DNA from: Terriglobia bacterium
GTDB taxonomy: Bacteria; Acidobacteriota; Terriglobia; 20CM-2-55-15
Direction of reading: 5' to 3'
Assembly (NCBI GenBank): GCA_963664115.2
Contig: CAXWPJ010000002.1
Span: 224,001 to 288,000, forward strand
Length of the DNA: 64,000 nt
This document shows positions 1-64,000 of this stretch, piece by piece; position 1 is the first letter of the stretch, and each line of letters starts with the position of its first letter. The notes beneath the pieces are model-generated. The model made no database searches. It was not told the DNA's origin and worked only from the letters and a program-made list of their open reading frames with translations. Both the position numbers and the translations under genes were made by a program.

Positions 1-405
1 TTCGAGCAACTCGACGACCTCGGCGGCATGGTCGAGGCGATCGAGAAGGGGTTTCCGCAACGGGAAATCCAGGACGCCGCCTACGCCTACCAGCTCGCGA
101 TCGAACGTAAGGAACAGATCATCGTAGGCGTCAATGATTACGAAGTTGAGGACGAAGCGCCGATCGACATCCTGACGATCGCCGATACCGTCGCCGAGGA
201 CCAGATCGCGGATCTCCAACGACTCCGGGAAAGGCGTGACAACCGGAGAGTCAGGGAAACGTTGGGCGCCTTGGAGGAGGCGGCCGGCACCGATCGCAAC
301 ATGATGGATCCTATTCTGGATTGTGTCCGTGCGTACGCGACCCTGGGGGAGATCTGTGACCGGCTGCGAAGCGTTTACGGGACGTATACGGAGCCCGACG
401 TCTAG
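1..405 (+). CDS. Methylmalonyl-CoA mutase family, N-terminal (substrate-binding) subunit, 3' part only (runs off window)
   Basis: GGMVEAIEKGFPQREIQDAAY...IVGVN...NMMDPILDCVRAYATLGEICDRLR is the typical C-terminus of split MCM large subunits. Confidence 0.9.
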   Translation, partial: FEQLDDLGGMVEAIEKGFPQREIQDAAYAYQLAIERKEQIIVGVNDYEVEDEAPIDILTIADTVAEDQIADLQRLRERRDNRRVRETLGALEEAAGTDRNMMDPILDCVRAYATLGEICDRLRSVYGTYTEPDV

Positions 406-424
406 GCTGTAGGTTTGCCTGTTT

Positions 425-497
425 TTCAACACGAAGACACGAAGGTCACGAAGTCGGGATTCTTATTTCGGAACCCTTCGTGCCCTTCGTGTGGAAC
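425..497. repeat. Intergenic REP-like inverted repeat with ~9-nt periodicity (CACGAAG units)
   Basis: caacacgaagacacgaaggtcacgaag ... cttcgtgcccttcgtgtgg between convergent genes; related copies at 2176 and 8855. Confidence 0.8.
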
Positions 498-531
498 TCT
501 TCTCTTTTCTTCTATCGAACCCTGAGCACTG

Positions 532-1581
532 TCAGTCAGCGAATGCCTGCGGATGATCCGCTTCGTAGTGTGCTCGGAGCGTGTCACGGCCAAAATCGTT
601 CTCCAGATCACGGAACACGGAATGGACGTGGTTGGCATTGTTCTGAGTATTGTCGAACTCGATCAGGAATGTGGGTCCATGCACACGGTAATAGTGCGGG
701 TCTCCACGCTCGGCGCCCCCGGCCCACGCGAAATGTATTCCGTCGACACCCGCTTCACGAATACGGCCCAGCGTATCGGCAGCAATATTCGGAGCCAGAC
801 GATTGGCGTATTCGCCGATCAGCGACACCAACTGATCCCTCTGCTCCATGGTCATATCCGAAGCAGCCAGACCCGTCGGATCTCCTTCGAGTTCGGCCAC
901 TCGGGCGTTGCTGGTGAGAATGTCCCTGAATGCGGTCTCCTGAATGACGGCGGCTTCGGTCTGGGTCTTGTCCAGAGATGCCAGCAGTTCTCGAGCAAGG
1001 TCTTCTTCCCGGCCCAGAACCCTGAGTCCCCGGCGGGGGCCCTCTTTGACGTCAGCCGGATTCGAACCGAAGAAAGTGGGTGCAGAGGCGATCACCTCGC
1101 CGTCACGCATTGTCACGTTGACGGAAACGTGGTGACCTTCCATCCGCCAGCCCCATGTGCCCGTTTCGGATGGATCGCCGAAGATACTGAAAAAATAGAG
1201 TTCGGGATCGCGACGGATCCGGGCTGATTCCCCACCTTCGAGCTCATACAGGATTTGCTCGAGACTCAGAATCGTTACCGCTTTGACCATTCCGCGCGAA
1301 CTCAAGGTAGAGGCGGCCAAGGCATGAGCCAATTGCTGCTGATGGGGTTTCATCTCCCCCAGAGTCAGTCCTTGACGCGGCACGGGCGTAAACCACCAAT
1401 TCATCCTCTCTTCATCATCGAACTCGAACCGTGCCTGGGCGGACTGTTCCCCGTCGAGCGACGCAAGAAACGCGTTGGCCGCGGTTACGATATCGGGTAC
1501 AGTCTGCGCCTGGTAAAAAGCAGCGGTCGACGACACGGCCAGGCACACCAGAACAGTCAGAACGCGGCTGGAAACTTTCAT
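532..1581 (-). CDS. DUF3500-like secreted protein
   Basis: Signal peptide from ATG 1581 (MKVSSRVLTV); motifs W-F-P-PRQGL, RDPELYFFSIFG, WGWRMEGHH, HYYRVHGPTFLIEFDNTQNNANHVHSV. Confidence 0.8.
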   Translation of the reverse strand: MKVSSRVLTVLVCLAVSSTAAFYQAQTVPDIVTAANAFLASLDGEQSAQARFEFDDEERMNWWFTPVPRQGLTLGEMKPHQQQLAHALAASTLSSRGMVKAVTILSLEQILYELEGGESARIRRDPELYFFSIFGDPSETGTWGWRMEGHHVSVNVTMRDGEVIASAPTFFGSNPADVKEGPRRGLRVLGREEDLARELLASLDKTQTEAAVIQETAFRDILTSNARVAELEGDPTGLAASDMTMEQRDQLVSLIGEYANRLAPNIAADTLGRIREAGVDGIHFAWAGGAERGDPHYYRVHGPTFLIEFDNTQNNANHVHSVFRDLENDFGRDTLRAHYEADHPQAFAD

Positions 1582-1715
1582 GATATTCACCTCGATTTCA
1601 GCCATCCTACTGGCATACCCGGCGGGGGTCAAGCGTGAGCGTACATCGCGTCCCCAGGCCGGTTTAAGGTTTCGTGGAATTCGTTCAATTCACTGTCCTT
1701 ACAAGGAAGCAACTG

Positions 1716-2147
1716 ATGTCTATAGTCGCAGAGACCCGGCTTCGTGTCCGCTACGCGGATACCGACCAGATGGGTGTCGTCTACTACTCGAATTATTTGA
1801 TATGGATGGAAATAGGACGCACCGATTTCTGCATGGAATCGGGCTTCCGTTATCGGGACATGGAAGCGGATGACGGTATCGCCATAGCGGTCGCCGACGT
1901 TCAGTGCCGGTATCGTGCGCCCGCACGCTACGATGACGACATCCTGGTGCGCACATCATTGAAGCGCCTCAGAAAGCGCACGATGACCTTCTCCTACCAG
2001 ATCGTTTACGCAGAAACCGGAACGCTGCTGGCTGAAGCGAGCACGAAGCATGTCGTGGTCGATAAAAATACCGCGCGCCCGAGCACGATTCCGCGGCATC
2101 ACTACGCGTTGCTCCGGGCTGCCGAGTCACCGGATTCGCCTGATTGA
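1716..2147 (+). CDS. Acyl-CoA thioesterase (4HBT/YbgC hotdog family)
   Basis: RVRYADTDQMGVVYYSNYLIWMEIGR motif; ATG 1716 after AAGGAAG. Confidence 0.9.
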   Translation: MSIVAETRLRVRYADTDQMGVVYYSNYLIWMEIGRTDFCMESGFRYRDMEADDGIAIAVADVQCRYRAPARYDDDILVRTSLKRLRKRTMTFSYQIVYAETGTLLAEASTKHVVVDKNTARPSTIPRHHYALLRAAESPDSPD

Positions 2148-2175
2148 AAGTTTAGGGCTTTATTGAAGTGAAGAG

Positions 2176-2267
2176 TTCAACACGAAGGACACGAAGACGA
2201 ACGAAGATAGACGAAGGGGTCAGATATCAAAATCCAGACTTCGTGATCTTCGTGTCTTCGTGTTGAA
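2176..2267. repeat. REP-like periodic inverted repeat
   Basis: ttcaacacgaaggacacgaagacgaacgaag ... cttcgtgatcttcgtgtcttcgtgttgaa. Confidence 0.8.
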
Positions 2268-2327
2268 AAACAGGTATGCGTGTCTGAGGAGCTCCGGCGA
2301 CTATCACAATGAGCTGCGAGATGCTTC

Positions 2328-3236
2328 ATGAACCCAATCGTTGAGTGCATTCCCAACTTCAGCGAGGGCCGCCGCATCGAGGTCGTGGATGCGATCGAAA
2401 ACGCCCTCTCCAGTGTCGATGGTATCTGGATTCTCGATCGGCATATGGACCCCGACCACAATCGATCGGTGATCACGCTGGTCGGACACCCTGACAGCCT
2501 GGCTGAATCCATAGTTGCGGGAGTGTGTGTCGCCTCCGAGCGGATCGACCTTCGACTCCACGAGGGAGAACATCCACGAACCGGCGCAACGGATGTCATA
2601 CCCCTGGTTCCCCTCCGTAATATCTCGATGGAGGCCTGCGCCCGGCTTGCCTGGAAAGTGGGTGCGCGTATTTCCGAAGAGCTGGAGATCCCTATCTATC
2701 TCTACGGTGCAGCGGCCCGGTCGTCTGACCGCAAGAACCTGGAACAGATCCGAAAAATAGGATTTGAGCAACTCATTCAGGAAGCACAACTTCGGAAGGA
2801 GTGGCAGCCCGATCTGGGGCCACCTCAACTGCACGCGACCTCTGGGGCGATGTTCATCGGAGCACGGGCTGTCCTGATCGCGTTTAACGTCAACCTCGAC
2901 AGCGACAACCTGGAGCTCGCACGCAAAATTGCTTCGAATATCAGGGAATCGGGCGGGGGGCTACCCGGAGTGAAGGCTCTGGGCCTTTTCATAAACACGA
3001 CTCACACCGTCCAGGTGTCGATGAACCTCTGCGATTTTGAAAGAACAGGCATCGCAACGACCTTTGAAGCCGTCCGCCGTATGGCGGAAGACTTGGGTGT
3101 ATCGATACTCAGCAGCGAGCTTGTGGGTCTGGCGCCGGAAGCCGCCTTCGAAAGCGTCGATCCCCGATCGCTTCAGCTCGAGGGCTTCAACTCTCAAAAG
3201 ATTCTGGAGAATAGACTCGCCGCGGTTTGCCCCTAA
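2328..3236 (+). CDS. ftcd: Glutamate formimidoyltransferase
   Basis: VECIPNFSEGR, DPDHNRSVIT, HEGEHPRTGATDVIPLVP, QVSMNL, SSELVGL motifs. Confidence 0.93.
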   Translation: MNPIVECIPNFSEGRRIEVVDAIENALSSVDGIWILDRHMDPDHNRSVITLVGHPDSLAESIVAGVCVASERIDLRLHEGEHPRTGATDVIPLVPLRNISMEACARLAWKVGARISEELEIPIYLYGAAARSSDRKNLEQIRKIGFEQLIQEAQLRKEWQPDLGPPQLHATSGAMFIGARAVLIAFNVNLDSDNLELARKIASNIRESGGGLPGVKALGLFINTTHTVQVSMNLCDFERTGIATTFEAVRRMAEDLGVSILSSELVGLAPEAAFESVDPRSLQLEGFNSQKILENRLAAVCP

Positions 3237-3288
3237 CTACCGACCTTTATGAGCCTTAACTCGCTTTCTAGGCTATAATGAATCGCTT

Positions 3289-6132
3289 ATGCAGAGGCAG
3301 ACGCGAAGCCAGAAGCCGACGCGAGGGTCGAAGCAGAAGTCCGGACCTGTGAAAGCTTTCCTGCTTTCTCCCTTCGTCAAGGTATCTGCGGCACTGATAC
3401 TCATTGCAGCGATTGCCGGTGGCGTAGTGTTCACGCACTACTACAACATCTATGCCACGATCATAGACCGCAGGCTTTCGGGCGAGATTTTCAAGGACAC
3501 CGCTAAGATTTACGCGACTCCGTTCATCGTTTATCCGGGACAGGAGATTGCCCCCAACGACGTAATCCTTCGCTTGCGACGGGCGGGTCTTGAACCGCGT
3601 GATCGGACGCCCTCTGAAGACAGCGTCTACCAGTTCATTCCTGGCGATTCCGGTTCCAGCATTATCGTGTCTCCCGACCGACTTCCAGACTACCGCATCG
3701 ATTTCAACCAAACGGTTATCGATGGGATCCAGGAGATGCTCACCGGGTTCGAGGTCAACCAAGTCGAGTTGCCCGCTGAGCTCGTAACGAACCTGTTTGA
3801 CGACACTCGAGAGAAGCGGCGCCTTCTGGAATGGGAACAACTCCCGCCCCATCTAACGGATGCCCTCGTCGCGTCCGAAGACCAACGTTTCTTTCGCCAT
3901 TTCGGCATCGACCTGATCCGGGCAGGCGGCGCCTTCATATCGACCTACGTTCAGGATGGAAAACTGCAGGGGGCCAGTACGCTGACGATGCAGTTGGCTG
4001 GGAATTTTTTCCTGGATCGCGGAGACCGGACGTGGAACCGCAAGATTCCTGAAATCTTCATGGCTCTGATCCTCGAACAGCGATTGACGAAATCCGAAAT
4101 TCTGACGATGTACGCGAATGAGGTCTATCTCGGCAACCGCGGTTCCTTTGCGATCCATGGCTTCGGTGAAGCCGCCGCCGCGTACTTCGGCAAAGACATC
4201 TCCGCGCTGACGGTCTCAGACGCCGCCACGCTCGTGGGGATGCTCCCCGCCCCAAGCGCTTACTCACCGCGGCACAATATGGCACGGGCCATTGAACGGC
4301 GTGACATCGTCCTCGATGAGATGTACGCGCTGGATATGATCAATACGACCCAGCTCGCCGAAGCCCGCCTGGCCGAAATCCAGATTGCTGAAATGAGAGT
4401 GGACGCGAGCGAAGCTCCGTACATGGTGGACTACATTCGAGACCAGTTGCTGGACGATTTCTCCCAGGAGCAGTTGTTCAACGACGGCTTGAAAATTTAC
4501 ACGACGCTCGATCCGGACCTGCAAAAAGCCGCTGTAGAAGCCGTGGCTGCCGGCATTGCGAATGCCGACGCACAACTCGAAGCGATGGGACGCGGACCGT
4601 CCTCGGGCAGACCCCCGGTTCAGGCGTCGATCATCGTTCTGGACCCACATACCGGCGAGATCAAAGCTATGGTCGGCGGGCGGGACTATGGCAACAGCCA
4701 GTACAACAGGATCACTGAGGCTTTCCGCCAGCCCGGCTCCATCTTCAAACCATTCGTTTACGCAACTGCTTTTGAAACGGCCTTCGATCCGGTGATCGAC
4801 CCTGTGGAAGAACCCGATGAAAGCGCGACCTCAATTCTTCTCGATGGTTTCGGTTTCGGACTGACTTCCGAACCGGCACAGGGAGTCGAAGAAGAAGTAG
4901 TTGTAACAGAAGAAGAAACGGTGGTAACGCTGGCCGAGGCAGATGCGGAAGCAGGCGCCGAGGAAAATGCCGAGGGAGAGGCTGAGGAAAACGCCGAGGA
5001 TGAGACCGAGATCGATGAGCGGCCAGTTCTGACTCAAGCCGAATACTTCAGTTTGCGGGCAGCACCTGGAGACGACGAAGCCGCGGACGGCCTGCTCGAA
5101 GAAATGGATTTCATCGTACTTCCGGACCGCGGGGAACTGGGGACCATCGGTAAAGCTTCTATCATCACCCCGATGACAACTGTGATGGACGAGCCGACGC
5201 TCTTCTTCTACGAAGAAGACAAGTTCTATGAGCCGAACAACTACAAGAACGTCTTCTTCGGAATGATTCCTGTTCGGGAAGCGCTCCAGCGATCCCTCAA
5301 CGTCCCGACCGTGAAGATCGCCGAACGCGTCGGCTTCGACCTCATCGCTGAACTCGCCCACCGCGTTGGGCTCAATGCGGACATCCGTCCCTATCCCTCG
5401 ATCGCTTTGGGGTCCTTCGAGGTCACCCCGATAGAAATGGCGGGAGCCTACACGGCGTTCGCCAACGAAGGTGTCCGTGTGGAGCCGCGGGCGATCCGGC
5501 AGGTTGCCGACAAATACGGCGAGATTACGAAGACCTACGGCCTGGAATCTGAACAGGTCTTTCGACCCGAACTGGCCTACCTGATGACAAACCTCCTGGA
5601 GAACGTAATCAACCGGGGAACGGGAGCGGGTGTGCGCGCGAGAGGCTTTAGGCTTCCCGCCGCGGGCAAGACGGGCACGTCCAGAGATGGTTGGTTTGCG
5701 GGATATACAAAAGACCTGTTGGCGATCGCCTGGGTCGGATTCGACGACAACCGGGAACTGGAGCTGGAAGGATCTCGTTCAGCCCTGCCGATATGGACGG
5801 CTTTCATGCTCGCCGCGGACGCGCTCTACCCAGTTAGAGAAGACGAGGAAACCGCTTTCTACGACCCCCCCGGCGTGGAAATGGTCTCCATCGACGCAGA
5901 CACCCTGTCGTTGGCTACACCGTATTGTGAGAACCGCTTCACACAGGCGTTCATCTTCGGTACGGCGCCCCGGGCGTACTGCCCGATCCATTCTTTCTCC
6001 ACCGGATTCATCTTGAGTGAAACCGGAACACCGGCCGTACCCAATCCGGGGCCGGCTTCGGCTACGGAGTTTCCGGGGCAGGTCCAGACACCTCCAATAG
6101 AGGCCGCAACACCTGCCACCTTTGTTCGCTGA
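3289..6132 (+). CDS. Class A penicillin-binding protein (PBP1b-like transglycosylase/transpeptidase) with acidic insertion
   Basis: N-terminal TM; GT motifs EDQRFFRHFGID, GASTLTMQL, RKIPE; TP motifs PGSIFK, SLN, KTG. Confidence 0.93.
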   Translation: MQRQTRSQKPTRGSKQKSGPVKAFLLSPFVKVSAALILIAAIAGGVVFTHYYNIYATIIDRRLSGEIFKDTAKIYATPFIVYPGQEIAPNDVILRLRRAGLEPRDRTPSEDSVYQFIPGDSGSSIIVSPDRLPDYRIDFNQTVIDGIQEMLTGFEVNQVELPAELVTNLFDDTREKRRLLEWEQLPPHLTDALVASEDQRFFRHFGIDLIRAGGAFISTYVQDGKLQGASTLTMQLAGNFFLDRGDRTWNRKIPEIFMALILEQRLTKSEILTMYANEVYLGNRGSFAIHGFGEAAAAYFGKDISALTVSDAATLVGMLPAPSAYSPRHNMARAIERRDIVLDEMYALDMINTTQLAEARLAEIQIAEMRVDASEAPYMVDYIRDQLLDDFSQEQLFNDGLKIYTTLDPDLQKAAVEAVAAGIANADAQLEAMGRGPSSGRPPVQASIIVLDPHTGEIKAMVGGRDYGNSQYNRITEAFRQPGSIFKPFVYATAFETAFDPVIDPVEEPDESATSILLDGFGFGLTSEPAQGVEEEVVVTEEETVVTLAEADAEAGAEENAEGEAEENAEDETEIDERPVLTQAEYFSLRAAPGDDEAADGLLEEMDFIVLPDRGELGTIGKASIITPMTTVMDEPTLFFYEEDKFYEPNNYKNVFFGMIPVREALQRSLNVPTVKIAERVGFDLIAELAHRVGLNADIRPYPSIALGSFEVTPIEMAGAYTAFANEGVRVEPRAIRQVADKYGEITKTYGLESEQVFRPELAYLMTNLLENVINRGTGAGVRARGFRLPAAGKTGTSRDGWFAGYTKDLLAIAWVGFDDNRELELEGSRSALPIWTAFMLAADALYPVREDEETAFYDPPGVEMVSIDADTLSLATPYCENRFTQAFIFGTAPRAYCPIHSFSTGFILSETGTPAVPNPGPASATEFPGQVQTPPIEAATPATFVR

Positions 6133-6301
6133 TTCCAGGCACGGCGAGCAACTCCTCTATTCTTCGAAACCCACCCCGTTTTTCGCGAAACTCAACAATT
6201 CTGTTCGCGAGAACCGGCCCCACGCCCGGAAGTTGATCGAGCTGCCTGATGGTTGCCGTATTCAGGTTGATCAGAACAATTACGGTCAAAAGGTGTCGCA
6301 C
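6062..6301 (-). CDS. ComEA-like helix-hairpin-helix DNA-binding protein
   Basis: INLNTAT..QLDQLPGVGPVLANRIVEFREKRGGFRRIEELLAVPGI; probable GTG start at 6301, just after the cca stop. Confidence 0.8.
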   Translation of the reverse strand: MRHLLTVIVLINLNTATIRQLDQLPGVGPVLANRIVEFREKRGGFRRIEELLAVPGISEQRWQVLRPLLEVSGPAPETP

Positions 6302-6314
6302 AGCCTGCTTTCCC

Positions 6315-7514
6315 TTATCCCACCCCGAACCGTTGGCGCACAAACCGAAGCGCACTGTCTCGATCCAGCAGGCGCTGCTCCAGTTGTTCGTCTTCGACAA
6401 GTGTCAGGATTTCTCTAAAAGAAGGGCCGGGTTGCATTCCCAATGTAATCAGATCGTCTCCCGATATCAAGGCTTCCGGCCAGAGGTCCGTCTCCGACCA
6501 CGCACCCAGCTTTTCCCGGACGAACGCCAAAACAGCCAGATCGCGTCCATCGGAAGCATGGTGCAGTCTATGGATTTCCATGTGGTCCGCAAACCTGTCA
6601 ATGCGCAGAAAGCGTTTCAGCCGAGCCGCCCCCATATCCCGGGCCTGCTCGAAAACGCTCTGGTTTCCAACGAGCGCCAGGACGTGTGCCTGCTCCGCAT
6701 TCGACAACTTCAGACGTCGCACTATGGCTTCCACCTCCACTATTCGACATTCATGAAGAAGAAGCCCCACCGCGAAATCGGGTGCGACCGGGCTTTCAAT
6801 CATCTCGAGGCACCGCTCAAGATGATCGGTCCAGCGCAACTCCGGTAGTATCTCCTGTCGCAGGCCCGATTGCTCGAGCAGACGTATTCCCCGAGCGGGC
6901 CCGCCCTCCACAAGAATTTTCAGCAGTTCATCCCGAATGCGTTCGGCACTGACCTGCTTGATCTTTGGCGCCATCGCTCGAACCCCGGCCCAGGTTTCAT
7001 CTTCGATCGAATATCCCAGCCGTGCACCGAAGCGAATGGCACGGAGTATCCTGAGCCTGTCTTCCTCGAAGCGCTTGAGTGGATCGCCAATCGCGCGCAC
7101 GACACGCCGCTCGATGTCCGCCTGCCCGTCCACGTAGTCGGTGATGACTTTCTCAATTGGATCGTAAAGCAGACCGTTGATCGTGAAATCACGCCTTAAG
7201 ACATCCTCTTTGGCAGTCGTAAAGACAACGCCGCTTGGCCTCCGGCCGTCGACATATGCTTCGTCCGATCTGAACGTGACGACTTCAAACCCGACACCTC
7301 CGTGGACGACAAGAATCACACCAAATTTGATACCGATCGGTTCGGTGCGTGGGAAGATTCGGACGACTTCCTCAGGGCGGGCGCTCGTTGCGATGTCATA
7401 GTCGGTCGGCTCGATGTCCATCACCATATCGCGGACGCATCCACCGACGAAATACGCCTCGTGCCCGTTCTTCCGAAGCGTTCGGACGATGTCTGTTGCG
7501 TGTTCGGGTTTCAT
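6315..7514 (-). CDS. cca: CCA tRNA nucleotidyltransferase / poly(A) polymerase family
   Basis: VGGCVRD..DYDIAT, RRDFTING, FEEDRLRILRAIRF motifs. Confidence 0.88.
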   Translation of the reverse strand: MKPEHATDIVRTLRKNGHEAYFVGGCVRDMVMDIEPTDYDIATSARPEEVVRIFPRTEPIGIKFGVILVVHGGVGFEVVTFRSDEAYVDGRRPSGVVFTTAKEDVLRRDFTINGLLYDPIEKVITDYVDGQADIERRVVRAIGDPLKRFEEDRLRILRAIRFGARLGYSIEDETWAGVRAMAPKIKQVSAERIRDELLKILVEGGPARGIRLLEQSGLRQEILPELRWTDHLERCLEMIESPVAPDFAVGLLLHECRIVEVEAIVRRLKLSNAEQAHVLALVGNQSVFEQARDMGAARLKRFLRIDRFADHMEIHRLHHASDGRDLAVLAFVREKLGAWSETDLWPEALISGDDLITLGMQPGPSFREILTLVEDEQLEQRLLDRDSALRFVRQRFGVG

Positions 7515-7655
7515 TGAAGTTTAACGTTGGCCGTTATGAATTATGAGGCAAGTGCGTGAACCTGAAGTCTCATCTCAATACTTATAACTCTTTACCGATC
7601 TACGTCGCGGATCGCAACGCTACTGTATAATAAGTCGCTTTTCGCGGAGACTTAG

Positions 7656-8828
7656 ATGCCTTCTTACCAGGGAGTCGACTTTTACAGAATCGACGATCTT
7701 CTATCGGACGAGGAACGGCTGGTCCGCGACACGGTCCGAACGTTCGTCAACGATCACGTCAATCCCATCATCGACGACCATTTCGAAACAGCTCGTTTCC
7801 CAATCGAACTCGTTCCACTGATGGCGCGGCTGAATCTCTACGGCGCCGACCTACCGGCAGAATACGGATGCGCCGGAATGAACAATGTGGCCTATGGCCT
7901 GATGATGCAGGAACTCGAAGCCGGGGACAGCGGCTTGCGAAGTTTTGTCAGCGTCCAGGGGGCTCTGGTCATGCATCCCATTTATGCCTTCGGTTCCGAG
8001 GACCAAAAAAGGCATTGGCTTCCCCTGTTGGCTAAGGGAGAAAAGATCGGCTGTTTCGGCTTGACCGAACCCGACCATGGCTCGGACCCGGCCGGCATCG
8101 AAACGCGGGCGCGGCGTAACGGGGATGGTTGGATCCTGAACGGAACCAAACGCTGGATTACGAACGGGACGATCGCCGATATTGCTATTGTGTGGGCCAA
8201 GGACGACGCTGATCAAATACAGAGCTTCATCGTCGAAACAGATCGGCCCGGGTTCGAGGCGCCTGAGATCAAGAAGAAACTGTCGCTCCGGGCATCGGTC
8301 ACGTCCGACCTGATACTCGAAGACGTGACAATCGGGGAAGAAAACAGGCTGCCCCGCGGTACGGGGCTCAAGAGCGCCTTGGCATGCCTGGACCACGCAC
8401 GCTACGGTATTGCCTGGGGCGCGATTGGCGCTGCAATGACTTGCTACGACTGGGCCGCCGACTACACGCAGGGACGGACACAGTTCGGCCGTTCTATCGC
8501 ATCATTCCAACTCGTGCAGGAAAAGCTCGCCGATATGCTGACCGCAATCACGAAAGGCCAACTGCTGGCATGGAGGCTCGGAAAGCTCCGAGACGGGGGA
8601 AGGTCTAACTACGCACAGACATCTCTTGCGAAGCGCAATAACGTTCGCGTTGGACTGGAAACAGCCCGCGTTGCCCGCGACTTAATGGGCGCCAACGGCG
8701 TGACGTCGGAGTACCCGGTCTTCCGCCATATGGTCAACCTGGAATCGGTCTACACCTATGAGGGGACCGACCACATGCATACGCTGATCCTGGGAGAGGC
8801 CATCACGGGCATCCCTGCCTTCCGCTAA
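7656..8828 (+). CDS. Acyl-CoA dehydrogenase, glutaryl-CoA dehydrogenase-like
   Basis: DSGLRSFVSVQ, GCFGLTEPDHGSDP, RHMVNLESVYTYEGT. Confidence 0.9.
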   Translation: MPSYQGVDFYRIDDLLSDEERLVRDTVRTFVNDHVNPIIDDHFETARFPIELVPLMARLNLYGADLPAEYGCAGMNNVAYGLMMQELEAGDSGLRSFVSVQGALVMHPIYAFGSEDQKRHWLPLLAKGEKIGCFGLTEPDHGSDPAGIETRARRNGDGWILNGTKRWITNGTIADIAIVWAKDDADQIQSFIVETDRPGFEAPEIKKKLSLRASVTSDLILEDVTIGEENRLPRGTGLKSALACLDHARYGIAWGAIGAAMTCYDWAADYTQGRTQFGRSIASFQLVQEKLADMLTAITKGQLLAWRLGKLRDGGRSNYAQTSLAKRNNVRVGLETARVARDLMGANGVTSEYPVFRHMVNLESVYTYEGTDHMHTLILGEAITGIPAFR

Positions 8829-8854
8829 AACCCGCAATAAAGACGCAAACCTGA

Positions 8855-8927
8855 TTTTCAACACGAAGACACCAAGTCAACGAAGGAGAAAAGACAATTT
8901 CATTCCTTCGTGACCTTCGTGTTAAAA
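8855..8927. repeat. REP-like periodic inverted repeat
   Basis: ttttcaacacgaagacaccaagtcaacgaagg ... ccttcgtgaccttcgtgttaaaa between convergent genes. Confidence 0.75.
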
Positions 8928-8937
8928 GGTCTTGCCC

Positions 8938-9315
8938 TCAGTCCCCGAGGATTTCTGGAAGTTGCGTTTTGGTGTCGACGACGGCGCCGGAAAGTTGGAT
9001 GGCCGTCAGTCCCGTAACTTCGGTAAGGTTGGCGCCGCGCAGATCCGTGCCGTCGAGAATCGCGTCCTCCATGTCCGACATCCAGAGATCGGCACCTTGA
9101 AGGTTGGCTCCTCTCAAGTTGGTCCGCATCAAGTCAGCGACACTGAGTCGCACCCCACTGAGGTCAGCGCGTTCGAGGTTGGCTCCATGCAGATCTGCCT
9201 GCTGCATCACGGCATTCCTCAGTTCGGCGCGCTCACCGCGCGAACCGCCGGAATCGAGCCATTCTTTGTGAGCAGCGAGAACGTCGGAAATCAGCATAAC
9301 GATAGGGTCCTTCAA
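8938..9315 (-). CDS. Pentapeptide-repeat protein
   Basis: HKEWLDSGGSRGERA followed by A(D/N)LxG repeats. Confidence 0.9.
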   Translation of the reverse strand: MKDPIVMLISDVLAAHKEWLDSGGSRGERAELRNAVMQQADLHGANLERADLSGVRLSVADLMRTNLRGANLQGADLWMSDMEDAILDGTDLRGANLTEVTGLTAIQLSGAVVDTKTQLPEILGD

Positions 9316-9421
9316 TCTGGGCGTCGGGCAGTTTGAGTTAAGAGTTGAGGGTTATGAGCCGAAATCGATCATGCAACTTCGACCCACAACGATCTTTCAA
9401 GTTATAACTTATAACTCTTAA

Positions 9422-10084
9422 CTACCTGTTGGGCTGCTTCACAAGCCGGAGATAGGGCTTCAGCGTCGTCCATCCATCGGGGTACTTTGCCTTCGCAGCT
9501 TCGTCCGACACGGCCGGAACAATGATGCAATCGTCCCCATCCTTCCAGTTCGCCGGCGTGGCCACCTGATGACTGGACGTCAACTGAAGCGAGTCGATGA
9601 CACGCAACAGTTCATCGAAGTTCCGGCCCGTCGCCATGGGGTAGGTAATGATGAGTTTGATCTGTTTGTCCGGACCGATGACATAGACGTTGCGTACCGT
9701 CATGTTGTCCCCAGCCGTCCGTTCCTTGGCATCCCCCTGGGCGTCTTCGGGGAGCATGTCGTAGAGCTTGGCGACTTTGAGTTCCGGGTCACCGATCATC
9801 GGATAGTTCGGCGCAATACCCTGAGTTTCCTCGATATCCTTCGACCAGCTCTTGTGGTCCTCGACGGAATCGATGCTCAGCCCGACAACCTTCACATTGC
9901 GCTTGTCGAATTCAGATTTGAGCTTCGCTACAGTGCCCAATTCGGTCGTGCAGACGGGCGTGAAGTCTTTGGGATGTGAAAACAGCAGGGCCCAACTATC
10001 CCCAATCCAGTCGTGGAATTGGATCGAGCCTTCCGTCGTGTCGGCCGTGAAGTCGGGCGCGGTGGCCCCTAAGCGAAGTGGCAT
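9422..10084 (-). CDS. 1-Cys peroxiredoxin (Prx6 family)
   Basis: FSHPKDFTPVCTTEL, YPMATGRNFDE, ATPANWK; GGAGG RBS. Confidence 0.95.
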   Translation of the reverse strand: MPLRLGATAPDFTADTTEGSIQFHDWIGDSWALLFSHPKDFTPVCTTELGTVAKLKSEFDKRNVKVVGLSIDSVEDHKSWSKDIEETQGIAPNYPMIGDPELKVAKLYDMLPEDAQGDAKERTAGDNMTVRNVYVIGPDKQIKLIITYPMATGRNFDELLRVIDSLQLTSSHQVATPANWKDGDDCIIVPAVSDEAAKAKYPDGWTTLKPYLRLVKQPNR

Positions 10085-10338
10085 ATCGTCCTCCTGAATC
10101 TCTGAAAATAAGTGAACCCCTCGATCGCGCTTACCATTACACGCATTTTCCCCGGACGTGTCAAAGGGAACCGGGGATTTGGCAGTGCATCAGATTGAAT
10201 TTCAGTTTCCGGCAGGGAGGGAGATTTCGCTCGGTCGTTCTTTCAGACGTCCTGTCTGAACGACCGGCGACCCTCGCCATCATCCTGATGGCGAGGCGTA
10301 TTGGGGATCAACGGAATGTTGAAGCAAGCCCTAAGACG

Positions 10339-10404
10339 ACCCACACCGGTCCTCCGGTGCGGGTGGACGGCCTTCATATAAAGACGCAACAGCCGAGGCG
10401 TCAG
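10339..10404 (-). ncRNA. Putative structured RNA, Acido-Lenti-1-like, with adjacent GC hairpin (copy 1)
   Basis: gtggacggccttcatataaagacgcaacagccgaggcgtcag has a clear homolog at 62689-62731; family name recalled from memory; strand inferred from the terminator-like hairpin of copy 2. Confidence 0.55.
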
Positions 10405-10560
10405 TCTCGAAAACCCGAAACGATGATGGGATCGAACCCGGGATCACCTGCGTTTTTAAAACTAAGTCACCACGCAATCGCCCGGTGGTTGAATTGGGGT
10501 TCCGTTCAATGGTACAAATGATGGTTCGGCCACGAGCCGCGTTCGCAGCCGTGCACCGCT

Positions 10561-10635
10561 GTCCCGTTCGTCTAGCCTGGTCTAGGACACAGCCCTTTCA
10601 AGGCTGCGACACGGGTTCGAATCCCGTACGGGACG
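10561..10635 (+). tRNA. tRNA-Glu(TTC), CCA not encoded
   Basis: Acceptor GTCCCGT/ACGGGAC, anticodon arm CAGCC-CTTTCAA-GGCTG, T-loop GGTTCGAATCC. Confidence 0.95.
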
Positions 10636-10691
10636 TTTGTTCCCAGACAACAAACCCCGAAAGCCCCCCGAGGGCATGATTAGCCTCTCAC

Positions 10692-11471
10692 GTGCCTAAG
10701 AAACACCTTGGCCAACACTTCCTTTCCGATTCCGGCATTCTGGACCGCATTGTCAGATTCTCGCAAGTCACGGATGAGGACACGGTCGTCGAGGTCGGAC
10801 CCGGTCGGGGGACTTTAACGAAGGCCATTGCCGGGAAGGTCCGGCGCGTGATCGCAATCGAGTTCGACGCCGACTTGATCTCTTTTCTCCGCAGAACGGT
10901 CGGGCCTAGAGTCGAAGTCCTCGAGCGTGACGCTCTCGAAGTCGATTTCACGGCCCTGTCTCCGACTCCGTACCATGTCGTCGCGAACCTGCCCTACAAC
11001 ATCGCGACACCCTTGATCGAAAGGTTTGTCGCCGCACGGGATTCAATTAGTTCCGTCACCGTCATGCTTCAAAGAGAAGTCGCAGACCGGATACTGGCCT
11101 CACCCGGTGGACGTCAATACGGAGCTCTGTCTGTAGGCACTCAGTACTACGCCAGGATCGAACGCGGTTTTACCGTCCCACCGGGAGCTTTCACACCGCC
11201 ACCTAAAGTGCATTCGCGCATGCTTCGAATGACCTGGAATCGCGACGTAGCGGACTCTCCCGAGTTCATAATCTTCGTCAGACGGGCGTTTACCTCGAGG
11301 CGAAAGAAACTTCTGAACAACCTCGCGGTGATATTTCCCGGGCGAGGACGTGAAGAACTTATTGGCATTTTCGAACGCGAAGGTATCGATAGCAATGCTC
11401 GGCCAGAAGATCTGTCTGTCGAGGCCTTCGCCCGTCTTCACCGAACGCTCGGTTATAATCTCAGCCCATGA
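10692..11471 (+). CDS. rsmA: 16S rRNA m6,2A dimethyltransferase
   Basis: PKKHLGQHFL, EVGPGRG, ANLPYNI, MLQREVA, FTPPPKVHS. Confidence 0.95.
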   Translation: MPKKHLGQHFLSDSGILDRIVRFSQVTDEDTVVEVGPGRGTLTKAIAGKVRRVIAIEFDADLISFLRRTVGPRVEVLERDALEVDFTALSPTPYHVVANLPYNIATPLIERFVAARDSISSVTVMLQREVADRILASPGGRQYGALSVGTQYYARIERGFTVPPGAFTPPPKVHSRMLRMTWNRDVADSPEFIIFVRRAFTSRRKKLLNNLAVIFPGRGREELIGIFEREGIDSNARPEDLSVEAFARLHRTLGYNLSP

Positions 11472-13132
11472 CTCAGACCGTAGAAGTTGTTCCTCTCGGC
11501 GGACTCGGCGAATTCGGGATGCACATAATGGCGTTCTCGTCAGAAGACTCCATTATTGTGGTCGATTGCGGCATATTGTTTCCCGAACAAGAACTGCTGG
11601 GAGTGGACATCGTGGTCCCGGATATCACTTACCTGCTGGAAAACCGGGAAAAGGTCACCGCAATTATTCTGACTCACGGCCACGAAGACCATATAGGTGC
11701 GCTTCCCTTCATCCTTCCTTATGTGAACGTCCCGATTTACGGCAGCCCGTTCACGCTTGCGCTGGTGCGGCGAAAACTGGAAGATCACGATCTCCTCAGT
11801 GAGTCGACGCTGATCGAAATTCACCCAAACGATAAGGTCGAGTTGGGTCCGTTCGGAGTCGAATTCATCGCGGTCACTCATTCCATTGTCGATTCGCTCG
11901 CTCTCGCCATTCGAACTCCGGCAGGACTCATCATTCATACCGGCGACTTCAAAATCGACTATTCTCCGATGGACGACCACCACTTCGACATCGCCGCGTT
12001 CGCCGCCTATGGTCGTGAGGGTGTTCTCGCCCTGTTCTCAGACAGCACGAACGCGGAACGTTCCGGTTACACGCCTTCCGAGCGCGCGGTGGAAGGCCGG
12101 TTCGAATCTATTTTTGGTGAAGCGACCGGACGCATCATCGTTTCATGCTTTTCCTCTGCGATTCACCGCATCCAGATCATCGCCGACACGGCTCATAGAC
12201 ACGGTCGTCATCTCGCTTTTCTGGGACGCAGGTTGCTCGCCAACACCGAAATGGCGCAACAACTGGGAGCGCTGAATCTGCCTCCCGGCCTTGTCATCCG
12301 AGGGAAGGAGATCAAGAAATATGCCAGAAACGAAGTCGCGGTCATCGTCAGCGGCTGCCAGGGAGAACCGATGGCAGCACTCTCCCGTATTTCGCTGGAG
12401 CAACACAAGGATTTGAAACTCGATCCCGGTGACACGGTCATTCTTTCGTCACGCATGATTCCGGGCAATGAGCGAGCAATATCGCGAATGATGGATCACC
12501 TCTACCGGCGAAGCGCGGAGGTCATTTACCAGGACAGTGCATCCCTCTCTCCGGTCCATGTCAGCGGCCATGCCAGCGCGGAAGAACTCAAGCTCATGAT
12601 GATGCTGGTCAAACCGCGCTTCTTCGTTCCTATTCACGGCGACTACCGTCATCTCCACCGCCACGCAGCGATCGCCGAACAGACGGGTGTCATCAAAGAG
12701 AAAGTGTTGATCGCGGAAACGGGCGATGTGATCCGCCTGGACGCTGAGAGTATTTCCATCACTGGCAAAGCACCGGTCGGCCGCGTTTTGATCGACCAAG
12801 GCAGCTTGGAGGAAGTCGCCGACATCGTGGTGCGCGACCGGAGACATATATCGGAAGACGGCATTGTGCTTCCGGTCATCGTGATCAACAGGCAGACCGG
12901 TGACCTGGAAAGCCCACCCGAAATCGTATTTAGAGGTATGACGGTTACCGACGACGACGGACTGGTCAACGAGTGCAGAGACCTTGTCATCGCAACCATC
13001 GAATCCTCGACCGTGGAAGAACGTGGCGATTGGGCCGTAATCAAGGACAAAATCCGGCGGGCACTTCGAAAATACATCTCCAAGCAACTTTCCAAGCGCC
13101 CCTTCATCCTGCCTGTCATTATGGAAATCTGA
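11468..13132 (+). CDS. rnj: Ribonuclease J
   Basis: PLGGLGEFG, THGHEDHIG, HTGDFK, DSTNAE, HVSGHA. Confidence 0.95.
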   Translation: MTQTVEVVPLGGLGEFGMHIMAFSSEDSIIVVDCGILFPEQELLGVDIVVPDITYLLENREKVTAIILTHGHEDHIGALPFILPYVNVPIYGSPFTLALVRRKLEDHDLLSESTLIEIHPNDKVELGPFGVEFIAVTHSIVDSLALAIRTPAGLIIHTGDFKIDYSPMDDHHFDIAAFAAYGREGVLALFSDSTNAERSGYTPSERAVEGRFESIFGEATGRIIVSCFSSAIHRIQIIADTAHRHGRHLAFLGRRLLANTEMAQQLGALNLPPGLVIRGKEIKKYARNEVAVIVSGCQGEPMAALSRISLEQHKDLKLDPGDTVILSSRMIPGNERAISRMMDHLYRRSAEVIYQDSASLSPVHVSGHASAEELKLMMMLVKPRFFVPIHGDYRHLHRHAAIAEQTGVIKEKVLIAETGDVIRLDAESISITGKAPVGRVLIDQGSLEEVADIVVRDRRHISEDGIVLPVIVINRQTGDLESPPEIVFRGMTVTDDDGLVNECRDLVIATIESSTVEERGDWAVIKDKIRRALRKYISKQLSKRPFILPVIMEI

Positions 13133-13142
13133 CCGGACGCCA

Positions 13143-13955
13143 ATGGACGTACTCGAGGCAATCGTTCTGGGCGTGGTCCAGGGAATCACGGAGTTCTTGC
13201 CCATCAGCAGTACGGGCCACCTGATCCTCGTACCCTGGTTCCTCGGCTGGGAACAACAAGGGCTCGCCTTCGACGTGGCGCTCCACATCGGCACCCTGTT
13301 TGCCGTCCTCTGGTATTTCAGAAAGGACTGGATCGCTTTCGCCCGGGGCGGAATCCGTCTGGTTCAGGGCCATAGAAACGATCCGGACGCACGCATGGCC
13401 GGGCTGATTGCGGCCGCGACGATACCGGGCGCGATTGCCGGATTCCTTGCCGGGGATCTCGTCGAAACCTATCTGCGCAGCCCTCTTGTCGTTGCTGTTA
13501 CGCTCATCGCGCTCGCCCTGGCCCTGATCGCGGCAGAACGACACGGGCGGCGGGAGAAACAGCTCGATGGTGTCTCCTGGAAGGACGCTCTCATCGTGGG
13601 TCTTGCCCAGGCATTGGCGATCGTTCCGGGAGTTTCGCGATCGGGAGTGACGATCACCGCGGCACTATTCCGGGGCATGCAACGCGAAGCTGGGGCACAT
13701 TTTTCCTTCTTCCTTTCGGCTCCAATCATAGCGGGAGCGGGAGCGAAGAAAATTCTCGATCTTTTCTCTGAAGGCATCACGGGCGATGCGATGGCCATGC
13801 TCGGAATCGGCATTTTGACTTCAGCTATCGTCGGCTATATGGCCATCGCCTTTCTTCTTCGCTATCTCGCCACACACACAACATATGCCTTCATATACTA
13901 TCGGATAGCGCTTGGTATTGTGGTCTTACTCGCATTCTCTGTTGGATTTAGATAA
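13143..13955 (+). CDS. uppP: Undecaprenyl-diphosphate phosphatase
   Basis: QGITEFLPISSTGHL and PGVSRSGVTI motifs. Confidence 0.95.
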   Translation: MDVLEAIVLGVVQGITEFLPISSTGHLILVPWFLGWEQQGLAFDVALHIGTLFAVLWYFRKDWIAFARGGIRLVQGHRNDPDARMAGLIAAATIPGAIAGFLAGDLVETYLRSPLVVAVTLIALALALIAAERHGRREKQLDGVSWKDALIVGLAQALAIVPGVSRSGVTITAALFRGMQREAGAHFSFFLSAPIIAGAGAKKILDLFSEGITGDAMAMLGIGILTSAIVGYMAIAFLLRYLATHTTYAFIYYRIALGIVVLLAFSVGFR

Positions 13956-13963
13956 AATGCGGG

Positions 13964-16240
13964 TTGATGAACTGGACCGGCTACCTCACCCCCACCGATC
14001 ACAGGCGAATTAACGAATTCGTCGGTCTTCTGCTGGTCACAGTCGCGGTGCTGGTCGGCCTCAGCCTGGTCTCATTCGACGCTGGCGACCCATCCTTCAA
14101 TATCAGCCGAAATCCCCGGTTTGAAGCCCAGCCGGCGAACCTGATCGGCGTCCTTGGCTCTTACGCATCGGATCTGCTGTTTCAATTGATCGGTTATGCG
14201 GGCTTTCTACTGCCCGTGTTTCTTGGAATCTACGCTTTCCACTGGTTGGCGTCCTGGAGCGTCGGCAATGTGGGCCCGCGTTTGGCGGGCATGGTGCTGA
14301 TGATAGCGACGCTCGCAACCGCCCTTGCGCTTTCGCCCGCGGTCCCCCGTATCGAGGGTCAGATACCGGCCGGCGGTGGGGGTGGGCAGCTCATCGCTGA
14401 AGGGTTGAGCGCCACGCTCAATCCCCTTGGAACGGTGATCGTACTGATTGCGTCCTTCCTGGTCTCCCTTTTGTTGGCGACAACTTTCTCTTTCGCTCAA
14501 ACAACTGCGTTCCTTCGGCCACGACTTCAGTTTCTGTCCGCGTGGCTGCGGCAGGCGGTCGAATGGTGGGAAGAACAGACCCGCCAACGTGCGCGACGGC
14601 GCATCGAGCTTAAGAAAACCGAGGCGACCGTTATTACAGAACTGAAAGCCAAGCCCGAGAAACCCAGAGAAGCGCCACTGGCGGCACCTAAGAAACAGAG
14701 AGTCGCCCAACAGCCTTCGCTGATCCCTATCGACGAGCCCGTCGTCACCCAGATGCAAACCGTTTCGCCGAAAAGCGTCAACTTTCCCTCTCCCGAACTC
14801 TTGCTGCCACCGGAAGCCCCGGCGCCCGTCGATGAGGACGAACTTCGGGAGCGGGCGGACCTGATCGAAGAAAAGACGAAAGAATTCGAAGTCGTGGGGA
14901 AGGTTCAGCAGATTCATCCCGGGCCAGTCGTAACGACGTTCGAGTTCAAGCCCGAAGCAGGTGTCAAATATTCCAAAGTAACCGGACTGGATCAGGATCT
15001 CTGCCTTGCTCTGGAAGCGGAATCGATCCGCATTGATCGCATCCCGGGCAAATCGACGGTCGGCATCGAAGTGCCGAACCCCAACCGGGCTACGATCACG
15101 TTGCGGGAACTCATCGAATCACCCGAGTACTTGAAGTCGGATGCCCTGCTGCCTCTGGCTTTGGGCAAAGACATCACGGGCCGGATCATCGTTTCCGACC
15201 TTCACCGGATGCCGCACCTGCTGATTGCAGGGTCTACAGGAACAGGCAAATCCGTTTCGATAAATTCGCTGGTGCTGTCCTTGTTGTTTCGGTCGAAGCC
15301 GGACCGGGTAAAACTGATCATGATCGATCCCAAGCGGCTCGAATTGGGACTCTATCAGGATATCCCCCACCTCCTGGTTCCGGTCGTTACCGAGCCCGTA
15401 GCTGCACAGAACGCCCTGAAGTGGGCCGTCGGGGAAATGGAGGGTCGCTACAAGAAACTGGCCAAACGGGGTGTGCGATCGCTCGAGGCCTACAACGAAC
15501 ACATCCGGCAACTACCCATTCCAGGTTTCGATGAGGATGAACGGGAAGAAGACCGGGAAACGCTGTCCTACATCGTAATCGTGATCGACGAATTGGCTGA
15601 TTTGATGATGGCCGCTGCTCGCGACGTTGAAGAGTCGATCACCCGCCTCGCCCAGATGGCACGCGCCGTAGGCATCCACCTCATTCTGGCTACTCAACGG
15701 CCCTCTGTCGACGTGATCACCGGTCTGATCAAGGCCAATTTCCCTGCCCGCATTTCATTCCGTGTTGCGTCGAAGATCGATTCCCGAACGATTCTGGACG
15801 CAAACGGAGCCGAAACCCTCCTCGGACGCGGCGACATGCTTTTCCTCCCGCCGGGCTCGTCCCGGCTCATGAGAGCCCACGGCCCGATGGTGACCGAAGA
15901 AGAGGTCACACGTGTTGCCGACTACTTGAAAGCGCAAGGCAAACCGGCCTACAACGAAAGCATCCTCGAATCTCCTGAAGAACGCCATGCCCGGCTGGAA
16001 CCAGCCGGCAATTTGGATCCGCTCTACGATACTGCCGTGCGCCTCGTGGTTGGAATGGGGAAAGCGTCCACTTCTGCAATGCAGCGACGCCTGCGAATCG
16101 GTTACGGGCGTGCAGCGAGTTTACTGGACGCGATGGAAGCGGACGATATTGTCGGACCTCCCGATGGCAGCCGGCCCCGTGAAATCCTTGTCAAGGCGGA
16201 CTATTTCGAAGAAATAGACAATCGCGGGCCACAGGGCTAG
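13964..16240 (+). CDS. ftsK: DNA translocase FtsK
   Basis: N-terminal TMs; MPHLLIAGSTGTGKS, IDELADLM, ATQRPSVDVITG; gamma domain QRRLRIGYGRAA. Confidence 0.96.
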   Translation: MMNWTGYLTPTDHRRINEFVGLLLVTVAVLVGLSLVSFDAGDPSFNISRNPRFEAQPANLIGVLGSYASDLLFQLIGYAGFLLPVFLGIYAFHWLASWSVGNVGPRLAGMVLMIATLATALALSPAVPRIEGQIPAGGGGGQLIAEGLSATLNPLGTVIVLIASFLVSLLLATTFSFAQTTAFLRPRLQFLSAWLRQAVEWWEEQTRQRARRRIELKKTEATVITELKAKPEKPREAPLAAPKKQRVAQQPSLIPIDEPVVTQMQTVSPKSVNFPSPELLLPPEAPAPVDEDELRERADLIEEKTKEFEVVGKVQQIHPGPVVTTFEFKPEAGVKYSKVTGLDQDLCLALEAESIRIDRIPGKSTVGIEVPNPNRATITLRELIESPEYLKSDALLPLALGKDITGRIIVSDLHRMPHLLIAGSTGTGKSVSINSLVLSLLFRSKPDRVKLIMIDPKRLELGLYQDIPHLLVPVVTEPVAAQNALKWAVGEMEGRYKKLAKRGVRSLEAYNEHIRQLPIPGFDEDEREEDRETLSYIVIVIDELADLMMAAARDVEESITRLAQMARAVGIHLILATQRPSVDVITGLIKANFPARISFRVASKIDSRTILDANGAETLLGRGDMLFLPPGSSRLMRAHGPMVTEEEVTRVADYLKAQGKPAYNESILESPEERHARLEPAGNLDPLYDTAVRLVVGMGKASTSAMQRRLRIGYGRAASLLDAMEADDIVGPPDGSRPREILVKADYFEEIDNRGPQG

Positions 16241-16394
16241 CCCCACTCAAAACCGCGGTTTACCCCGATTACACTGCTTCAAGACCTGCCAATTATTCTC
16301 AGGGTCAGATATAGGTTTTTCTTAATCCGCAAAATCCGTGTAATCTGTGTCCTTCTTGTCCTGACTACGTTAACTCCATCGAAAGGTTAAATTC

Positions 16395-17534
16395 ATGGGC
16401 TTCAGAACCGACGCAATACACGCCGGCCAAGAACCCGATCCAGCCACAGGGGCAGTGACGGTTCCCATATACCAGACATCCACTTATGTTCAGGAAGGTT
16501 TGGGAAAACATAAGGGCTACCAGTATGCCCGGACCGAAAACCCGACTCGAATCGCACTTGAACAAAACATGACCGTGCTTGAAGGCGGTACTGCGGCCTG
16601 CGCGTTCGCTTCGGGCATGGCAGCCGAAACCGCCATTACACAACTGCTCCTCAAGCAAGGGGACCATGCGGTGTGCACAGAGAACGTCTACGGTGGTACG
16701 TTCCGGCTTTTCGACAACATCGTCAGCCACTACGGGGTCGAATTCAGCTGGGTCGACACATCCAACGTCGACAACGTACGCGAAGCCATCCGACCCAACA
16801 CCAAGATGGTCTTTATTGAAACACCCACGAATCCACTGATGTCTATTGCAGACATCGCGGGAGTGGCCAGTACGACCCGGGATGCGGGTTGTCGCCTCGT
16901 CGTGGACAACACCTTTATGAGCCCCTACCTGCAGCGGCCGATTGCCTTGGGTGCCGACATCGTCATCCACAGCACGACGAAGTTTCTGAATGGACACAGC
17001 GACAGCATCGGGGGTGTCGCCGTCCTCAAGGACGCAACGGACGGGGAAAGGCTCCGCTTCATCCAGAATGCTGCGGGAGCCATCCTGTCGCCTTTTGATT
17101 CGTGGTTGGTTTTGCGCGGCATCAAGACGCTTCCGATTCGCATGGAAGCACACAACTCGAACGGAATGACCATCGCACAATATCTGAGTTCAAAAAGTCA
17201 GGTGCGTAAGGTGTACTACCCGGGCCTTGCCGATCACCCGCAACACCAGTTGGCGAAACAGCAGATGTCGGGCTTTGGAGCGATGATCGCGTTCGACCTC
17301 GGGACGCTCGAAGCCGCATCCTCTTTTCTTGGACGCGTCCGTATCTGTTCCCTGGGCGAGAGCCTGGGAGGTGTAGAAACGCTGATCTCCCATCCTGCCA
17401 CGATGACACACGCGTCCGTGCCTGAAGAACATCGCGAACGGATGGGGATCACGGCCGGGCTGGTCCGAATCTCGGTAGGAATCGAAGACACCGAAGACCT
17501 GATTGCGGATCTCGACAACGCTTTTGAGGAATAA
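16395..17534 (+). CDS. Cystathionine gamma-lyase/synthase (Cys/Met PLP enzyme)
   Basis: PIYQTSTY, YARTENP, ETPTNP, VVDNTF, HSTTKFLNGHSD, SLGGVETL. Confidence 0.93.
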   Translation: MGFRTDAIHAGQEPDPATGAVTVPIYQTSTYVQEGLGKHKGYQYARTENPTRIALEQNMTVLEGGTAACAFASGMAAETAITQLLLKQGDHAVCTENVYGGTFRLFDNIVSHYGVEFSWVDTSNVDNVREAIRPNTKMVFIETPTNPLMSIADIAGVASTTRDAGCRLVVDNTFMSPYLQRPIALGADIVIHSTTKFLNGHSDSIGGVAVLKDATDGERLRFIQNAAGAILSPFDSWLVLRGIKTLPIRMEAHNSNGMTIAQYLSSKSQVRKVYYPGLADHPQHQLAKQQMSGFGAMIAFDLGTLEAASSFLGRVRICSLGESLGGVETLISHPATMTHASVPEEHRERMGITAGLVRISVGIEDTEDLIADLDNAFEE

Positions 17535-17545
17535 GAACGAAGATA

Positions 17546-17668
17546 AGAAAACCGCAAAGTCGCAAAGAAGAAGATGAATATCAGAGATCAATCATTTCTC
17601 TACGTCCCTGCATTGACATTTTGATCCGTCTTCGCGCCTTTGCGTCTTTGCGTCTTTGCGGTGAAAAC
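17546..17668. repeat. REP-like periodic inverted repeat (CGCAAAG variant)
   Basis: accgcaaagtcgcaaag ... ctttgcgtctttgcgtctttgcggt between convergent genes. Confidence 0.7.
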
Positions 17669-17688
17669 TCTTCCCTTGCACCAATTTT

Positions 17689-18006
17689 CTAGTCCACAGA
17701 ATCTTTTATCCAGTTCAGGTACGGTTCGGAGCCGGCGTCGATCTTGAAAGCGACGAACTCCGGCAAATCGTAACTGTGAACTTCGAGGACGCGTTGGCGG
17801 GTTCGATCGAGGGCACCGACCGTCGTCTTTATTACGAGAAGATACTCGCTGTCCCAGTTCACCTTGCCGTCCCATCGATAACAGGATTCAACCCCAGCAA
17901 CCACGTTGACGCACGCGGCGAGTCTCTCCTGGACAAGAACTTCGGCGATCTCGCCGGCTTCCTCGCGTGAAGCGCACGATACAAACGCGACCATCGAATC
18001 AGTCAT
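17689..18006 (-). CDS. cutA: Divalent-cation tolerance protein CutA
   Basis: RLAACVN..ES.YRWDG..E.LLVIKT..HSYDLPE..YLNWI. Confidence 0.92.
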   Translation of the reverse strand: MTDSMVAFVSCASREEAGEIAEVLVQERLAACVNVVAGVESCYRWDGKVNWDSEYLLVIKTTVGALDRTRQRVLEVHSYDLPEFVAFKIDAGSEPYLNWIKDSVD

Positions 18007-18065
18007 AATGAACACGCACCTTCGGATCATTTGTCACGAAACGAATTGATAGAATAGCAACAGAC

Positions 18066-19475
18066 ATGGCAGCGACGATCAAGTTCGGAACTTCCGGTTG
18101 GCGGGCCATCATCGCCGAAGACTTCACGTTCGCCAACGTACGGCTGGCTACAGAAGCGACGGCACGCCACGTGCTTGGGCTCTCACCCTCCCCAACCCTC
18201 CTCGTAGGATACGACACTCGCTTCGCCTCCGAGAACTTCGCCCGCCAGGTCGCAAATGTTTTGTCGGCCGCGGGGATTCGTGCCCTGCTATCCAATAGAC
18301 CCGTACCCACTCCAGCGGTCTCCTTCTCCGTGCGTCATCGCAAACTCGATGGAGCGATCAACATTACGGCCAGCCACAATCCGGGAGAGTACAACGGCTT
18401 GAAGTTTTCCGCATCCAATGGCGCGCCTGCGCTGCCGGAGGTAACGGAGAGCATCGAGCGTGGCATCGTCGCACTCCAGAAGAGCGATTGGAAATTCAGG
18501 GGGACTCCCGTGGAAGACCGAATCGAAACGATCGACATTCGCGACGAGTATCTCCGGGATCTGGCCACGAAAGTAAACTTTGAAGCTATTCGCAAATCGA
18601 ACATTCGCATTGGGTACGATCCGCTGCACGGTGTTGGCAGCGGATATCTCGACTATTTATTGCAGGAGCAAGGACTCACCCCCACCGTGCTTCATGCCGG
18701 ACGCGACGTTTACTTTGGTGGCAGCCATCCGGAGCCGGATGAAGAAAACCTTGGCGAACTCCGACAGGCCGTACGCGACAACAAGCTCACGCTTGGGCTC
18801 GGAACCGACGGGGATGCGGATCGATTCGGCATACTCGATTCCGATGGGAGCTACATCTCTCCGAACGAAATTCTCGCTTTGTTGCTGGACTATCTCGTCG
18901 CAAGCCGCGGTTGGAAAGGCGCGGTGGCACGCACTGTGGCAACAACCCATCTGATCGATCGGGTGGGGGAACTCCACGGACTCGAAGTCATCGAAACCCC
19001 GGTCGGCTTCAAGTACATCGGCGAATATATTGAGCAGGGCCGCATTTTTTTTGGCGGCGAAGAAAGTGCGGGCCTTGCGATTCAAGGTCACTTGCCGGAG
19101 AAAGACGGGATTCTCGCCTGTCTGCTGGTAGCAGAAATGGTCGCTGAACGTGGGAAATCATTGAGATCATTGCTAAAAAGCCTTTTTGACCGGACCGGTG
19201 AAGTGTATAATCAACGCTTGAACATACGGCTTAAGCCGTCTGTTCGCAAGGTGATGGACGCAAAAATTGCATCCGATGTTTCAGACTTCTACGGTAAAAA
19301 GGTTGAACGGACAGATCGAACCGATGGCATGAAGCTCATATTTGGAGACGGCAGCTGGGTTCTGGCCCGCCCCTCGGGAACCGAACCCGTCGTGCGGTAT
19401 TACGCCGAAGCCAGCAGTCGTCAGGAACTTGAGCATCTGATCGAGTGCGGGAAACGATGGACAACCGAAGCATAG
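18066..19475 (+). CDS. Phosphoglucomutase/phosphomannomutase family
   Basis: FGTSGWR, TASHNP, DGDADR, GGEESAG, RPSGTEP. Confidence 0.95.
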   Translation: MAATIKFGTSGWRAIIAEDFTFANVRLATEATARHVLGLSPSPTLLVGYDTRFASENFARQVANVLSAAGIRALLSNRPVPTPAVSFSVRHRKLDGAINITASHNPGEYNGLKFSASNGAPALPEVTESIERGIVALQKSDWKFRGTPVEDRIETIDIRDEYLRDLATKVNFEAIRKSNIRIGYDPLHGVGSGYLDYLLQEQGLTPTVLHAGRDVYFGGSHPEPDEENLGELRQAVRDNKLTLGLGTDGDADRFGILDSDGSYISPNEILALLLDYLVASRGWKGAVARTVATTHLIDRVGELHGLEVIETPVGFKYIGEYIEQGRIFFGGEESAGLAIQGHLPEKDGILACLLVAEMVAERGKSLRSLLKSLFDRTGEVYNQRLNIRLKPSVRKVMDAKIASDVSDFYGKKVERTDRTDGMKLIFGDGSWVLARPSGTEPVVRYYAEASSRQELEHLIECGKRWTTEA

Positions 19476-19768
19476 TTCAGGGAATGATGGTTCGGGTGGG
19501 CCTTGGAGTGTTCGGACTCTTGACCCTGGCTACGCTCATCTTAACCCTGACCAGCGACCGGGGCCTGCTGGAGGTCCGCCGCAAGGGATTTGAGTTCGCC
19601 GAACTCCAGGCGCAGATCCACACGCTCGAAACCGAGAACCTTGAGTTGGTCCAGGAAATTCGAAACCTCCGATCCGAACCCTACGAAATCGAACGCCGCG
19701 CACGCGAAGACTTAAAACTCGTCCGCCCCGGCGAAGTAATCCTCGTCCTGCCCCCGCAAGACCGTTAA
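19445..19768 (+). CDS. Septum formation initiator (FtsB/DivIC family)
   Basis: Single TM, coiled coil, IERRAREDLKLVRPGE; true start perhaps ATG 19457. Confidence 0.85.
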   Translation: MRETMDNRSIVQGMMVRVGLGVFGLLTLATLILTLTSDRGLLEVRRKGFEFAELQAQIHTLETENLELVQEIRNLRSEPYEIERRAREDLKLVRPGEVILVLPPQDR

Positions 19769-19860
19769 CAAATAGGGGTCAGAGCCCTATTTCCCCATTT
19801 TTCTTGACACTGACTCTCCTTGATCGTGACCTAAGATTCTGACCTCATTCTTCCTCCAAC

Positions 19861-19889
19861 TTGACGATCTTCAGCAGAGTTCTTACTAT
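19861..19889 (+). promoter_or_regulatory. Sigma70-type promoter of tRNA-fMet
   Basis: TTGACG-17 nt-TACTAT ending 5 nt before the tRNA. Confidence 0.7.
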
Positions 19890-19894
19890 GGTTG

Positions 19895-19966
<72 letters not shown>

Positions 19967-19981
19967 TTCTTGGCAGGCATC

Positions 19982-20012
19982 AAAGGTCACCCGAAGGTGG
20001 CCTTTTTTGTTT
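19982..20012 (+). terminator. Rho-independent terminator after tRNA-fMet
   Basis: aaaggtcacc-cgaa-ggtggcctttttt. Confidence 0.8.
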
Positions 20013-20166
20013 GGGTTACTTACCGGACCCGCTCAACCCTCCGAACGCCCGCACGCTCTAAAGCCGGGTATTGCTTCGACTTCGAATTTGTCCAATGTAT
20101 ACTCGTGCGACTCCGAGTCCATGATAGTGGTGATAATCGGTGGCGAGCTAACCCCTTGGAGAGCTT

Positions 20167-21213
20167 ATGAAATTCAAAGCAGCGTATTCGATCGGTTTCT
20201 GTTTCCTTGGATCGGCTCTCGCTCTCGGCGGCATCACTGCCGCAGGGCAACAAAACACCGACGGACAGCGGCGGTTTCCACAACCAGCTCCTGAGAAGGA
20301 AGTGACGGTTACCACAATTCCAGACGTCATCGCGGCTGGGGCTGAATGGCAGCTCGTGTGGCAAGGACCCGACAACGCCGACGGCCTCGTCGGTACAACA
20401 GACGGCGGGATCTTGTTTGCACAGGAACAGCCAAGCACCGTTGGTATGCTCGATCCGAACGACAACTTCTCGATCTTCGTAAGGGATACCAATGGCACCG
20501 GCGGCCTGAGTTTCGACAATGAGGGCCGTCTGATCGGGGCGGAAAGGACCTGCTCGGATCCAGGCGGGAAACCCGAAGAATGTCGTGAACCGGCGAGATT
20601 GGTCGTCCTTCATCCCACACGTGAAGTCCTGGCGAGCGACTATAACGGTCAGACGTTTTGGCGCATGAGAGGCGACATCGCCGTGGATTCCAGAGGGGGT
20701 GCATACTTCGCGGACGTTGGCGGCACTTACTACGTCGATCCTGCCGGTGAAGTTGGCCTGATTGCGGACATGGACGAAGTAGGCACAAACGGGATGATAC
20801 TGAGCCCCGATGAAAAAACGCTCTACATGACGAATGGCAACACGATTGTGGCTTACGATGTCGGGCCCGATGGGGCCACTACAAACAAGCGGACCTTTAC
20901 CACGCTGGAAGACGGATCCAGGGGAGACGGCTTGTTCGTCGACTCTGAGGATCGCCTGTACGTCACAGCAGGCGCCTCCGGTATTCAGGTGTTCAGCCGC
21001 CAGGGTAACTACTTGGGCACCATTCCTCTGCCACGGTCAGCATCGAGTGCGGCGTTTTCCGGGCCAGACAAGAAGGTGCTTTACGCCAAAGGCGCCGGCA
21101 TGAAGCTCCCCGACGGGGGCGAGTACAGAACCCCTGAGGGTGTGAGAAATAACGCCAAGGCCATTTACAAAATCGACATGATCGCCCAAGGATTCAAAGG
21201 CCGCGCGCGATAG
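20167..21213 (+). CDS. Secreted SMP-30/gluconolactonase family protein
   Basis: Signal peptide; NGMILSPDEKTLY, GDGLFVDSEDRLYV, AFSGPDKKVLY propeller motifs. Confidence 0.85.
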   Translation: MKFKAAYSIGFCFLGSALALGGITAAGQQNTDGQRRFPQPAPEKEVTVTTIPDVIAAGAEWQLVWQGPDNADGLVGTTDGGILFAQEQPSTVGMLDPNDNFSIFVRDTNGTGGLSFDNEGRLIGAERTCSDPGGKPEECREPARLVVLHPTREVLASDYNGQTFWRMRGDIAVDSRGGAYFADVGGTYYVDPAGEVGLIADMDEVGTNGMILSPDEKTLYMTNGNTIVAYDVGPDGATTNKRTFTTLEDGSRGDGLFVDSEDRLYVTAGASGIQVFSRQGNYLGTIPLPRSASSAAFSGPDKKVLYAKGAGMKLPDGGEYRTPEGVRNNAKAIYKIDMIAQGFKGRAR

Positions 21214-21303
21214 CTTCTGCCTGGGGTTTTGCGTTATAAGATTAACAAGAAGTATTGAATCGGAGTACCGCTCATGGGGCAATCAGTCGAACCTTCATAA
21301 CTA

Positions 21304-21331
21304 TTGACAGCCTGTGGTTCGTAATTATAAT
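21304..21331 (+). promoter_or_regulatory. Consensus sigma70 promoter
   Basis: TTGACA-16 nt-TATAAT upstream of the CDS at 21397. Confidence 0.7.
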
Positions 21332-21396
21332 GCCGCAATGTGCGAGAAACCTCGCGGGTATTGGAACAAAAAACAGATCGTTACGAGGACAAACAA

Positions 21397-22338
21397 ATGC
21401 GAAGTCTAATTATTGTCACGAGCATGGCTTTGGCGGGGGTGCTGGCTTTCTCCTCGGTCACGGTGAGACAGGCAGCAGGTCAAGGAAATGCGGGGACTGG
21501 GGGACGCACGAGCGAAAGCGGGAATGACAGCATCACCCTGCCGTCGGTCCCGCCGCCGGAGGGTTGGCTGAGTTGTCCGCGGTGTCAGAACAACGACGAT
21601 CGAGCCGCTGCGTGGGCGGATTTCGGGATAGATGGACGTCAGTTTGATCCGAGTGACCTCGCGGGAGTGTGGGGCTGGGGACCGGATAACACAAACGCGG
21701 GTGCATTTGACGATGACAACGTGCCCGCTCTGACGGAGTATGGAGAGCAGCAGCGGCAAGCCACCTTCGCAGATGAGGGTCGGCCACTGCGTTCGAAAGA
21801 CACGTCGGGTCGGGGTTCAGGCAGCTTTGTCAACTGCGATCCTTACTCATGGCCACGCTTGTACGCCTACAACTTCGGATTCGAATTCATGGTGACGCCC
21901 GACAGAGTGCTTCAGTTTTTTGAACTGGGCCACACCTGGCGAACGATCTGGACTGACGGGCGGGAACTTCCCGAGTTTCCCCCAGAGTTGCGCTGGCTCG
22001 GATGGAGCGTGGGGCATTGGGAAGGCGATACCTTCGTCGTCGAGTCGAATGGCTTTGACGACAGGTCCTGGATCAACGCAAGTGCTCCCGACGGAGGCTG
22101 GACACATAGCGACGAGATGAGCGTCGTGGAACGCTACACGCGCACGGACTACGGCACACTGGAAGGGGAAATGACGATCATCGATCCCCGGACCTACGTG
22201 GAGCCATGGGTGACCCCGATGAGCACCTTCAAGCTGAACCCTGGCACCGAGTTGTACGAAAATTTCTGCGCCCCTTCCGATTACGAGCAGTTCAACAATC
22301 GCGTTTTCAACCCGGCGGCAGCGGGCGAAAACCAGTAA
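21397..22338 (+). CDS. Exported 'GxWEGDTLVV' family protein (paralog 1; extra CPRC motif)
   Basis: Signal peptide; DLAGVW, CDPYSWPR, WLGWSVGHWEGDTFVVE, HSDEM, YENFC. Confidence 0.85.
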   Translation: MRSLIIVTSMALAGVLAFSSVTVRQAAGQGNAGTGGRTSESGNDSITLPSVPPPEGWLSCPRCQNNDDRAAAWADFGIDGRQFDPSDLAGVWGWGPDNTNAGAFDDDNVPALTEYGEQQRQATFADEGRPLRSKDTSGRGSGSFVNCDPYSWPRLYAYNFGFEFMVTPDRVLQFFELGHTWRTIWTDGRELPEFPPELRWLGWSVGHWEGDTFVVESNGFDDRSWINASAPDGGWTHSDEMSVVERYTRTDYGTLEGEMTIIDPRTYVEPWVTPMSTFKLNPGTELYENFCAPSDYEQFNNRVFNPAAAGENQ

Positions 22339-22585
22339 TCCGAGTCTGACTGAGAGAGTTATGGGGCGTTTTTCGCCTCACAGCTCTGACCGTCCCTGAT
22401 CACCCCCCGACTCTCATCACTTCTTTGGCGAGCAGATATTCGAATCCTTCTGGCGGGCTTGCTGACGGGCTTGGCTCTAGGGGCAGACAACAGAAGCGGC
22501 CTTTCCTCGATTCACATCACAGGAAAGGCCGGTCTGAAAGTTGAACGCACGGGCGGGTCACCGTCCGGGGCCGAAGCAAAATCGA

Positions 22586-23023
22586 TCAGCGCGTGTTGCT
22601 GGTAAAGGATTCGCTTGAGTCGGGGTCACCAATGATGGGGTCGCCATCTCTCGTAATCCAGCGGACAAGCAACACCGGCGCTTCGCCCACTCCTCCCATC
22701 CTTCCTCCAACCGTAATTTCTTCTCCGGGTCTGAGCGTGGCTCTACTCACACCCGCAGCCATCATCGTTTGTGGGGAAGACATTTCGCCAACCCAATGGA
22801 CGATATTTCCGTCCTCGCCCTTCACGTCAAAGTTCACAAACGTGTGGGGGTTCCTCCAGGTCATAGACGTGACAACCCCCGTCACGACGCCGTCCTCGGT
22901 ATATCCCGCGCGTCCGTGGTGCGCTGCCACCACACCGCCAAGCACAGTGAATACAACAATCATGGTCAAAGCTACAGTTGCCGTTCTCAGCCAAGTCCTC
23001 ACCTTGTACCTCCTTATTCCCAA
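22586..23023 (-). CDS. DUF6152-like exported protein
   Basis: Signal peptide ending VAA-HHG; WRNPH; W.GE; LRPGEEITV. Confidence 0.85.
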   Translation of the reverse strand: MGIRRYKVRTWLRTATVALTMIVVFTVLGGVVAAHHGRAGYTEDGVVTGVVTSMTWRNPHTFVNFDVKGEDGNIVHWVGEMSSPQTMMAAGVSRATLRPGEEITVGGRMGGVGEAPVLLVRWITRDGDPIIGDPDSSESFTSNTR

Positions 23024-23418
23024 TCGTCCTCAAGAGACTATGATTGGATTTAAGCGCCGGAAGCGACGATTGTCAAGTATATGCGATCCAGTTTCGACTC
23101 CGCTGCCCGATTCCCAAAGCAGGCAGGCCCATCAGGGATGGTTCAGGTCGACGAAAGTTGACCTCTTGTTATGGGTTTTCACGCCTCGATTCAACGCGCA
23201 CAAAAGCAATAGAATCTAGCAGGTCAATCGGCCACTACCCTATCCGGTGCCCCTTCCCTAAAGGCGGCCTCCGGTGCGCCCGACACAATGCTCGAACCCG
23301 AAGTCGCCATCATCCCCATGACGCGTTTGCTACAGATGCAAATCGGGTTGCCCCGTTTGAACGTGAAGCAAAACTACTGCATCAGTGAAGCATGCCGGAG
23401 GGACACTTCAAGCCCGTA

Positions 23419-25620
23419 TTAAAAGTCGAAGGACCGGGTGAATTTGACAATGACGGACCGGTCGATCTCCGCGAGCGAGCCGAGACCCTCCCGAAACGCA
23501 TTGACCACGATATACAAGTCGTCTCCGGGCTGGTAATTGTAGCGGAGCCGGAAATTGACCCCGAACCGGTCGCTTGTGCTCCTGTACTGAAATAGCGCGC
23601 TCGTCATCCACTTCCGGCTGAAGGCGACATTCAGCCTGCTGTTCATCACGTGAACGTTGACCGGCTGTCCTTCGGGCAGCTGCAGCCGGTCGAACGCGTA
23701 ACCGATCGTGGTCGACACGTGCTCATTGATGCGGACGTTCGGAGAGACATTCCATGTCTGCCGCTTCCCGCCCGGGCCGAAGTAATCGGCGTGGCTGCTA
23801 TATTCGATACTGCCCGTGAACCTCCAGGCAGGATTGAAGCTATAACGCATACGATAGTGCCACCACTCGTAGAGGCCGGGAGCAACCACGACGCTTGGAA
23901 CAAGCCGCAACGGGTCATCCAGAAATTCGACCTGCCGGCGCAGAAAGGTCGCGAGCCGGCTCCCGTCCTCGAAGTCAACGTTGAAGGGCATTTCATAGAA
24001 CTCCGTCTCCAGGTGGCGCTCTCGAACTCTGCGAAAGTGGTCGAAGCGAATGCCGAAATTGAGTTGCCGCACGCCAGGGATATTCGGCCGGGGAGACAGG
24101 TACAAACGGGCGCCATAAAAGCGCACACCGATGCGGCGGAGAAATCCGAGGTCGGTCCGGAAACCCGGATCGCTCTGCATCACTCGCAAGCCGGCGTATA
24201 GGAAATCGTCCTGCCATGTGGCTGTGGTCGAGCTGAGCTTCTGTTTCGCTTCAATCCCTGTTGTAAAAGAACGGGCCAGCAAGCCGGTGACGGTCAGATG
24301 TTCGAATAAGACGAAATTCTGATCGACGCCGACGACACGGTTGAAATCTCCGTCGCGGCCCTGCCTCTGGGTGAAGAACGCAGATACGATCGATCGCGAT
24401 AATACGTCGCGGCCGATGCGGATGACTCCGTAGTTGTCGCCGGGCTGGCCCTGGTCCTCGCCCGTCTGCACGTTCAGGGCCGCCAGTGTATATTTTTCCC
24501 CGACACGACCCGTCAGCTTGGCGCCTGCCACAATGGGAATGGGCTGGCCCTCCGGCGACAGGCCGATGCGCCGGCTGTGGAAAAGCTTCGCTTCCGGCTC
24601 GTGACTCTGTCGCACGATGCCGAAATCGAAAAGGTCCGCGCCCTCCAAAAAGAACTCCCGTTTTTCCGGAAAGAAGGTCGGAATCCGATCGAATCTAATG
24701 ATTTCATCATCTACTTCCGTCTGAGCGAAATCCGGATTCACCGTAAAATCCAAGCTCAGGCTCGAAGCGATCGGCACCTTGACCACCTCCAGACCGGCGT
24801 CCCCAAGCCAGTTCTGTCGCCGCTCGCCCGGCAGACCGCTGAGTGACTGTGTCAGGTTGATATAGGGCTTGATGCGTAAGCGAAGAGCGGATCGCACGTC
24901 GTCCAGGCCCCTCAGGTGTCCGGCCTGGGAAATCTGATAGAAGTTGAAATTGCGGCCGTAATTGCTCCAGGCGGTGAATTCGTTTTTCCGCCGGATGACC
25001 CTTTCGAAATCCACCCCGAAAACCAGCCCCGCCGCGCTTTGGGGGAAACGCAGCGACGTCAATGGAATCCGGATCTCCGCAGTCCAGCCTTCATTCGTGA
25101 TCTGAGTCTCCGACTCCCAACGCTCGTTCCAGTCCGTGTTCACTTCTCGCCCTTCGTTGGTGATCAATGCGTCGTACTGGGTCCCTCGCGGATTGATGCG
25201 AAACAGAAATGCGTTGCGGTGGCTGTGAAAAGTGTCCAGCAGGATGGTAAAGGTGTCGTCGTTGGCAAAGTTGGAACCGCGCCGCAACTCCTCCGCCAGG
25301 ATACGGGACGGGTCACTGTCGAAAGCCCGAATTCCGAAGTACAGGCTTGTGCCGTCGGTAAGAACGCGGACTTCCGTCCCCTCGGTCGCCGCACTCCCTT
25401 CGTCGGGATCCCGCTGGAGGAATCCACCGGCCAGGGACGCAGCTTGCCACTCGGGCTCGTCGAAAACCCCGTCGAGTGTCGGCCCCTGCTCGACGGTCAA
25501 AACCTGGAGAACGTGTGCGTCCGGATTGTTGGTTTCCGAAGTTTGTCCGGCCGCGGGCGCAATGGGAATACCCATGAGGATCAGTACGAATCCAACAGAC
25601 CACGGAACGAGTTTGCCCAT
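23419..25620 (-). CDS. CBM9-like N-terminal domain + DUF5916-like outer-membrane beta-barrel protein
   Basis: PTLDGVFDEPEW, GWTAEIRIP, TVNPDFAQTEVD, FFPEKREFFLEG, HSRRIG; C-terminal Phe. Confidence 0.8.
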   Translation of the reverse strand: MGKLVPWSVGFVLILMGIPIAPAAGQTSETNNPDAHVLQVLTVEQGPTLDGVFDEPEWQAASLAGGFLQRDPDEGSAATEGTEVRVLTDGTSLYFGIRAFDSDPSRILAEELRRGSNFANDDTFTILLDTFHSHRNAFLFRINPRGTQYDALITNEGREVNTDWNERWESETQITNEGWTAEIRIPLTSLRFPQSAAGLVFGVDFERVIRRKNEFTAWSNYGRNFNFYQISQAGHLRGLDDVRSALRLRIKPYINLTQSLSGLPGERRQNWLGDAGLEVVKVPIASSLSLDFTVNPDFAQTEVDDEIIRFDRIPTFFPEKREFFLEGADLFDFGIVRQSHEPEAKLFHSRRIGLSPEGQPIPIVAGAKLTGRVGEKYTLAALNVQTGEDQGQPGDNYGVIRIGRDVLSRSIVSAFFTQRQGRDGDFNRVVGVDQNFVLFEHLTVTGLLARSFTTGIEAKQKLSSTTATWQDDFLYAGLRVMQSDPGFRTDLGFLRRIGVRFYGARLYLSPRPNIPGVRQLNFGIRFDHFRRVRERHLETEFYEMPFNVDFEDGSRLATFLRRQVEFLDDPLRLVPSVVVAPGLYEWWHYRMRYSFNPAWRFTGSIEYSSHADYFGPGGKRQTWNVSPNVRINEHVSTTIGYAFDRLQLPEGQPVNVHVMNSRLNVAFSRKWMTSALFQYRSTSDRFGVNFRLRYNYQPGDDLYIVVNAFREGLGSLAEIDRSVIVKFTRSFDF

Positions 25621-25959
25621 CGTGTACCTCCGTGACGGCAACCCGCCCGCATACGTTGACAAAGGTCAGTGACCGCAGAAGGTTAGCAGATTCGCATAGA
25701 GAATCCATTAACGGGTGACATAATCACTAAACAATTTTGGGAGTTGAGAGTTTGTTTGCTTGGAATTTTCACCTTCGGTCTTTAGTAGTCTTTAGTGTGG
25801 TTGAGCGGGTTTTCGGCCCCGCGTCTGGCTGCACACCAAAACGATGAAACCGGCACTCGACCCGGCCACGACTCCGCATGTCTTGACTGAACACGGCATC
25901 GTCGGACTGTTCTCGACGCTTGCAACAAACGATGCGCAAGTGAAAAGAGGAGGCTTCAG

Positions 25960-26931
25960 ATGAGCTATCGGTTTTTCGCTTCGATGTATCCGCTGGCTGC
26001 CGCGTTCGCGGTGCTGTCACTGGCAGTTTCGACCGCCGGCCAGGGAACCTGGACTCCGCCCCGCACCGAGGACGGCCAGCCCGACCTGAAAGGAACCTGG
26101 ACGAACCCCACCATTACCCCTTTCGAACGACCCGATGCATTTGAGGGAAAATCGTTTGTCACCGAAGCGGAAGCGGCCCAACTGGAACAGCAGGCGGCTC
26201 TGAATAACGTGGATCGCCCGCCTGTTCCAGGCGACGTCGGAAGCTACAACCGATTCTGGTTCGACCCGGGAACAGAGGTCGTGTCGACCCTGAGGACGTC
26301 TCTTGTCGTCGACCCGCCTGAGGGCAGGGTTCCCCTGAGGCCGGAGGCGGAAGCGGAAAGGCTGTACGACCTCGAACACGTCGGAGACTCCTGGGAGCAC
26401 ATGAGCCCGTGGGACCGGTGCATCACGCGCGGTGTGCCCGGCGGAATGTTCCCTGCCGGCTACAACAATGCCTATCGGATTACACAGATACCCGGGTACG
26501 TCGTGATTCTTTACGAGATGATCCACGAGGCCCGTATCATCCCGGTGAACGGCGGTCCGCATCTGCCGCCGCACGTGCGGCAATGGAACGGCGATTCGCG
26601 CGGCCGCTGGGAGGGCAATACACTGGTCGTGGACACCACTAATTTCAACGGCAAGGGCTGGATCGCAACAAACGGTGCGGCCGGCCGCATCCGGGGCATC
26701 TCACAAAGCGAGGCCCTGCACGTGGTCGAACGCTTCACACGGGTCGATGAGGACACGATCCTGTACACAGTCACGATCGAAGATCCGAACGTGTATACGA
26801 GACCGTGGACGGTGGCGATTCCTTTGACCGGTGATCCGGATTATCAGATATTCGAGTACGCCTGCCAGGAAGGGAATGAAGCCGTTCGGAATATCCTCGC
26901 CGGAGGTCGCGCCGAAGACGCGCAGAATTGA
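25960..26931 (+). CDS. Exported 'GxWEGDTLVV' family protein (type B)
   Basis: GQPDLKGTW, TPFERP, RTSLVVDPPEGR, DRCITRG, YNNAY, WNGDSRGRWEGNTLVV, EYACQEGN. Confidence 0.88.
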   Translation: MSYRFFASMYPLAAAFAVLSLAVSTAGQGTWTPPRTEDGQPDLKGTWTNPTITPFERPDAFEGKSFVTEAEAAQLEQQAALNNVDRPPVPGDVGSYNRFWFDPGTEVVSTLRTSLVVDPPEGRVPLRPEAEAERLYDLEHVGDSWEHMSPWDRCITRGVPGGMFPAGYNNAYRITQIPGYVVILYEMIHEARIIPVNGGPHLPPHVRQWNGDSRGRWEGNTLVVDTTNFNGKGWIATNGAAGRIRGISQSEALHVVERFTRVDEDTILYTVTIEDPNVYTRPWTVAIPLTGDPDYQIFEYACQEGNEAVRNILAGGRAEDAQN

Positions 26932-27122
26932 ATGCGCAGGATTGAACCCAGTCGCGCCGGGTGGTTCCGATAGCCGCCTGCCGTAGATATTGGCTGAGCC
27001 TGCAGCTCTGGGTCTTAAGGCTTGGACATCGCACCCAGGGAATCGACCCCGAGCCCGAAGATCGCGACCCCGTCATCAACCACGCGGCACACTTCGACTG
27101 GAGTTATCTCGCGAGCGCCTGC

Positions 27123-27518
27123 TTACCGGACCTGGTTCGCCGGTGGCCCGCCGAGGAATATTTTGCGGCCGTCCGGGAAGGTCATATCCCGGCCGTTGGC
27201 GCGGTTCGAGCCGTCTCTCGACCGATAACCGTCCACGAGTATCTCTGTTCCAATCGGCAATGAATTTCTCGTGATGCCGTTCCGGAACAGCGTGTTCGGG
27301 GTCCCGCCTTCGATCATCCAGCGTGTGAGGGTGCCGTCTTCCTCTTCCACGTCGATGTGGAACCACGAATGAGGATTGATCAGTTCCGCCCGCACCAGGG
27401 TTCCTCTCAACTGTATCGGTTGGGCGGCGTCAAATTCAGACGTAAAGGCGTGATGCGCCCATAACGGCCCGCCGCTAAACAAGAGAACGGCGCATACCAT
27501 GACTACGTTTGTTCGCAT
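27123..27518 (-). CDS. DUF6152-like exported protein
   Basis: ATG 27518 after AGGAG; LWA-HHAFTSEFD, INPHSW, GGTPNTL, ANGRD. Confidence 0.88.
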   Translation of the reverse strand: MRTNVVMVCAVLLFSGGPLWAHHAFTSEFDAAQPIQLRGTLVRAELINPHSWFHIDVEEEDGTLTRWMIEGGTPNTLFRNGITRNSLPIGTEILVDGYRSRDGSNRANGRDMTFPDGRKIFLGGPPANQVR

Positions 27519-27529
27519 CTTGATTCTCC

Positions 27530-28474
27530 TTATTGGTCGCCTGCTGCCCGTGCCTCTTCCGCACGGGCGGCCTCGAGAAGATTCGTCATCGCGTAATTCC
27601 CCTCGTGGCACGCGTATTCGTAAATCAGACCGTCGCTTTTCACCATCGGGATCTGGCCGGTCCATGACCGGGTAAAGGTCGCCTCGTCGTCGATCGTGAA
27701 TTCGTACATCAGCGTGTCCGGGTCATCGCGTCTGAACCGTTCGATAACGCGCAGCCCAGCCCCTGAGTTTCTGAAATTGGTCCGGTCCGTAAAGTTGGTC
27801 GTCTCGACGACCAGCGTGTCCCCCTCCCAGTGGCCGCGTGAATCACCCATCAACTGGAGGGTCGTTTCGGGAAGATGCGGGCTGTCGTCGAGCGGGATGA
27901 TCCGGACCGCATGCATCAGTTCAGCCAGAATCGCGACATATCCGGGACTTTGCACGATCTGATAGTTGTTGTTGTAGGCAGTGGGCAGTATGGGCGGACC
28001 GGTGCTGCGCCACCAGATACAACGGTCGCCCAGCGACCGGCTCTCGGGACCGTCCGCGGGGTGGAGCCTGCGCTGCTCGGCCCGTTCCGCGGCCAGGGTC
28101 TCGGCTTCTTCGGTGAGCGGAGGAATCCGACCATCCGGTGGATCGATAATGATCGAAGTTCGGAGCGTCTTCACCAGGGTGGTCCCGCTGTCCCACCAGA
28201 AGTCGTTGTAAGCGCGACGCACGTCCGTCTCGGCAGGCCCGTCTCGACGGTCCCTGTTGGTACGTTCCAGCGTGTCTCTCACGTATTCGACAGCTTCCTC
28301 GTCCGTGAAAAACTCTTTATCCGCAAGCTCCTGAGGTCTTTCCAGCCGGGTGATCGTCCTGTTTGACCAGATTCCCTGGAGGTCGGGATCGCCCCACGGC
28401 GTGTTCTGCCCGGAAATGCCGGCCACCGGAAGAGCAACCAACACAATCATCACCAAAACAAATCGAAGTCTCAT
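27530..28474 (-). CDS. Exported 'GxWEGDTLVV' family protein (type B)
   Basis: TPWGDPDLQGIW, RTSIIIDPPDGRIP, DRC, AYNNNYQI, GDSRGHWEGDTLVVE, YEYACHEGNY. Confidence 0.88.
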   Translation of the reverse strand: MRLRFVLVMIVLVALPVAGISGQNTPWGDPDLQGIWSNRTITRLERPQELADKEFFTDEEAVEYVRDTLERTNRDRRDGPAETDVRRAYNDFWWDSGTTLVKTLRTSIIIDPPDGRIPPLTEEAETLAAERAEQRRLHPADGPESRSLGDRCIWWRSTGPPILPTAYNNNYQIVQSPGYVAILAELMHAVRIIPLDDSPHLPETTLQLMGDSRGHWEGDTLVVETTNFTDRTNFRNSGAGLRVIERFRRDDPDTLMYEFTIDDEATFTRSWTGQIPMVKSDGLIYEYACHEGNYAMTNLLEAARAEEARAAGDQ

Positions 28475-28522
28475 CTCTGATCCCTCCATTGGCTTCGCCA
28501 ATCTGACAGCGGGCAGGAAAAA

Positions 28523-29341
28523 TTAGTCTTCCGGTTGCTTGCGGAGATCACCATAAAGCAGTTCTTCGGCGAACTCCGGACACTTGAATTCCATGATCTG
28601 CGCGTTCTCTTCGACCCGGCGATAGAGCGGCATGCGTATGGTCCAGGGACGCGAGAACGTATTGGGATCCGTGATCGTAGCCTCGTACATCAAAGTGTCA
28701 GGGCTTCGAGGCGTGTAGCGTTCGACCACCTGCAGGGCGTTGCTGTGGAAGTTCCCTGTCCGGTCGAACCAGGTCTGGTCGTTCTGAGCGCTCACATCGA
28801 TCACCAGCGTGTCCCCCTCCCACCGGCCGTTGGACCACCCCATCCAACTGTCCGCAGGCGCCTCGGTCGCTTCCCCCATATTCACAACGCGAACAGCCCC
28901 TGCATATTCATAGCTGAACAGGACCGTGTCTTGACTCTGAACGATCTGAAACGGAAACGGCATGTATGTGGCTCGTGGCACGCCGGGCAAATAACATTTC
29001 ACTTCGGGATCGAGCATCAGCCTGTCCTCGAAGTTTTGATTTCTTTGCTCCAACGCAGCCGGCAGATACGGGATCGTCCCACCGTCAACGACGCCGATCC
29101 CTGGAGGTACCGCGAACTGTGCGCCAAACTGCGGCAGGACGGCCTGCGACGCAGCATGGGCCTCGATATTCCAGTGTGCCTCACTGAGGCTCTGCCAAAT
29201 CCCGTTCAGATCGGGTCTGCCGTCTGCAAGTCGCGGTGCCTGGTAGGCGGGTACCTGGCCCGCCGCCGTGGTCGGGAACAACCCGGACCCGAGCGTGACT
29301 AATAACATCGCCAGCATAGGAATTTTCAAGCGGCATAGCAT
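28523..29341 (-). CDS. Exported 'GxWEGDTLVV' family protein (type A)
   Basis: GRPDLNGIWQ, DPEVKCYLPGVPRATYMPFPFQI, WMGWSNGRWEGDTLV, EFKCPEFAEE. Confidence 0.88.
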   Translation of the reverse strand: MLCRLKIPMLAMLLVTLGSGLFPTTAAGQVPAYQAPRLADGRPDLNGIWQSLSEAHWNIEAHAASQAVLPQFGAQFAVPPGIGVVDGGTIPYLPAALEQRNQNFEDRLMLDPEVKCYLPGVPRATYMPFPFQIVQSQDTVLFSYEYAGAVRVVNMGEATEAPADSWMGWSNGRWEGDTLVIDVSAQNDQTWFDRTGNFHSNALQVVERYTPRSPDTLMYEATITDPNTFSRPWTIRMPLYRRVEENAQIMEFKCPEFAEELLYGDLRKQPED

Positions 29342-29771
29342 TCGATCTCTCTCCTCTCCAAAACTACGCTTCAGGGAAACGTGTCCCCTGCTTGTCGGGA
29401 ATGATCCCTTCAAACAGGTCCGATGTCAACGAACATCCGATGGGATTCACAACCCTTACCAGGGCTGTAAATCGACAACTTATGCGTGCAGAACCGTCGC
29501 TTCCTTTCCTGGACCCGGAGGCCACCGATCAATTGAGGACAATCAACGATCCCGCAACGCGTCCTCGTCGTGCCCGCTCCAACGACTGCGACCTCACGTT
29601 GATAAGCGGGACGGAAACCGCTGCCATACACCGTTGCTGCGACCCCGTCTGCCCGGACTCTCCGGAATGTCACGGGCAAAAGCGGCATAATGGACATTAT
29701 GCCGCTAGAGACCGCTGAATTCCCTAACTGCAAGCAACCATTGAATGAAAAGACCTGAACCTACCAAAGTG

Positions 29772-29811
29772 ATTCTCACTGTCCGACAAGGTCTTCTCGG
29801 ACATTGAGAAT
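29772..29811. repeat. Palindromic putative recombination site, copy 1 (two 'right-type' arms)
   Basis: ATTCTCACTGTCCGACAA-GGTC-TTCTCGGACATTGAGAAT. Confidence 0.8.
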
Positions 29812-30047
29812 TTCACCGAACGGAAACTCTCCTCTCGCCTGCCGTTCCTTGGGGTCGTTGCCTGCTCGCCGGGCACCGAGATCCCCGAGGCGTCGGGAGA
29901 CTTGATGTGGTTCGAAGGCGGCCGATTGATCGTGGGGGACGGCAGCGCTATTATCACTGATTCAGCCGGAGGTGACTGCCATGTCCCTGCTTTCGACGTC
30001 CGCTGACCACACACACGCTCACTCCTGAAAAAGATGGGCCCCTGCAT

Positions 30048-31274
30048 GTGACCCGCCGCTGCTTTGGTATAGGGATCTGTCGCAACGTCGCCCCTGAGTT
30101 GTTCGGGGAAGTGCCGGCGGAATCGGGCACAACGGGGGCCGGCGCGTCTGGTCGCCCGGGGTCCTACGAAGCAGTGGCGTTCACCGGCGTGCTACGCCAG
30201 CCCCAAGGTGACGACGATTTCACGGACGCGCGGGAGGCGGCGCGACTCTGCCCCAACGGCGCCATCCGCGTCGCGCCGTTTGCGCGGTCCACGCTGACGA
30301 GCGAACGACGTTCGGCGCCACGGCCGTGGCCCCAGCGCCTCGAAGACAACGTATGGGCCGTGGGACACCCATCACCCAAGAACTTCGGGGCCATGCCGTA
30401 CTTCGTTGAGCTGCCGGGTGGAGGCATACTCGTAGATCTACCTCAACCGAGTGATGCGCTGTTCGAGTGGCTCGACGTGCATGGCGGGGTTCGCTGGATC
30501 TTCATCACCCACCGTGACCACGCCTCTCACCACCGCGCCTTCGCCGAACGATTTCCGGACTGTCGGCGAGTGATTGGCGCGGATGACGTGGTCATGCGCG
30601 AGACGAAATACCGGGCCGGGACGATGGACGTCGAGGTCAAGTTAGACAGTCGCACCGTCGTGTCGCTTGACGGCACGCCGATCCCGGTCGATGAACTCGA
30701 CCATGCCGAGTGTGCCGTCATTCCGCAGCCGGGGCACACACCTGGCTCGCTTTGCCTTCTGTACCGCGACCGCTTCTTGTTTAGTGGCGATCACCTCCAC
30801 TACTCGCGCCTCCAGGAGGCCGTCGTGGCGGCGCGTCTCGTATGCTGGGAAGACTGGGAGCGCCAAACGGATTCGGTTCGGACGCTCGCACGATTGGCCG
30901 AGGCCGGCCGCCTCCGGTTTGACTGGCTGCTCGCGGGACACGGTGAGTGGCATCACTTCACACCCGATGGTGGTGGCGCGCTGGCTGCGCTCAAGGAAAC
31001 AGTGGAATGGATGGGCCAGCAGCCGCCCGGGCGCACCTCCTTGGTCAACTGGGTAACATTCGTGTTCATGCGCACGAAGCCCCGCAGTCGACTTGTTCGC
31101 GTGCTGCGCCTGATTGGCGGGGAGAGCGACGATACGTGGGTGCTGCCTCACGCAGTAAGGCACTACGTTCCTGATCACGACCCAACAGCTGCGCACGCGG
31201 CGATCCGCCGCGCATACGCAATCGGCGCGGTCGCCCTCGCAGGACTTGTCCTGCTTGTGCACGGACTACTCTAA
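30048..31274 (+). CDS. Ferredoxin-like N-terminal domain + metallo-beta-lactamase fold protein; 5' end possibly frameshifted
   Basis: CFGIGICRNVAPELF...LCPNGAI; THRDH, PGHTPGS, FSGDH, GHG; C-terminal TM; RBS-bearing ATG at 29981 is out of frame. Confidence 0.8.
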   Translation: MTRRCFGIGICRNVAPELFGEVPAESGTTGAGASGRPGSYEAVAFTGVLRQPQGDDDFTDAREAARLCPNGAIRVAPFARSTLTSERRSAPRPWPQRLEDNVWAVGHPSPKNFGAMPYFVELPGGGILVDLPQPSDALFEWLDVHGGVRWIFITHRDHASHHRAFAERFPDCRRVIGADDVVMRETKYRAGTMDVEVKLDSRTVVSLDGTPIPVDELDHAECAVIPQPGHTPGSLCLLYRDRFLFSGDHLHYSRLQEAVVAARLVCWEDWERQTDSVRTLARLAEAGRLRFDWLLAGHGEWHHFTPDGGGALAALKETVEWMGQQPPGRTSLVNWVTFVFMRTKPRSRLVRVLRLIGGESDDTWVLPHAVRHYVPDHDPTAAHAAIRRAYAIGAVALAGLVLLVHGLL

Positions 31275-31289
31275 GCTCTGCTCCGGAAG

Positions 31290-31636
31290 CGTTGGAGGTG
31301 CGGTGCGGCAAAGCGTATCAGTGAACGGGGGGACGCAGCCAATGTGGACCGCCAACGGTGAACTCTTTTGTCGGACGTTGTCGGGCGACAGAATGATGGT
31401 GGTCGAAGTCTCTCTCGGACCGGACCTGGTGCTTGGCGGAACGCAGCAATTGTTCGAGGCGTTTTATGACATGGGTCCGGGTGGTCCATACTGAAACTAC
31501 GACGTGACAGCCGACAGCCAGCGATTCCTCATAGTCCAGAACACCCCGATTACAAACAGCGAGGCAGTGCCGCCCCCGAATCAACATCGTCCTGAACTGG
31601 TTTTAAGAACTGAAGGAGCGGGTGCCGGTACCTTAA
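31290..31636 (+). pseudogene. C-terminal remnant of Ser/Thr kinase with TolB/PD40-like propeller (K1)
   Basis: VSVNGGTQPMWTANGELF...DRMMVV...*NYDVTADSQRFLIV...INIVLNWF*ELKERVPVP*; two in-frame stops, no start. Confidence 0.8.
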
Positions 31637-31644
31637 TTTTCCGG

Positions 31645-31680
31645 GTCAAGTCCTGATAAATCTTCTCGGACCTTGAGATT
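31645..31680 (+). repeat. Palindromic site, copy 2
   Basis: GTCAAGTCCTGATAA-ATC-TTCTCGGACCTTGAGATT, 8 bp after the K1 stop. Confidence 0.8.
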
Positions 31681-31981
31681 TCACATCGCCGGACCGAAAC
31701 AATCTGTAGCTCCGAAAATCGGGACTTTTTCATGGGAACTCCTGATCTCAATATGCCAAAATGCTCCATGTATGACCTGTCTTTGTTTACGGGAAGCTTA
31801 CGCAGGCATTCTACGATCAATCGTTTGAGATCCTTGGTCAACTAACTGCTAGGTCTCCTGTAGCAGAACGCGCCCCGCCCAATTTTAACCGGCGAATCCA
31901 TGATCGCGCCGTTCTTGCTTTTGCCATGTGCGGAGCCCCGGCCGGGCAATTTTTGAAGGCAGTTCGCAGGAGGTATTTCAG

Positions 31982-32401
31982 ATGCTCCAATCCCTAAGTT
32001 TTAAACGATTTGCAGTAATTTCCGTAGTTGCATTGATGGGCTTGGCGGCGTGTCGCCATCCATTCCAAGTTCGGGTGACGGATTTTCGGGGTGGCGCGAG
32101 TCCTTCTTTTTTTCAAGGCGAATCCCTGAAAATGGGCGTGCATTGGGACCAGGAAGATGCAAATAAGGCAGTTCGCTGTCAACTACTTGACACAAATACG
32201 GGTGAAAGCAAGTGGGAAGGCGGGGCCAGTGTACCTGTCGTCGAAAACGGCTCCCTCGAAACGCTGGCCTTCGATCCGCCACTCCCTTCAGACGGTCAAC
32301 TCGGCCTGACCGCGGGTGCGTATCAGTGGACATGTGACCTGGAAGAATACGGGACGTCAGGGGTCTACTTCGACATAGTTGAGCGTTTTCGACATAATTG
32401 A
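31982..32401 (+). CDS. Hypothetical lipoprotein (paralog of 60274-60681)
   Basis: GGAGG RBS, lipobox LAAC, two further Cys; colinear paralog elsewhere in the window. Confidence 0.8.
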   Translation: MLQSLSFKRFAVISVVALMGLAACRHPFQVRVTDFRGGASPSFFQGESLKMGVHWDQEDANKAVRCQLLDTNTGESKWEGGASVPVVENGSLETLAFDPPLPSDGQLGLTAGAYQWTCDLEEYGTSGVYFDIVERFRHN

Positions 32402-32454
32402 GCGTTTAGGGTCCGCGCCAGAAGGCGCTCTATCCTATTTGAGTTGCTGTGCCT

Positions 32455-32660
32455 CGTCAGGGTGAACACGCTGAGTCCGGGTCCGATTGAAACGCCGATT
32501 CATGGTCGGCTGGGAATGCCTCCGGAAGCGGCAGAACAGATGGCTGAAGCACTCGAAAGCGGGATACCGATGGGGCGCTTCGGACAGGCAGACAAGGTGG
32601 CAAACGTCGCGCTCTTCCTTGCGATTGACCAAGCGTCCTATGTGCTGGGGGCTGAATCAT
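32455..32660 (+). pseudogene. 3' fragment of SDR oxidoreductase
   Basis: RVNTLSPGPIETP...IPMGRFGQADKVANVALFLA..ASYVLGAE; no GxxxGxG or YxxxK part. Confidence 0.8.
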
Positions 32661-32685
32661 TAAGTCCGAATCAACCAAGAAAGCG

Positions 32686-32723
32686 TCTCAAGTCCTGAGA
32701 AATCATCTTGTCGGACGTTGAGA
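32686..32723 (+). repeat. Palindromic site, copy 3
   Basis: TCTCAAGTCCTGAGAA-ATCATC-TTGTCGGACGTTGAGA. Confidence 0.85.
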
Positions 32724-32968
32724 GCCCCGCTGATTCAATCATTGCTTCCAACCCGCTCGTTCGAAAGCTAGGGCTGGTTGCCAGAAGCCGACTTCTGGGG
32801 CGTTGAATGTTGATCGGTAAACGAAACGGCGTTAGTCAGGAGCTATCCGGAAGACGGATGTCGTGACCCTTCCACTAACCGTAACTAATACTGCTGGCCG
32901 GTTCGGGCGCAGTTAGGTGTCCGTCCCGGAACTTGTTGTCGGAAAATTCTGGGAAGCCCCGGTATCGG

Positions 32969-34402
32969 CTAGCGATTGCCGAGCGCCCCTCGCAATTTGT
33001 CGGCTAGTGATCCAAAGGACGCCGTCACCGGGTCATCCGGACGCTCGGCGTACTCCCGTAGTTCCGCTTGCTCCCGTTGCTTGGCGACCGCCGTCTTGCT
33101 GAGGCGAATCCGGCCCCCGGCCGGATCAACCTCAAGCACCATCACCTCAACCTCGCTGCCCAGGGGAAAGGCCCGCAGCATGTCCTGGTCGCGGTCCACC
33201 CCGGTTTCCGCAGTCGGTATGAGGCCGGTCTTGCCAGGTGCCAGGAACACGAACACGCCGAACGTCTCGTGCCGCTCCACCTTTCCGACCAGGATCGACC
33301 CCCCCACGATGCCACTCTGCGGTGCTCGGGCTCCGGCCGTGCGGGTGGAGCCTTCCTCCAGCATTGCGACACCCATACGCTGCTTCTCGGGGTCGATGCT
33401 CAAAATCTCGAACGCGGCGGTGTCGCCCACAGCGATGGACTTCGTCCACCCGTCGGCGCGCGCCGTTGGGGCGAACGTCGAGCTGTGCGCAAGCGCCTCG
33501 ATGCCAGGTTCCAGCTCTACGAAGGCACCGAACTCCATCATTCGGGTGACGCGGCCCGTGTGCACCTGGCCCACTTCGTAGCGGGTCGCCACCCCGGTCC
33601 ACGGATCCTTCTGGAGCTGTTTCAGCCCGAGCGATATCCTGTCGGCGGCGTCGTCCACGCGCAGCACCTGGACGGTGATCTGATCGCCGGGCGCCACTAT
33701 TTCGCTGGGACTGCTCACGCGCGACCAGCTCATCTGGGACACATGCAGCAGGCCCTGGATGCCGCCACCCAAATCCACGAACGCGCCGAATTCGGGCACC
33801 GAGACGACGCGCCCCGTGAGCACCGCGCCGGCTACGATGGATTTGCGAACCTCGGCCGCAACGGCGCGCTGCTCCTCTTCGAGCTGCTTGCGCCTCGAGA
33901 CCACGATGTTCTTGCCGCCTTCCTTGTACTCGATGATGCGGAAGGTGTAGACCTGCCCCTCGTGTACGGCCGGATCGGATGTGCGGGCGATGTCGATTTG
34001 CGACATCGGGCAGAACGCGCGCTCTCGAGCGATGCGCACCTCGTAGCCGCCCTTTATCGCCGTCTCGACCTTACCCTCTATGGCGAGGCCGTCCTGGAAT
34101 GCATCTTCGATTTCGCGCTGGGTGGCAGCGTTGCGTACGCCCCTCCGCGACAGCGTGATGCCTCTGATCGTGGAGACGACGATGGCCTGGAGGGGATCGC
34201 CAACCGCGACTTCCAGGTTGCCGTCGGCGTCTTTCAGTTCCGCGACGTCGATCTGGGCCTCGCTCTTGCCGCCCACGCTGACAAGGGCCACCTCGGCGCC
34301 GATGGCCACGATCGTGCCATCGACGGTCTGGCCCCGGTCGAAGCGCTTGGCCCCGACCGACGCTTCGAACATCGCGGCGAAATCTTCATCTGGTTCGTTC
34401 AT
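32969..34402 (-). CDS. Multi-S1-domain protein (ribosomal protein S1 paralog)
   Basis: MNEPDEDFAAMFE; repeated FGAFV.L..G..GL.H S1 motifs; ISLGLKQLQKDPW; C-terminal FGSLADKL. Confidence 0.88.
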   Translation of the reverse strand: MNEPDEDFAAMFEASVGAKRFDRGQTVDGTIVAIGAEVALVSVGGKSEAQIDVAELKDADGNLEVAVGDPLQAIVVSTIRGITLSRRGVRNAATQREIEDAFQDGLAIEGKVETAIKGGYEVRIARERAFCPMSQIDIARTSDPAVHEGQVYTFRIIEYKEGGKNIVVSRRKQLEEEQRAVAAEVRKSIVAGAVLTGRVVSVPEFGAFVDLGGGIQGLLHVSQMSWSRVSSPSEIVAPGDQITVQVLRVDDAADRISLGLKQLQKDPWTGVATRYEVGQVHTGRVTRMMEFGAFVELEPGIEALAHSSTFAPTARADGWTKSIAVGDTAAFEILSIDPEKQRMGVAMLEEGSTRTAGARAPQSGIVGGSILVGKVERHETFGVFVFLAPGKTGLIPTAETGVDRDQDMLRAFPLGSEVEVMVLEVDPAGGRIRLSKTAVAKQREQAELREYAERPDDPVTASFGSLADKLRGALGNR

Positions 34403-34747
34403 TGCATACACCTCGGAACTGGAACGGGAGCGATTATACCAGTGAATATTTTTGAACCGCAACGCCACCCGCAGCCTACGTCTGACATGTGATTGATGGA
34501 ATTGCACCAACGAGCTGAGTCGTTCCCTAGCTCCCGGGAATTTGCGGAAGTGTTACCGAAGTCGCCTTCTGGAAAACTGAGACTCCCATCTTGGACTCCT
34601 TCAAACTGTGCCATTTCCCCCTAGAGTTACACTTGGAGGCGGGCCGACGCGTGATTACTCCTCCCTTGTCGCCTGGCGTTTAGGAACGGGCAGCATTAAC
34701 GACCCAAAAGGCGGCTTCGGGGAAGTCGGCGGAGACAGAGATGACGG

Positions 34748-34786
34748 GTCAAGTCCTGAGAAATCATCTTCTCGGACGTTGAGAAT
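34748..34786 (+). repeat. Palindromic site, copy 4
   Basis: GTCAAGTCCTGAGAA-ATCATC-TTCTCGGACGTTGAGAAT. Confidence 0.85.
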
Positions 34787-34947
34787 TGAACTCACCAATT
34801 TCCGATAAGCCGACTAACCTTCGATTGGGGTTTATGGACGGTTTGCTGACTGTATGCGCTGGGCGCGCGGTCAGCTGACGGATGAGGAACTCGATGTGGA
34901 ATTCCTGATGCGGGAACTGCAACGGCGGCTACAGACCGAGCATCTGC

Positions 34948-35247
34948 TTGATGTTCGATGAACTCACGAAGCACAAGGTGTGGTGGCTCCTCGTAGACGA
35001 CGATGTTGTTGATCTGTGCACCGAGGACCCCGGCAGAGACGTCGATCTTTATGTTGGTTCGACGGTGCGCACGATCGTTGAAGTCTGGGAGGGCGACCTC
35101 GACATGCGCACGGCTTTGAAGAATGGTTCGATCAAGGCGCACAGATTGCGCCATCTTGTCCGCACTATGCCGGACTGGTTCGGCGTTTGTCTGTACAAGG
35201 AAGTCCGGCGGGGTAATCCGAAACTCATGCGCAAAGTGGCTGAATAG
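34948..35247 (+). pseudogene. C-terminal (SCP2-like) fragment of HxlR-type regulator
   Basis: WWLLVD..VDLC.EDPG.DVDLYV...VWEG...ALKNG; no HTH domain upstream. Confidence 0.65.
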
Positions 35248-35324
35248 AATTTGTTTCGGTGATACGAGTGAAGTTGCCGGACGCTCTTCATCCGCCATGG
35301 GGGCCACTGGCAACTTGAAAGAAG

Positions 35325-35375
35325 ATCCTTCTGATCTGGTTTGAAGAACTGAAGGAACGGGTGCCGGTTCCGTGA
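35325..35375 (+). pseudogene. Kinase C-terminal remnant (K2)
   Basis: [16 protein letters not shown]. Confidence 0.7.
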
Positions 35376-35381
35376 TTCCGG

Positions 35382-35419
35382 TCTCAGGGCGCGATAAATC
35401 CCGTTCGCGGCCAGTGAGA
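35382..35419 (+). repeat. Palindromic site, divergent copy 5
   Basis: TCTCAGGGCGCGATAA-ATCCCG-TTCGCGGCCAGTGAGA, 6 bp after the K2 stop. Confidence 0.55.
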
Positions 35420-35490
35420 GTCCGTTGCCTCCCAGACAAGGTTAAGTTGATGCGTGGACGCTACGTTTCTGGACGTGGCACAATCACCCT

Positions 35491-35859
35491 GTGGCAATTG
35501 AACTGAATCACACAATTGTGCCAGCAAAGGATAAGGTGGCGTCAGCAGAATTCTTTGCTCGGATTTTTGGTCTGCCATACGAGGGAGCCGTAGCGCACTT
35601 CGCTCCTGTTCGAGTCAATGACTCGCTGACGTTCGATTTTGACGACCGTGAGGACTTCGATTCACACCATTACGCGTTTAAGGTGAGTGAGGAAGACTTC
35701 GACGCAGTTTTTGAACGGCTTCAGAATGAGGGAATACCCTACGGGAGTGGGCCACCACCAAACGTGGACAACATGAAGATAAATCGACGGCGTGGTGGTC
35801 GCGGTGTCTACTTTTCTGACCCCAACGGACACGTCCTGGAGCTGCTGACCGTCGGGTAA
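35491..35859 (+). CDS. VOC/glyoxalase family protein
   Basis: LNHTIVPAKDK..SAEFF..HYAFKVSE..GRGVYFSDPNGHVLELLT. Confidence 0.9.
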   Translation: MAIELNHTIVPAKDKVASAEFFARIFGLPYEGAVAHFAPVRVNDSLTFDFDDREDFDSHHYAFKVSEEDFDAVFERLQNEGIPYGSGPPPNVDNMKINRRRGGRGVYFSDPNGHVLELLTVG

Positions 35860-35954
35860 GAAGACCGCTCCCCGAGGCGCTGCCCCCAGGCAACCAAACG
35901 GTGCCGAAGAAGTCGGCTTCAAGGAAGTCAGGCCACTGGGGCAGCAAATGTACT

Positions 35955-35992
35955 TGTCGGCGCCCGAGAGATCCTTGTCGTAAGTTGAGAAA
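35955..35992 (+). repeat. Palindromic site, degenerate copy 6
   Basis: GCCCGAGAG-ATCC-TTGTCGTAAGTTGAGAAA matches mainly the right arm. Confidence 0.45.
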
Positions 35993-36027
35993 CGGACCCA
36001 CTCCTTTCCGAAAAGTCGACTGCCGCC

Positions 36028-36125
36028 CGACGGCCTCCGGCCGCGCGCGGGTTGACATAACACCCATACGACGACATTGCCAGCGCTGCCATTGTCGTCA
36101 GACCCTTCTTATTCCGCTTATCCGC
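36028..36125 (+). repeat. 98-bp dispersed direct repeat, copy A
   Basis: Ungapped match to 38230-38327 with about 14 differences by eye. Confidence 0.85.
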
Positions 36126-36228
36126 CTTCGGATTCCAGCGTCTTAAGTTTGTCGCCCGTGCGGCCCTGAAGTAGCTGGCGACCACCCTTGGACAGTTCCA
36201 TGCGCTCCGGGCTGGAGACTGCCCGGGA

Positions 36229-37671
36229 TCAATCCGCACGCCGACCGGCGGCTTCATAAAGCTCCGCGACCGGAACCACGCCCGGAGCGTGGATCGAAAG
36301 AAGCTGCTCGACGTCCAGATTGAGTCGTTCGATGTTGTCGACGAGATTGGCGACCGTCGCCACACCTTCCGTCAGCGCCGGCACGCCGGGGCCCGGCGAA
36401 TCAAAAATATCGGCTTGGACAAGCATCTTTTCTGCGGGCAGGTAGGCCATGATGGCGCCGTCGGCATGCGGGCTGTCTTGGATCAGGTACAACTCAATCG
36501 TACGGGTGCCGTCGGTGAGAACTTTCTTCTCCGTCAGTGTCTCAAAGACCGCCCGGGTTCCGGACCGCGAAAGTCTGTCGGGAGCGATCGTGCTGGGCGC
36601 CGCGAAGATCCTTGCGTAGTACGGCGCGTTGAGACTGTGCGTCACGATGGTTGCCCCTTCGGCGGCGAACGCCCGCAATCCACCGGAGTGATCGAAGTGG
36701 TGGTGCGAGTTGATGACGTATCGAATCGGCTTGTTCGGAATCTGTCTCTTCGCCTCAGCGATGAACTGGAGTGCGCGCTCGTCATTGCGGGAAGCGCCCA
36801 TCATGACGATGTAGTCCTCGAAGTCGACGACGACGGAATTGTTCGACCCGCCCTGGATCAGAAAGACACCGTCAGCCACTGGGATGGACCTGAATGCTGT
36901 GGGTGCGGCTGGAGCAGCGGCCCGCTCTGGAGGCTCAATGTTGACGGCCACGTTGGCCTCGGCGCGGGTGACGGTCAGATCGAGGACGGGAAAACCGCCC
37001 TGGTTCTGAACAATACGGGTGGGAAACCAGAGGCCGCTAAAATCCCGATAGTCCGCATACGTCACGTCGATCAACAGGTCGCCCAGCGCAGCGTATTCCA
37101 CCCAGGTCTCAACCTTTGCAACCCTGTTCTGCTCATTGATGTAGCCGTTCACCCGGTACTTGTCCTGCACGGTGAAGCTGACGACTCTGTAGACCGTGCC
37201 GCCTATTGTTTGCGATTCCGCCGTCGGGTTGTTCGCCATCGCCGCCTTAATGAATCCGTGCGGCGTGATCCAGATATCGACCTGCTGTGCCCATGGAGCA
37301 TCCGGCCGGATGAACTGATCCCGGCTTTGGTTGACGACGGGGATCCCGATTCCCCCGCCGCCCCGCCGGTCCACCGCAGTGCGCACCGACTGGACTCTCG
37401 ACGCGGGGGCGTCGAAGTCAATCTCACGCGTGTAGGTGCTAAGGCTAAAGCGGGGCCAGGGCGCGTTCGGATTCACACTCTGGCCGAACGTGAAGCTCGA
37501 GCCGCTACCGGAATACTGAATCGTTTTCAGGTCTTCAGCGCCCATGGCACGGGCCGCATTATTAAGGATGGATCTGGCATCGGGCGCCACAGCAGTCCTC
37601 TGGGCGAGGCCAACTGAAGGCAGCGCGGCCAGCAGAATTGTGAGTGTGGCTACGGTCACGGATGATTTCAC
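36229..37671 (-). CDS. Secreted metallo-beta-lactamase-fold hydrolase
   Basis: Signal peptide; SHHHFDHSGGLR, SPHADG, QAD, SIH. Confidence 0.88.
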   Translation of the reverse strand: MKSSVTVATLTILLAALPSVGLAQRTAVAPDARSILNNAARAMGAEDLKTIQYSGSGSSFTFGQSVNPNAPWPRFSLSTYTREIDFDAPASRVQSVRTAVDRRGGGGIGIPVVNQSRDQFIRPDAPWAQQVDIWITPHGFIKAAMANNPTAESQTIGGTVYRVVSFTVQDKYRVNGYINEQNRVAKVETWVEYAALGDLLIDVTYADYRDFSGLWFPTRIVQNQGGFPVLDLTVTRAEANVAVNIEPPERAAAPAAPTAFRSIPVADGVFLIQGGSNNSVVVDFEDYIVMMGASRNDERALQFIAEAKRQIPNKPIRYVINSHHHFDHSGGLRAFAAEGATIVTHSLNAPYYARIFAAPSTIAPDRLSRSGTRAVFETLTEKKVLTDGTRTIELYLIQDSPHADGAIMAYLPAEKMLVQADIFDSPGPGVPALTEGVATVANLVDNIERLNLDVEQLLSIHAPGVVPVAELYEAAGRRAD

Positions 37672-37952
37672 CTGATTGCCTCCAATGTCGTTTCCAATCT
37701 GAGGGAATTCCGACGTAGTGCCTGTGTCGGGAATCGAATTGTAAGAATCCGTATAAATCTAACTTCAGTTGGAACTTCTAAGCAAGAAAAGTCTCAACTC
37801 GCATCCAATTCGGAGCGATTCACTCTAACGTCATACCTGATTGCCAAGGCAGTGAAGCCCTCGCCCCAAGCGATAGAAAAATGAATAGCGGGCCGCCCTC
37901 CGATCGGTTCATGTAGGGGCATCTGCCATATCGAGGTATCGGGGGAGAGGAC

Positions 37953-38229
37953 ATGGACCGCATCAAGCGCGCTGAAACAATGGTATTAGCACTCATCCTG
38001 GTGTGCACTCTGGTGGCCCTTCCGGCCGCCGCCCAGAGTGATTTTGCCGGAGAGTGGCTCGACCATCGGTCACGAAGATATCGAAGTGGATCGCCGCGGT
38101 GGCGCCGTATACGGCGACTACACCGGCCTGCCGATCAACGAGGCGGCCCGCATGCGCCGCGAGACCTACGACGCATCGGTATTCGCGCTGCCCGAATGGC
38201 AGTGCCGTCCGCATGGTGTGGATTTCGCG
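37953..38229 (+). pseudogene. Frameshifted, 3'-truncated exported protein related to the expanded family
   Basis: Signal peptide + AQSDFAGEW, then in a shifted frame HED...GDYTGLPINEAAR...LPEWQCRPH, cut at the 98-bp repeat. Confidence 0.65.
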
Positions 38230-38327
38230 CGACGGCCTGCGGCCGCGCAGGGGTTGACATGACGCCCGTACGGCGACACTGTCCGCGCTGCCATAGTCGT
38301 CAGACTCTGCTTGTTCCGCTTATCCGC
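38230..38327 (+). repeat. 98-bp dispersed direct repeat, copy B
   Basis: Matches 36028-36125; lies exactly between two gene fragments. Confidence 0.85.
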
Positions 38328-38482
38328 TCGAGGCCAGTGAAATCGTCCAGGTGACTGCCAGGGACACAGCCGGGGAGAAGACCTTCTCGGTGCGGATGCG
38401 AATCGATACTCCCGTGAAGCTCGAGTACTACCTGCACGGCGGGATCCTGCAGTATGTCCTGCGGCAGATTCTCGCGGCCTGA
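38327..38482 (+). pseudogene. 3'-terminal fragment of aconitate hydratase AcnA
   Basis: EIVQVTARDTAGEKTFSVRMRIDTPVKLEYYLHGGILQYVLRQILAA*, the canonical AcnA C-terminus (not in the ORF track). Confidence 0.85.
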
Positions 38483-38507
38483 TCAACTAGCGGACTGTCA
38501 TAATCCA

Positions 38508-39704
38508 CTAGCCCAGCGAGCGACCGGCGATCCAGCTTCCTCCGATGATCGTCCCAAGCGTGCTTCCCAGGTTCGAGAGCACGACGACCAGCAGAATGCG
38601 ACTCACCGGGTTGGTCCAGAAACCCTTGACCGTGCTGATCGACTCGGACAGATTCTCGAGGTCTTCAACCGTCGGCTTCTTGAGGACCGCTTGCGCCAGG
38701 CCCGAGACCCAACCGGCGGCGATCATTGGGTTCAGGCTGGTAAGCGGCGCCGCCACGAAGGCGGTGAGAATGGTCAGCGGATGCGCCAGCGCAAGGAGTG
38801 CACCGAGTGCGGAGAACGTGCCGTTGACCAGCACCCAGATGGCCACCGACTCCAGCGAGTGCTGTGCTCCGCCTTTGAAGAAACCGTAAACGATCAGTCC
38901 GACGATCGCCACAGGGATGCCCCACTTGAGGAGCTGCGGCCAGAACGAGGGCTTGGGTTGCTGTTCAAGGGGCCCCAAGGGGGTGTCCTTCTGGATCTCC
39001 TGCAGGATGCCGGGAACGTGGCCTGCGCCCAAGATCGCGACGACAGTCTTGCCTTCGGCGCTGCGGATCTTCTGCGACAGGTAGACGTCTCGTTCATCGA
39101 TCAATGTGCCCATGACGGTGGGGAATTCCTTGGCCAGGAGCCCCAGCACGTCGGCAAGCTGTTCCTCCTGCTTGATCTCCTCGACGGTTTCCGCGTCGAT
39201 CTTGCCGACGAAGAACAGGCTCATCATGAGCTGTCCCATCATCTTCAGCTTGCTCCAGGAGCCCAGATTGCCCCAGGTCCGGCGCAGAGTGATCTGAATA
39301 TCGCGGTCGGCCAGCACCAACGCTGCCTGCCGCTTCTCCGCCAGCCGGATTCCTTCGACCATTTCTGCGCCCGGAGTGACGCCGAGTTGCTGCGCGATGC
39401 GGCGCTGGTACGAGCTCATGATGAGGGAGCTCAGGAGAAGCATGGCCTTTTTCTCGCGGATGATCTTGACGATGTTGGTTCGCTTCCACTGCTCGCGATC
39501 CATGATGTTGCGGTAGCGCGACTCGCAGAGTTCGACGCATATCGAGTCGGGATTGACGGCGTCGATGGTATCTCGGACGTCCTGAACGCTCTGCTTCGAG
39601 ACGTGGGCCGTGGCGACGAGGTAGATCTGCCGGCCGTCGAGTTCTACCTTCTTGACGCAGGAGGGGATCTCCGGCGTGGGTTTGCTGGGCTCGATTTCCG
39701 TCAT
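38508..39704 (-). CDS. TraB/GumN (pheromone-shutdown TraB-like) membrane protein
   Basis: ATAHVSKQS, ICVELC, PGAEM, DRDIQITLRR, LIDERD, GAGH; C-terminal TMs with APLTSLNP. Confidence 0.92.
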   Translation of the reverse strand: MTEIEPSKPTPEIPSCVKKVELDGRQIYLVATAHVSKQSVQDVRDTIDAVNPDSICVELCESRYRNIMDREQWKRTNIVKIIREKKAMLLLSSLIMSSYQRRIAQQLGVTPGAEMVEGIRLAEKRQAALVLADRDIQITLRRTWGNLGSWSKLKMMGQLMMSLFFVGKIDAETVEEIKQEEQLADVLGLLAKEFPTVMGTLIDERDVYLSQKIRSAEGKTVVAILGAGHVPGILQEIQKDTPLGPLEQQPKPSFWPQLLKWGIPVAIVGLIVYGFFKGGAQHSLESVAIWVLVNGTFSALGALLALAHPLTILTAFVAAPLTSLNPMIAAGWVSGLAQAVLKKPTVEDLENLSESISTVKGFWTNPVSRILLVVVLSNLGSTLGTIIGGSWIAGRSLG

Positions 39705-39995
39705 GGAGTGTCCGCTTGTCCCTTCAAGGCCTTGCCCAGCTTGAGTCGCAGGCGGTCCTCGATCCAGTGGTCATCCCACCATTCCACCGGGTTTACCGGC
39801 AGACCGTGCAGGAACATCGCGAAGTGCAATGTGTCACCACCGGCAAGATCGGTCTCGCCCTTGCGGCCCAGAGTATCGCCGCGGGCAACTTCCTGCCTCT
39901 CGCTGACGTCCACCGAGGAGAGGTGGCCGTAAAGAGACATCAAACTGTAGCCATGGTTGACCACCGCATTGCCGTAAATGCCGAACGAGCCGGCT
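39701..39995 (-). pseudogene. 3' fragment of M23 family peptidase
   Basis: GIYGNAV.NHG..LMSLYGHLS..GETDLAGGDTLHF..PVNPVEWWD; N-terminal part absent. Confidence 0.8.
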
Positions 39996-40297
39996 CTCAA
40001 GATAATAAGGCCGACAGCGTGCACCTCTCAGGTGCATTATCACCCGTTTCTCATGTATCCGTTCTATCGGTGGAAATCCAGAGGAACTCAAACAACAAGT
40101 GCCAGTGTCGGGATTCGGGTCGTCAGGTCCTTACAAATGCGGTTGTAGGGCTTTACCATCTGGCATTAATGGCGGGTGCCCTTAGCAACGAGCAGCGGGA
40201 TTACCTGCCATAAGTCGCCTTGTGTTTAGGAACGCGCTTCCTACGGCTGATTGCCAAGGCCGCTTCAATCGTATATCGGCTATTCGGACAAGTGTCG

Positions 40298-40338
40298 TTC
40301 TCAAGTCCTGAGAAATCATCTTGTCGGACATTGAGAAT
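40298..40338 (+). repeat. Palindromic site, copy 7
   Basis: TTCTCAAGTCCTGAGAA-ATCATC-TTGTCGGACATTGAGAAT. Confidence 0.88.
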
Positions 40339-40393
40339 TCTACAGGGGGTTAAGTGGCCTTCCTCACGAAGCCGTGACCTCAGCCCACCTCCA

Positions 40394-41437
40394 TCATTGA
40401 TCCGTTTGACAATCGTAGATCGGAATCGAATCTCCAAGAGCCAGCCAATAACCCTCGATGGTTGCGGGTTCGGTGAAGGTTTGCGGGTCAGTTACTGTTA
40501 TTTGGAAATCCAGGCGGCTCTGATCGTTGCTCACGGTAAACCGTTCCACGATTTCGACTGCCTCGCTTTGTGGCGTACCGATGGTGTCGAAGAAGGGCCA
40601 GTTGATTCGACTGGTTCTAACGACCAGGGTTCCCTCTTGCCATTCTCCTACCGAGTAACCCAGCCTTGAAGCGGGTTCGTTGGGAGGGGGCTCGGATCGA
40701 TTCAGATGGATCGTCCGCTCAATGTCGTAAAACTCGGTCCTCAGCGTAATCTGATCCCGATGATCGATGAACTCGAAAGGATGCGGATTGGTCATGATTC
40801 TCGGCATGCCTTCCGGTTCGCAACGGATCGCGAAATTGTCGAACATGTCCCATGACTCCCTTGCAGCAATCGCGGATTCCTGAAAGGGCAGGTGGGTAAC
40901 TACTCGACGAGCACGTCCACGTGGAACACTCCAGACGCGAAAAATTCCCTCACCGTCGCCGTTCAGCCCACGTTCAGCCAACAAATCTCGACCGCCAAGT
41001 ATCTCTTCCGACCATCGAGGCTGGGTTGGCCAGAGCAATACCTCACGCCCATCTGTAAACAAAATGTTGGTGGCGAGAAAGTCCAGCTCGTCGCGACTCG
41101 ATCTCCTACCGGCCACCCTCACACGCTCGCCTATTGTGAACAAGTCTTGGGTTATACCTTGGCGCTGCAAGTTATAAATAGAATTTCCATGCATGATCCG
41201 AATCTCTTCCTCACCGTTGGTATTCATCGTTTTTACAGCGATCCTAATGTGTGGGTTTCTCCACTCTAAAGCCACGAGTTCGCCTACCGCTTCAGTGATT
41301 TCGTCGACGTAACCAGCAACGGAATGGTGAGCGGACACGACGACGGGCCAACTAAAGAAGACACCAGCCATCGCAAGGCCACCAAAGAGGAGCCTCCTTC
41401 TAACCCGTTTCCGTCGTGTCGCAATTCGGTCCAGCAT
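40394..41437 (-). CDS. Fusion: DUF6152-like domain + 'GxWEGDTLVV' domain
   Basis: VSA-HHS...WRNPH...GERVRVAG, then FRVWS, CEPEGMPR, LGYSVGEWQEGTLVV, VERFT, YDC. Confidence 0.85.
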   Translation of the reverse strand: MLDRIATRRKRVRRRLLFGGLAMAGVFFSWPVVVSAHHSVAGYVDEITEAVGELVALEWRNPHIRIAVKTMNTNGEEEIRIMHGNSIYNLQRQGITQDLFTIGERVRVAGRRSSRDELDFLATNILFTDGREVLLWPTQPRWSEEILGGRDLLAERGLNGDGEGIFRVWSVPRGRARRVVTHLPFQESAIAARESWDMFDNFAIRCEPEGMPRIMTNPHPFEFIDHRDQITLRTEFYDIERTIHLNRSEPPPNEPASRLGYSVGEWQEGTLVVRTSRINWPFFDTIGTPQSEAVEIVERFTVSNDQSRLDFQITVTDPQTFTEPATIEGYWLALGDSIPIYDCQTDQ

Positions 41438-41585
41438 GTCTTTCCCTCCGATTCCCTTGAGGTAGGTCACATGAAAACGAAGAATGTACTGCATGTCAAT
41501 CTTTGTCTACGTCAACGCTGCATGGGCTCGTGAATCATGCCATCCCAACAGAGTCGGATGGCAGACCTGTCCATCTCCGAAATCC

Positions 41586-41623
41586 ATTCTCAAGTCCTGA
41601 CAAATCATCTTGTCGGACGTTGA
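41586..41623 (+). repeat. Palindromic site, copy 8
   Basis: ATTCTCAAGTCCTGACAA-ATCATC-TTGTCGGACGTTGA. Confidence 0.85.
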
Positions 41624-41718
41624 ACGATTCATTCCCAACCGTTTCGAAGCAAGGACACGCCAATCTGTCAGAAATCGAGATATTCGGAAACTCCGAAACG
41701 AGTAGGTTCCGTTGATGT

Positions 41719-42822
41719 GTGATGTCCAGGAACGATCGAATACTCACCCTGTCGTGTGAGAATAGAGTTCCGATGACTGGCACTGGCAACACGGGCAGGA
41801 TGGCTGGAGAGTCTGGCCTGTTCACGGCCTGGGAGCGGCACACCCGCCGATGGGCGCTCGTATTTGCAGTGTTGACGCTGGTGGTGTCCGCACTCGTCAC
41901 ATTCGTGTTCATGCGCACGGGTCGGGATGGGGCGGTCGCGCTTGTGTTTACGTTGATCCCGGCACTTGTGGTTTACGCCTGGTGGACACGGAGGATCCGA
42001 CGCCGGCGAGCCATCCTCCGTAAACCATTCCCACGCGAATGGGAAGCGGTACTGCAGCGAGACGTCGTCTTCTTTAGGGTGCTCGACGGATCAGACCAAC
42101 AGCGGTTTCGTCGTCAGCTACAGGTGTTTCTGGGAGAGAAGCGAATTACAGGCATCAAAGTACAGCTCGATACGACGACACGCGTGCTTGCCGCCACCAG
42201 CGCCATCATTCCCATCTTCGGATTCCCCGACTGGGAATGGGACCAGATTAACGAGGTGCTGATCTATCCGACACGGTTCGACGGCAAATTCGAGTTCGGC
42301 GACACGCGAGCTCACAACACCCTCGGCATGGTCGGAACGGGCAGTCTGAACCGGCTTATGATCCTCTCCAAGCCCGATCTGATCAACGGTTTCAGGAACC
42401 CGACCGACAAGCGGAACGTGGGTGTACATGAGTTCGCGCATCTGGTCGACAAGACTGACGGCGTGATCGACGGAGTACCGGAGGTGGGACTCAACCGGCA
42501 GGCAATCGGGCCCTGGATTGATCTGGTGCGACGCAAGATGGCAGAAATCGAGGCGGGCACCTCTGACATCAACCGCTATGCGCTGACGAACGAGGCGGAA
42601 TTTTTCGCCGTGATAGCGGAGTATTTTTTCGAGCGGCCCGTTGTTATGCAACGCAAACACCCGGCCCTTTACGAGGCTCTCGAACGTGTGTTCAACCAGA
42701 GTCTTCGCGTTCGTGCGGATGCATTTCGGAGAGAGCTGTCCAAGGGTCGGCCGAGGTTCGGTCGGAATTCGCCTTGTCCGTGTGGGAGCGGACTCAAGTT
42801 CAAGAAGTGCTGTCGGGAGTAA
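41719..42822 (+). CDS. MtfA/M90-family zinc peptidase with N-terminal TMs and C-terminal SEC-C motif
   Basis: [54 protein letters not shown]; exact start uncertain. Confidence 0.9.
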
Positions 42823-42917
42823 CCCTGTGACAGCAATCGTATTTTCACTTTCGCGCGCGACTGGCGTAATTGGGGGGCGGACCTTGTAGGGTAGAGCGGT
42901 GCTGAGCCCTGAAATCC

Positions 42918-42959
42918 ATTCTCAAGTCCCGAAAAATCATCTTGTCGGACATTGAGAAT
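42918..42959 (+). repeat. Palindromic site, copy 9
   Basis: ATTCTCAAGTCCCGAAAA-ATCATC-TTGTCGGACATTGAGAAT. Confidence 0.88.
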
Positions 42960-43001
42960 TTCACGGTGCTTATTGGCGTTAAGATCGCGCCGCCTGGCCA
43001 A

Positions 43002-43064
43002 ATGCCGTTGGCCTCAATCTGGTTTGAAGAACTGACCGAACGGGTGCCGGTGGAATGGGTCTGA
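43002..43064 (+). pseudogene. Kinase mini-remnant (K3): start-like codons joined to the C-terminal tail
   Basis: MPLAS-IWFEELTERVPVEWV*. Confidence 0.6.
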
Positions 43065-43115
43065 GCTATTGGCTCACACTCGAATCGCTTCTCACGCACT
43101 CCCCGCCGAGAACCG

Positions 43116-45086
43116 TTACGGTAGACTGAACGCCACCAACTCGGCGGGATGTTGGCTGTCGCCAATCGCTACGACGATGTATTGCTGGCCCCCGAACATG
43201 TAGCTGACCGGTGGTCCTGTCGTACCCGCAGGGAGTTCCGTTTCCCACCGGGTTTCTCCCGTTGCCTTGTCGTAGGCGCGGAACTTGTTGCCACCACTGT
43301 TCGTTACGATCTCGGCCGGCATTCCCGGTGGAACCCGCGGGTCATTGTCGACGTCGATGTTCGTCAGACCTTCGCCCATGAACAACAGGGTTTTGGTAAG
43401 CAGAGGCGAAGGCCGCCCGGGGTAGCCGAGCGGTCCTAGATTCAGATGTTCAATTGCCGGGTGATCACGGGGGCCGTCTCCATTCGGAACCATCCAAACG
43501 TGCTCGCCTGTATTCATGTCGATGGCCGTGATCCTCCCGTAAGGTGGCTTGAACAGCGGCAGGCCACGCGGTCCCGCGATCCAACGTCGCGTACCCTTCA
43601 CGTACCTTAGGTTCTCTCGTTCAGGATTGCCTGGCCGAAGGTCGGCCACAAACGGCGACGTTATCGAAGGGATATACAGATAGCCAGTGTCAGGATCGAA
43701 CGCCGCACCCTGCACATCACCTCCGCCCTGCGAACCTGGAAGTTGAATCGTTCCCAGCGTGCTATTGGGGCCATCGCCGCGAATCGATGGCGGAGTGAAC
43801 AGGGGGCCAGTGACGTAGCGCCGCACGATCTCAATCGCTTCAGCGCGAAGCTCCGGCGTGAAATCGATCAGATTGTCCTCGATGGAGCCTTGCAGGTCGA
43901 ATGGTGCGGGCATTGTCGGGAACGGTTGTGTCGGAGAAGTCTGCTCGCCCGGTGTCGTCGACTGAGGTACAAGCCGGTCTTCGATGGGCCAGACCGGCTC
44001 GCCGGTCTCGCGGTCAAAAACGAAAGTGAACGCCTGCTTTGTGATTTGCGCGACTGCTTTGATCGGCTGACCATCCACCGTGATGTCCATCAGAATGGGT
44101 GCTGCGGGAAGATCGTAATCCCACAAGCCATGACGGACGGTTTGGAAGTGCCATACTCTTTCCCCGGTCTCTGCGTCCACCGCGACGAGGCTCTGACTGA
44201 ACAGATTGTCGCCAATCCGGTGGCCGCCATACATGTCACTCGTTGCTGACGAGATCGGCATGTAGACGTAACCGAGATCTTCATCGGCGCTGAACAACGC
44301 CCATACGGGTGCATGGCCCGTATAAGACCATGCGTTGTCTTCCCAAGTGTCGGTACCGAACTCTCCAGCTTGAGGAATAGTGTGGTACACCCAGCGTAGC
44401 GCGCCAGTACGTACATCGAAAGCACGCACATCGCCTCTTATGGCCTCTTTCGTCGCGAACGTATCCGACATCGTATGACCCACGACGACCACGTCCCGCA
44501 CAACCAGCGGCGCGCCGCCCCACCGGTAGAATGCACCTGCAGCCAAACCGGTCCTCAGATCGACCCGACCCGAGTCACCGAAATCGGCGTACAGCTCTCC
44601 GGTCTCCGCGTCGAGGGCGTACATATACTGTCCGCGTTGGACGAGGATCCGCCCGTTGGTTCCGTCAGACCAGTACGCCACGCCACGGGTACTCACTCCA
44701 GCGAGCTCCTCGCCAACAGGAGGTTCCTGAACCCAGATTGTCTCGCCCGTTCCTGGATCAAACGCTTCGACGAGACCAATCCCGTTCGGAATGAAAGCGA
44801 CACCATCCACCACGAGCGGGAGGGTGGGGTAGTTGTTCGAGAAGCTAAGCTCTGAATTCTCATCTAGGTAATATTCATCCACGATTGGGCGCTGCCAAGC
44901 GATCTGTAGCCTGTTGACATTGCTGGCGTCGATCTGACTGAGTGGTGTGTACTTAGTGCCGCCGATGTCGCCGCCGAACGTACGCCACTCGCCGTCGGCG
45001 GCACCCATCTGAGCCTGGGCAGACGGAATCAGCAATAACGTACTGATCACGACACCGCACCACAGGGGAAAGAATTTCGTGGTCAT
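43116..45086 (-). CDS. Secreted PQQ-dependent dehydrogenase (glucose/quinate/shikimate family)
   Basis: KYTPLSQIDASNV, TRGVAYW, DMYGGHR, HGLWDYDLPAAP, FKPPYGRITAID. Confidence 0.92.
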   Translation of the reverse strand: MTTKFFPLWCGVVISTLLLIPSAQAQMGAADGEWRTFGGDIGGTKYTPLSQIDASNVNRLQIAWQRPIVDEYYLDENSELSFSNNYPTLPLVVDGVAFIPNGIGLVEAFDPGTGETIWVQEPPVGEELAGVSTRGVAYWSDGTNGRILVQRGQYMYALDAETGELYADFGDSGRVDLRTGLAAGAFYRWGGAPLVVRDVVVVGHTMSDTFATKEAIRGDVRAFDVRTGALRWVYHTIPQAGEFGTDTWEDNAWSYTGHAPVWALFSADEDLGYVYMPISSATSDMYGGHRIGDNLFSQSLVAVDAETGERVWHFQTVRHGLWDYDLPAAPILMDITVDGQPIKAVAQITKQAFTFVFDRETGEPVWPIEDRLVPQSTTPGEQTSPTQPFPTMPAPFDLQGSIEDNLIDFTPELRAEAIEIVRRYVTGPLFTPPSIRGDGPNSTLGTIQLPGSQGGGDVQGAAFDPDTGYLYIPSITSPFVADLRPGNPERENLRYVKGTRRWIAGPRGLPLFKPPYGRITAIDMNTGEHVWMVPNGDGPRDHPAIEHLNLGPLGYPGRPSPLLTKTLLFMGEGLTNIDVDNDPRVPPGMPAEIVTNSGGNKFRAYDKATGETRWETELPAGTTGPPVSYMFGGQQYIVVAIGDSQHPAELVAFSLP

Positions 45087-45224
45087 CTTCAGGACCTCCA
45101 ATGTCAGAAATCGTAAGGCAAAAATGGGCTGACTGAGTCTTTACCGGATGCTAGTTTGGCCTTCCAACCATGTCAAAAGAAAATGTGCTGTGAATCGTCA
45201 ACCATCCAGATCGTCCGATACGAT

Positions 45225-45302
45225 CACGCCCGCCCGACACCGCAGATCAACATCGTCTTGAACTGGTTTGAAGAATTGAAGGAACGGGTGCCGGTGCCGT
45301 AA
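45225..45302 (+). pseudogene. Kinase C-terminal remnant (K4)
   Basis: [20 protein letters not shown]. Confidence 0.75.
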
Positions 45303-45337
45303 AACAGCTCGTTCGCCCCTACCGCCCGCTAAAATCC

Positions 45338-45375
45338 ATTCTCAATTCCCGATAAATCTTAGCGGACCTTGAAAA
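45338..45375 (+). repeat. Palindromic site, copy 10
   Basis: ATTCTCAATTCCCGATAA-ATC-TTAGCGGACCTTGAAAA. Confidence 0.7.
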
Positions 45376-45458
45376 ACCTCCGAAATCGCGGCCAATTTTC
45401 ACAGTCCGACTGTGTCGTTTAGAGATTTTGATGCCTATAACTCCTTCCTTTTAATATT

Positions 45459-45659
45459 CTTTATCGTGATTTTCATAGAGTAAACTACTGGGTGAAGGGC
45501 GTGGAGTTCAGAGGAGATCTGCAATCTGGCAAATCGTGGTGTCGAATTGATTCTCTTTGTTACAGGCAGCTTTATCGTGATTTTCATAGAGTAAACTACC
45601 GTGGAGTTCAGAGGACGATCTCAATCTGGCAAATCGTGGTGTCGAATTGATTCTCTTTG
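45459..45659 (+). repeat. ~100-bp tandem duplication
   Basis: ctttatcgtgattttcatagagtaaactac...gtcgaattgattctctttg at 45459-45559 and 45570-45659. Confidence 0.9.
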
Positions 45660-45777
45660 CAGCAGCAGGGCCAGCCTTCTCGCCGGTTTTGCCCGCCCAG
45701 GGGGGCCGGAAGAGCACGATCCGTCATTCTGGCAGTGCCGACGGAAATGAGCAGCCCATCATGTGGAGGATACCAGA

Positions 45778-46173
45778 ATGAAAACCAAGTGGTTCCATCG
45801 TTGGTGGATCCAAAGTCTGAAACTGGTCGGAATTCTGTTCGCGGTTTCCGCCGCCCTCTATGCGCACCATTCCGAAGTGGTATACGACAACTCCCGCACC
45901 ATCGAACTGAAGGGGACGGTGACGGAGTTCCGCTTTATCAACCCGCACGCCACTATTCATTTCACCGTGGGGAACGCGCAGGGCGTCCAAGAAGATTGGA
46001 TCGCCGAAATGGGTCCCGTGGGCGGTCTCGTCCGCAGCGGATGGAACAAGACCACGATTAAGTCGGGCGATCAGATCGAAATGGTATCTTATCCCCACAA
46101 GGACGGTCTCCACCGCATCCGGTTTGTCCGCCTGGTCGTAAACGGAGAGGTCCTCCGCGAACGCGACGAATAA
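45778..46173 (+). CDS. DUF6152-like exported protein
   Basis: GGAGG RBS; LYA-HHS; FINPHA; WIAE; GW..TIKSGD. Confidence 0.88.
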   Translation: MKTKWFHRWWIQSLKLVGILFAVSAALYAHHSEVVYDNSRTIELKGTVTEFRFINPHATIHFTVGNAQGVQEDWIAEMGPVGGLVRSGWNKTTIKSGDQIEMVSYPHKDGLHRIRFVRLVVNGEVLRERDE

Positions 46174-46357
46174 GGGCGCTCGTCTTCGCTCAGTCGGAAC
46201 TGTGTTGCGGTAGGGCTGCTTCTGCTTCCCGGGCGTGGTTGTGAGCCTTGCTCTCTTTGCATTCCCTGTGGGAGCCGTCGCTGTGGGCAACCGCCGGGTG
46301 AGCGCTCCGGAGTGTCCCGCTCGTGCTTTGGCGCTCGTGATTTGGAGGAATTCCAAG

Positions 46358-47269
46358 ATGCGAAATCGTTTGCTTTTGCTTGGTTCACTGCTCGGTGTAG
46401 GAATTCTGCTGGTTGTCTCGCCCCCGACCTCGGCGCATGGAGGCCAGGCGCAGGAACAGGCCAGGCCGGTGCCCCGCCAGGCGGACGGAAAGCCGGATCT
46501 CTCCGGCATTTGGGCACGGAGTGGGTCGGTGAACCGTTATTTTACTAGCAGCGGCTCCGGCGTAAGTACGGCTGAGGAAGCCATGCGCCCCGAGGCCCGC
46601 GAGAAATACAGGGACCAGCTCGCCGCCGCAAAGGTCCGCACGATTGAGCGCGACTTATATGACCCCTACGTCAAATCCTGCGCTCCGGTCGGCATCACCC
46701 GCTTGATCAACGAGGGCGGCGGCAGCGGGCGTCCGTTCGAGATATTTCATCTCCCCAACCGCGTCTTCTTTCACTATGAGTGGGACCACTGGCCACGCAA
46801 CATCTGGATGGACGGCCGCCCGCATCCCGATCCCGCCGTCGCTCCTTCCACCTGGATGGGCCACTCCACCGCCCGCTGGGACGGCGACACGCTCGTCGTC
46901 GACACCGTCGGGTTCAACGACATCACCTGGCTCGACACCCAGGGGCATCCCCACAGCGAATCGTTGCGCCTGATCGAACGTTACCGGCCCCTGAATTACG
47001 ACACTATGGAACTCCAAGTTACCTTCGAGGACCCGGAAATCTATACCGAGGCGGTGGTCGGAAATACGCTGACATTGCGGCGGATGCCAGACGTCGAACT
47101 CCAGGAATGGGTTGTCTGCGACGACCGCATCCGCGAGATGTACGCGACCGATGTCTGCGAGATCACCGGTGCCTGGGAGTTCGAGGCCTACTGCAACCGC
47201 CGGGAACAAGGTCTGCCGATGGACGATCTGTTCAACAATCGCGGCGGCCCCACCGGTCCGCGTGAGTGA
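46358..47269 (+). CDS. Exported 'GxWEGDTLVV' family protein
   Basis: GKPDLSGIW, CAPVGITR, IWMDGRPHP, WMGHSTARWDGDTLVVDTVGFN, HPHSE, EWVVC. Confidence 0.88.
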   Translation: MRNRLLLLGSLLGVGILLVVSPPTSAHGGQAQEQARPVPRQADGKPDLSGIWARSGSVNRYFTSSGSGVSTAEEAMRPEAREKYRDQLAAAKVRTIERDLYDPYVKSCAPVGITRLINEGGGSGRPFEIFHLPNRVFFHYEWDHWPRNIWMDGRPHPDPAVAPSTWMGHSTARWDGDTLVVDTVGFNDITWLDTQGHPHSESLRLIERYRPLNYDTMELQVTFEDPEIYTEAVVGNTLTLRRMPDVELQEWVVCDDRIREMYATDVCEITGAWEFEAYCNRREQGLPMDDLFNNRGGPTGPRE

Positions 47270-47402
47270 TCGCTTTGCGCTGCGCCCCGCAAAGAAATTG
47301 CTGACAATGATCCGCTGGTTTACTACGTTGATGTCGCGACTCCGTTTCACTCACACTTTTTTGGAAAATAAATATAGGAATACCAACTAGTTATAGCCAG
47401 CC

Positions 47403-47440
47403 TTTAAGGGCTTAAAATCCCGTTGGCGGACGTCGAGATT
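47403..47440 (+). repeat. Palindromic site, divergent copy 11
   Basis: TTTAAGGGCTTAAA-ATCCCG-TTGGCGGACGTCGAGATT; same ATCCCG spacer as copy 5. Confidence 0.5.
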
Positions 47441-47514
47441 TCGTGTACACCTAACCCAAGTGTCTCGTAGACTACCCCCAGCGATCTAAGCCCTGACCTA
47501 ACAAGCCACTGACT

Positions 47515-47713
47515 ATGGAATCCGGCACACAACTCGGCCACTACTAAATCCTCTTCGCCATCGGTAAAGGCGGCATGGGTGAAGTGTGGAAAGCGAAGGA
47601 CACCAAACTCGGGCGTGAAGTTGCCATCAATTCGCTTCCTGAAGAGTTCGCAAAAGATGCGAATCGTCCAGAACTGGTTTGAAGAACTGAAGGAACGAGT
47701 GCGGGTTCCCTAA
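47515..47713 (+). pseudogene. Internally deleted Ser/Thr kinase (K5): N-lobe joined to C-terminal tail
   Basis: [49 protein letters not shown] joined out of frame to [16 protein letters not shown]. Confidence 0.9.
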
Positions 47714-47721
47714 TTTTCGAG

Positions 47722-47759
47722 GTCAAGTCCTGACAAATCATCTTCTCGGACGTTGAGAA
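47722..47759 (+). repeat. Palindromic site, copy 12
   Basis: GTCAAGTCCTGACAA-ATCATC-TTCTCGGACGTTGAGAA, 8 bp after the K5 stop. Confidence 0.85.
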
Positions 47760-47816
47760 ATGAACCAATCCCGCCCCATGCAGGCTAAGAGCCAGATTTA
47801 CCAATGGAGAATAACG

Positions 47817-48104
47817 ATGAAATCACTTGCGTGTGGTGTTCTGGCCTTAGCACTACTGACAGTCTTCTTGCTGAATCCCGCACGCACCACACTGGCGCAA
47901 ACGGGACCCGCGATGCCTCCGGGTGTCAGCGAAGAGTCTTGGATCCCACTCTCTGATCGATCCGGTATCCTGATCACCAGATCTGGGTCAGACACAAATG
48001 GTCCCCAAGGAAGGGTTATCGTTGAGATTGACGGCCAGTGGACCGATATCGATCTGGTAAACCGCCGAGGTGCTTTCAGAGAATTGAACCGTGAGATTCC
48101 ATAG
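47817..48104 (+). CDS. Small secreted hypothetical protein
   Basis: GGAG RBS, signal peptide MKSLACGVLALALL...TLA-Q; PPGVSEESWIPLSDRSG. Confidence 0.7.
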   Translation: MKSLACGVLALALLTVFLLNPARTTLAQTGPAMPPGVSEESWIPLSDRSGILITRSGSDTNGPQGRVIVEIDGQWTDIDLVNRRGAFRELNREIP

Positions 48105-48122
48105 AGATAATCGTGAAAATTG

Positions 48123-48163
48123 TTCTCAAGTTCTGACAAATCATCTAGTCGGAAATTCAGAAT
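48123..48163 (+). repeat. Palindromic site, copy 13
   Basis: TTCTCAAGTTCTGACAA-ATCATC-TAGTCGGAAATTCAGAAT. Confidence 0.8.
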
Positions 48164-48307
48164 CGAGTGTTCAGTCCAGAACATGGCTGTGATTGGGTTC
48201 TACCAAATGATTTCGGGCGATGGTGGAGTTGTGGCGACAAAAACGTCTGGAGCTCGGGATTGTTCCGCCCCGCGACTTGTAGCGGATTAGCGAATCCCTG
48301 AGATCCG

Positions 48308-48334
48308 TTCTCAAGTCCTGACATATCACCTTGT
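48308..48334 (+). repeat. Palindromic site, copy 14 (right arm lost)
   Basis: TTCTCAAGTCCTGACAT-ATCACC-TTGT. Confidence 0.65.
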
Positions 48335-48662
48335 TGCTGTACCAGCTATCTTTGCGACAGGAAATGACAAGCGCAAGATCGTCGTTTTTTTCACAGCTGC
48401 AGTTCACGTGGGCCTTGAACTGTTCCTGTGCAGAGGGTCCGGTGTGTCCAGTTCCAGAAGCCACGGCCCTCGTCCGCATTGCTTCCTCGATTGGCGTCGT
48501 CGTCAGCCATCGATTGGCGTCGTCGTCAGCCATCGCGATCGCAAGTTCCTCAGGCTCCTATACTCCGTTTGTTCACGCTACTCGAAACGGCTTCTTTCAC
48601 TTGAGATCCCGGTGTACACTCCCTTGCTAAGAAGGCATTCCATTGGAAAATGGAGTCGTTGC

Positions 48663-49526
48663 ATGCGAAACAGGAATAGAAGCGTGCTCCTTGTGATTGT
48701 TGCGACCACCGTGATGGGGGTCCTCGCCATTGCGGTCGAGCCGGCTGCTGCTCAGGACGCATCCTACAGGGCGCCACGTTTGCTTGGAACGGACAACCCT
48801 GCTTTGAACGGTATCTGGCAGGCTCTCAACACAGCCCATTGGGACATCCGGCCCCATGCGGCAGGATCTTCCGCCTTCCCCGAACTCCTCGGTGCGATCG
48901 GGGCTGTGCCCCCTGGGCAGGGCGTAATCGAGGGTAACGGAATTCCGTATCAGCCGTGGGCCGCGGAACAACAGAGAGAGAACTTCGAGCAACGGTTCAC
49001 TCGACCCACGGACCTTCTTACCAATGAGACGGCCGGAGATCCCGAGGCCAAATGCTTTCTTCCGGGAGTACCGCGCGCCACCTACATGCCCTTTCCGTTT
49101 CAGATTTTTCATACTCCGGGATTGATCTTGATTTCCTATGAATATGCGAGTGCAACCCGCCAGATCCATCTCGATCGCGAGCCACAGAGCCCCAATGTGT
49201 CGTGGATGGGCTGGTCGATCGGCCGCTGGGAAGGGGATACGCTGGTGGTCGACGTAACGGATCAGCTCGGCCGGACGTGGCTCGACCGTGCGGGGAACTT
49301 CTACAGCGAGGCCGTCCATGTAGTGGAGCGTTACACTCCGATAAGTTCGAATCACCTGATGTACGAAGCGACTATCGAGGACCCGAACGTGTTTACGGGG
49401 CCGTGGACGATCCGCATGCCGCTCTACCGGCGCATCGAAGAACAGGCGGAACTCTTGGAATTCAAGTGCGTGGAATTCGCTGAAGAATTCATGTACGGGC
49501 AATTCATTGAAGACGCGAACGACTGA
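48663..49526 (+). CDS. Exported 'GxWEGDTLVV' family protein (type A)
   Basis: PALNGIWQALN, DPEAKCFLPGVPRATYMPFPFQI, WMGWSIGRWEGDTLVV, EFKCVEFAEE. Confidence 0.88.
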   Translation: MRNRNRSVLLVIVATTVMGVLAIAVEPAAAQDASYRAPRLLGTDNPALNGIWQALNTAHWDIRPHAAGSSAFPELLGAIGAVPPGQGVIEGNGIPYQPWAAEQQRENFEQRFTRPTDLLTNETAGDPEAKCFLPGVPRATYMPFPFQIFHTPGLILISYEYASATRQIHLDREPQSPNVSWMGWSIGRWEGDTLVVDVTDQLGRTWLDRAGNFYSEAVHVVERYTPISSNHLMYEATIEDPNVFTGPWTIRMPLYRRIEEQAELLEFKCVEFAEEFMYGQFIEDAND

Positions 49527-49560
49527 ACTGCCGTTGGGAAGAACAGACAGGAGGTTTCAG

Positions 49561-50586
49561 ATGAGCGATCGATTTCTCACCCGAATGGGAGTACCGGCGA
49601 CCTGCGTTGCCCTCGTCCTGCTTGTCGGGACACCGCTTGCCGGTCAGGCACCGGACGGAGAGACGAAACGGACACCGTGGGGGGACCCGGACCTGCAGGG
49701 CGTGTACACGTTCTCGACACCGACACCCATGGAACGACCCGAAGCGCTTGGGACCCAGGAGACCTACACCGATGCTGAACTGGCCCAACTGGATACGCAG
49801 GCAGCGTCGCGGAATGCAGACCGTGCGCGTCAATCCGAGGGCCGGCCGTCAGGCGGCTATGACCGCACCTGGACGACGGGCGAACGAGGAAGCCGCACCA
49901 ATCGCACATCGCTGATCATAGACCCACCAAACGGGCTCATACCTCCGTTAACGCCCGAGGCGCAGCGGCTCGAAGCCGAGCGAAGAGCTGAAGAAGAGTC
50001 GCGGCAAGTATCGATAATCCGGGAGGGCGAGGCTGCTCTGGACCTGGTGTACAACTCCTGGAACGACCTTTCCGGGTATATCCGTTGCGTGGGACGCCCC
50101 GTACCTCGATTCGGGGGAGCGTACAACCATGGGATTCAGATTCTGCAGACTCCCGGCTACGTCGTGCTTCACTACGAGAGCATGCACGACGCTCGCATCA
50201 TACCCCTGGACGGAAGTCCGGCGCTGGACTCGAGCATCCGCCAATGGAACGGCAGTTCACGGGGCCACTGGGAGGGCGATACGCTGGTTGTCCACCTGAC
50301 TAATTTGACGGACAAGCAACTCTTCAGGGGGACGCTGCTTCCCATGGGCGACATGGAGTTTGTGGAACGCTTCACGAGGATCGACGAGAACACGGTCCGA
50401 TACGAAGTGACGGTAAACGATCCGACGACGTGGACCGAACCCTGGACCTTCGTCCTTCCCTGGAGGAGCGATGACCAATATCAACTTCCGGAACATATAT
50501 ACGAATTCGCCTGTCACGAGGGGAACTACAGAATGATGGAGGGGACGCTCAGGGGATCTCGCACGCTGCTTGAACAGACCCAATAA
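49561..50586 (+). CDS. Exported 'GxWEGDTLVV' family protein (type B)
   Basis: AGGAGG RBS; TPWGDPDLQG, RTSLIIDPPNG, RC, AYNHG, WNGSSRGHWEGDTLVV, YEFACHEGNY. Confidence 0.88.
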   Translation: MSDRFLTRMGVPATCVALVLLVGTPLAGQAPDGETKRTPWGDPDLQGVYTFSTPTPMERPEALGTQETYTDAELAQLDTQAASRNADRARQSEGRPSGGYDRTWTTGERGSRTNRTSLIIDPPNGLIPPLTPEAQRLEAERRAEEESRQVSIIREGEAALDLVYNSWNDLSGYIRCVGRPVPRFGGAYNHGIQILQTPGYVVLHYESMHDARIIPLDGSPALDSSIRQWNGSSRGHWEGDTLVVHLTNLTDKQLFRGTLLPMGDMEFVERFTRIDENTVRYEVTVNDPTTWTEPWTFVLPWRSDDQYQLPEHIYEFACHEGNYRMMEGTLRGSRTLLEQTQ

Positions 50587-50683
50587 TGAATAAGAAAGTT
50601 GCACTTCTGGGGTGCGTGGTCGCCCTCACCAGTGAAAATTGGTGTGACCAAGTTTCGTATGACCAAGTAAGGAGGTATATCGG

Positions 50684-51100
50684 ATGCGAATCATAAAACT
50701 GCCTGTTGTTGTTCTCGGCCTGTGCTGTTTACTGTTGCTGACCGTCGCGCCGGCCGGGGCGCATCATGCCTTTGCCGCGGAGTATGACTCCACCCGGCCA
50801 ATCGAGTTCCAGGGGACGATCACGAAGGTGGAACTGATAAATCCACACAGTTGGATCACGATAGACGTCCGGCTCGACGACGGCACGACGGAATCCTGGG
50901 AAATCGAAGCCGGCGCTCCCAACTCTTTGTACAGGCGAGGCTTTACGCGGGATTCCCTGCCGATTGGAACAGAGGTCACGGTCCGGGGTTACAGGGCCAA
51001 ATACGAAGGATTGAGGCGGGCCAACGGCGGGAGCATCACGATGTTGGACGGATCCACGATTTTCCTGGGAGGCTCCAATCCGAACAATCGGGACCGGTAA
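50684..51100 (+). CDS. DUF6152-like exported protein
   Basis: AAGGAGG RBS; AGA-HHAFAAEYD; INPHSW; AGAPNSLYRRG. Confidence 0.9.
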   Translation: MRIIKLPVVVLGLCCLLLLTVAPAGAHHAFAAEYDSTRPIEFQGTITKVELINPHSWITIDVRLDDGTTESWEIEAGAPNSLYRRGFTRDSLPIGTEVTVRGYRAKYEGLRRANGGSITMLDGSTIFLGGSNPNNRDR

Positions 51101-51312
51101 GCCCTCGGCCTCCTTTCGGGCTGGTCTTACGGGGACCAATCGGCTTGAAGTCTGCCCATTTCGGAGTGGCGGCCCCAGGCGCCCGCAACTGGCGCGCAGT
51201 CCAAACTCTGTTGGAAATCGCTAGACGCGCAAAAAGCTTTACGTTCAAGATATCGATTGCCACCGATTTTGGCTTCCATGCCATCGGCCCAGGCCTCGGT
51301 GCTGGTCTTCAA

Positions 51313-52656
51313 CTACCGTTTGTCCACGACGACGCGCCCGTCACGAACAACGAGAACAACCTTTAACAGGTCTGAAGTTTCGGCCAGCGGATTGCCATCG
51401 ATCATAACGATGTCCGCAAGTTTGCCAGGCTCCAGCGTGCCCAGATCGCTACTGCGACCAATGGCAGCAGCGGCGTTCTTCGTCATAATCTGGATGATGT
51501 CCCGACGGGAGAATACGAGTCGCAGCGGTTTCAGTTCGTGTTCCAGCGTGTCTTTCGGCAGATAGCTCGTGTCTGTTCCAAAGGCATAGATACCTCCGGC
51601 ATCCCAGAACAGCCGCGCGTTCACCGGACCCTGTCCCACGCTGTACCACGCCGCCGCGCCCTCCGGATACAGACCCAGGTCGCGGAAACGGGCCTCGTTG
51701 TCAAAGCCGGTCGCCTCACGCACAGCCTGGTTGTCTTCGGCAAATGTCGGAACGAATACGCCAAGAGTCGACACCATCGGGATTCGGGCATCGGCGATCA
51801 ACTGGGCTGTGGACACGTCCAGCAGGTCCGTATGCGGCGTATGCATGAGCACATGCGTGTTGGCTCGAACGGCCGCCAGCGTGTCCTGAACGCTGGTGGC
51901 GTGCGTAATACTGCGAAGGCCCTGTCTGCGGCTTTCATCGGCGATGATGGCCAGGGTGTTCTCCTCAGGCCCCCCCGGGGTGATAGTAATATTCGTTTTG
52001 ATCGCTTCGACGCCGGCTTCAGCCGCCGCCCTGATCGTTGCACGAGTGTCCGCTTCAGCAATCGCGTCGGGAGGCTCGGTGGGACGATTTTCCGCACGCG
52101 ATGAACCGATCCGGGCGGGGTCACTGAAACCGGCTCCACCCCTACCCGCGGCTCCACCTCTACCTGGGTTTTCCCCTCTACCGGCGGCTCCCAGCTGGGC
52201 TCGGGTGGTCACGACGATGCGGGGACCGTCGAGTTCTCCCGCATCAATGCGACGGCGGAGTTCGACCTGGCTTTCCGCGCCAGCGCCTGCGGACTGCAGC
52301 GCGGTGAACCCGGCCTCCAGAAACTCGCGCATGCGGTCGGTGGCTTGCTCGGCGAGCCACTCGGCCGCCGGACCCCGGATAATGTGGCGGTGCGCATCGA
52401 TGAAGCCCGGCATGAGCGTCAGCCCCTGTGCATCTATGAGACGCGCACCATCCGGTCCGGTGAGAGCGCCGGCACTCACCGAAGTAATCCGGCCGTCGGC
52501 GACGATGACTGTGCCGTCGGCAATGACGCCACCATTTCCATCAATGATGCGCGCGTTCGTAATGACCAGATCCTGGGCTGCAAGGTCCGCCGAAACAATA
52601 AGATGTCCGACAAGCACCCAACAGACAAATACAAGTAGTCGTTTCACTGTTCTCAT
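51313..52656 (-). CDS. Secreted amidohydrolase family protein
   Basis: MPGFIDAHRH, THA, MH, FGTD, GTLEPGKLADIV. Confidence 0.88.
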   Translation of the reverse strand: MRTVKRLLVFVCWVLVGHLIVSADLAAQDLVITNARIIDGNGGVIADGTVIVADGRITSVSAGALTGPDGARLIDAQGLTLMPGFIDAHRHIIRGPAAEWLAEQATDRMREFLEAGFTALQSAGAGAESQVELRRRIDAGELDGPRIVVTTRAQLGAAGRGENPGRGGAAGRGGAGFSDPARIGSSRAENRPTEPPDAIAEADTRATIRAAAEAGVEAIKTNITITPGGPEENTLAIIADESRRQGLRSITHATSVQDTLAAVRANTHVLMHTPHTDLLDVSTAQLIADARIPMVSTLGVFVPTFAEDNQAVREATGFDNEARFRDLGLYPEGAAAWYSVGQGPVNARLFWDAGGIYAFGTDTSYLPKDTLEHELKPLRLVFSRRDIIQIMTKNAAAAIGRSSDLGTLEPGKLADIVMIDGNPLAETSDLLKVVLVVRDGRVVVDKR

Positions 52657-52733
52657 CCTCCTGGACCGAGCGTATGAAGACGTGCATCATGATATCTCAA
52701 ACCACGAATCAGGGGAGGGATGCCGGTGCGTTG

Positions 52734-52782
52734 ATTCTCAAGTTCAAGACCCGACAATTCATTCGTGTGGGAAGTTGAGAAT
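52734..52782 (+). repeat. Palindromic site, divergent copy 15
   Basis: ATTCTCAAG(TTCAAG)ACCCGACAA-TTCATT-CGTGTGGGAAGTTGAGAAT. Confidence 0.5.
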
Positions 52783-53059
52783 TTGCCAACATACAGGAAC
52801 TGACCCTTTGCTTAGCAATAACTCTCCCGTGTATATCGATCTGCCGGAATATCGCGACTCCCCGACGCCACACACTCAATCATGGAAAGGCACAAAACCC
52901 GGCCACGATGAGATCAGCATCGACAGGTGATCCTGGAAACCACCGGCAGCCGCCTGAATACGACGCCGGAAAACGGCGCATGGGTCACCCCAATATCTGA
53001 CTCTTTGCTTTCTTCTTCGGGGCTGAGGCTATAAAATTTTCCCCATCTTTCAACATTAC

Positions 53060-54415
53060 GTGATAACCGATCGGGCGATCACAATCGGAGGGTATATGGT
53101 TCAAAGGAAGGCAACGATGCGACTGGTCCTATGTTTCCTGACAATAATGTTGGCCACGGAGGCGAGCTGGGCACAGTCAACCCAGACAACGTATGTCAGT
53201 TTCGGACGTGCCAATGCTCTGCTGGTAGAGCCCGCGGAGCCGGGCCCCAATAGTCACATCGCGCTTGTATACAACCATCCGGGCACGAGTTTGAACCTGC
53301 TGTTGGATCCGGTAAACAACTTTGATCACCGATCCGGGCCCGAACTGGCCAGCCGTGGCTACCGCGTGCTGTTGCTGAATCACAACTCTTCCAGAACGGG
53401 ATACGAACCGATCTTTCCTGCAATCGGCCAGTCCATCGAGTATCTCCGAAACCTCCCGGGCGTGGACACGGTATTGCTGCTGACCCACAGCATCGGCGGA
53501 CCCGTGATGGCTTTCTATCAAAACGTCGCGGAAAACGGGCCGGGCGCGTGCCAGGGACCAGAGAAAATCTATTCCTGCCGGGGTGAACTGACCGATCTCC
53601 CCACCGCAGACGGCATTGTGTTTCTGGATGTACATCTTGGTGAGGGATTCCGGTTTTTGACTTATGTGGATCCGGCTATAGACGATGAAGCGAATCCAAT
53701 GCACAGAAATGCCGCGCTCGACATGTTCGCCAAGGCCAACGGCTACGATCCCGCAGACGGTGGGGCAACCTACAGCCAGGCGTTTCTGAAGGATTTCTTT
53801 GCAGCTCAAGGAGACCGAAACGAAAGGTTGATTCAGGCGGCGGAGAAGCGTCTGTCCGCTATCGATAACGAGACGAGTCTGTACAAGAACGATGAGCCCT
53901 TTGAAGTGGCGTCCCTGATCGCCCGTGCTCTTCAGTCTGACGTGAGTTTGATATCGCGGACACGCTCCGCACATCCCCTGCTCAAGGCCGACGGGACTGT
54001 GGAAACCCAAATTGTCCATTCGGTTCGTCCTCCGAGCGGGAGGCATGACCGCTTGGGAACTTACGAGCAATATTCGGTCCGTCAGTTCCTGGCGAGTGAA
54101 GCACTTCGTACGACAGCAGACTACATGATGACGGAGGATTCGATCACAGGTGTCGATTGGGCTTCTTCGATCAACAGCGCTCCTTCAAATCTGGAGGGCG
54201 TCCAGGTGCCGGTGTTGATCCTGACGATGTCGTGCCACTATTTTGTCGTGCCGAACGAGCTTCTTTTTGAGCATGCCGCCAGCAAAGACAAACAGCTCGT
54301 CTACGTCGAAGGCGCCTCGCATTCCATGACCCCGTGCCGTCCGGAATTCGGCGACACGGTGAAACGCACATTTGACTATGTGGATGGGTGGCTCAGCGAC
54401 AGTGAGAGATTTTGA
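53060..54415 (+). CDS. Secreted alpha/beta-hydrolase-fold protein
   Basis: Signal peptide; THSIGGP nucleophile elbow; VEGASH; start may be downstream. Confidence 0.75.
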   Translation: MITDRAITIGGYMVQRKATMRLVLCFLTIMLATEASWAQSTQTTYVSFGRANALLVEPAEPGPNSHIALVYNHPGTSLNLLLDPVNNFDHRSGPELASRGYRVLLLNHNSSRTGYEPIFPAIGQSIEYLRNLPGVDTVLLLTHSIGGPVMAFYQNVAENGPGACQGPEKIYSCRGELTDLPTADGIVFLDVHLGEGFRFLTYVDPAIDDEANPMHRNAALDMFAKANGYDPADGGATYSQAFLKDFFAAQGDRNERLIQAAEKRLSAIDNETSLYKNDEPFEVASLIARALQSDVSLISRTRSAHPLLKADGTVETQIVHSVRPPSGRHDRLGTYEQYSVRQFLASEALRTTADYMMTEDSITGVDWASSINSAPSNLEGVQVPVLILTMSCHYFVVPNELLFEHAASKDKQLVYVEGASHSMTPCRPEFGDTVKRTFDYVDGWLSDSERF

Positions 54416-54595
54416 CGGCGCGGATCGCATCCGGTCAGCCTGACAGTTCTCTGCCAGGCTGACGGTAGGGCACGACGGGCCACACTGAAGGCCAGCGGGC
54501 GCTGCCGGGTCGTTTCGGGCATTACACAGATTAGAACCAGACGCCGATGCACCGGCTGCCTCGATTCCGACGGCACAGGTGAGGCGAACGCCCGT

Positions 54596-55306
54596 TTATC
54601 CCACGTATGCGAACGAGTACCCCCGCTCCTGTGCCCGATCGACGGCAACAATACCGGCCGGGACCATGGTGGAGTTATCCACGAGGTTCTGTGTCATCTC
54701 TTCGAAGATGCTGTCCTCATCCCCGTCGACTGCTGCGGCTACCCGACGCGCGTAGCCGCGCGTTGCCACCCGGCACACGGCCAGGTGCAGGCCGTTTTCA
54801 AACAGCGTGTCCAGCATGAGTCCTCCGGTCGGGAGTCCCCCGCCATAACCGGCGGCGTTGAACAAGTTCACCGTGGGTGGCTGATCCGTTTTGGGGTCGT
54901 TGAGGCCGGTTCGGGCCGCCATCGGGACACCGTATTTCTCCCAAATCACATCGTTAAACGCGAAAGCCGTGGACCTGCTTCGTGCCACGATGATCACGGC
55001 AATGTTGCTCGGTTCGACTCCGTAGGCATCATTGTTGACGTTGATGTAATTATTTGCGAAACGCATCGCCTGTCCAAAGCCGCCTGCGCTTATGTTGTCG
55101 ATGATAAACCGGTGCTCGCCCGGCAGTTCGTCAAACCAGTCGTCCTCGGAGTGACGCGTCGGTTGCCAACCGCTGCCTCCCCTCGACTGCCCCTCGGCCG
55201 ATCCAGCACCTGCGGCAAAAACCGCACCGAAAGCTGCCGCACCCGCACCCAGGCGTGTCAGGAACGAACGCCGCTCGAGTGGTGACTTCACTGTTTGTTC
55301 ATTCAT
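54596..55306 (-). CDS. Tat-exported protein, DsrE-like fold suspected
   Basis: ERRSFL Tat signal; AFNDVIWEKYG; LAVC; VPAGIVAVDRAQERGY. Confidence 0.7.
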   Translation of the reverse strand: MNEQTVKSPLERRSFLTRLGAGAAAFGAVFAAGAGSAEGQSRGGSGWQPTRHSEDDWFDELPGEHRFIIDNISAGGFGQAMRFANNYINVNNDAYGVEPSNIAVIIVARSRSTAFAFNDVIWEKYGVPMAARTGLNDPKTDQPPTVNLFNAAGYGGGLPTGGLMLDTLFENGLHLAVCRVATRGYARRVAAAVDGDEDSIFEEMTQNLVDNSTMVPAGIVAVDRAQERGYSFAYVG

Positions 55307-55584
55307 GCTTCCTCGCTTTTTTCAGTTGTCCAATGGGACGGTGAAATAAACAACGCAAGTGTATGATACAAAGTCGCGGGATCGCTAGTTGGATCGGGAT
55401 AGGGTCTGTCGGAATGGAACCGAAACCGGCGCATCACCCGATGCTGCACGCACGTTCTTTCGCGACTTGGCGCACGATCTCAGCGGCATGAGCACCGGAT
55501 TTCAAACCTCACCCACTCGACGCGGCTTTGTTGACGTGACAGTGCCACGGCGAGAGCGCAACCCGCCTCTTCGGACCCCGGATC

Positions 55585-56424
55585 TTAATCCTCAGGGCTT
55601 ACCGCAACGTCTCGGAACCCTGCGTTGTAGCCTTCGACTTCGTTGATGGGAGCACATATACCTTCGGTGATCCCGCTGAACAAACCCGACCATTCGAAAA
55701 ACGTGTAGTTTTCCGACGGCTCCCGCTCAAACCTTCGCGGGGCCGCCGGCCACGGGGCGGCGTAGTATGTCGGATCGTAGGCCGTCATCTCGTGTTCGAT
55801 GACATCGGGGCTGACCCGCGTGTAGCGTTCCTCAATCCGAGTGGTGAGGGATACGGGATGGCCCGGCCGGTCCAGCCAGGCTCTCTCGTCGAGACCGACG
55901 GTATCGACAACCAGCGTGTCTCCTTCCCACCGGCCAACCGAGTGCCCGTACCAGGCCGGTCCGAGGAAGTCGAGGTTGTCCCCGGATGGCAGTGCCCGGC
56001 CGTCCATCCAGATGTAGCGGACCCGGTGCTCCCATTGGTAGATCTGCAGGATTCTATCGGGCAGCATGATCATTTCCAGGGGTTCGGCATCGATCAGGAG
56101 CTTTGGAAAACCCTGGGGATTGCACTGGTAGTCGGGGTCATTGGACAGATACGCATAGGGTACGTCGGGCTGAAAGGGATGAAAGCGGGCGGCGCCGGGC
56201 GATGGCACGCGGCCGCCCATGACATCCAGTGCGGCTGGCGTAAGCTCGGGCCGGGTATCCAGCCCGAAACCCTGAAACGCGCTGGCCCCGCCGATTTCCC
56301 AGATTCCCGAATAATCCCGGGCATCAAAGTCCCCCGCTTGGTCCTGTCCCCATGCCTCGGGAAGCAAGCCCAACGCAAGAACCATTACCGACGGCAATAT
56401 AATAAAGATGATTCGCTTGCACAT
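55585..56424 (-). CDS. Exported 'GxWEGDTLVV' family protein
   Basis: DYSGIW, CNPQGFPK, IWMDGR, WYGHSVGRWEGDTLVVDT, EGICAP. Confidence 0.88.
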   Translation of the reverse strand: MCKRIIFIILPSVMVLALGLLPEAWGQDQAGDFDARDYSGIWEIGGASAFQGFGLDTRPELTPAALDVMGGRVPSPGAARFHPFQPDVPYAYLSNDPDYQCNPQGFPKLLIDAEPLEMIMLPDRILQIYQWEHRVRYIWMDGRALPSGDNLDFLGPAWYGHSVGRWEGDTLVVDTVGLDERAWLDRPGHPVSLTTRIEERYTRVSPDVIEHEMTAYDPTYYAAPWPAAPRRFEREPSENYTFFEWSGLFSGITEGICAPINEVEGYNAGFRDVAVSPED

Positions 56425-56741
56425 TGATCTAACTCCTTCGCCCCAGCGGATTCGCTGTGTTCCGATTAAAGCGTAATTTCATTTTTTTGAATCCCATGCT
56501 GCCTATTAAAACGGTGTCCGATGGTCCGCAGTGTAGCAACTCAATCCCAGGCGTCAACAGGATCTGACAGACGCGGCCGGGTTTCGGAACATCGGGAGTA
56601 CCTGCGAGAACGATGTGCAACGTTCAGGACGACGAGTTTACGCTGCTTTTCAGGAGCAGGATTCAGGGATCGACGCTCCGACCTCCCTCGAAGGTTGAGT
56701 CCTGACACCCTCAGCGGATATTACAACGCCAGCCTTCAGGT

Positions 56742-57839
56742 TTATGGCACCCGGACGTGCTTCTCGAGCATCATCCGGCGAACGACTGCCCCGTACACAT
56801 TGCCCGCCTGGTCCACGCCGACGCCTTCGGCCCCGCTGTGATCGATCGTTGTCGATTCGATATCCTCTATGAACTCGCGCACCGATCCGTCACGGGCGCT
56901 ACCGATGCGGATGCCTTTCCTCCAGGCAGGGTTGTCCGGCCCCCAGGACTCCGAGTCCGCTACGTATATCGTGTCGTCGTCGGTGATATAGATCCCGCTC
57001 GGACGGCCAAACTGTATCCATTGATCGATGAACTGCCCGTCCTGATCGAAGATCTGTATCCGGTTATTCGATCTGTCTCCCACAAACAGCCGGCCCTGGG
57101 AATCTACGGCAATCGCATGCGGACGATTGAACTCGCCTGGATTTCCCCCAAATCCCCCCCACTCCATCAGGTAGGTTCCGTCGCTTGAAAACTTCACGAC
57201 GCGGTTGTTGGGCGAACCATGACCATCGGTAACGAAAATATCTCCGTTCGCCACCGTGACGACATCGGTGGGCTCGTTGAAGGTGTCGGGACCATCCCCG
57301 GTAACACCGGCCTGTCCAAGCGTCATCAATACTTCGCCGTCTGCACTGAATTTGAAAACCTGATGACCCTGGGTTTCCGATCCCTGGCCGTCGGTCACCC
57401 AGACGTTTCCATCGGTGTCCACGTGGAACCCGTGCGGCCAAACGAACATCCCGGCGCCCCAACTCGCAAGCAGAGCTCCGGACGGGTCCAGTTTGAGGAT
57501 GGGCGGCTCCGGACGTCCGTCACACGAGTTTTCGAAGCAGCGATGGAGAACATAGATATTGCCGTCGGGACCCGGCTCGGCTGCGCTCACCTGAGCCCAC
57601 CCTGTCGTCCCCTCGGGGAGTTCTCCCCAGGGTTCGATCCGCTGATACGGAGTCGGCAGGTCATTCACCGGCCTGTAGACACCGAATCCATCAATCGACG
57701 GCGTTATCCACGGCCCTGTTTCACCAGAACCGGATCCCGCGGTGCATCCCACACCGGCCCACACGATGATCGCGATTCCCAGCCTGAAGCTCACACGTCC
57801 TTTATGCATCATGAGTGATTCACGCATCGCAATCAGCAT
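56742..57839 (-). CDS. NHL-repeat protein, peptidyl-alpha-hydroxyglycine alpha-amidating lyase-like
   Basis: FVWPHG, GHQVFKFS, FNEPTDV, PHAIAVDSQGRLFVGDRSNNRIQIF; possible lipobox (GVGC); start may be 57812. Confidence 0.82.
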   Translation of the reverse strand: MLIAMRESLMMHKGRVSFRLGIAIIVWAGVGCTAGSGSGETGPWITPSIDGFGVYRPVNDLPTPYQRIEPWGELPEGTTGWAQVSAAEPGPDGNIYVLHRCFENSCDGRPEPPILKLDPSGALLASWGAGMFVWPHGFHVDTDGNVWVTDGQGSETQGHQVFKFSADGEVLMTLGQAGVTGDGPDTFNEPTDVVTVANGDIFVTDGHGSPNNRVVKFSSDGTYLMEWGGFGGNPGEFNRPHAIAVDSQGRLFVGDRSNNRIQIFDQDGQFIDQWIQFGRPSGIYITDDDTIYVADSESWGPDNPAWRKGIRIGSARDGSVREFIEDIESTTIDHSGAEGVGVDQAGNVYGAVVRRMMLEKHVRVP

Positions 57840-57845
57840 TGCCTG

Positions 57846-57972
57846 CTATTCAGGATCCGGAACAATGCGAATGTTCTCCAGTTGAAACAAATCGGCGGGC
57901 AACTCCGCCTCACCCGCGGAATAGTAGTTCGACTGTCGTATAAACGCGACGAGGTCCGCGCTCGCGTCCTCA
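57846..57972 (-). pseudogene. Possible C-terminal remnant of a class I cytochrome c
   Basis: ADLVAFIRQSNYYSAGEAELPADLFQLENIRI* resembles tails of such cytochromes; no CxxCH. Confidence 0.4.
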
Positions 57973-58077
57973 CGGACTGGAGTCGCCGCGGCGGAAGGGG
58001 CCTGAACGTTCACCACGGTGCGGACATTCTGATGCCTGCCAGCAGTGGAATGTCCTGAATCGCGGAAAAAGTCCGAA

Positions 58078-58566
58078 TCACTTCTGATCCTGGCTCATCA
58101 TTTGAGCGAAGAGGCGCAGTTCTTCTGCACGGGAATTACAATCGGCCGCTTTAGACGCCCGGCCTTCGCGTCGATAGACATCCGCTAACTGAGCTAGGCA
58201 GAAAAGGTAGTCGCTGAGACAGTCGTCGTAGCCTTCATACAGAGCCTCGTGCACTCCGGGGCGCCCCTTACCGTCGCCTACCGTCTCATCCGCTCTCCAG
58301 GGGAGAGTCGCCTCCTCCTTCCAGGTCACGAGAGCTTCGTAGTTTTCTGGATTTTCCAGAAAATGCCCATAGCCTTTGCGGAAGAGATCGAAAGCACGCT
58401 GATAGAGCTTCCGTGCCGGTTCAAGCTTCGTTTCGTCCTCGCTGAACGTCAGTTTCTCGGCCTGTTCAACCAGCGGCAGAAACTCTTCACCGGCGATCCC
58501 GCTGCATACGATTCGCACACGTTCCATATAGAGCTCCACGTCGGGTGCTTCTCTGGGGTCGGCCAT
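58078..58566 (-). CDS. Hypothetical helical (TPR-like) protein
   Basis: GGAGG RBS before ATG 58566; LAQLADVYRREGRASKAA helix. Confidence 0.6.
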   Translation of the reverse strand: MADPREAPDVELYMERVRIVCSGIAGEEFLPLVEQAEKLTFSEDETKLEPARKLYQRAFDLFRKGYGHFLENPENYEALVTWKEEATLPWRADETVGDGKGRPGVHEALYEGYDDCLSDYLFCLAQLADVYRREGRASKAADCNSRAEELRLFAQMMSQDQK

Positions 58567-58899
58567 CGTTCTTTTCCTCCGTGATCGGGTCTCAAACACT
58601 TTCATTCTATCCCGCCACGCGATCGAAAACTGTTCTGTTCTGATTCCCTGCCATATTGGAGCGACTCCATATCAATACCTCACGGAGCACGCCAGAGTGA
58701 CTCCGACACATTTTCTATGATATTCAGAGACTCTTTTCTGATCGGAGCAAATAGAATTAATCCATGGGGGAAAAGCGCAGGCCCACCACATCCATTGACC
58801 CGGCCCTTCGCTTGTCGCTAATCTTGACTGGTTCAGTGACTCAGGAGGCAAGGTTGCTCCTGCTTTTGTGCCCGAACCCTACAGGCTTAAGGAGAACGC

Positions 58900-59307
58900 A
58901 TGTTGAAACGAAGTATTGGCGCCCTGACCGCAGTATTCATCCTGGTCCTCTTCGGGACGCCGGCACTGGCGCATCACTCGTTTGCTGCGATATTTGACAA
59001 GGACCAGCCATTCACAGTGACGGGCGTGATCAACAAGGTGGACTGGAAAAACCCCCACATGTACTTCTACGTCGACGTGACTGGAGAAGATGGCGCAGTC
59101 GTCACATGGGGCTTTGAGAGCTATCCCCCGACGATGATGATACGCCAGGGTTGGTCACGGAACACTGTTACGCCGGGAGATCCGGTTACGGTAACGGGTT
59201 GGCGGGCGCGCAGAGGCTCCCGGCCCGTAGCGGGAGGCAACAGGATGACGCTTGCCGACGGTACAGTGATGACAATCGGCGCCAGTTCTGAAGGGGAAAA
59301 CCGATGA
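58900..59307 (+). CDS. DUF6152-like exported protein
   Basis: AAGGAG RBS; ALA-HHSFAAIFD; WKNPHM; WGFE; PGDPVTVTG. Confidence 0.9.
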   Translation: MLKRSIGALTAVFILVLFGTPALAHHSFAAIFDKDQPFTVTGVINKVDWKNPHMYFYVDVTGEDGAVVTWGFESYPPTMMIRQGWSRNTVTPGDPVTVTGWRARRGSRPVAGGNRMTLADGTVMTIGASSEGENR

Positions 59308-60170
59308 CCGCCGATCAAAAATCGGGTTCAGGTATGTTCAAGGAGCATTGCCTCATGACGCATCGTCTTGTATCGGGTGCCGCAGGGTGTCTCACGCTGA
59401 CGCTTCTGGTTTTCCTGCCGTTCACGTTTGCGGGTACAGTGCGCGGGCAAGCGGAGGAAAGTGCCACGACTCGGAACGCATCTCAAGCAATACCGCGCAC
59501 CTCAGACGGCAGGCCCGATTTATCCGGCATCTGGCAGTCCAACGTGCTGGACATATCGAACTTCACTCTCGAAAGAGAAGAAAGATCTTCGGCGAACAGA
59601 GTCGCAAATCCAGGAGGTGATCTTCCCTACCGGCCGGAGGCTTTGGAGCGAGTCCGGCAACTCACCGAGGCCGATGATCCCATGCTCCGGTGCATTCCAC
59701 GTGGAATCCCACGCCAGACAGGAACTTCAAGTCCAGTTCGAATCGTTCAACTTTCGGGAGAGATAATCATTCTCTACGAAGCGGAGCACCGCTTCCGTAT
59801 CATCCCGACAGACGGCCGCCCGCATCCCGACGACTGGTATCCGACGTACATGGGGGACTCCGTCGCCGCATGGGACGGCGACACACTGATTGTCGATGTG
59901 ATCGGCTTCAACGATGAGACCTGGATTCATCGCCTCGGAACCTTTCACACCGAGGATCTGCACGTTGTCGAGCGCTATCATCTCAGCGATGCAAACACCC
60001 TGGAGTATGAAGCCACCGTTGAAGATCCGAACGTCCTGACCGGACCATGGTCAAAAACAGTCACGTTGCGGAGACGGCCACCGGGGGACCGCATACTGGA
60101 ATCGATCTGCGTGGATATTCAGGATGCCGAGTATTTCCGGGAGGTCTTTGACGCACTCGAAAACCAGTGA
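59304..60170 (+). CDS. Exported 'GxWEGDTLVV' family protein
   Basis: ATGA overlap with upstream gene; GRPDLSGIW, CIPRGIPR, YMGDSVAAWDGDTLIV, HTEDLHVVERY, ESIC. Confidence 0.88.
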   Translation: MTADQKSGSGMFKEHCLMTHRLVSGAAGCLTLTLLVFLPFTFAGTVRGQAEESATTRNASQAIPRTSDGRPDLSGIWQSNVLDISNFTLEREERSSANRVANPGGDLPYRPEALERVRQLTEADDPMLRCIPRGIPRQTGTSSPVRIVQLSGEIIILYEAEHRFRIIPTDGRPHPDDWYPTYMGDSVAAWDGDTLIVDVIGFNDETWIHRLGTFHTEDLHVVERYHLSDANTLEYEATVEDPNVLTGPWSKTVTLRRRPPGDRILESICVDIQDAEYFREVFDALENQ

Positions 60171-60273
60171 CTACCCGACTGTAGGGGATCAATAGCGTTC
60201 CCGACAGGCAAGCACGGCGTCACGGACGAGGCAAGGCATCCCAAATCGGAGGGAGCATCTTCTGGGGCGGACC

Positions 60274-60681
60274 CTAACGCTCAATGATGTCGAAGTAGAC
60301 CCCTGACCTCGCGTAGTCTTCCAGGTCACAAGTCCACTGATACGCGCCGGCCCTCAGGCCGAGTTGACCGTCTGAAGGGAGTGGGGGATCGAAAGACATC
60401 GTTTCGAGGGGGCCGTTTTCGACTGCAGGTACACTGGCCCGGCCTTCCCACTTGCTTTCGCCGCTATAGGTGTCAAGCACTTGACAGCTCACTGCCTTCT
60501 CTCTGTCTTCCTTGTCCCAATCCACGTACATTTTCAGGGCCTCGCCTTCATAAAAAGAAGGTCTCGCGCCGCCCCGAAAATCCGTTACCCGAACCTGGAA
60601 CGGAGCGCGACAGGCCGTCAAACCCGTCAAGGCAACTATAGAGATTACCGCAAATCGTTGAAAACTTACGGATCGGAACAC
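60274..60681 (-). CDS. Hypothetical lipoprotein (paralog of 31982-32401)
   Basis: GGAGG RBS + GTG 60681; lipobox LTAC; PFQVRVTDFRGGA...AGAYQWTCDLE. Confidence 0.8.
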   Translation of the reverse strand: MFRSVSFQRFAVISIVALTGLTACRAPFQVRVTDFRGGARPSFYEGEALKMYVDWDKEDREKAVSCQVLDTYSGESKWEGRASVPAVENGPLETMSFDPPLPSDGQLGLRAGAYQWTCDLEDYARSGVYFDIIER

Positions 60682-61094
60682 CTGAGATACCTCCTGCCAC
60701 CTGCCTTCAACTTTGCCCGGCCCGGGCTCCGCACCCGGCACATGCAATTACCGCCCGATCATGGTTTCGCCATTTCAAACTCCTGGGGCGCGTTCTACTG
60801 CAATAGATGTAGCACTTAGGTGACCAAGAACATCAAGCGATTGATCGTGGGATGCCTGTCACCCCTTCAGTAAAACGGTCTGTCCAGGAAAGGACATTCG
60901 TCGGTCCAGGCGATCCGCAAGACACGCCACCCACGCGGGGCCCGCTGAAGGGAAGGACAAGAACGAGACAATGTTGACTTTGTGGATTTGATGGAGCAAC
61001 ATGCAGCCGATATGATGGACTTGGCCCCCGTCGCCCGGCACCTGCCCGCACGGAGGAAAGTTCGGGTGACTATCCGTTCAGGAAATTCAAACGC

Positions 61095-62084
61095 ATGCAA
61101 AACAGATTCAGAGACGCGATACTCGTAATTGTGACCGCCGCCATCGTGGGCAGTGCATCGCTGGCCTTGATGCTGACGTCCGACCTCAGCACGCTCTCCC
61201 AAAGCGGGGCGTCACAATTGATACGAACCGCAGACGGCAAACCCGATTTCAGCGGCATATGGCAAACCCACAGCACCGCGAATTGGGACCTTCAGTCCCA
61301 CTCAGCGCGTCCGCTGGTCGCCCAGGCCGGAGTGAACGCTAATTTCCAGATACTGGCGGCCCCGGTTGTCGCACTCGGCACCGTGGGGTGGGTGCCGCCG
61401 GGAATGGGCGTGGTGGAAGGCGACGAAATTCCCTATCAACCCTGGGCCCAGGAGCGGAAGAGGGACAATGCGGCCAACTGGCTGGATCGCGACCCGGAAA
61501 TAAAGTGCTATATGCCCGGGGTGCCGCGGGCGATGTATCTTCCCTATCCCTTCCAGATTGTTCAAAGCACAAACAAGATCATGATGGTGTTCGAGTTTGC
61601 AAACGCCCAGAGGACGATCAATCTCGACGCAGTCGATCCCTATCCGGGCGAGGCATTTATGGGATACTCGGTTGGGCACTGGGAGGGCGATACGCTGGTC
61701 GTCGAAGTCACCAATTTCACACCCTACACCTGGTTCGACCGGTCCGGAAACTTTCACAGTGACGCTCTGCATGTTGTCGAACGATACACGCCCATCAGCC
61801 GCGATGCGATTCGCTACGAAGCGACTATTGAAGACTCCAAGGTATTCACCCGACCGTGGACCATCAGCCTACCGCTCTACCGCAGGCTTGAGCCGGATGC
61901 CCAGGTCCTGGACTTCCGGTGCTTCGAGCATGTCGAAGAAACGCTTTATGGACATCTACGCCGGGAGCCACTCGTCACGCGCTGGGAAGGCCGGACCATG
62001 GACATCGACATCACGCGTAAGGTTCCACCGGGTGAAGACGTATACGAAATACATTGGTCGGGCAATCCGCCTCTTGAACAATAA
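61095..62084 (+). CDS. Exported 'GxWEGDTLVV' family protein (type A)
   Basis: GKPDFSGIWQ, DPEIKCYMPGVPRAMYLPYPFQI, FMGYSVGHWEGDTLVV, DFRCFEHVEE. Confidence 0.88.
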   Translation: MQNRFRDAILVIVTAAIVGSASLALMLTSDLSTLSQSGASQLIRTADGKPDFSGIWQTHSTANWDLQSHSARPLVAQAGVNANFQILAAPVVALGTVGWVPPGMGVVEGDEIPYQPWAQERKRDNAANWLDRDPEIKCYMPGVPRAMYLPYPFQIVQSTNKIMMVFEFANAQRTINLDAVDPYPGEAFMGYSVGHWEGDTLVVEVTNFTPYTWFDRSGNFHSDALHVVERYTPISRDAIRYEATIEDSKVFTRPWTISLPLYRRLEPDAQVLDFRCFEHVEETLYGHLRREPLVTRWEGRTMDIDITRKVPPGEDVYEIHWSGNPPLEQ

Positions 62085-62120
62085 TGACCCGTAAAGAACA
62101 GTGACGAACAATAGAGCAGA

Positions 62121-62564
62121 GTGAACATGACAAGGAGAATGAATCCAATGCCAGCAAGATTAGCCATTACCGTTGTGAGTGTTGGCGTACTTCTGATTCT
62201 GGCCGCAGTACCCGCGTCGGCACATCATGCATTCGCGGCCGAATTCGACGCCAATAACCCGGTCCATTTCACGGCCAAGGTCGTGCGGATGCAATGGACG
62301 AATCCCCACGCCTGGATCCACGTCGAAGTGACATTACCCGATGGCACATTGGAAAGATGGGCCGTTGAGGCAGGCACTCCGAACGTCTTGTACCGGCGGG
62401 GATTTACGAGAGACTCGCTTGTGGCGGGAACCGAGATCGTCGTCGATGGCTACCGGGCAAAGGATGGTTCACGCCGCGCAAACGGCAGGGACCTCACCCT
62501 TCCTGACGGCCGGACTCTTTTCCTGGGATCGTCGGGGACAGGCGCGCCGGTAGAGCGCCCGTAA
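62121..62564 (+). CDS. DUF6152-like exported protein
   Basis: ASA-HHAFAAEFD; WTNPHAW; AGTPNVLYRRG; ANGRD. Confidence 0.9.
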   Translation: MNMTRRMNPMPARLAITVVSVGVLLILAAVPASAHHAFAAEFDANNPVHFTAKVVRMQWTNPHAWIHVEVTLPDGTLERWAVEAGTPNVLYRRGFTRDSLVAGTEIVVDGYRAKDGSRRANGRDLTLPDGRTLFLGSSGTGAPVERP

Positions 62565-62664
62565 CAGCCTGTAGCGGAAATCGATTGTGAGGGCTCGCAG
62601 CAAATGACTCTCGGCCCTCACTCCCCCTATCTCTTGCGATCACCTTGGAATGACTCCCCACAAA

Positions 62665-62731
62665 ACCCGCACCGGTTCCCCGGTGCGGGTGGACGGCATT
62701 CAGAATTAAGAGGCGGTAGCCGAGGCGTCAG
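62665..62731 (-). ncRNA. Putative structured RNA, Acido-Lenti-1-like, with terminator-like hairpin (copy 2)
   Basis: acccgcaccgg-ttcc-ccggtgcgggt next to ggacggcattcagaattaagaggcggtagccgaggcgtcag; a T-run follows the hairpin on the minus strand. Confidence 0.55.
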
Positions 62732-62773
62732 GTCAAGTAATTATCGGATGCAGGGCGCCCCCAGTGGCACGCA

Positions 62774-63247
62774 TCAGGAAAACCCGATCCAGCGCCCGCC
62801 CCATCCGACACCCGCCCACAATGCCAGTGAGACCAAGGCAGCGATCTTGCCCTCGAGTACGGGAGTCGACGTTGCCTCAAGCGCGGCTCGACGCCGCACG
62901 GTGAACGTGAACACGATCACCAGCAACAGCGAAGTCATCTTCACCCAGAAGGCAGTACTGTAGTAGCACTTGATCGCTTCTGACAGGAACAGCGGAATAC
63001 CCGAGGCCAACATCATCACGAGACTGCCCAGCATCCACGGTTGGGCATCTTTGGAAAGTTGCGCCACGGAACGGCCCTTGAGACCCAGGCCCAAGAGTCG
63101 CAAATCGACAAGCAGCACCGCTCCACCCATCACTCCGAGACCCACCAGATGGAAGGCTTCGATCACCGGAAACAGCCAGAGCGAATTGCGAATCGCCTCG
63201 CCGACGGCCAAGCCCTCGCACCATTCAAAAAACGGCAGCAACGACAT
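62774..63247 (-). CDS. DUF6644-like 4-TM membrane protein
   Basis: WLFPVIEAFHLVGL..DLRLLG..SG..LF..FWVKM..SLALW..GRWIGF. Confidence 0.82.
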   Translation of the reverse strand: MSLLPFFEWCEGLAVGEAIRNSLWLFPVIEAFHLVGLGVMGGAVLLVDLRLLGLGLKGRSVAQLSKDAQPWMLGSLVMMLASGIPLFLSEAIKCYYSTAFWVKMTSLLLVIVFTFTVRRRAALEATSTPVLEGKIAALVSLALWAGVGWGGRWIGFS

Positions 63248-63813
63248 CAGTACAACGACTCGACCGGCACGCAGCTGGTGAGAAAATTAACGATCGCCGC
63301 TTGCGGCTGTCTGTCGCAATCAAACCAGTTGTACGCAATCATTCTTCCCGAAAAGATAATTCCGAACCACAACACCAGGGAAAGGGCGCCGGCGGCTCTG
63401 GCCGCTTTCGGAGTCACCCCGTCAAGATTCCATTGCGCAATGCGCCGATAGACTCTGCTGTTAAAGACCCACACATTCAAACCGGCCAGCAACAGCAGAA
63501 TCACCTTGAAGCGAAAAAAAATATTCTGGTAAGTCCGCAGGGGTATCGCAGAAAACAGCAGTGCTCCGCTGACGACCATGATGACAAAGCCGGCGACCGT
63601 CCACGGCAACAGGCGCCGGTAAACTTCCTGTACCGGCACCTGCCGCATAATCCAACCAAGCAGGCGCAGGTCGAACATTACGGCAAAACCGACAAACAGA
63701 AACAGCGCCCAGACGTGAACCGATTCGACGAGAGGATAGGCGTATCGAGATTCATGAAGCCCGATGCTCCACGACGAATCTGCCAGACGTTCGAAAAAAG
63801 CGAGAAGAGACAT
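63247..63813 (-). CDS. DUF6644-like 4-TM membrane protein
   Basis: YPLVESVHVWAL..DLRLLG..SGALLF..FRFK..SLVLW..GRMIAYNWFDC; overlaps the next gene by 1 nt. Confidence 0.82.
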   Translation of the reverse strand: MSLLAFFERLADSSWSIGLHESRYAYPLVESVHVWALFLFVGFAVMFDLRLLGWIMRQVPVQEVYRRLLPWTVAGFVIMVVSGALLFSAIPLRTYQNIFFRFKVILLLLAGLNVWVFNSRVYRRIAQWNLDGVTPKAARAAGALSLVLWFGIIFSGRMIAYNWFDCDRQPQAAIVNFLTSCVPVESLY

Positions 63814-63829
63814 TCAGGGGTTCGGCCGG

Positions 63830-64000
63830 TTACCCGCCTCCACCGGTGGCGTTGTCCTGGGTCGCCGGATCTGGGCCTCGCCCTTCCGCGAAAGCTTTCT
63901 CCGCGGCGCGAGTGTTCACGAGCATGCCGATCATGCCGTAGTTGCCCTCATGGCAGCCTCCCTCATAGACCTGATTCGCTTGATCGCTGTTTTTTACCAG
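63830..64000 (-). CDS. 3' end of another 'GxWEGDTLVV' family protein (type B), runs off window
   Basis: VYEGGCHEGNYGMIGMLVNTRAAE tail matches the CHEGNY motif. Confidence 0.75.
   Translation of the reverse strand: MVKNSDQANQVYEGGCHEGNYGMIGMLVNTRAAEKAFAEGRGPDPATQDNATGGGG

Follow-up and report, generated by a model that had tools for sequence, protein, structure and literature searches.

Two spacer classes and a fixed orientation rule in a genome-wide family of dif-like sites from a Terriglobia bacterium

The window analysed here comprises 64,000 nt of a Terriglobia bacterium (contig CAXWPJ010000002.1:224,001-288,000), of which we studied positions 29772-52782, a region that an initial annotation had described as divided into gene cassettes by about 15 dif-like palindromes. 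The motif was present at all 15 places, 0-8 bp from the starts first assigned to it. With a position-weight model (cut-off score of at least 5 within the window and at least 20 genome-wide), 14 two-armed copies were found, all of them within 29772-52782 and none elsewhere in the window. The fifteenth copy, at 48307..48324 (+), is a left half-site alone, and the copy at 47400 is weak (score 6.9). The consensus spacer ATCATC was complete in seven copies, namely the class-A sites (the classes are described below) at 32684..32725, 34745..34786, 40297..40338 (the top score within the window), 41586..41627, 42918..42959, 47719..47760 and 48122..48163. In contrast, the spacer is cut to ATC in the class-A sites at 31642..31680 and 45338..45376, the latter with a degenerate right arm, and reads ATCCCG in a degenerate site at 35380 that lies with a kinase-tail stub in 35325..35421, ATCC in a degenerate site at 35953..35992, and TTCATTC, a 7-bp spacer, in a degenerate site at 52740..52782; all of these sites are on the + strand and were located with the model. 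The first copy, at 29772..29811, had been regarded as a special reversed site. Instead it is a hybrid with two right arms, consisting of a reversed class-B right arm, a 4-bp remnant and a class-A right arm, and judging from this sequence it is likely the product of an aberrant A x B join within the spacer. It is followed by the stub (29812..29850, +) of a 106-bp empty module, which occurs at four places elsewhere, each time between an A and a B site that face each other.

Between the sites lie diverse cargo genes, several of which recur in the host genome of the window (G000) or in the other genomes compared (G001, G002 and so on). A Fer4 plus metallo-beta-lactamase-fold gene (30048..31274, +) belongs to a 98% block in G002 with no site at either end there, and is followed by a remnant of the 3' end of a kinase-PD40 gene (31321..31635, +) that abuts the next site. 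A ribosomal protein S1 paralogue (32969..34402, -) lies in a 97% block in G004, a glyoxalase-family gene (35491..35859, +) in a block with sites at both ends in G004, and an MBL-fold gene is accompanied by a TraB/PrgY/GumN gene (36229..40138, -) whose block ends at a site in G002. The DUF6152-fusion module (40339..41585, -) has a site-to-site duplicate at G000:C6:43763-45093 with 99.75-99.83% identity and different neighbours on both sides. The MtfA (Peptidase_M90) and SEC-C cargo (41719..42822, +) recurs in other contexts in G003, with sites at both ends, and in G002, with the 5' site and a left half. A PQQ dehydrogenase gene (43116..45101, -) has kinase-tail stubs at about 43017 and 45252, and at 47400..47712 (+) a very degenerate site, a kinase start (47515) and a kinase tail (47663) form an internally deleted kinase module. 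The earlier gene calls for S1 (PF00575), DUF6152 and Peptidase_M90 with SEC-C all hold, and the 114-aa ORF at 47760, formerly called a small secreted protein, had no Pfam match. The proposal of single-gene cassettes applies only in part: DUF6152 and MtfA are site-bounded elsewhere, whereas S1 (in G004), PQQ (in G002 and G004) and TraB (in G001) are not.

The window is one of 53 site clusters in G000, which carries 201 sites at a score of at least 20, compared to none in the reversed genome even at a score of at least 12. A neighbour within 5 kb was present for 169 of the 201 sites, as against a mean of 78 and a maximum of 106 in 300 random intergenic placements; the sites are concentrated in variable islands, as had been predicted, and are not evenly spread like REPs. 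Nearly all (199/201) lie outside genes, at 14-1654 bp from the next gene start and with genes in either direction, so there is no fixed promoter distance. The 65 A-A intervals have a median length of 1.7 kb, and 26 of them hold one gene. Site clusters were not linked to tRNAs, GC-skew switches were not enriched at sites (8/32 within 5 kb, background 19%), and no Rfam family covers the site. Each site is mirror-like and 42 bp long, with two 18-bp arms around a 6-bp spacer, and 171 of the 201 have an 11-6-11 core with a fixed asymmetric spacer, which bears out the tyrosine-recombinase-type geometry first suggested. The left and right arms differ by offset single-base insertions and can be told apart, giving the sites of G000 an intrinsic orientation. 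The arms are 95-99% conserved at most positions while the kinase genes decay, and positions are linked inside each arm (z 5.6-7.2) but not across the spacer (z 1.9).

The sites fall into two main spacer classes, A and B, with nearly identical arms. In G000 and the regions of eight relatives, neighbouring A sites were direct in 127 of 130 pairs, whereas neighbouring A and B sites were inverted in all 58. A kinase-tail flank never occurred on a B spacer (0/151), nor an A spacer on a B-type flank (0/38), and exchange therefore appears to be restricted to identical or near-identical spacers, as flanks never cross classes. The same two-class rule was seen in a lineage with other arms, where 15 of 16 mixed pairs were inverted. 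Thus, what had been interpreted as one integron-like array of co-oriented sites is instead a genome-wide two-class system, dif-module-like, in which the second class is inverted. Furthermore, the spacer deletions and the spacer hybrid point to cutting at the site centre.

Most flank-sharing site pairs (77/90) have one flank only in common, left and right flanks are never swapped except at IS91-type elements, and the spacer was identical in 26 of 27 right-sharing pairs. Gene order across sites is scrambled in relatives, as anticipated. The expected coincidence of synteny breakpoints with sites was found to a limited extent: 23 of 203 shared-block ends (11%) fall in sites, well above the 0.9% expected for any position or the 3.5% expected for intergenic positions, and in 20 of these 23 the site is present in both genomes; however, 89% of shared-block ends lie elsewhere, which counts against the reading that we favour below. 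Inner-arm variants do not travel with the flank, which is not what a clean spacer crossover predicts; L16 was identical in 6 of 16 left-sharing pairs (background 0.34) and R3 in 14 of 27 right-sharing pairs (background 0.51). One-site circles or empty sites were not seen in the reads, in which unitigs break at the repeat; the few joints that skip the repeat have sides of at most 34 letters and were not counted as evidence.

Kinase stubs adjoin most sites, and the distance from B sites to the kinase start is about 76 bp. The founder was likely a protein-kinase module, in which a promoter and a Ser/Thr-kinase-PD40 gene would have stood between a class-B and a class-A site. Founder modules may have alternated with empty modules of 13-27 or 106 bp, as C/D dif modules do, and illegitimate replacement of the kinase by other genes would have produced A-to-A modules, which could then move by A x A exchange through integration, excision or cointegrate routes. 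After the initial strand exchange, the branch point likely migrates across the near-identical arms before host functions resolve the junction, which would explain why inner-arm variants are uncoupled from flanks. Altogether, we give about an even chance to the reading in which these genome-wide, two-armed, two-class sites mark the ends of modules relocated or duplicated by what is likely a Xer-type recombinase, most likely host XerC/XerD, with exchange limited to sites that share a spacer class.

XerC and XerD of G000 pass the NCBIfam cut-offs and are the only PF00589 proteins common to G000, G002 and G003 at 45% or more. The search for co-occurring tyrosine recombinases that the initial annotation had called for returned only this pair in all site-rich genomes, and no other tyrosine recombinase qualified as the cognate enzyme by that measure. 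A quick tree was used for grouping only. The XerC/D pair likewise occurs in site-free genomes. Serine recombinases and Y1 transposases were rejected because each of the five genomes searched has them, whether rich in sites or not, and no recombinase-like gene was recognised by eye among those listed of the 32 cluster genes in common with the G002 and G003 regions. Comparison with the single-copy dif of G000 gave a mixed result: aligned by eye, 8 of 11 positions of the right arm agree with the XerC arm and 5-7 of 11 positions of the left arm with the XerD arm, but at the third position of the right arm, where dif has an invariant A, 98% of sites carry C or G. Arm symmetry also continues for three bases past the 11-bp Xer arm, at 95-99% conservation, which counts against XerC/XerD. 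An Acinetobacter site divergent in the inner motif showed poor binding and no recombination, and no deletion was found for one directly repeated plasmid pair (PMC11705084). The identical-spacer rule and fused CD modules have been described in Acinetobacter (PMC13141974). On sequence grounds, host XerC/D would be the foremost candidate enzyme.

A real, though less likely, candidate for the driver is one dedicated Xer-like recombinase encoded at G000:C5:52189-53154 (316 aa); it would itself be a module between two inverted same-class sites and would have been lost from many site-bearing genomes. The gene has the catalytic R, H-x-x-R and Y motifs and lies between inverted sites of the local family in G000, in both intact G445 copies and in G446, its module being the only facing B-B pair in G000 and the two G445 modules the only same-class inverted neighbours in the G445 regions. 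Moreover, the offset insertions that distinguish the site arms resemble the single-enzyme site difH, whose arms differ by one insertion (PMC5241119). However, G445 and G446 were found through the recombinase gene, so the gene-site link there is subject to ascertainment bias; of 30 homologue loci that could be tested, only 3 had a flanking site pair; no site lies near the homologues in G007, G017 and G001; and a search with the G000 query did not find the gene in site-bearing G002, G003, G004, G047 and G048. The G445 enzyme falls outside the 11 closest relatives of its G000 counterpart, although the sites are similar. The protein scores far below the XerS and XerA cut-offs, a promoter scan around the gene gave nothing above chance, and de novo palindromes were found at 20 of 78 flanks of its homologues, mildly above shuffles (mean 11.5, maximum 18). 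Were this tentative alternative correct, Acidobacteriota would have a self-contained cassette system distinct from integrons and host-driven dif modules, in which a dedicated recombinase in an invertible module shuffles tens to hundreds of two-class chromosomal sites, has amplified a kinase module and leaves enzyme-less arrays when lost.

We consider it improbable that amplification of a kinase module left the sites behind as passive relics, subject to homologous exchange between 34-42-bp repeats and stubs with no site-specific enzyme now active. Kinase stubs do add 60-300 bp of homology beside many sites, most shared-block ends lie outside sites, and arm variants become progressively less tied to their flanks the nearer they lie to the centre, as crossovers spread over the core would also produce. 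Yet flanks and spacer classes never mix despite near-identical arms, the arms are conserved while kinases decay, a lineage with different arms obeys the two-class rule as well, and the spacer deletions and hybrid point to the centre. Still less credible, in our estimate, is a single-stranded, attC- or REP-like hairpin handled by an integron integrase or a RAYT/HUH enzyme. The predicted fold of the site has two bulged bases (z -2.3 to -5.4), G000 has an integron integrase and two Y1 transposases, and IS110-family elements and a group II intron, both of which are known to target attC, target these sites. However, variable stem pairs showed no compensation (complementary in 90 versus 87 expected and 158 versus 156; n=248), and no site lies within 2.5 kb of the integrase gene at C9:714590, whose contig has its closest site about 196 kb from the gene. 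Of five Y1 loci examined, one has a single site within some 6 kb, at about 2 kb; of the two Y1 matches in G000, one lies about 0.3 kb from a site. Nor is a spacer-class rule expected of a hairpin loop. Transcription-factor operators, which palindromic, intergenic repeats with B copies at a set distance from the kinase start might suggest, are largely refuted by the range of distances to gene starts facing either way and by the confinement to variable islands, and would leave the junctions and the class rule unexplained.

Five mobile elements insert at sites, among them the IS110-family elements and the group II intron. Six identical 306-aa integrases beside sites were rejected as the system's enzyme because they belong to IS91-type elements. 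Sister site families occur in two other Acidobacteriota, so that at least three lineages have such sites with different arms. The exact family was present in 6 metagenome contigs, but searches of 400 further genomes from the phylum, of viral contigs and of a plasmid collection did not find it. A loose pattern applied to 250 other genomes gave no further family, and its 96 matches in G296 proved to be one evenly spread identical repeat.

Integrons carry intI and attI next to an attC array, and attC structure is kept by covariation, not sequence. Like integrons, the sites described here form co-oriented runs with one to few genes between them and serve as targets for IS110-family elements and a group II intron; unlike integrons, they have no intI or attI beside the arrays, a fixed 42-bp length, a second inverted class and genes in either orientation, and their sequence is strongly conserved with no structural covariation at variable stem pairs. 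REP/REPIN sequences are short intergenic palindromes present in hundreds of copies, some in close facing pairs, with copies flanking a Y1 transposase (RAYT) gene. Our sites are likewise numerous, short, intergenic and sometimes in close facing pairs, but they are confined to islands, oriented by spacer class, mark module junctions and have no link to Y1 loci. XerS/difSL is a single-recombinase Xer system with near-symmetric arms. XerH/difH shares with our sites the near-symmetric arms, the single-base insertion difference and the 6-bp centre (PMC5241119), and, in the reading with a dedicated recombinase, a Xer-like gene adjoining its site. In contrast, XerH and XerS act at single terminus sites for dimer resolution, whereas G000 has a normal XerC, XerD and one dif.

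The closest likeness is to Acinetobacter dif modules, which carry resistance genes on plasmids, and to pdif (xrs) sites, including chromosomal dif module islands (PMC13141974, PMC11705084, PMC12907356). Both have two unlike arms around a 6-bp spacer, modules without a mobility gene of their own, inversion of neighbouring sites with unlike spacers (here the A-B pairs, a minority of neighbours), one-sided junctions and insertion sequences that target sites. Acinetobacter, however, has few sites per plasmid or island, whereas here there are about 200 chromosomal sites with only two main spacer classes; direct (fused, CD-type) modules are the exception there and, as A-A pairs, the majority here; and the arms here differ from those of host dif in the inner motif and show symmetry across 14-18 bp, with a kinase founder module and a putative role for XerC/D. 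The sites also differ from dif modules of Rep_3/OrfX plasmids in lying on megabase contigs with core genes. By this analogy, the system appears to work like Acinetobacter dif modules and not like an integron.

In a 2026 abstract, the dif-module system is still called unique to Acinetobacter (PMC13141974). Judging from the sites described here, a distant phylum harbours a far larger version on its chromosomes, governed by a simple two-class grammar and present in at least three lineages. With A, B, hybrid and dif sites as defined substrates and two candidate enzymes, one can ask how module sites evade or exploit XerC/D, and the five site-targeting mobile elements are available for study. If confirmed, the system would explain how accessory genes accumulate and are reshuffled in such genomes, offer a route for the expansion of kinase-PD40 genes, and show how hundreds of Xer-like sites coexist with one dif.

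The host genome (G000; 4.89 Mb in 12 contigs, C1-C12, with the window at C2:224001-288000) was scanned for the 42-bp two-armed site with a two-arm weight matrix, built from seven window copies and refined by iteration over the genome. All 15 motif places listed in the initial annotation were confirmed; 14 two-armed copies lie in the window, all within 29772-52782, besides a left half at 48307, and the weight-matrix scan found zero two-armed copies in the rest of the window. Genome-wide, it returned 201 sites at a score of at least 20, a few of them counted double owing to overlapping contig ends and to the partial repetition of C6 on C11, while a control scan of the reversed genome returned zero at a score of at least 12. 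The site consensus is (ATTC/GAGG)TCAAGTCCTGA(G/T/C)AA - 6-bp spacer - TT(C/G)TCGGAC(G/A/C)TTGAGAAT. The claim that sites lie outside genes held across the genome, with 199 of 201 site centres outside the calls of a simple home-made gene caller, which take up 83.5% of the genome. Likewise, the sites are clustered as had been expected, more strongly than in all of 300 random intergenic placements: they form 53 clusters, and the 19 with four or more sites hold 145 sites in 346 kb. C11 carries parts of C6 again at 99.9%, arranged differently and switching once within a site (C6:27115 / C11:55480); this repeat is either an alternative haplotype or a duplication. A family-pattern search permitting three mismatches gave 154, 106, 62, 17 and 3 matches in the genus (five genomes) and 0-6 in five members of a second genus; the family's 25 remaining genomes gave none, nor did 400 further genomes of the phylum. 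Two genomes flagged as unpublished, G073 and G096, figure among the negatives alone. Genome G296 holds ~90 identical 24-bp palindromic matches spread evenly over the genome, and this palindrome is probably an IS or MITE terminus.

The sites fall into two main spacer classes, A (ATCATC; 127 sites in G000) and B (ACGAC(A/C) or close variants; about 30 sites). Among neighbours at most 8 kb apart, counted in G000 and, for eight relatives, in fetched regions only, A-A pairs were direct in 127 of 130 cases and A-B pairs with strict spacers were inverted in 58 of 58; pairs with other spacers, counted separately, showed mixed orientation. Sites less than 200 bp apart faced each other in 17/17 pairs, with 13-27 bp between them (13) or a conserved 106-bp stretch (4). 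The left flank of B sites holds a conserved promoter-like stretch and, in 49/79, also the first part of a Ser/Thr kinase gene directed away from the site; that of A sites carries the last codons of a Ser/Thr kinase gene in 151/441. The kinase-tail flank never occurred with a B spacer (0/151), nor the B-type flank with an A spacer (0/38). Intact copies of the kinase gene exist (877-902 aa; Pkinase and PD40), but the majority of copies are stubs. The simplest reading is that a founder module, B-kinase-A, alternated with empty modules and that replacement of its gene would have produced the A-to-A modules, of which G000 has 65 (median length 1.7 kb; 26 contain a single gene of at least 100 aa and 11 contain none). 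Copy 1 (29772-29811), set apart earlier as special, does differ from the others, its anatomy being two right arms joined in the spacer.

We then compared flanks across 450 sites, scoring sharing of at least 250 nt at 85% or more from the site outward. This gave 90 flank-sharing pairs, which are not independent since they have members in common: 77 shared one flank only (three of them IS91 flanks), 11 both (ten duplicated assembly stretches and one pair between the relatives G047 and G048), and two were side-swapped, both at IS91-type elements. Left of the island, the 10-kb core block matches the relative G002 as a single piece (85%), and island segments have scattered matches in relatives, up to 98%. 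The DUF6152 module (40339-41585) has a second copy at C6:43763-45093 (99.8%); beyond the bounding sites, the neighbours of the two copies differ. Its contig depth, which is no copy number, was ~22-25 within against 12-14 outside in runs X20 and X21 of one public sample, stepping at the sites; run X24 showed a step on the right side only and X1 none. For 40200-43000, runs X2-X12 (shares 0.20-0.37) are recorded as metagenomes from sediment, seawater and sponge. Sites had been expected to coincide with synteny breakpoints: among 485 shared blocks, 142 kept without repeats (278 ends, 203 within clusters), ends fell in sites 3-13 times as often as expected, yet only a minority of cluster block ends (23/203) did so. 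Single-gene cassettes between sites were likewise borne out in part, the DUF6152 and MtfA modules being site-bounded elsewhere (MtfA in the relative G003, in another context), but the S1 block, like the PQQ, Fer4 and TraB blocks, lacks sites in some relatives. Thus, genes were evidently captured by other events and became modules only afterwards.

To locate exchange within the site, we used 43 close one-sided pairs (at least 93%), 16 of them sharing the left flank and 27 the right. Outer arm positions tracked the flank (R11-R18 in 25-27/27, L1-L4 in 12-16/16), and L15-16 and R3-4 did not. Furthermore, 248 A sites showed four linkage blocks (flank with L1-4; L8-16; R3-10; R15-18 with flank) and no linkage across the spacer. 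A clean spacer crossover predicts that each arm is kept with its flank, but the inner-arm positions do not follow theirs. General homologous exchange would fit the gradient of arm-flank coupling; however, it does not fit the strict class separation. We infer that the arm pattern would fit an exchange that starts in a spacer-dependent way and then passes through the arms by branch migration. The site strand is able to fold, but variable stem positions of A sites showed no covariation, and recognition as double strand is therefore favoured.

Two candidate enzymes were weighed. XerD (C2:150455) and XerC (C9:863207) both exceed NCBIfam cut-offs and are the only PF00589 proteins common to all three site-rich genomes. 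G000 has one dif-type site (C2:108118-108145), close to a GC-skew maximum, of a type found in 20/35 family genomes, mostly once. By eye, agreement with dif is 8/11 positions for the right arm of the site (against the XerC arm) and 5-7/11 for its left arm (against the XerD arm), but the third base from the spacer, which does not vary in dif, is a different one in 98% of the right arms and 69% of the left arms; PMC11705084 describes an Acinetobacter site divergent in this inner motif as poorly bound. The alternative is an Xer-like recombinase of 316 aa (C5:52189-53154), which reaches no NCBIfam cut-off and whose gene sits between two facing B sites. Its homologues occupy 55 loci, assigned to Acidobacteriota by record title, and an inverted pair (score at least 20 of 24) flanks 3/30 testable loci versus 4/600 control placements. 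Two further genomes have such pairs together with site families of their own: G445 (eight fetched regions with 35 sites, whose spacers are GTCGCA/GTCGGG versus ACGCGC; 15/16 mixed-spacer pairs inverted; each of the two intact recombinase copies enclosed by inverted sites of one class) and G446 (49 pattern matches; GTCGGG versus ACGGGG). The gene was not found in five site-bearing genomes searched, and XerC/D, as the putative enzyme, is modestly favoured over it. At loci L067, L085 and L022, additional families of Xer-like repeats occur close to homologues of this recombinase; their arms are unlike those of the three families above.

A second, degenerate dif-like site with an identical centre lies 3.4 kb from dif, and the stretch between (C2:108118-111541), which contains an IS as well as small ORFs, resembles an element that has integrated at dif. 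At 29679-29704, ~70 bp left of copy 1, is a Xer-like palindrome that is nearly perfect, has a 6-bp centre and keeps the canonical inner bases; it is unrelated to the site family, and comparable lone sites occur at C2:322773, C2:488430 and C12:514887. That G000 is heavily rearranged is suggested by its 32 switches in GC-skew polarity and by one IS present in ~79 copies; this is not tied to the sites.

Several mobile elements target the sites, none of them in the window. An IS30-family element splits a site in 6/6 full copies, with the central two spacer bases duplicated (by eye). A half-site marks one end of two IS110-family elements (7/7 and 6/9 copies), an IS91-type element (3/7), a short group II intron (3/3) and an abundant 1.86-kb IS, presumably IS256-like (4/79). 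The intron (~0.7 kb; Rfam RF01999 and RF00029; no ORF called; L255 2316-2932, L257 2488-3114) is inserted in the right arm of a site in each of its three copies. The integron integrase of G000 (above the TIGR02249 cut-off) is not linked to sites; in its region, C9:710575-715549, the downstream genes are unrelated and run in the same direction.

Between 21340 and 62084, the window also contains many members of an uncharacterised family of ~300-aa proteins that look secreted; these paralogues are paired with DUF6152 genes, both within the site cluster and beyond it. A 157-aa ORF region is duplicated inverted at 84% (31937-32387 and 60276-60726), the first copy looking disrupted. Short repeat families with many matches in relatives lie at 10222-10402, 36023-36126, 38224-38328 and 47416-47684, the last being a deleted kinase module.

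For comparison we used PMC13141974, PMC12907356, PMC11705084, 10.1101/2022.12.17.520857 and PMC5241119. The closest known systems are the Acinetobacter dif modules (PMC13141974, PMC12907356, PMC11705084). No such sites were described in Acidobacteriota in the literature searched, in which subscription journals are thinly covered and the xrs tables of the IS1202 preprint supplement may hold cases. Because the site arms differ, direct repeats dominate here and the XerC/D role is only putative, membership among dif modules is not established. The chromosomal integron-like cassette array first proposed is a real module system, but a genome-wide one that works like dif modules.
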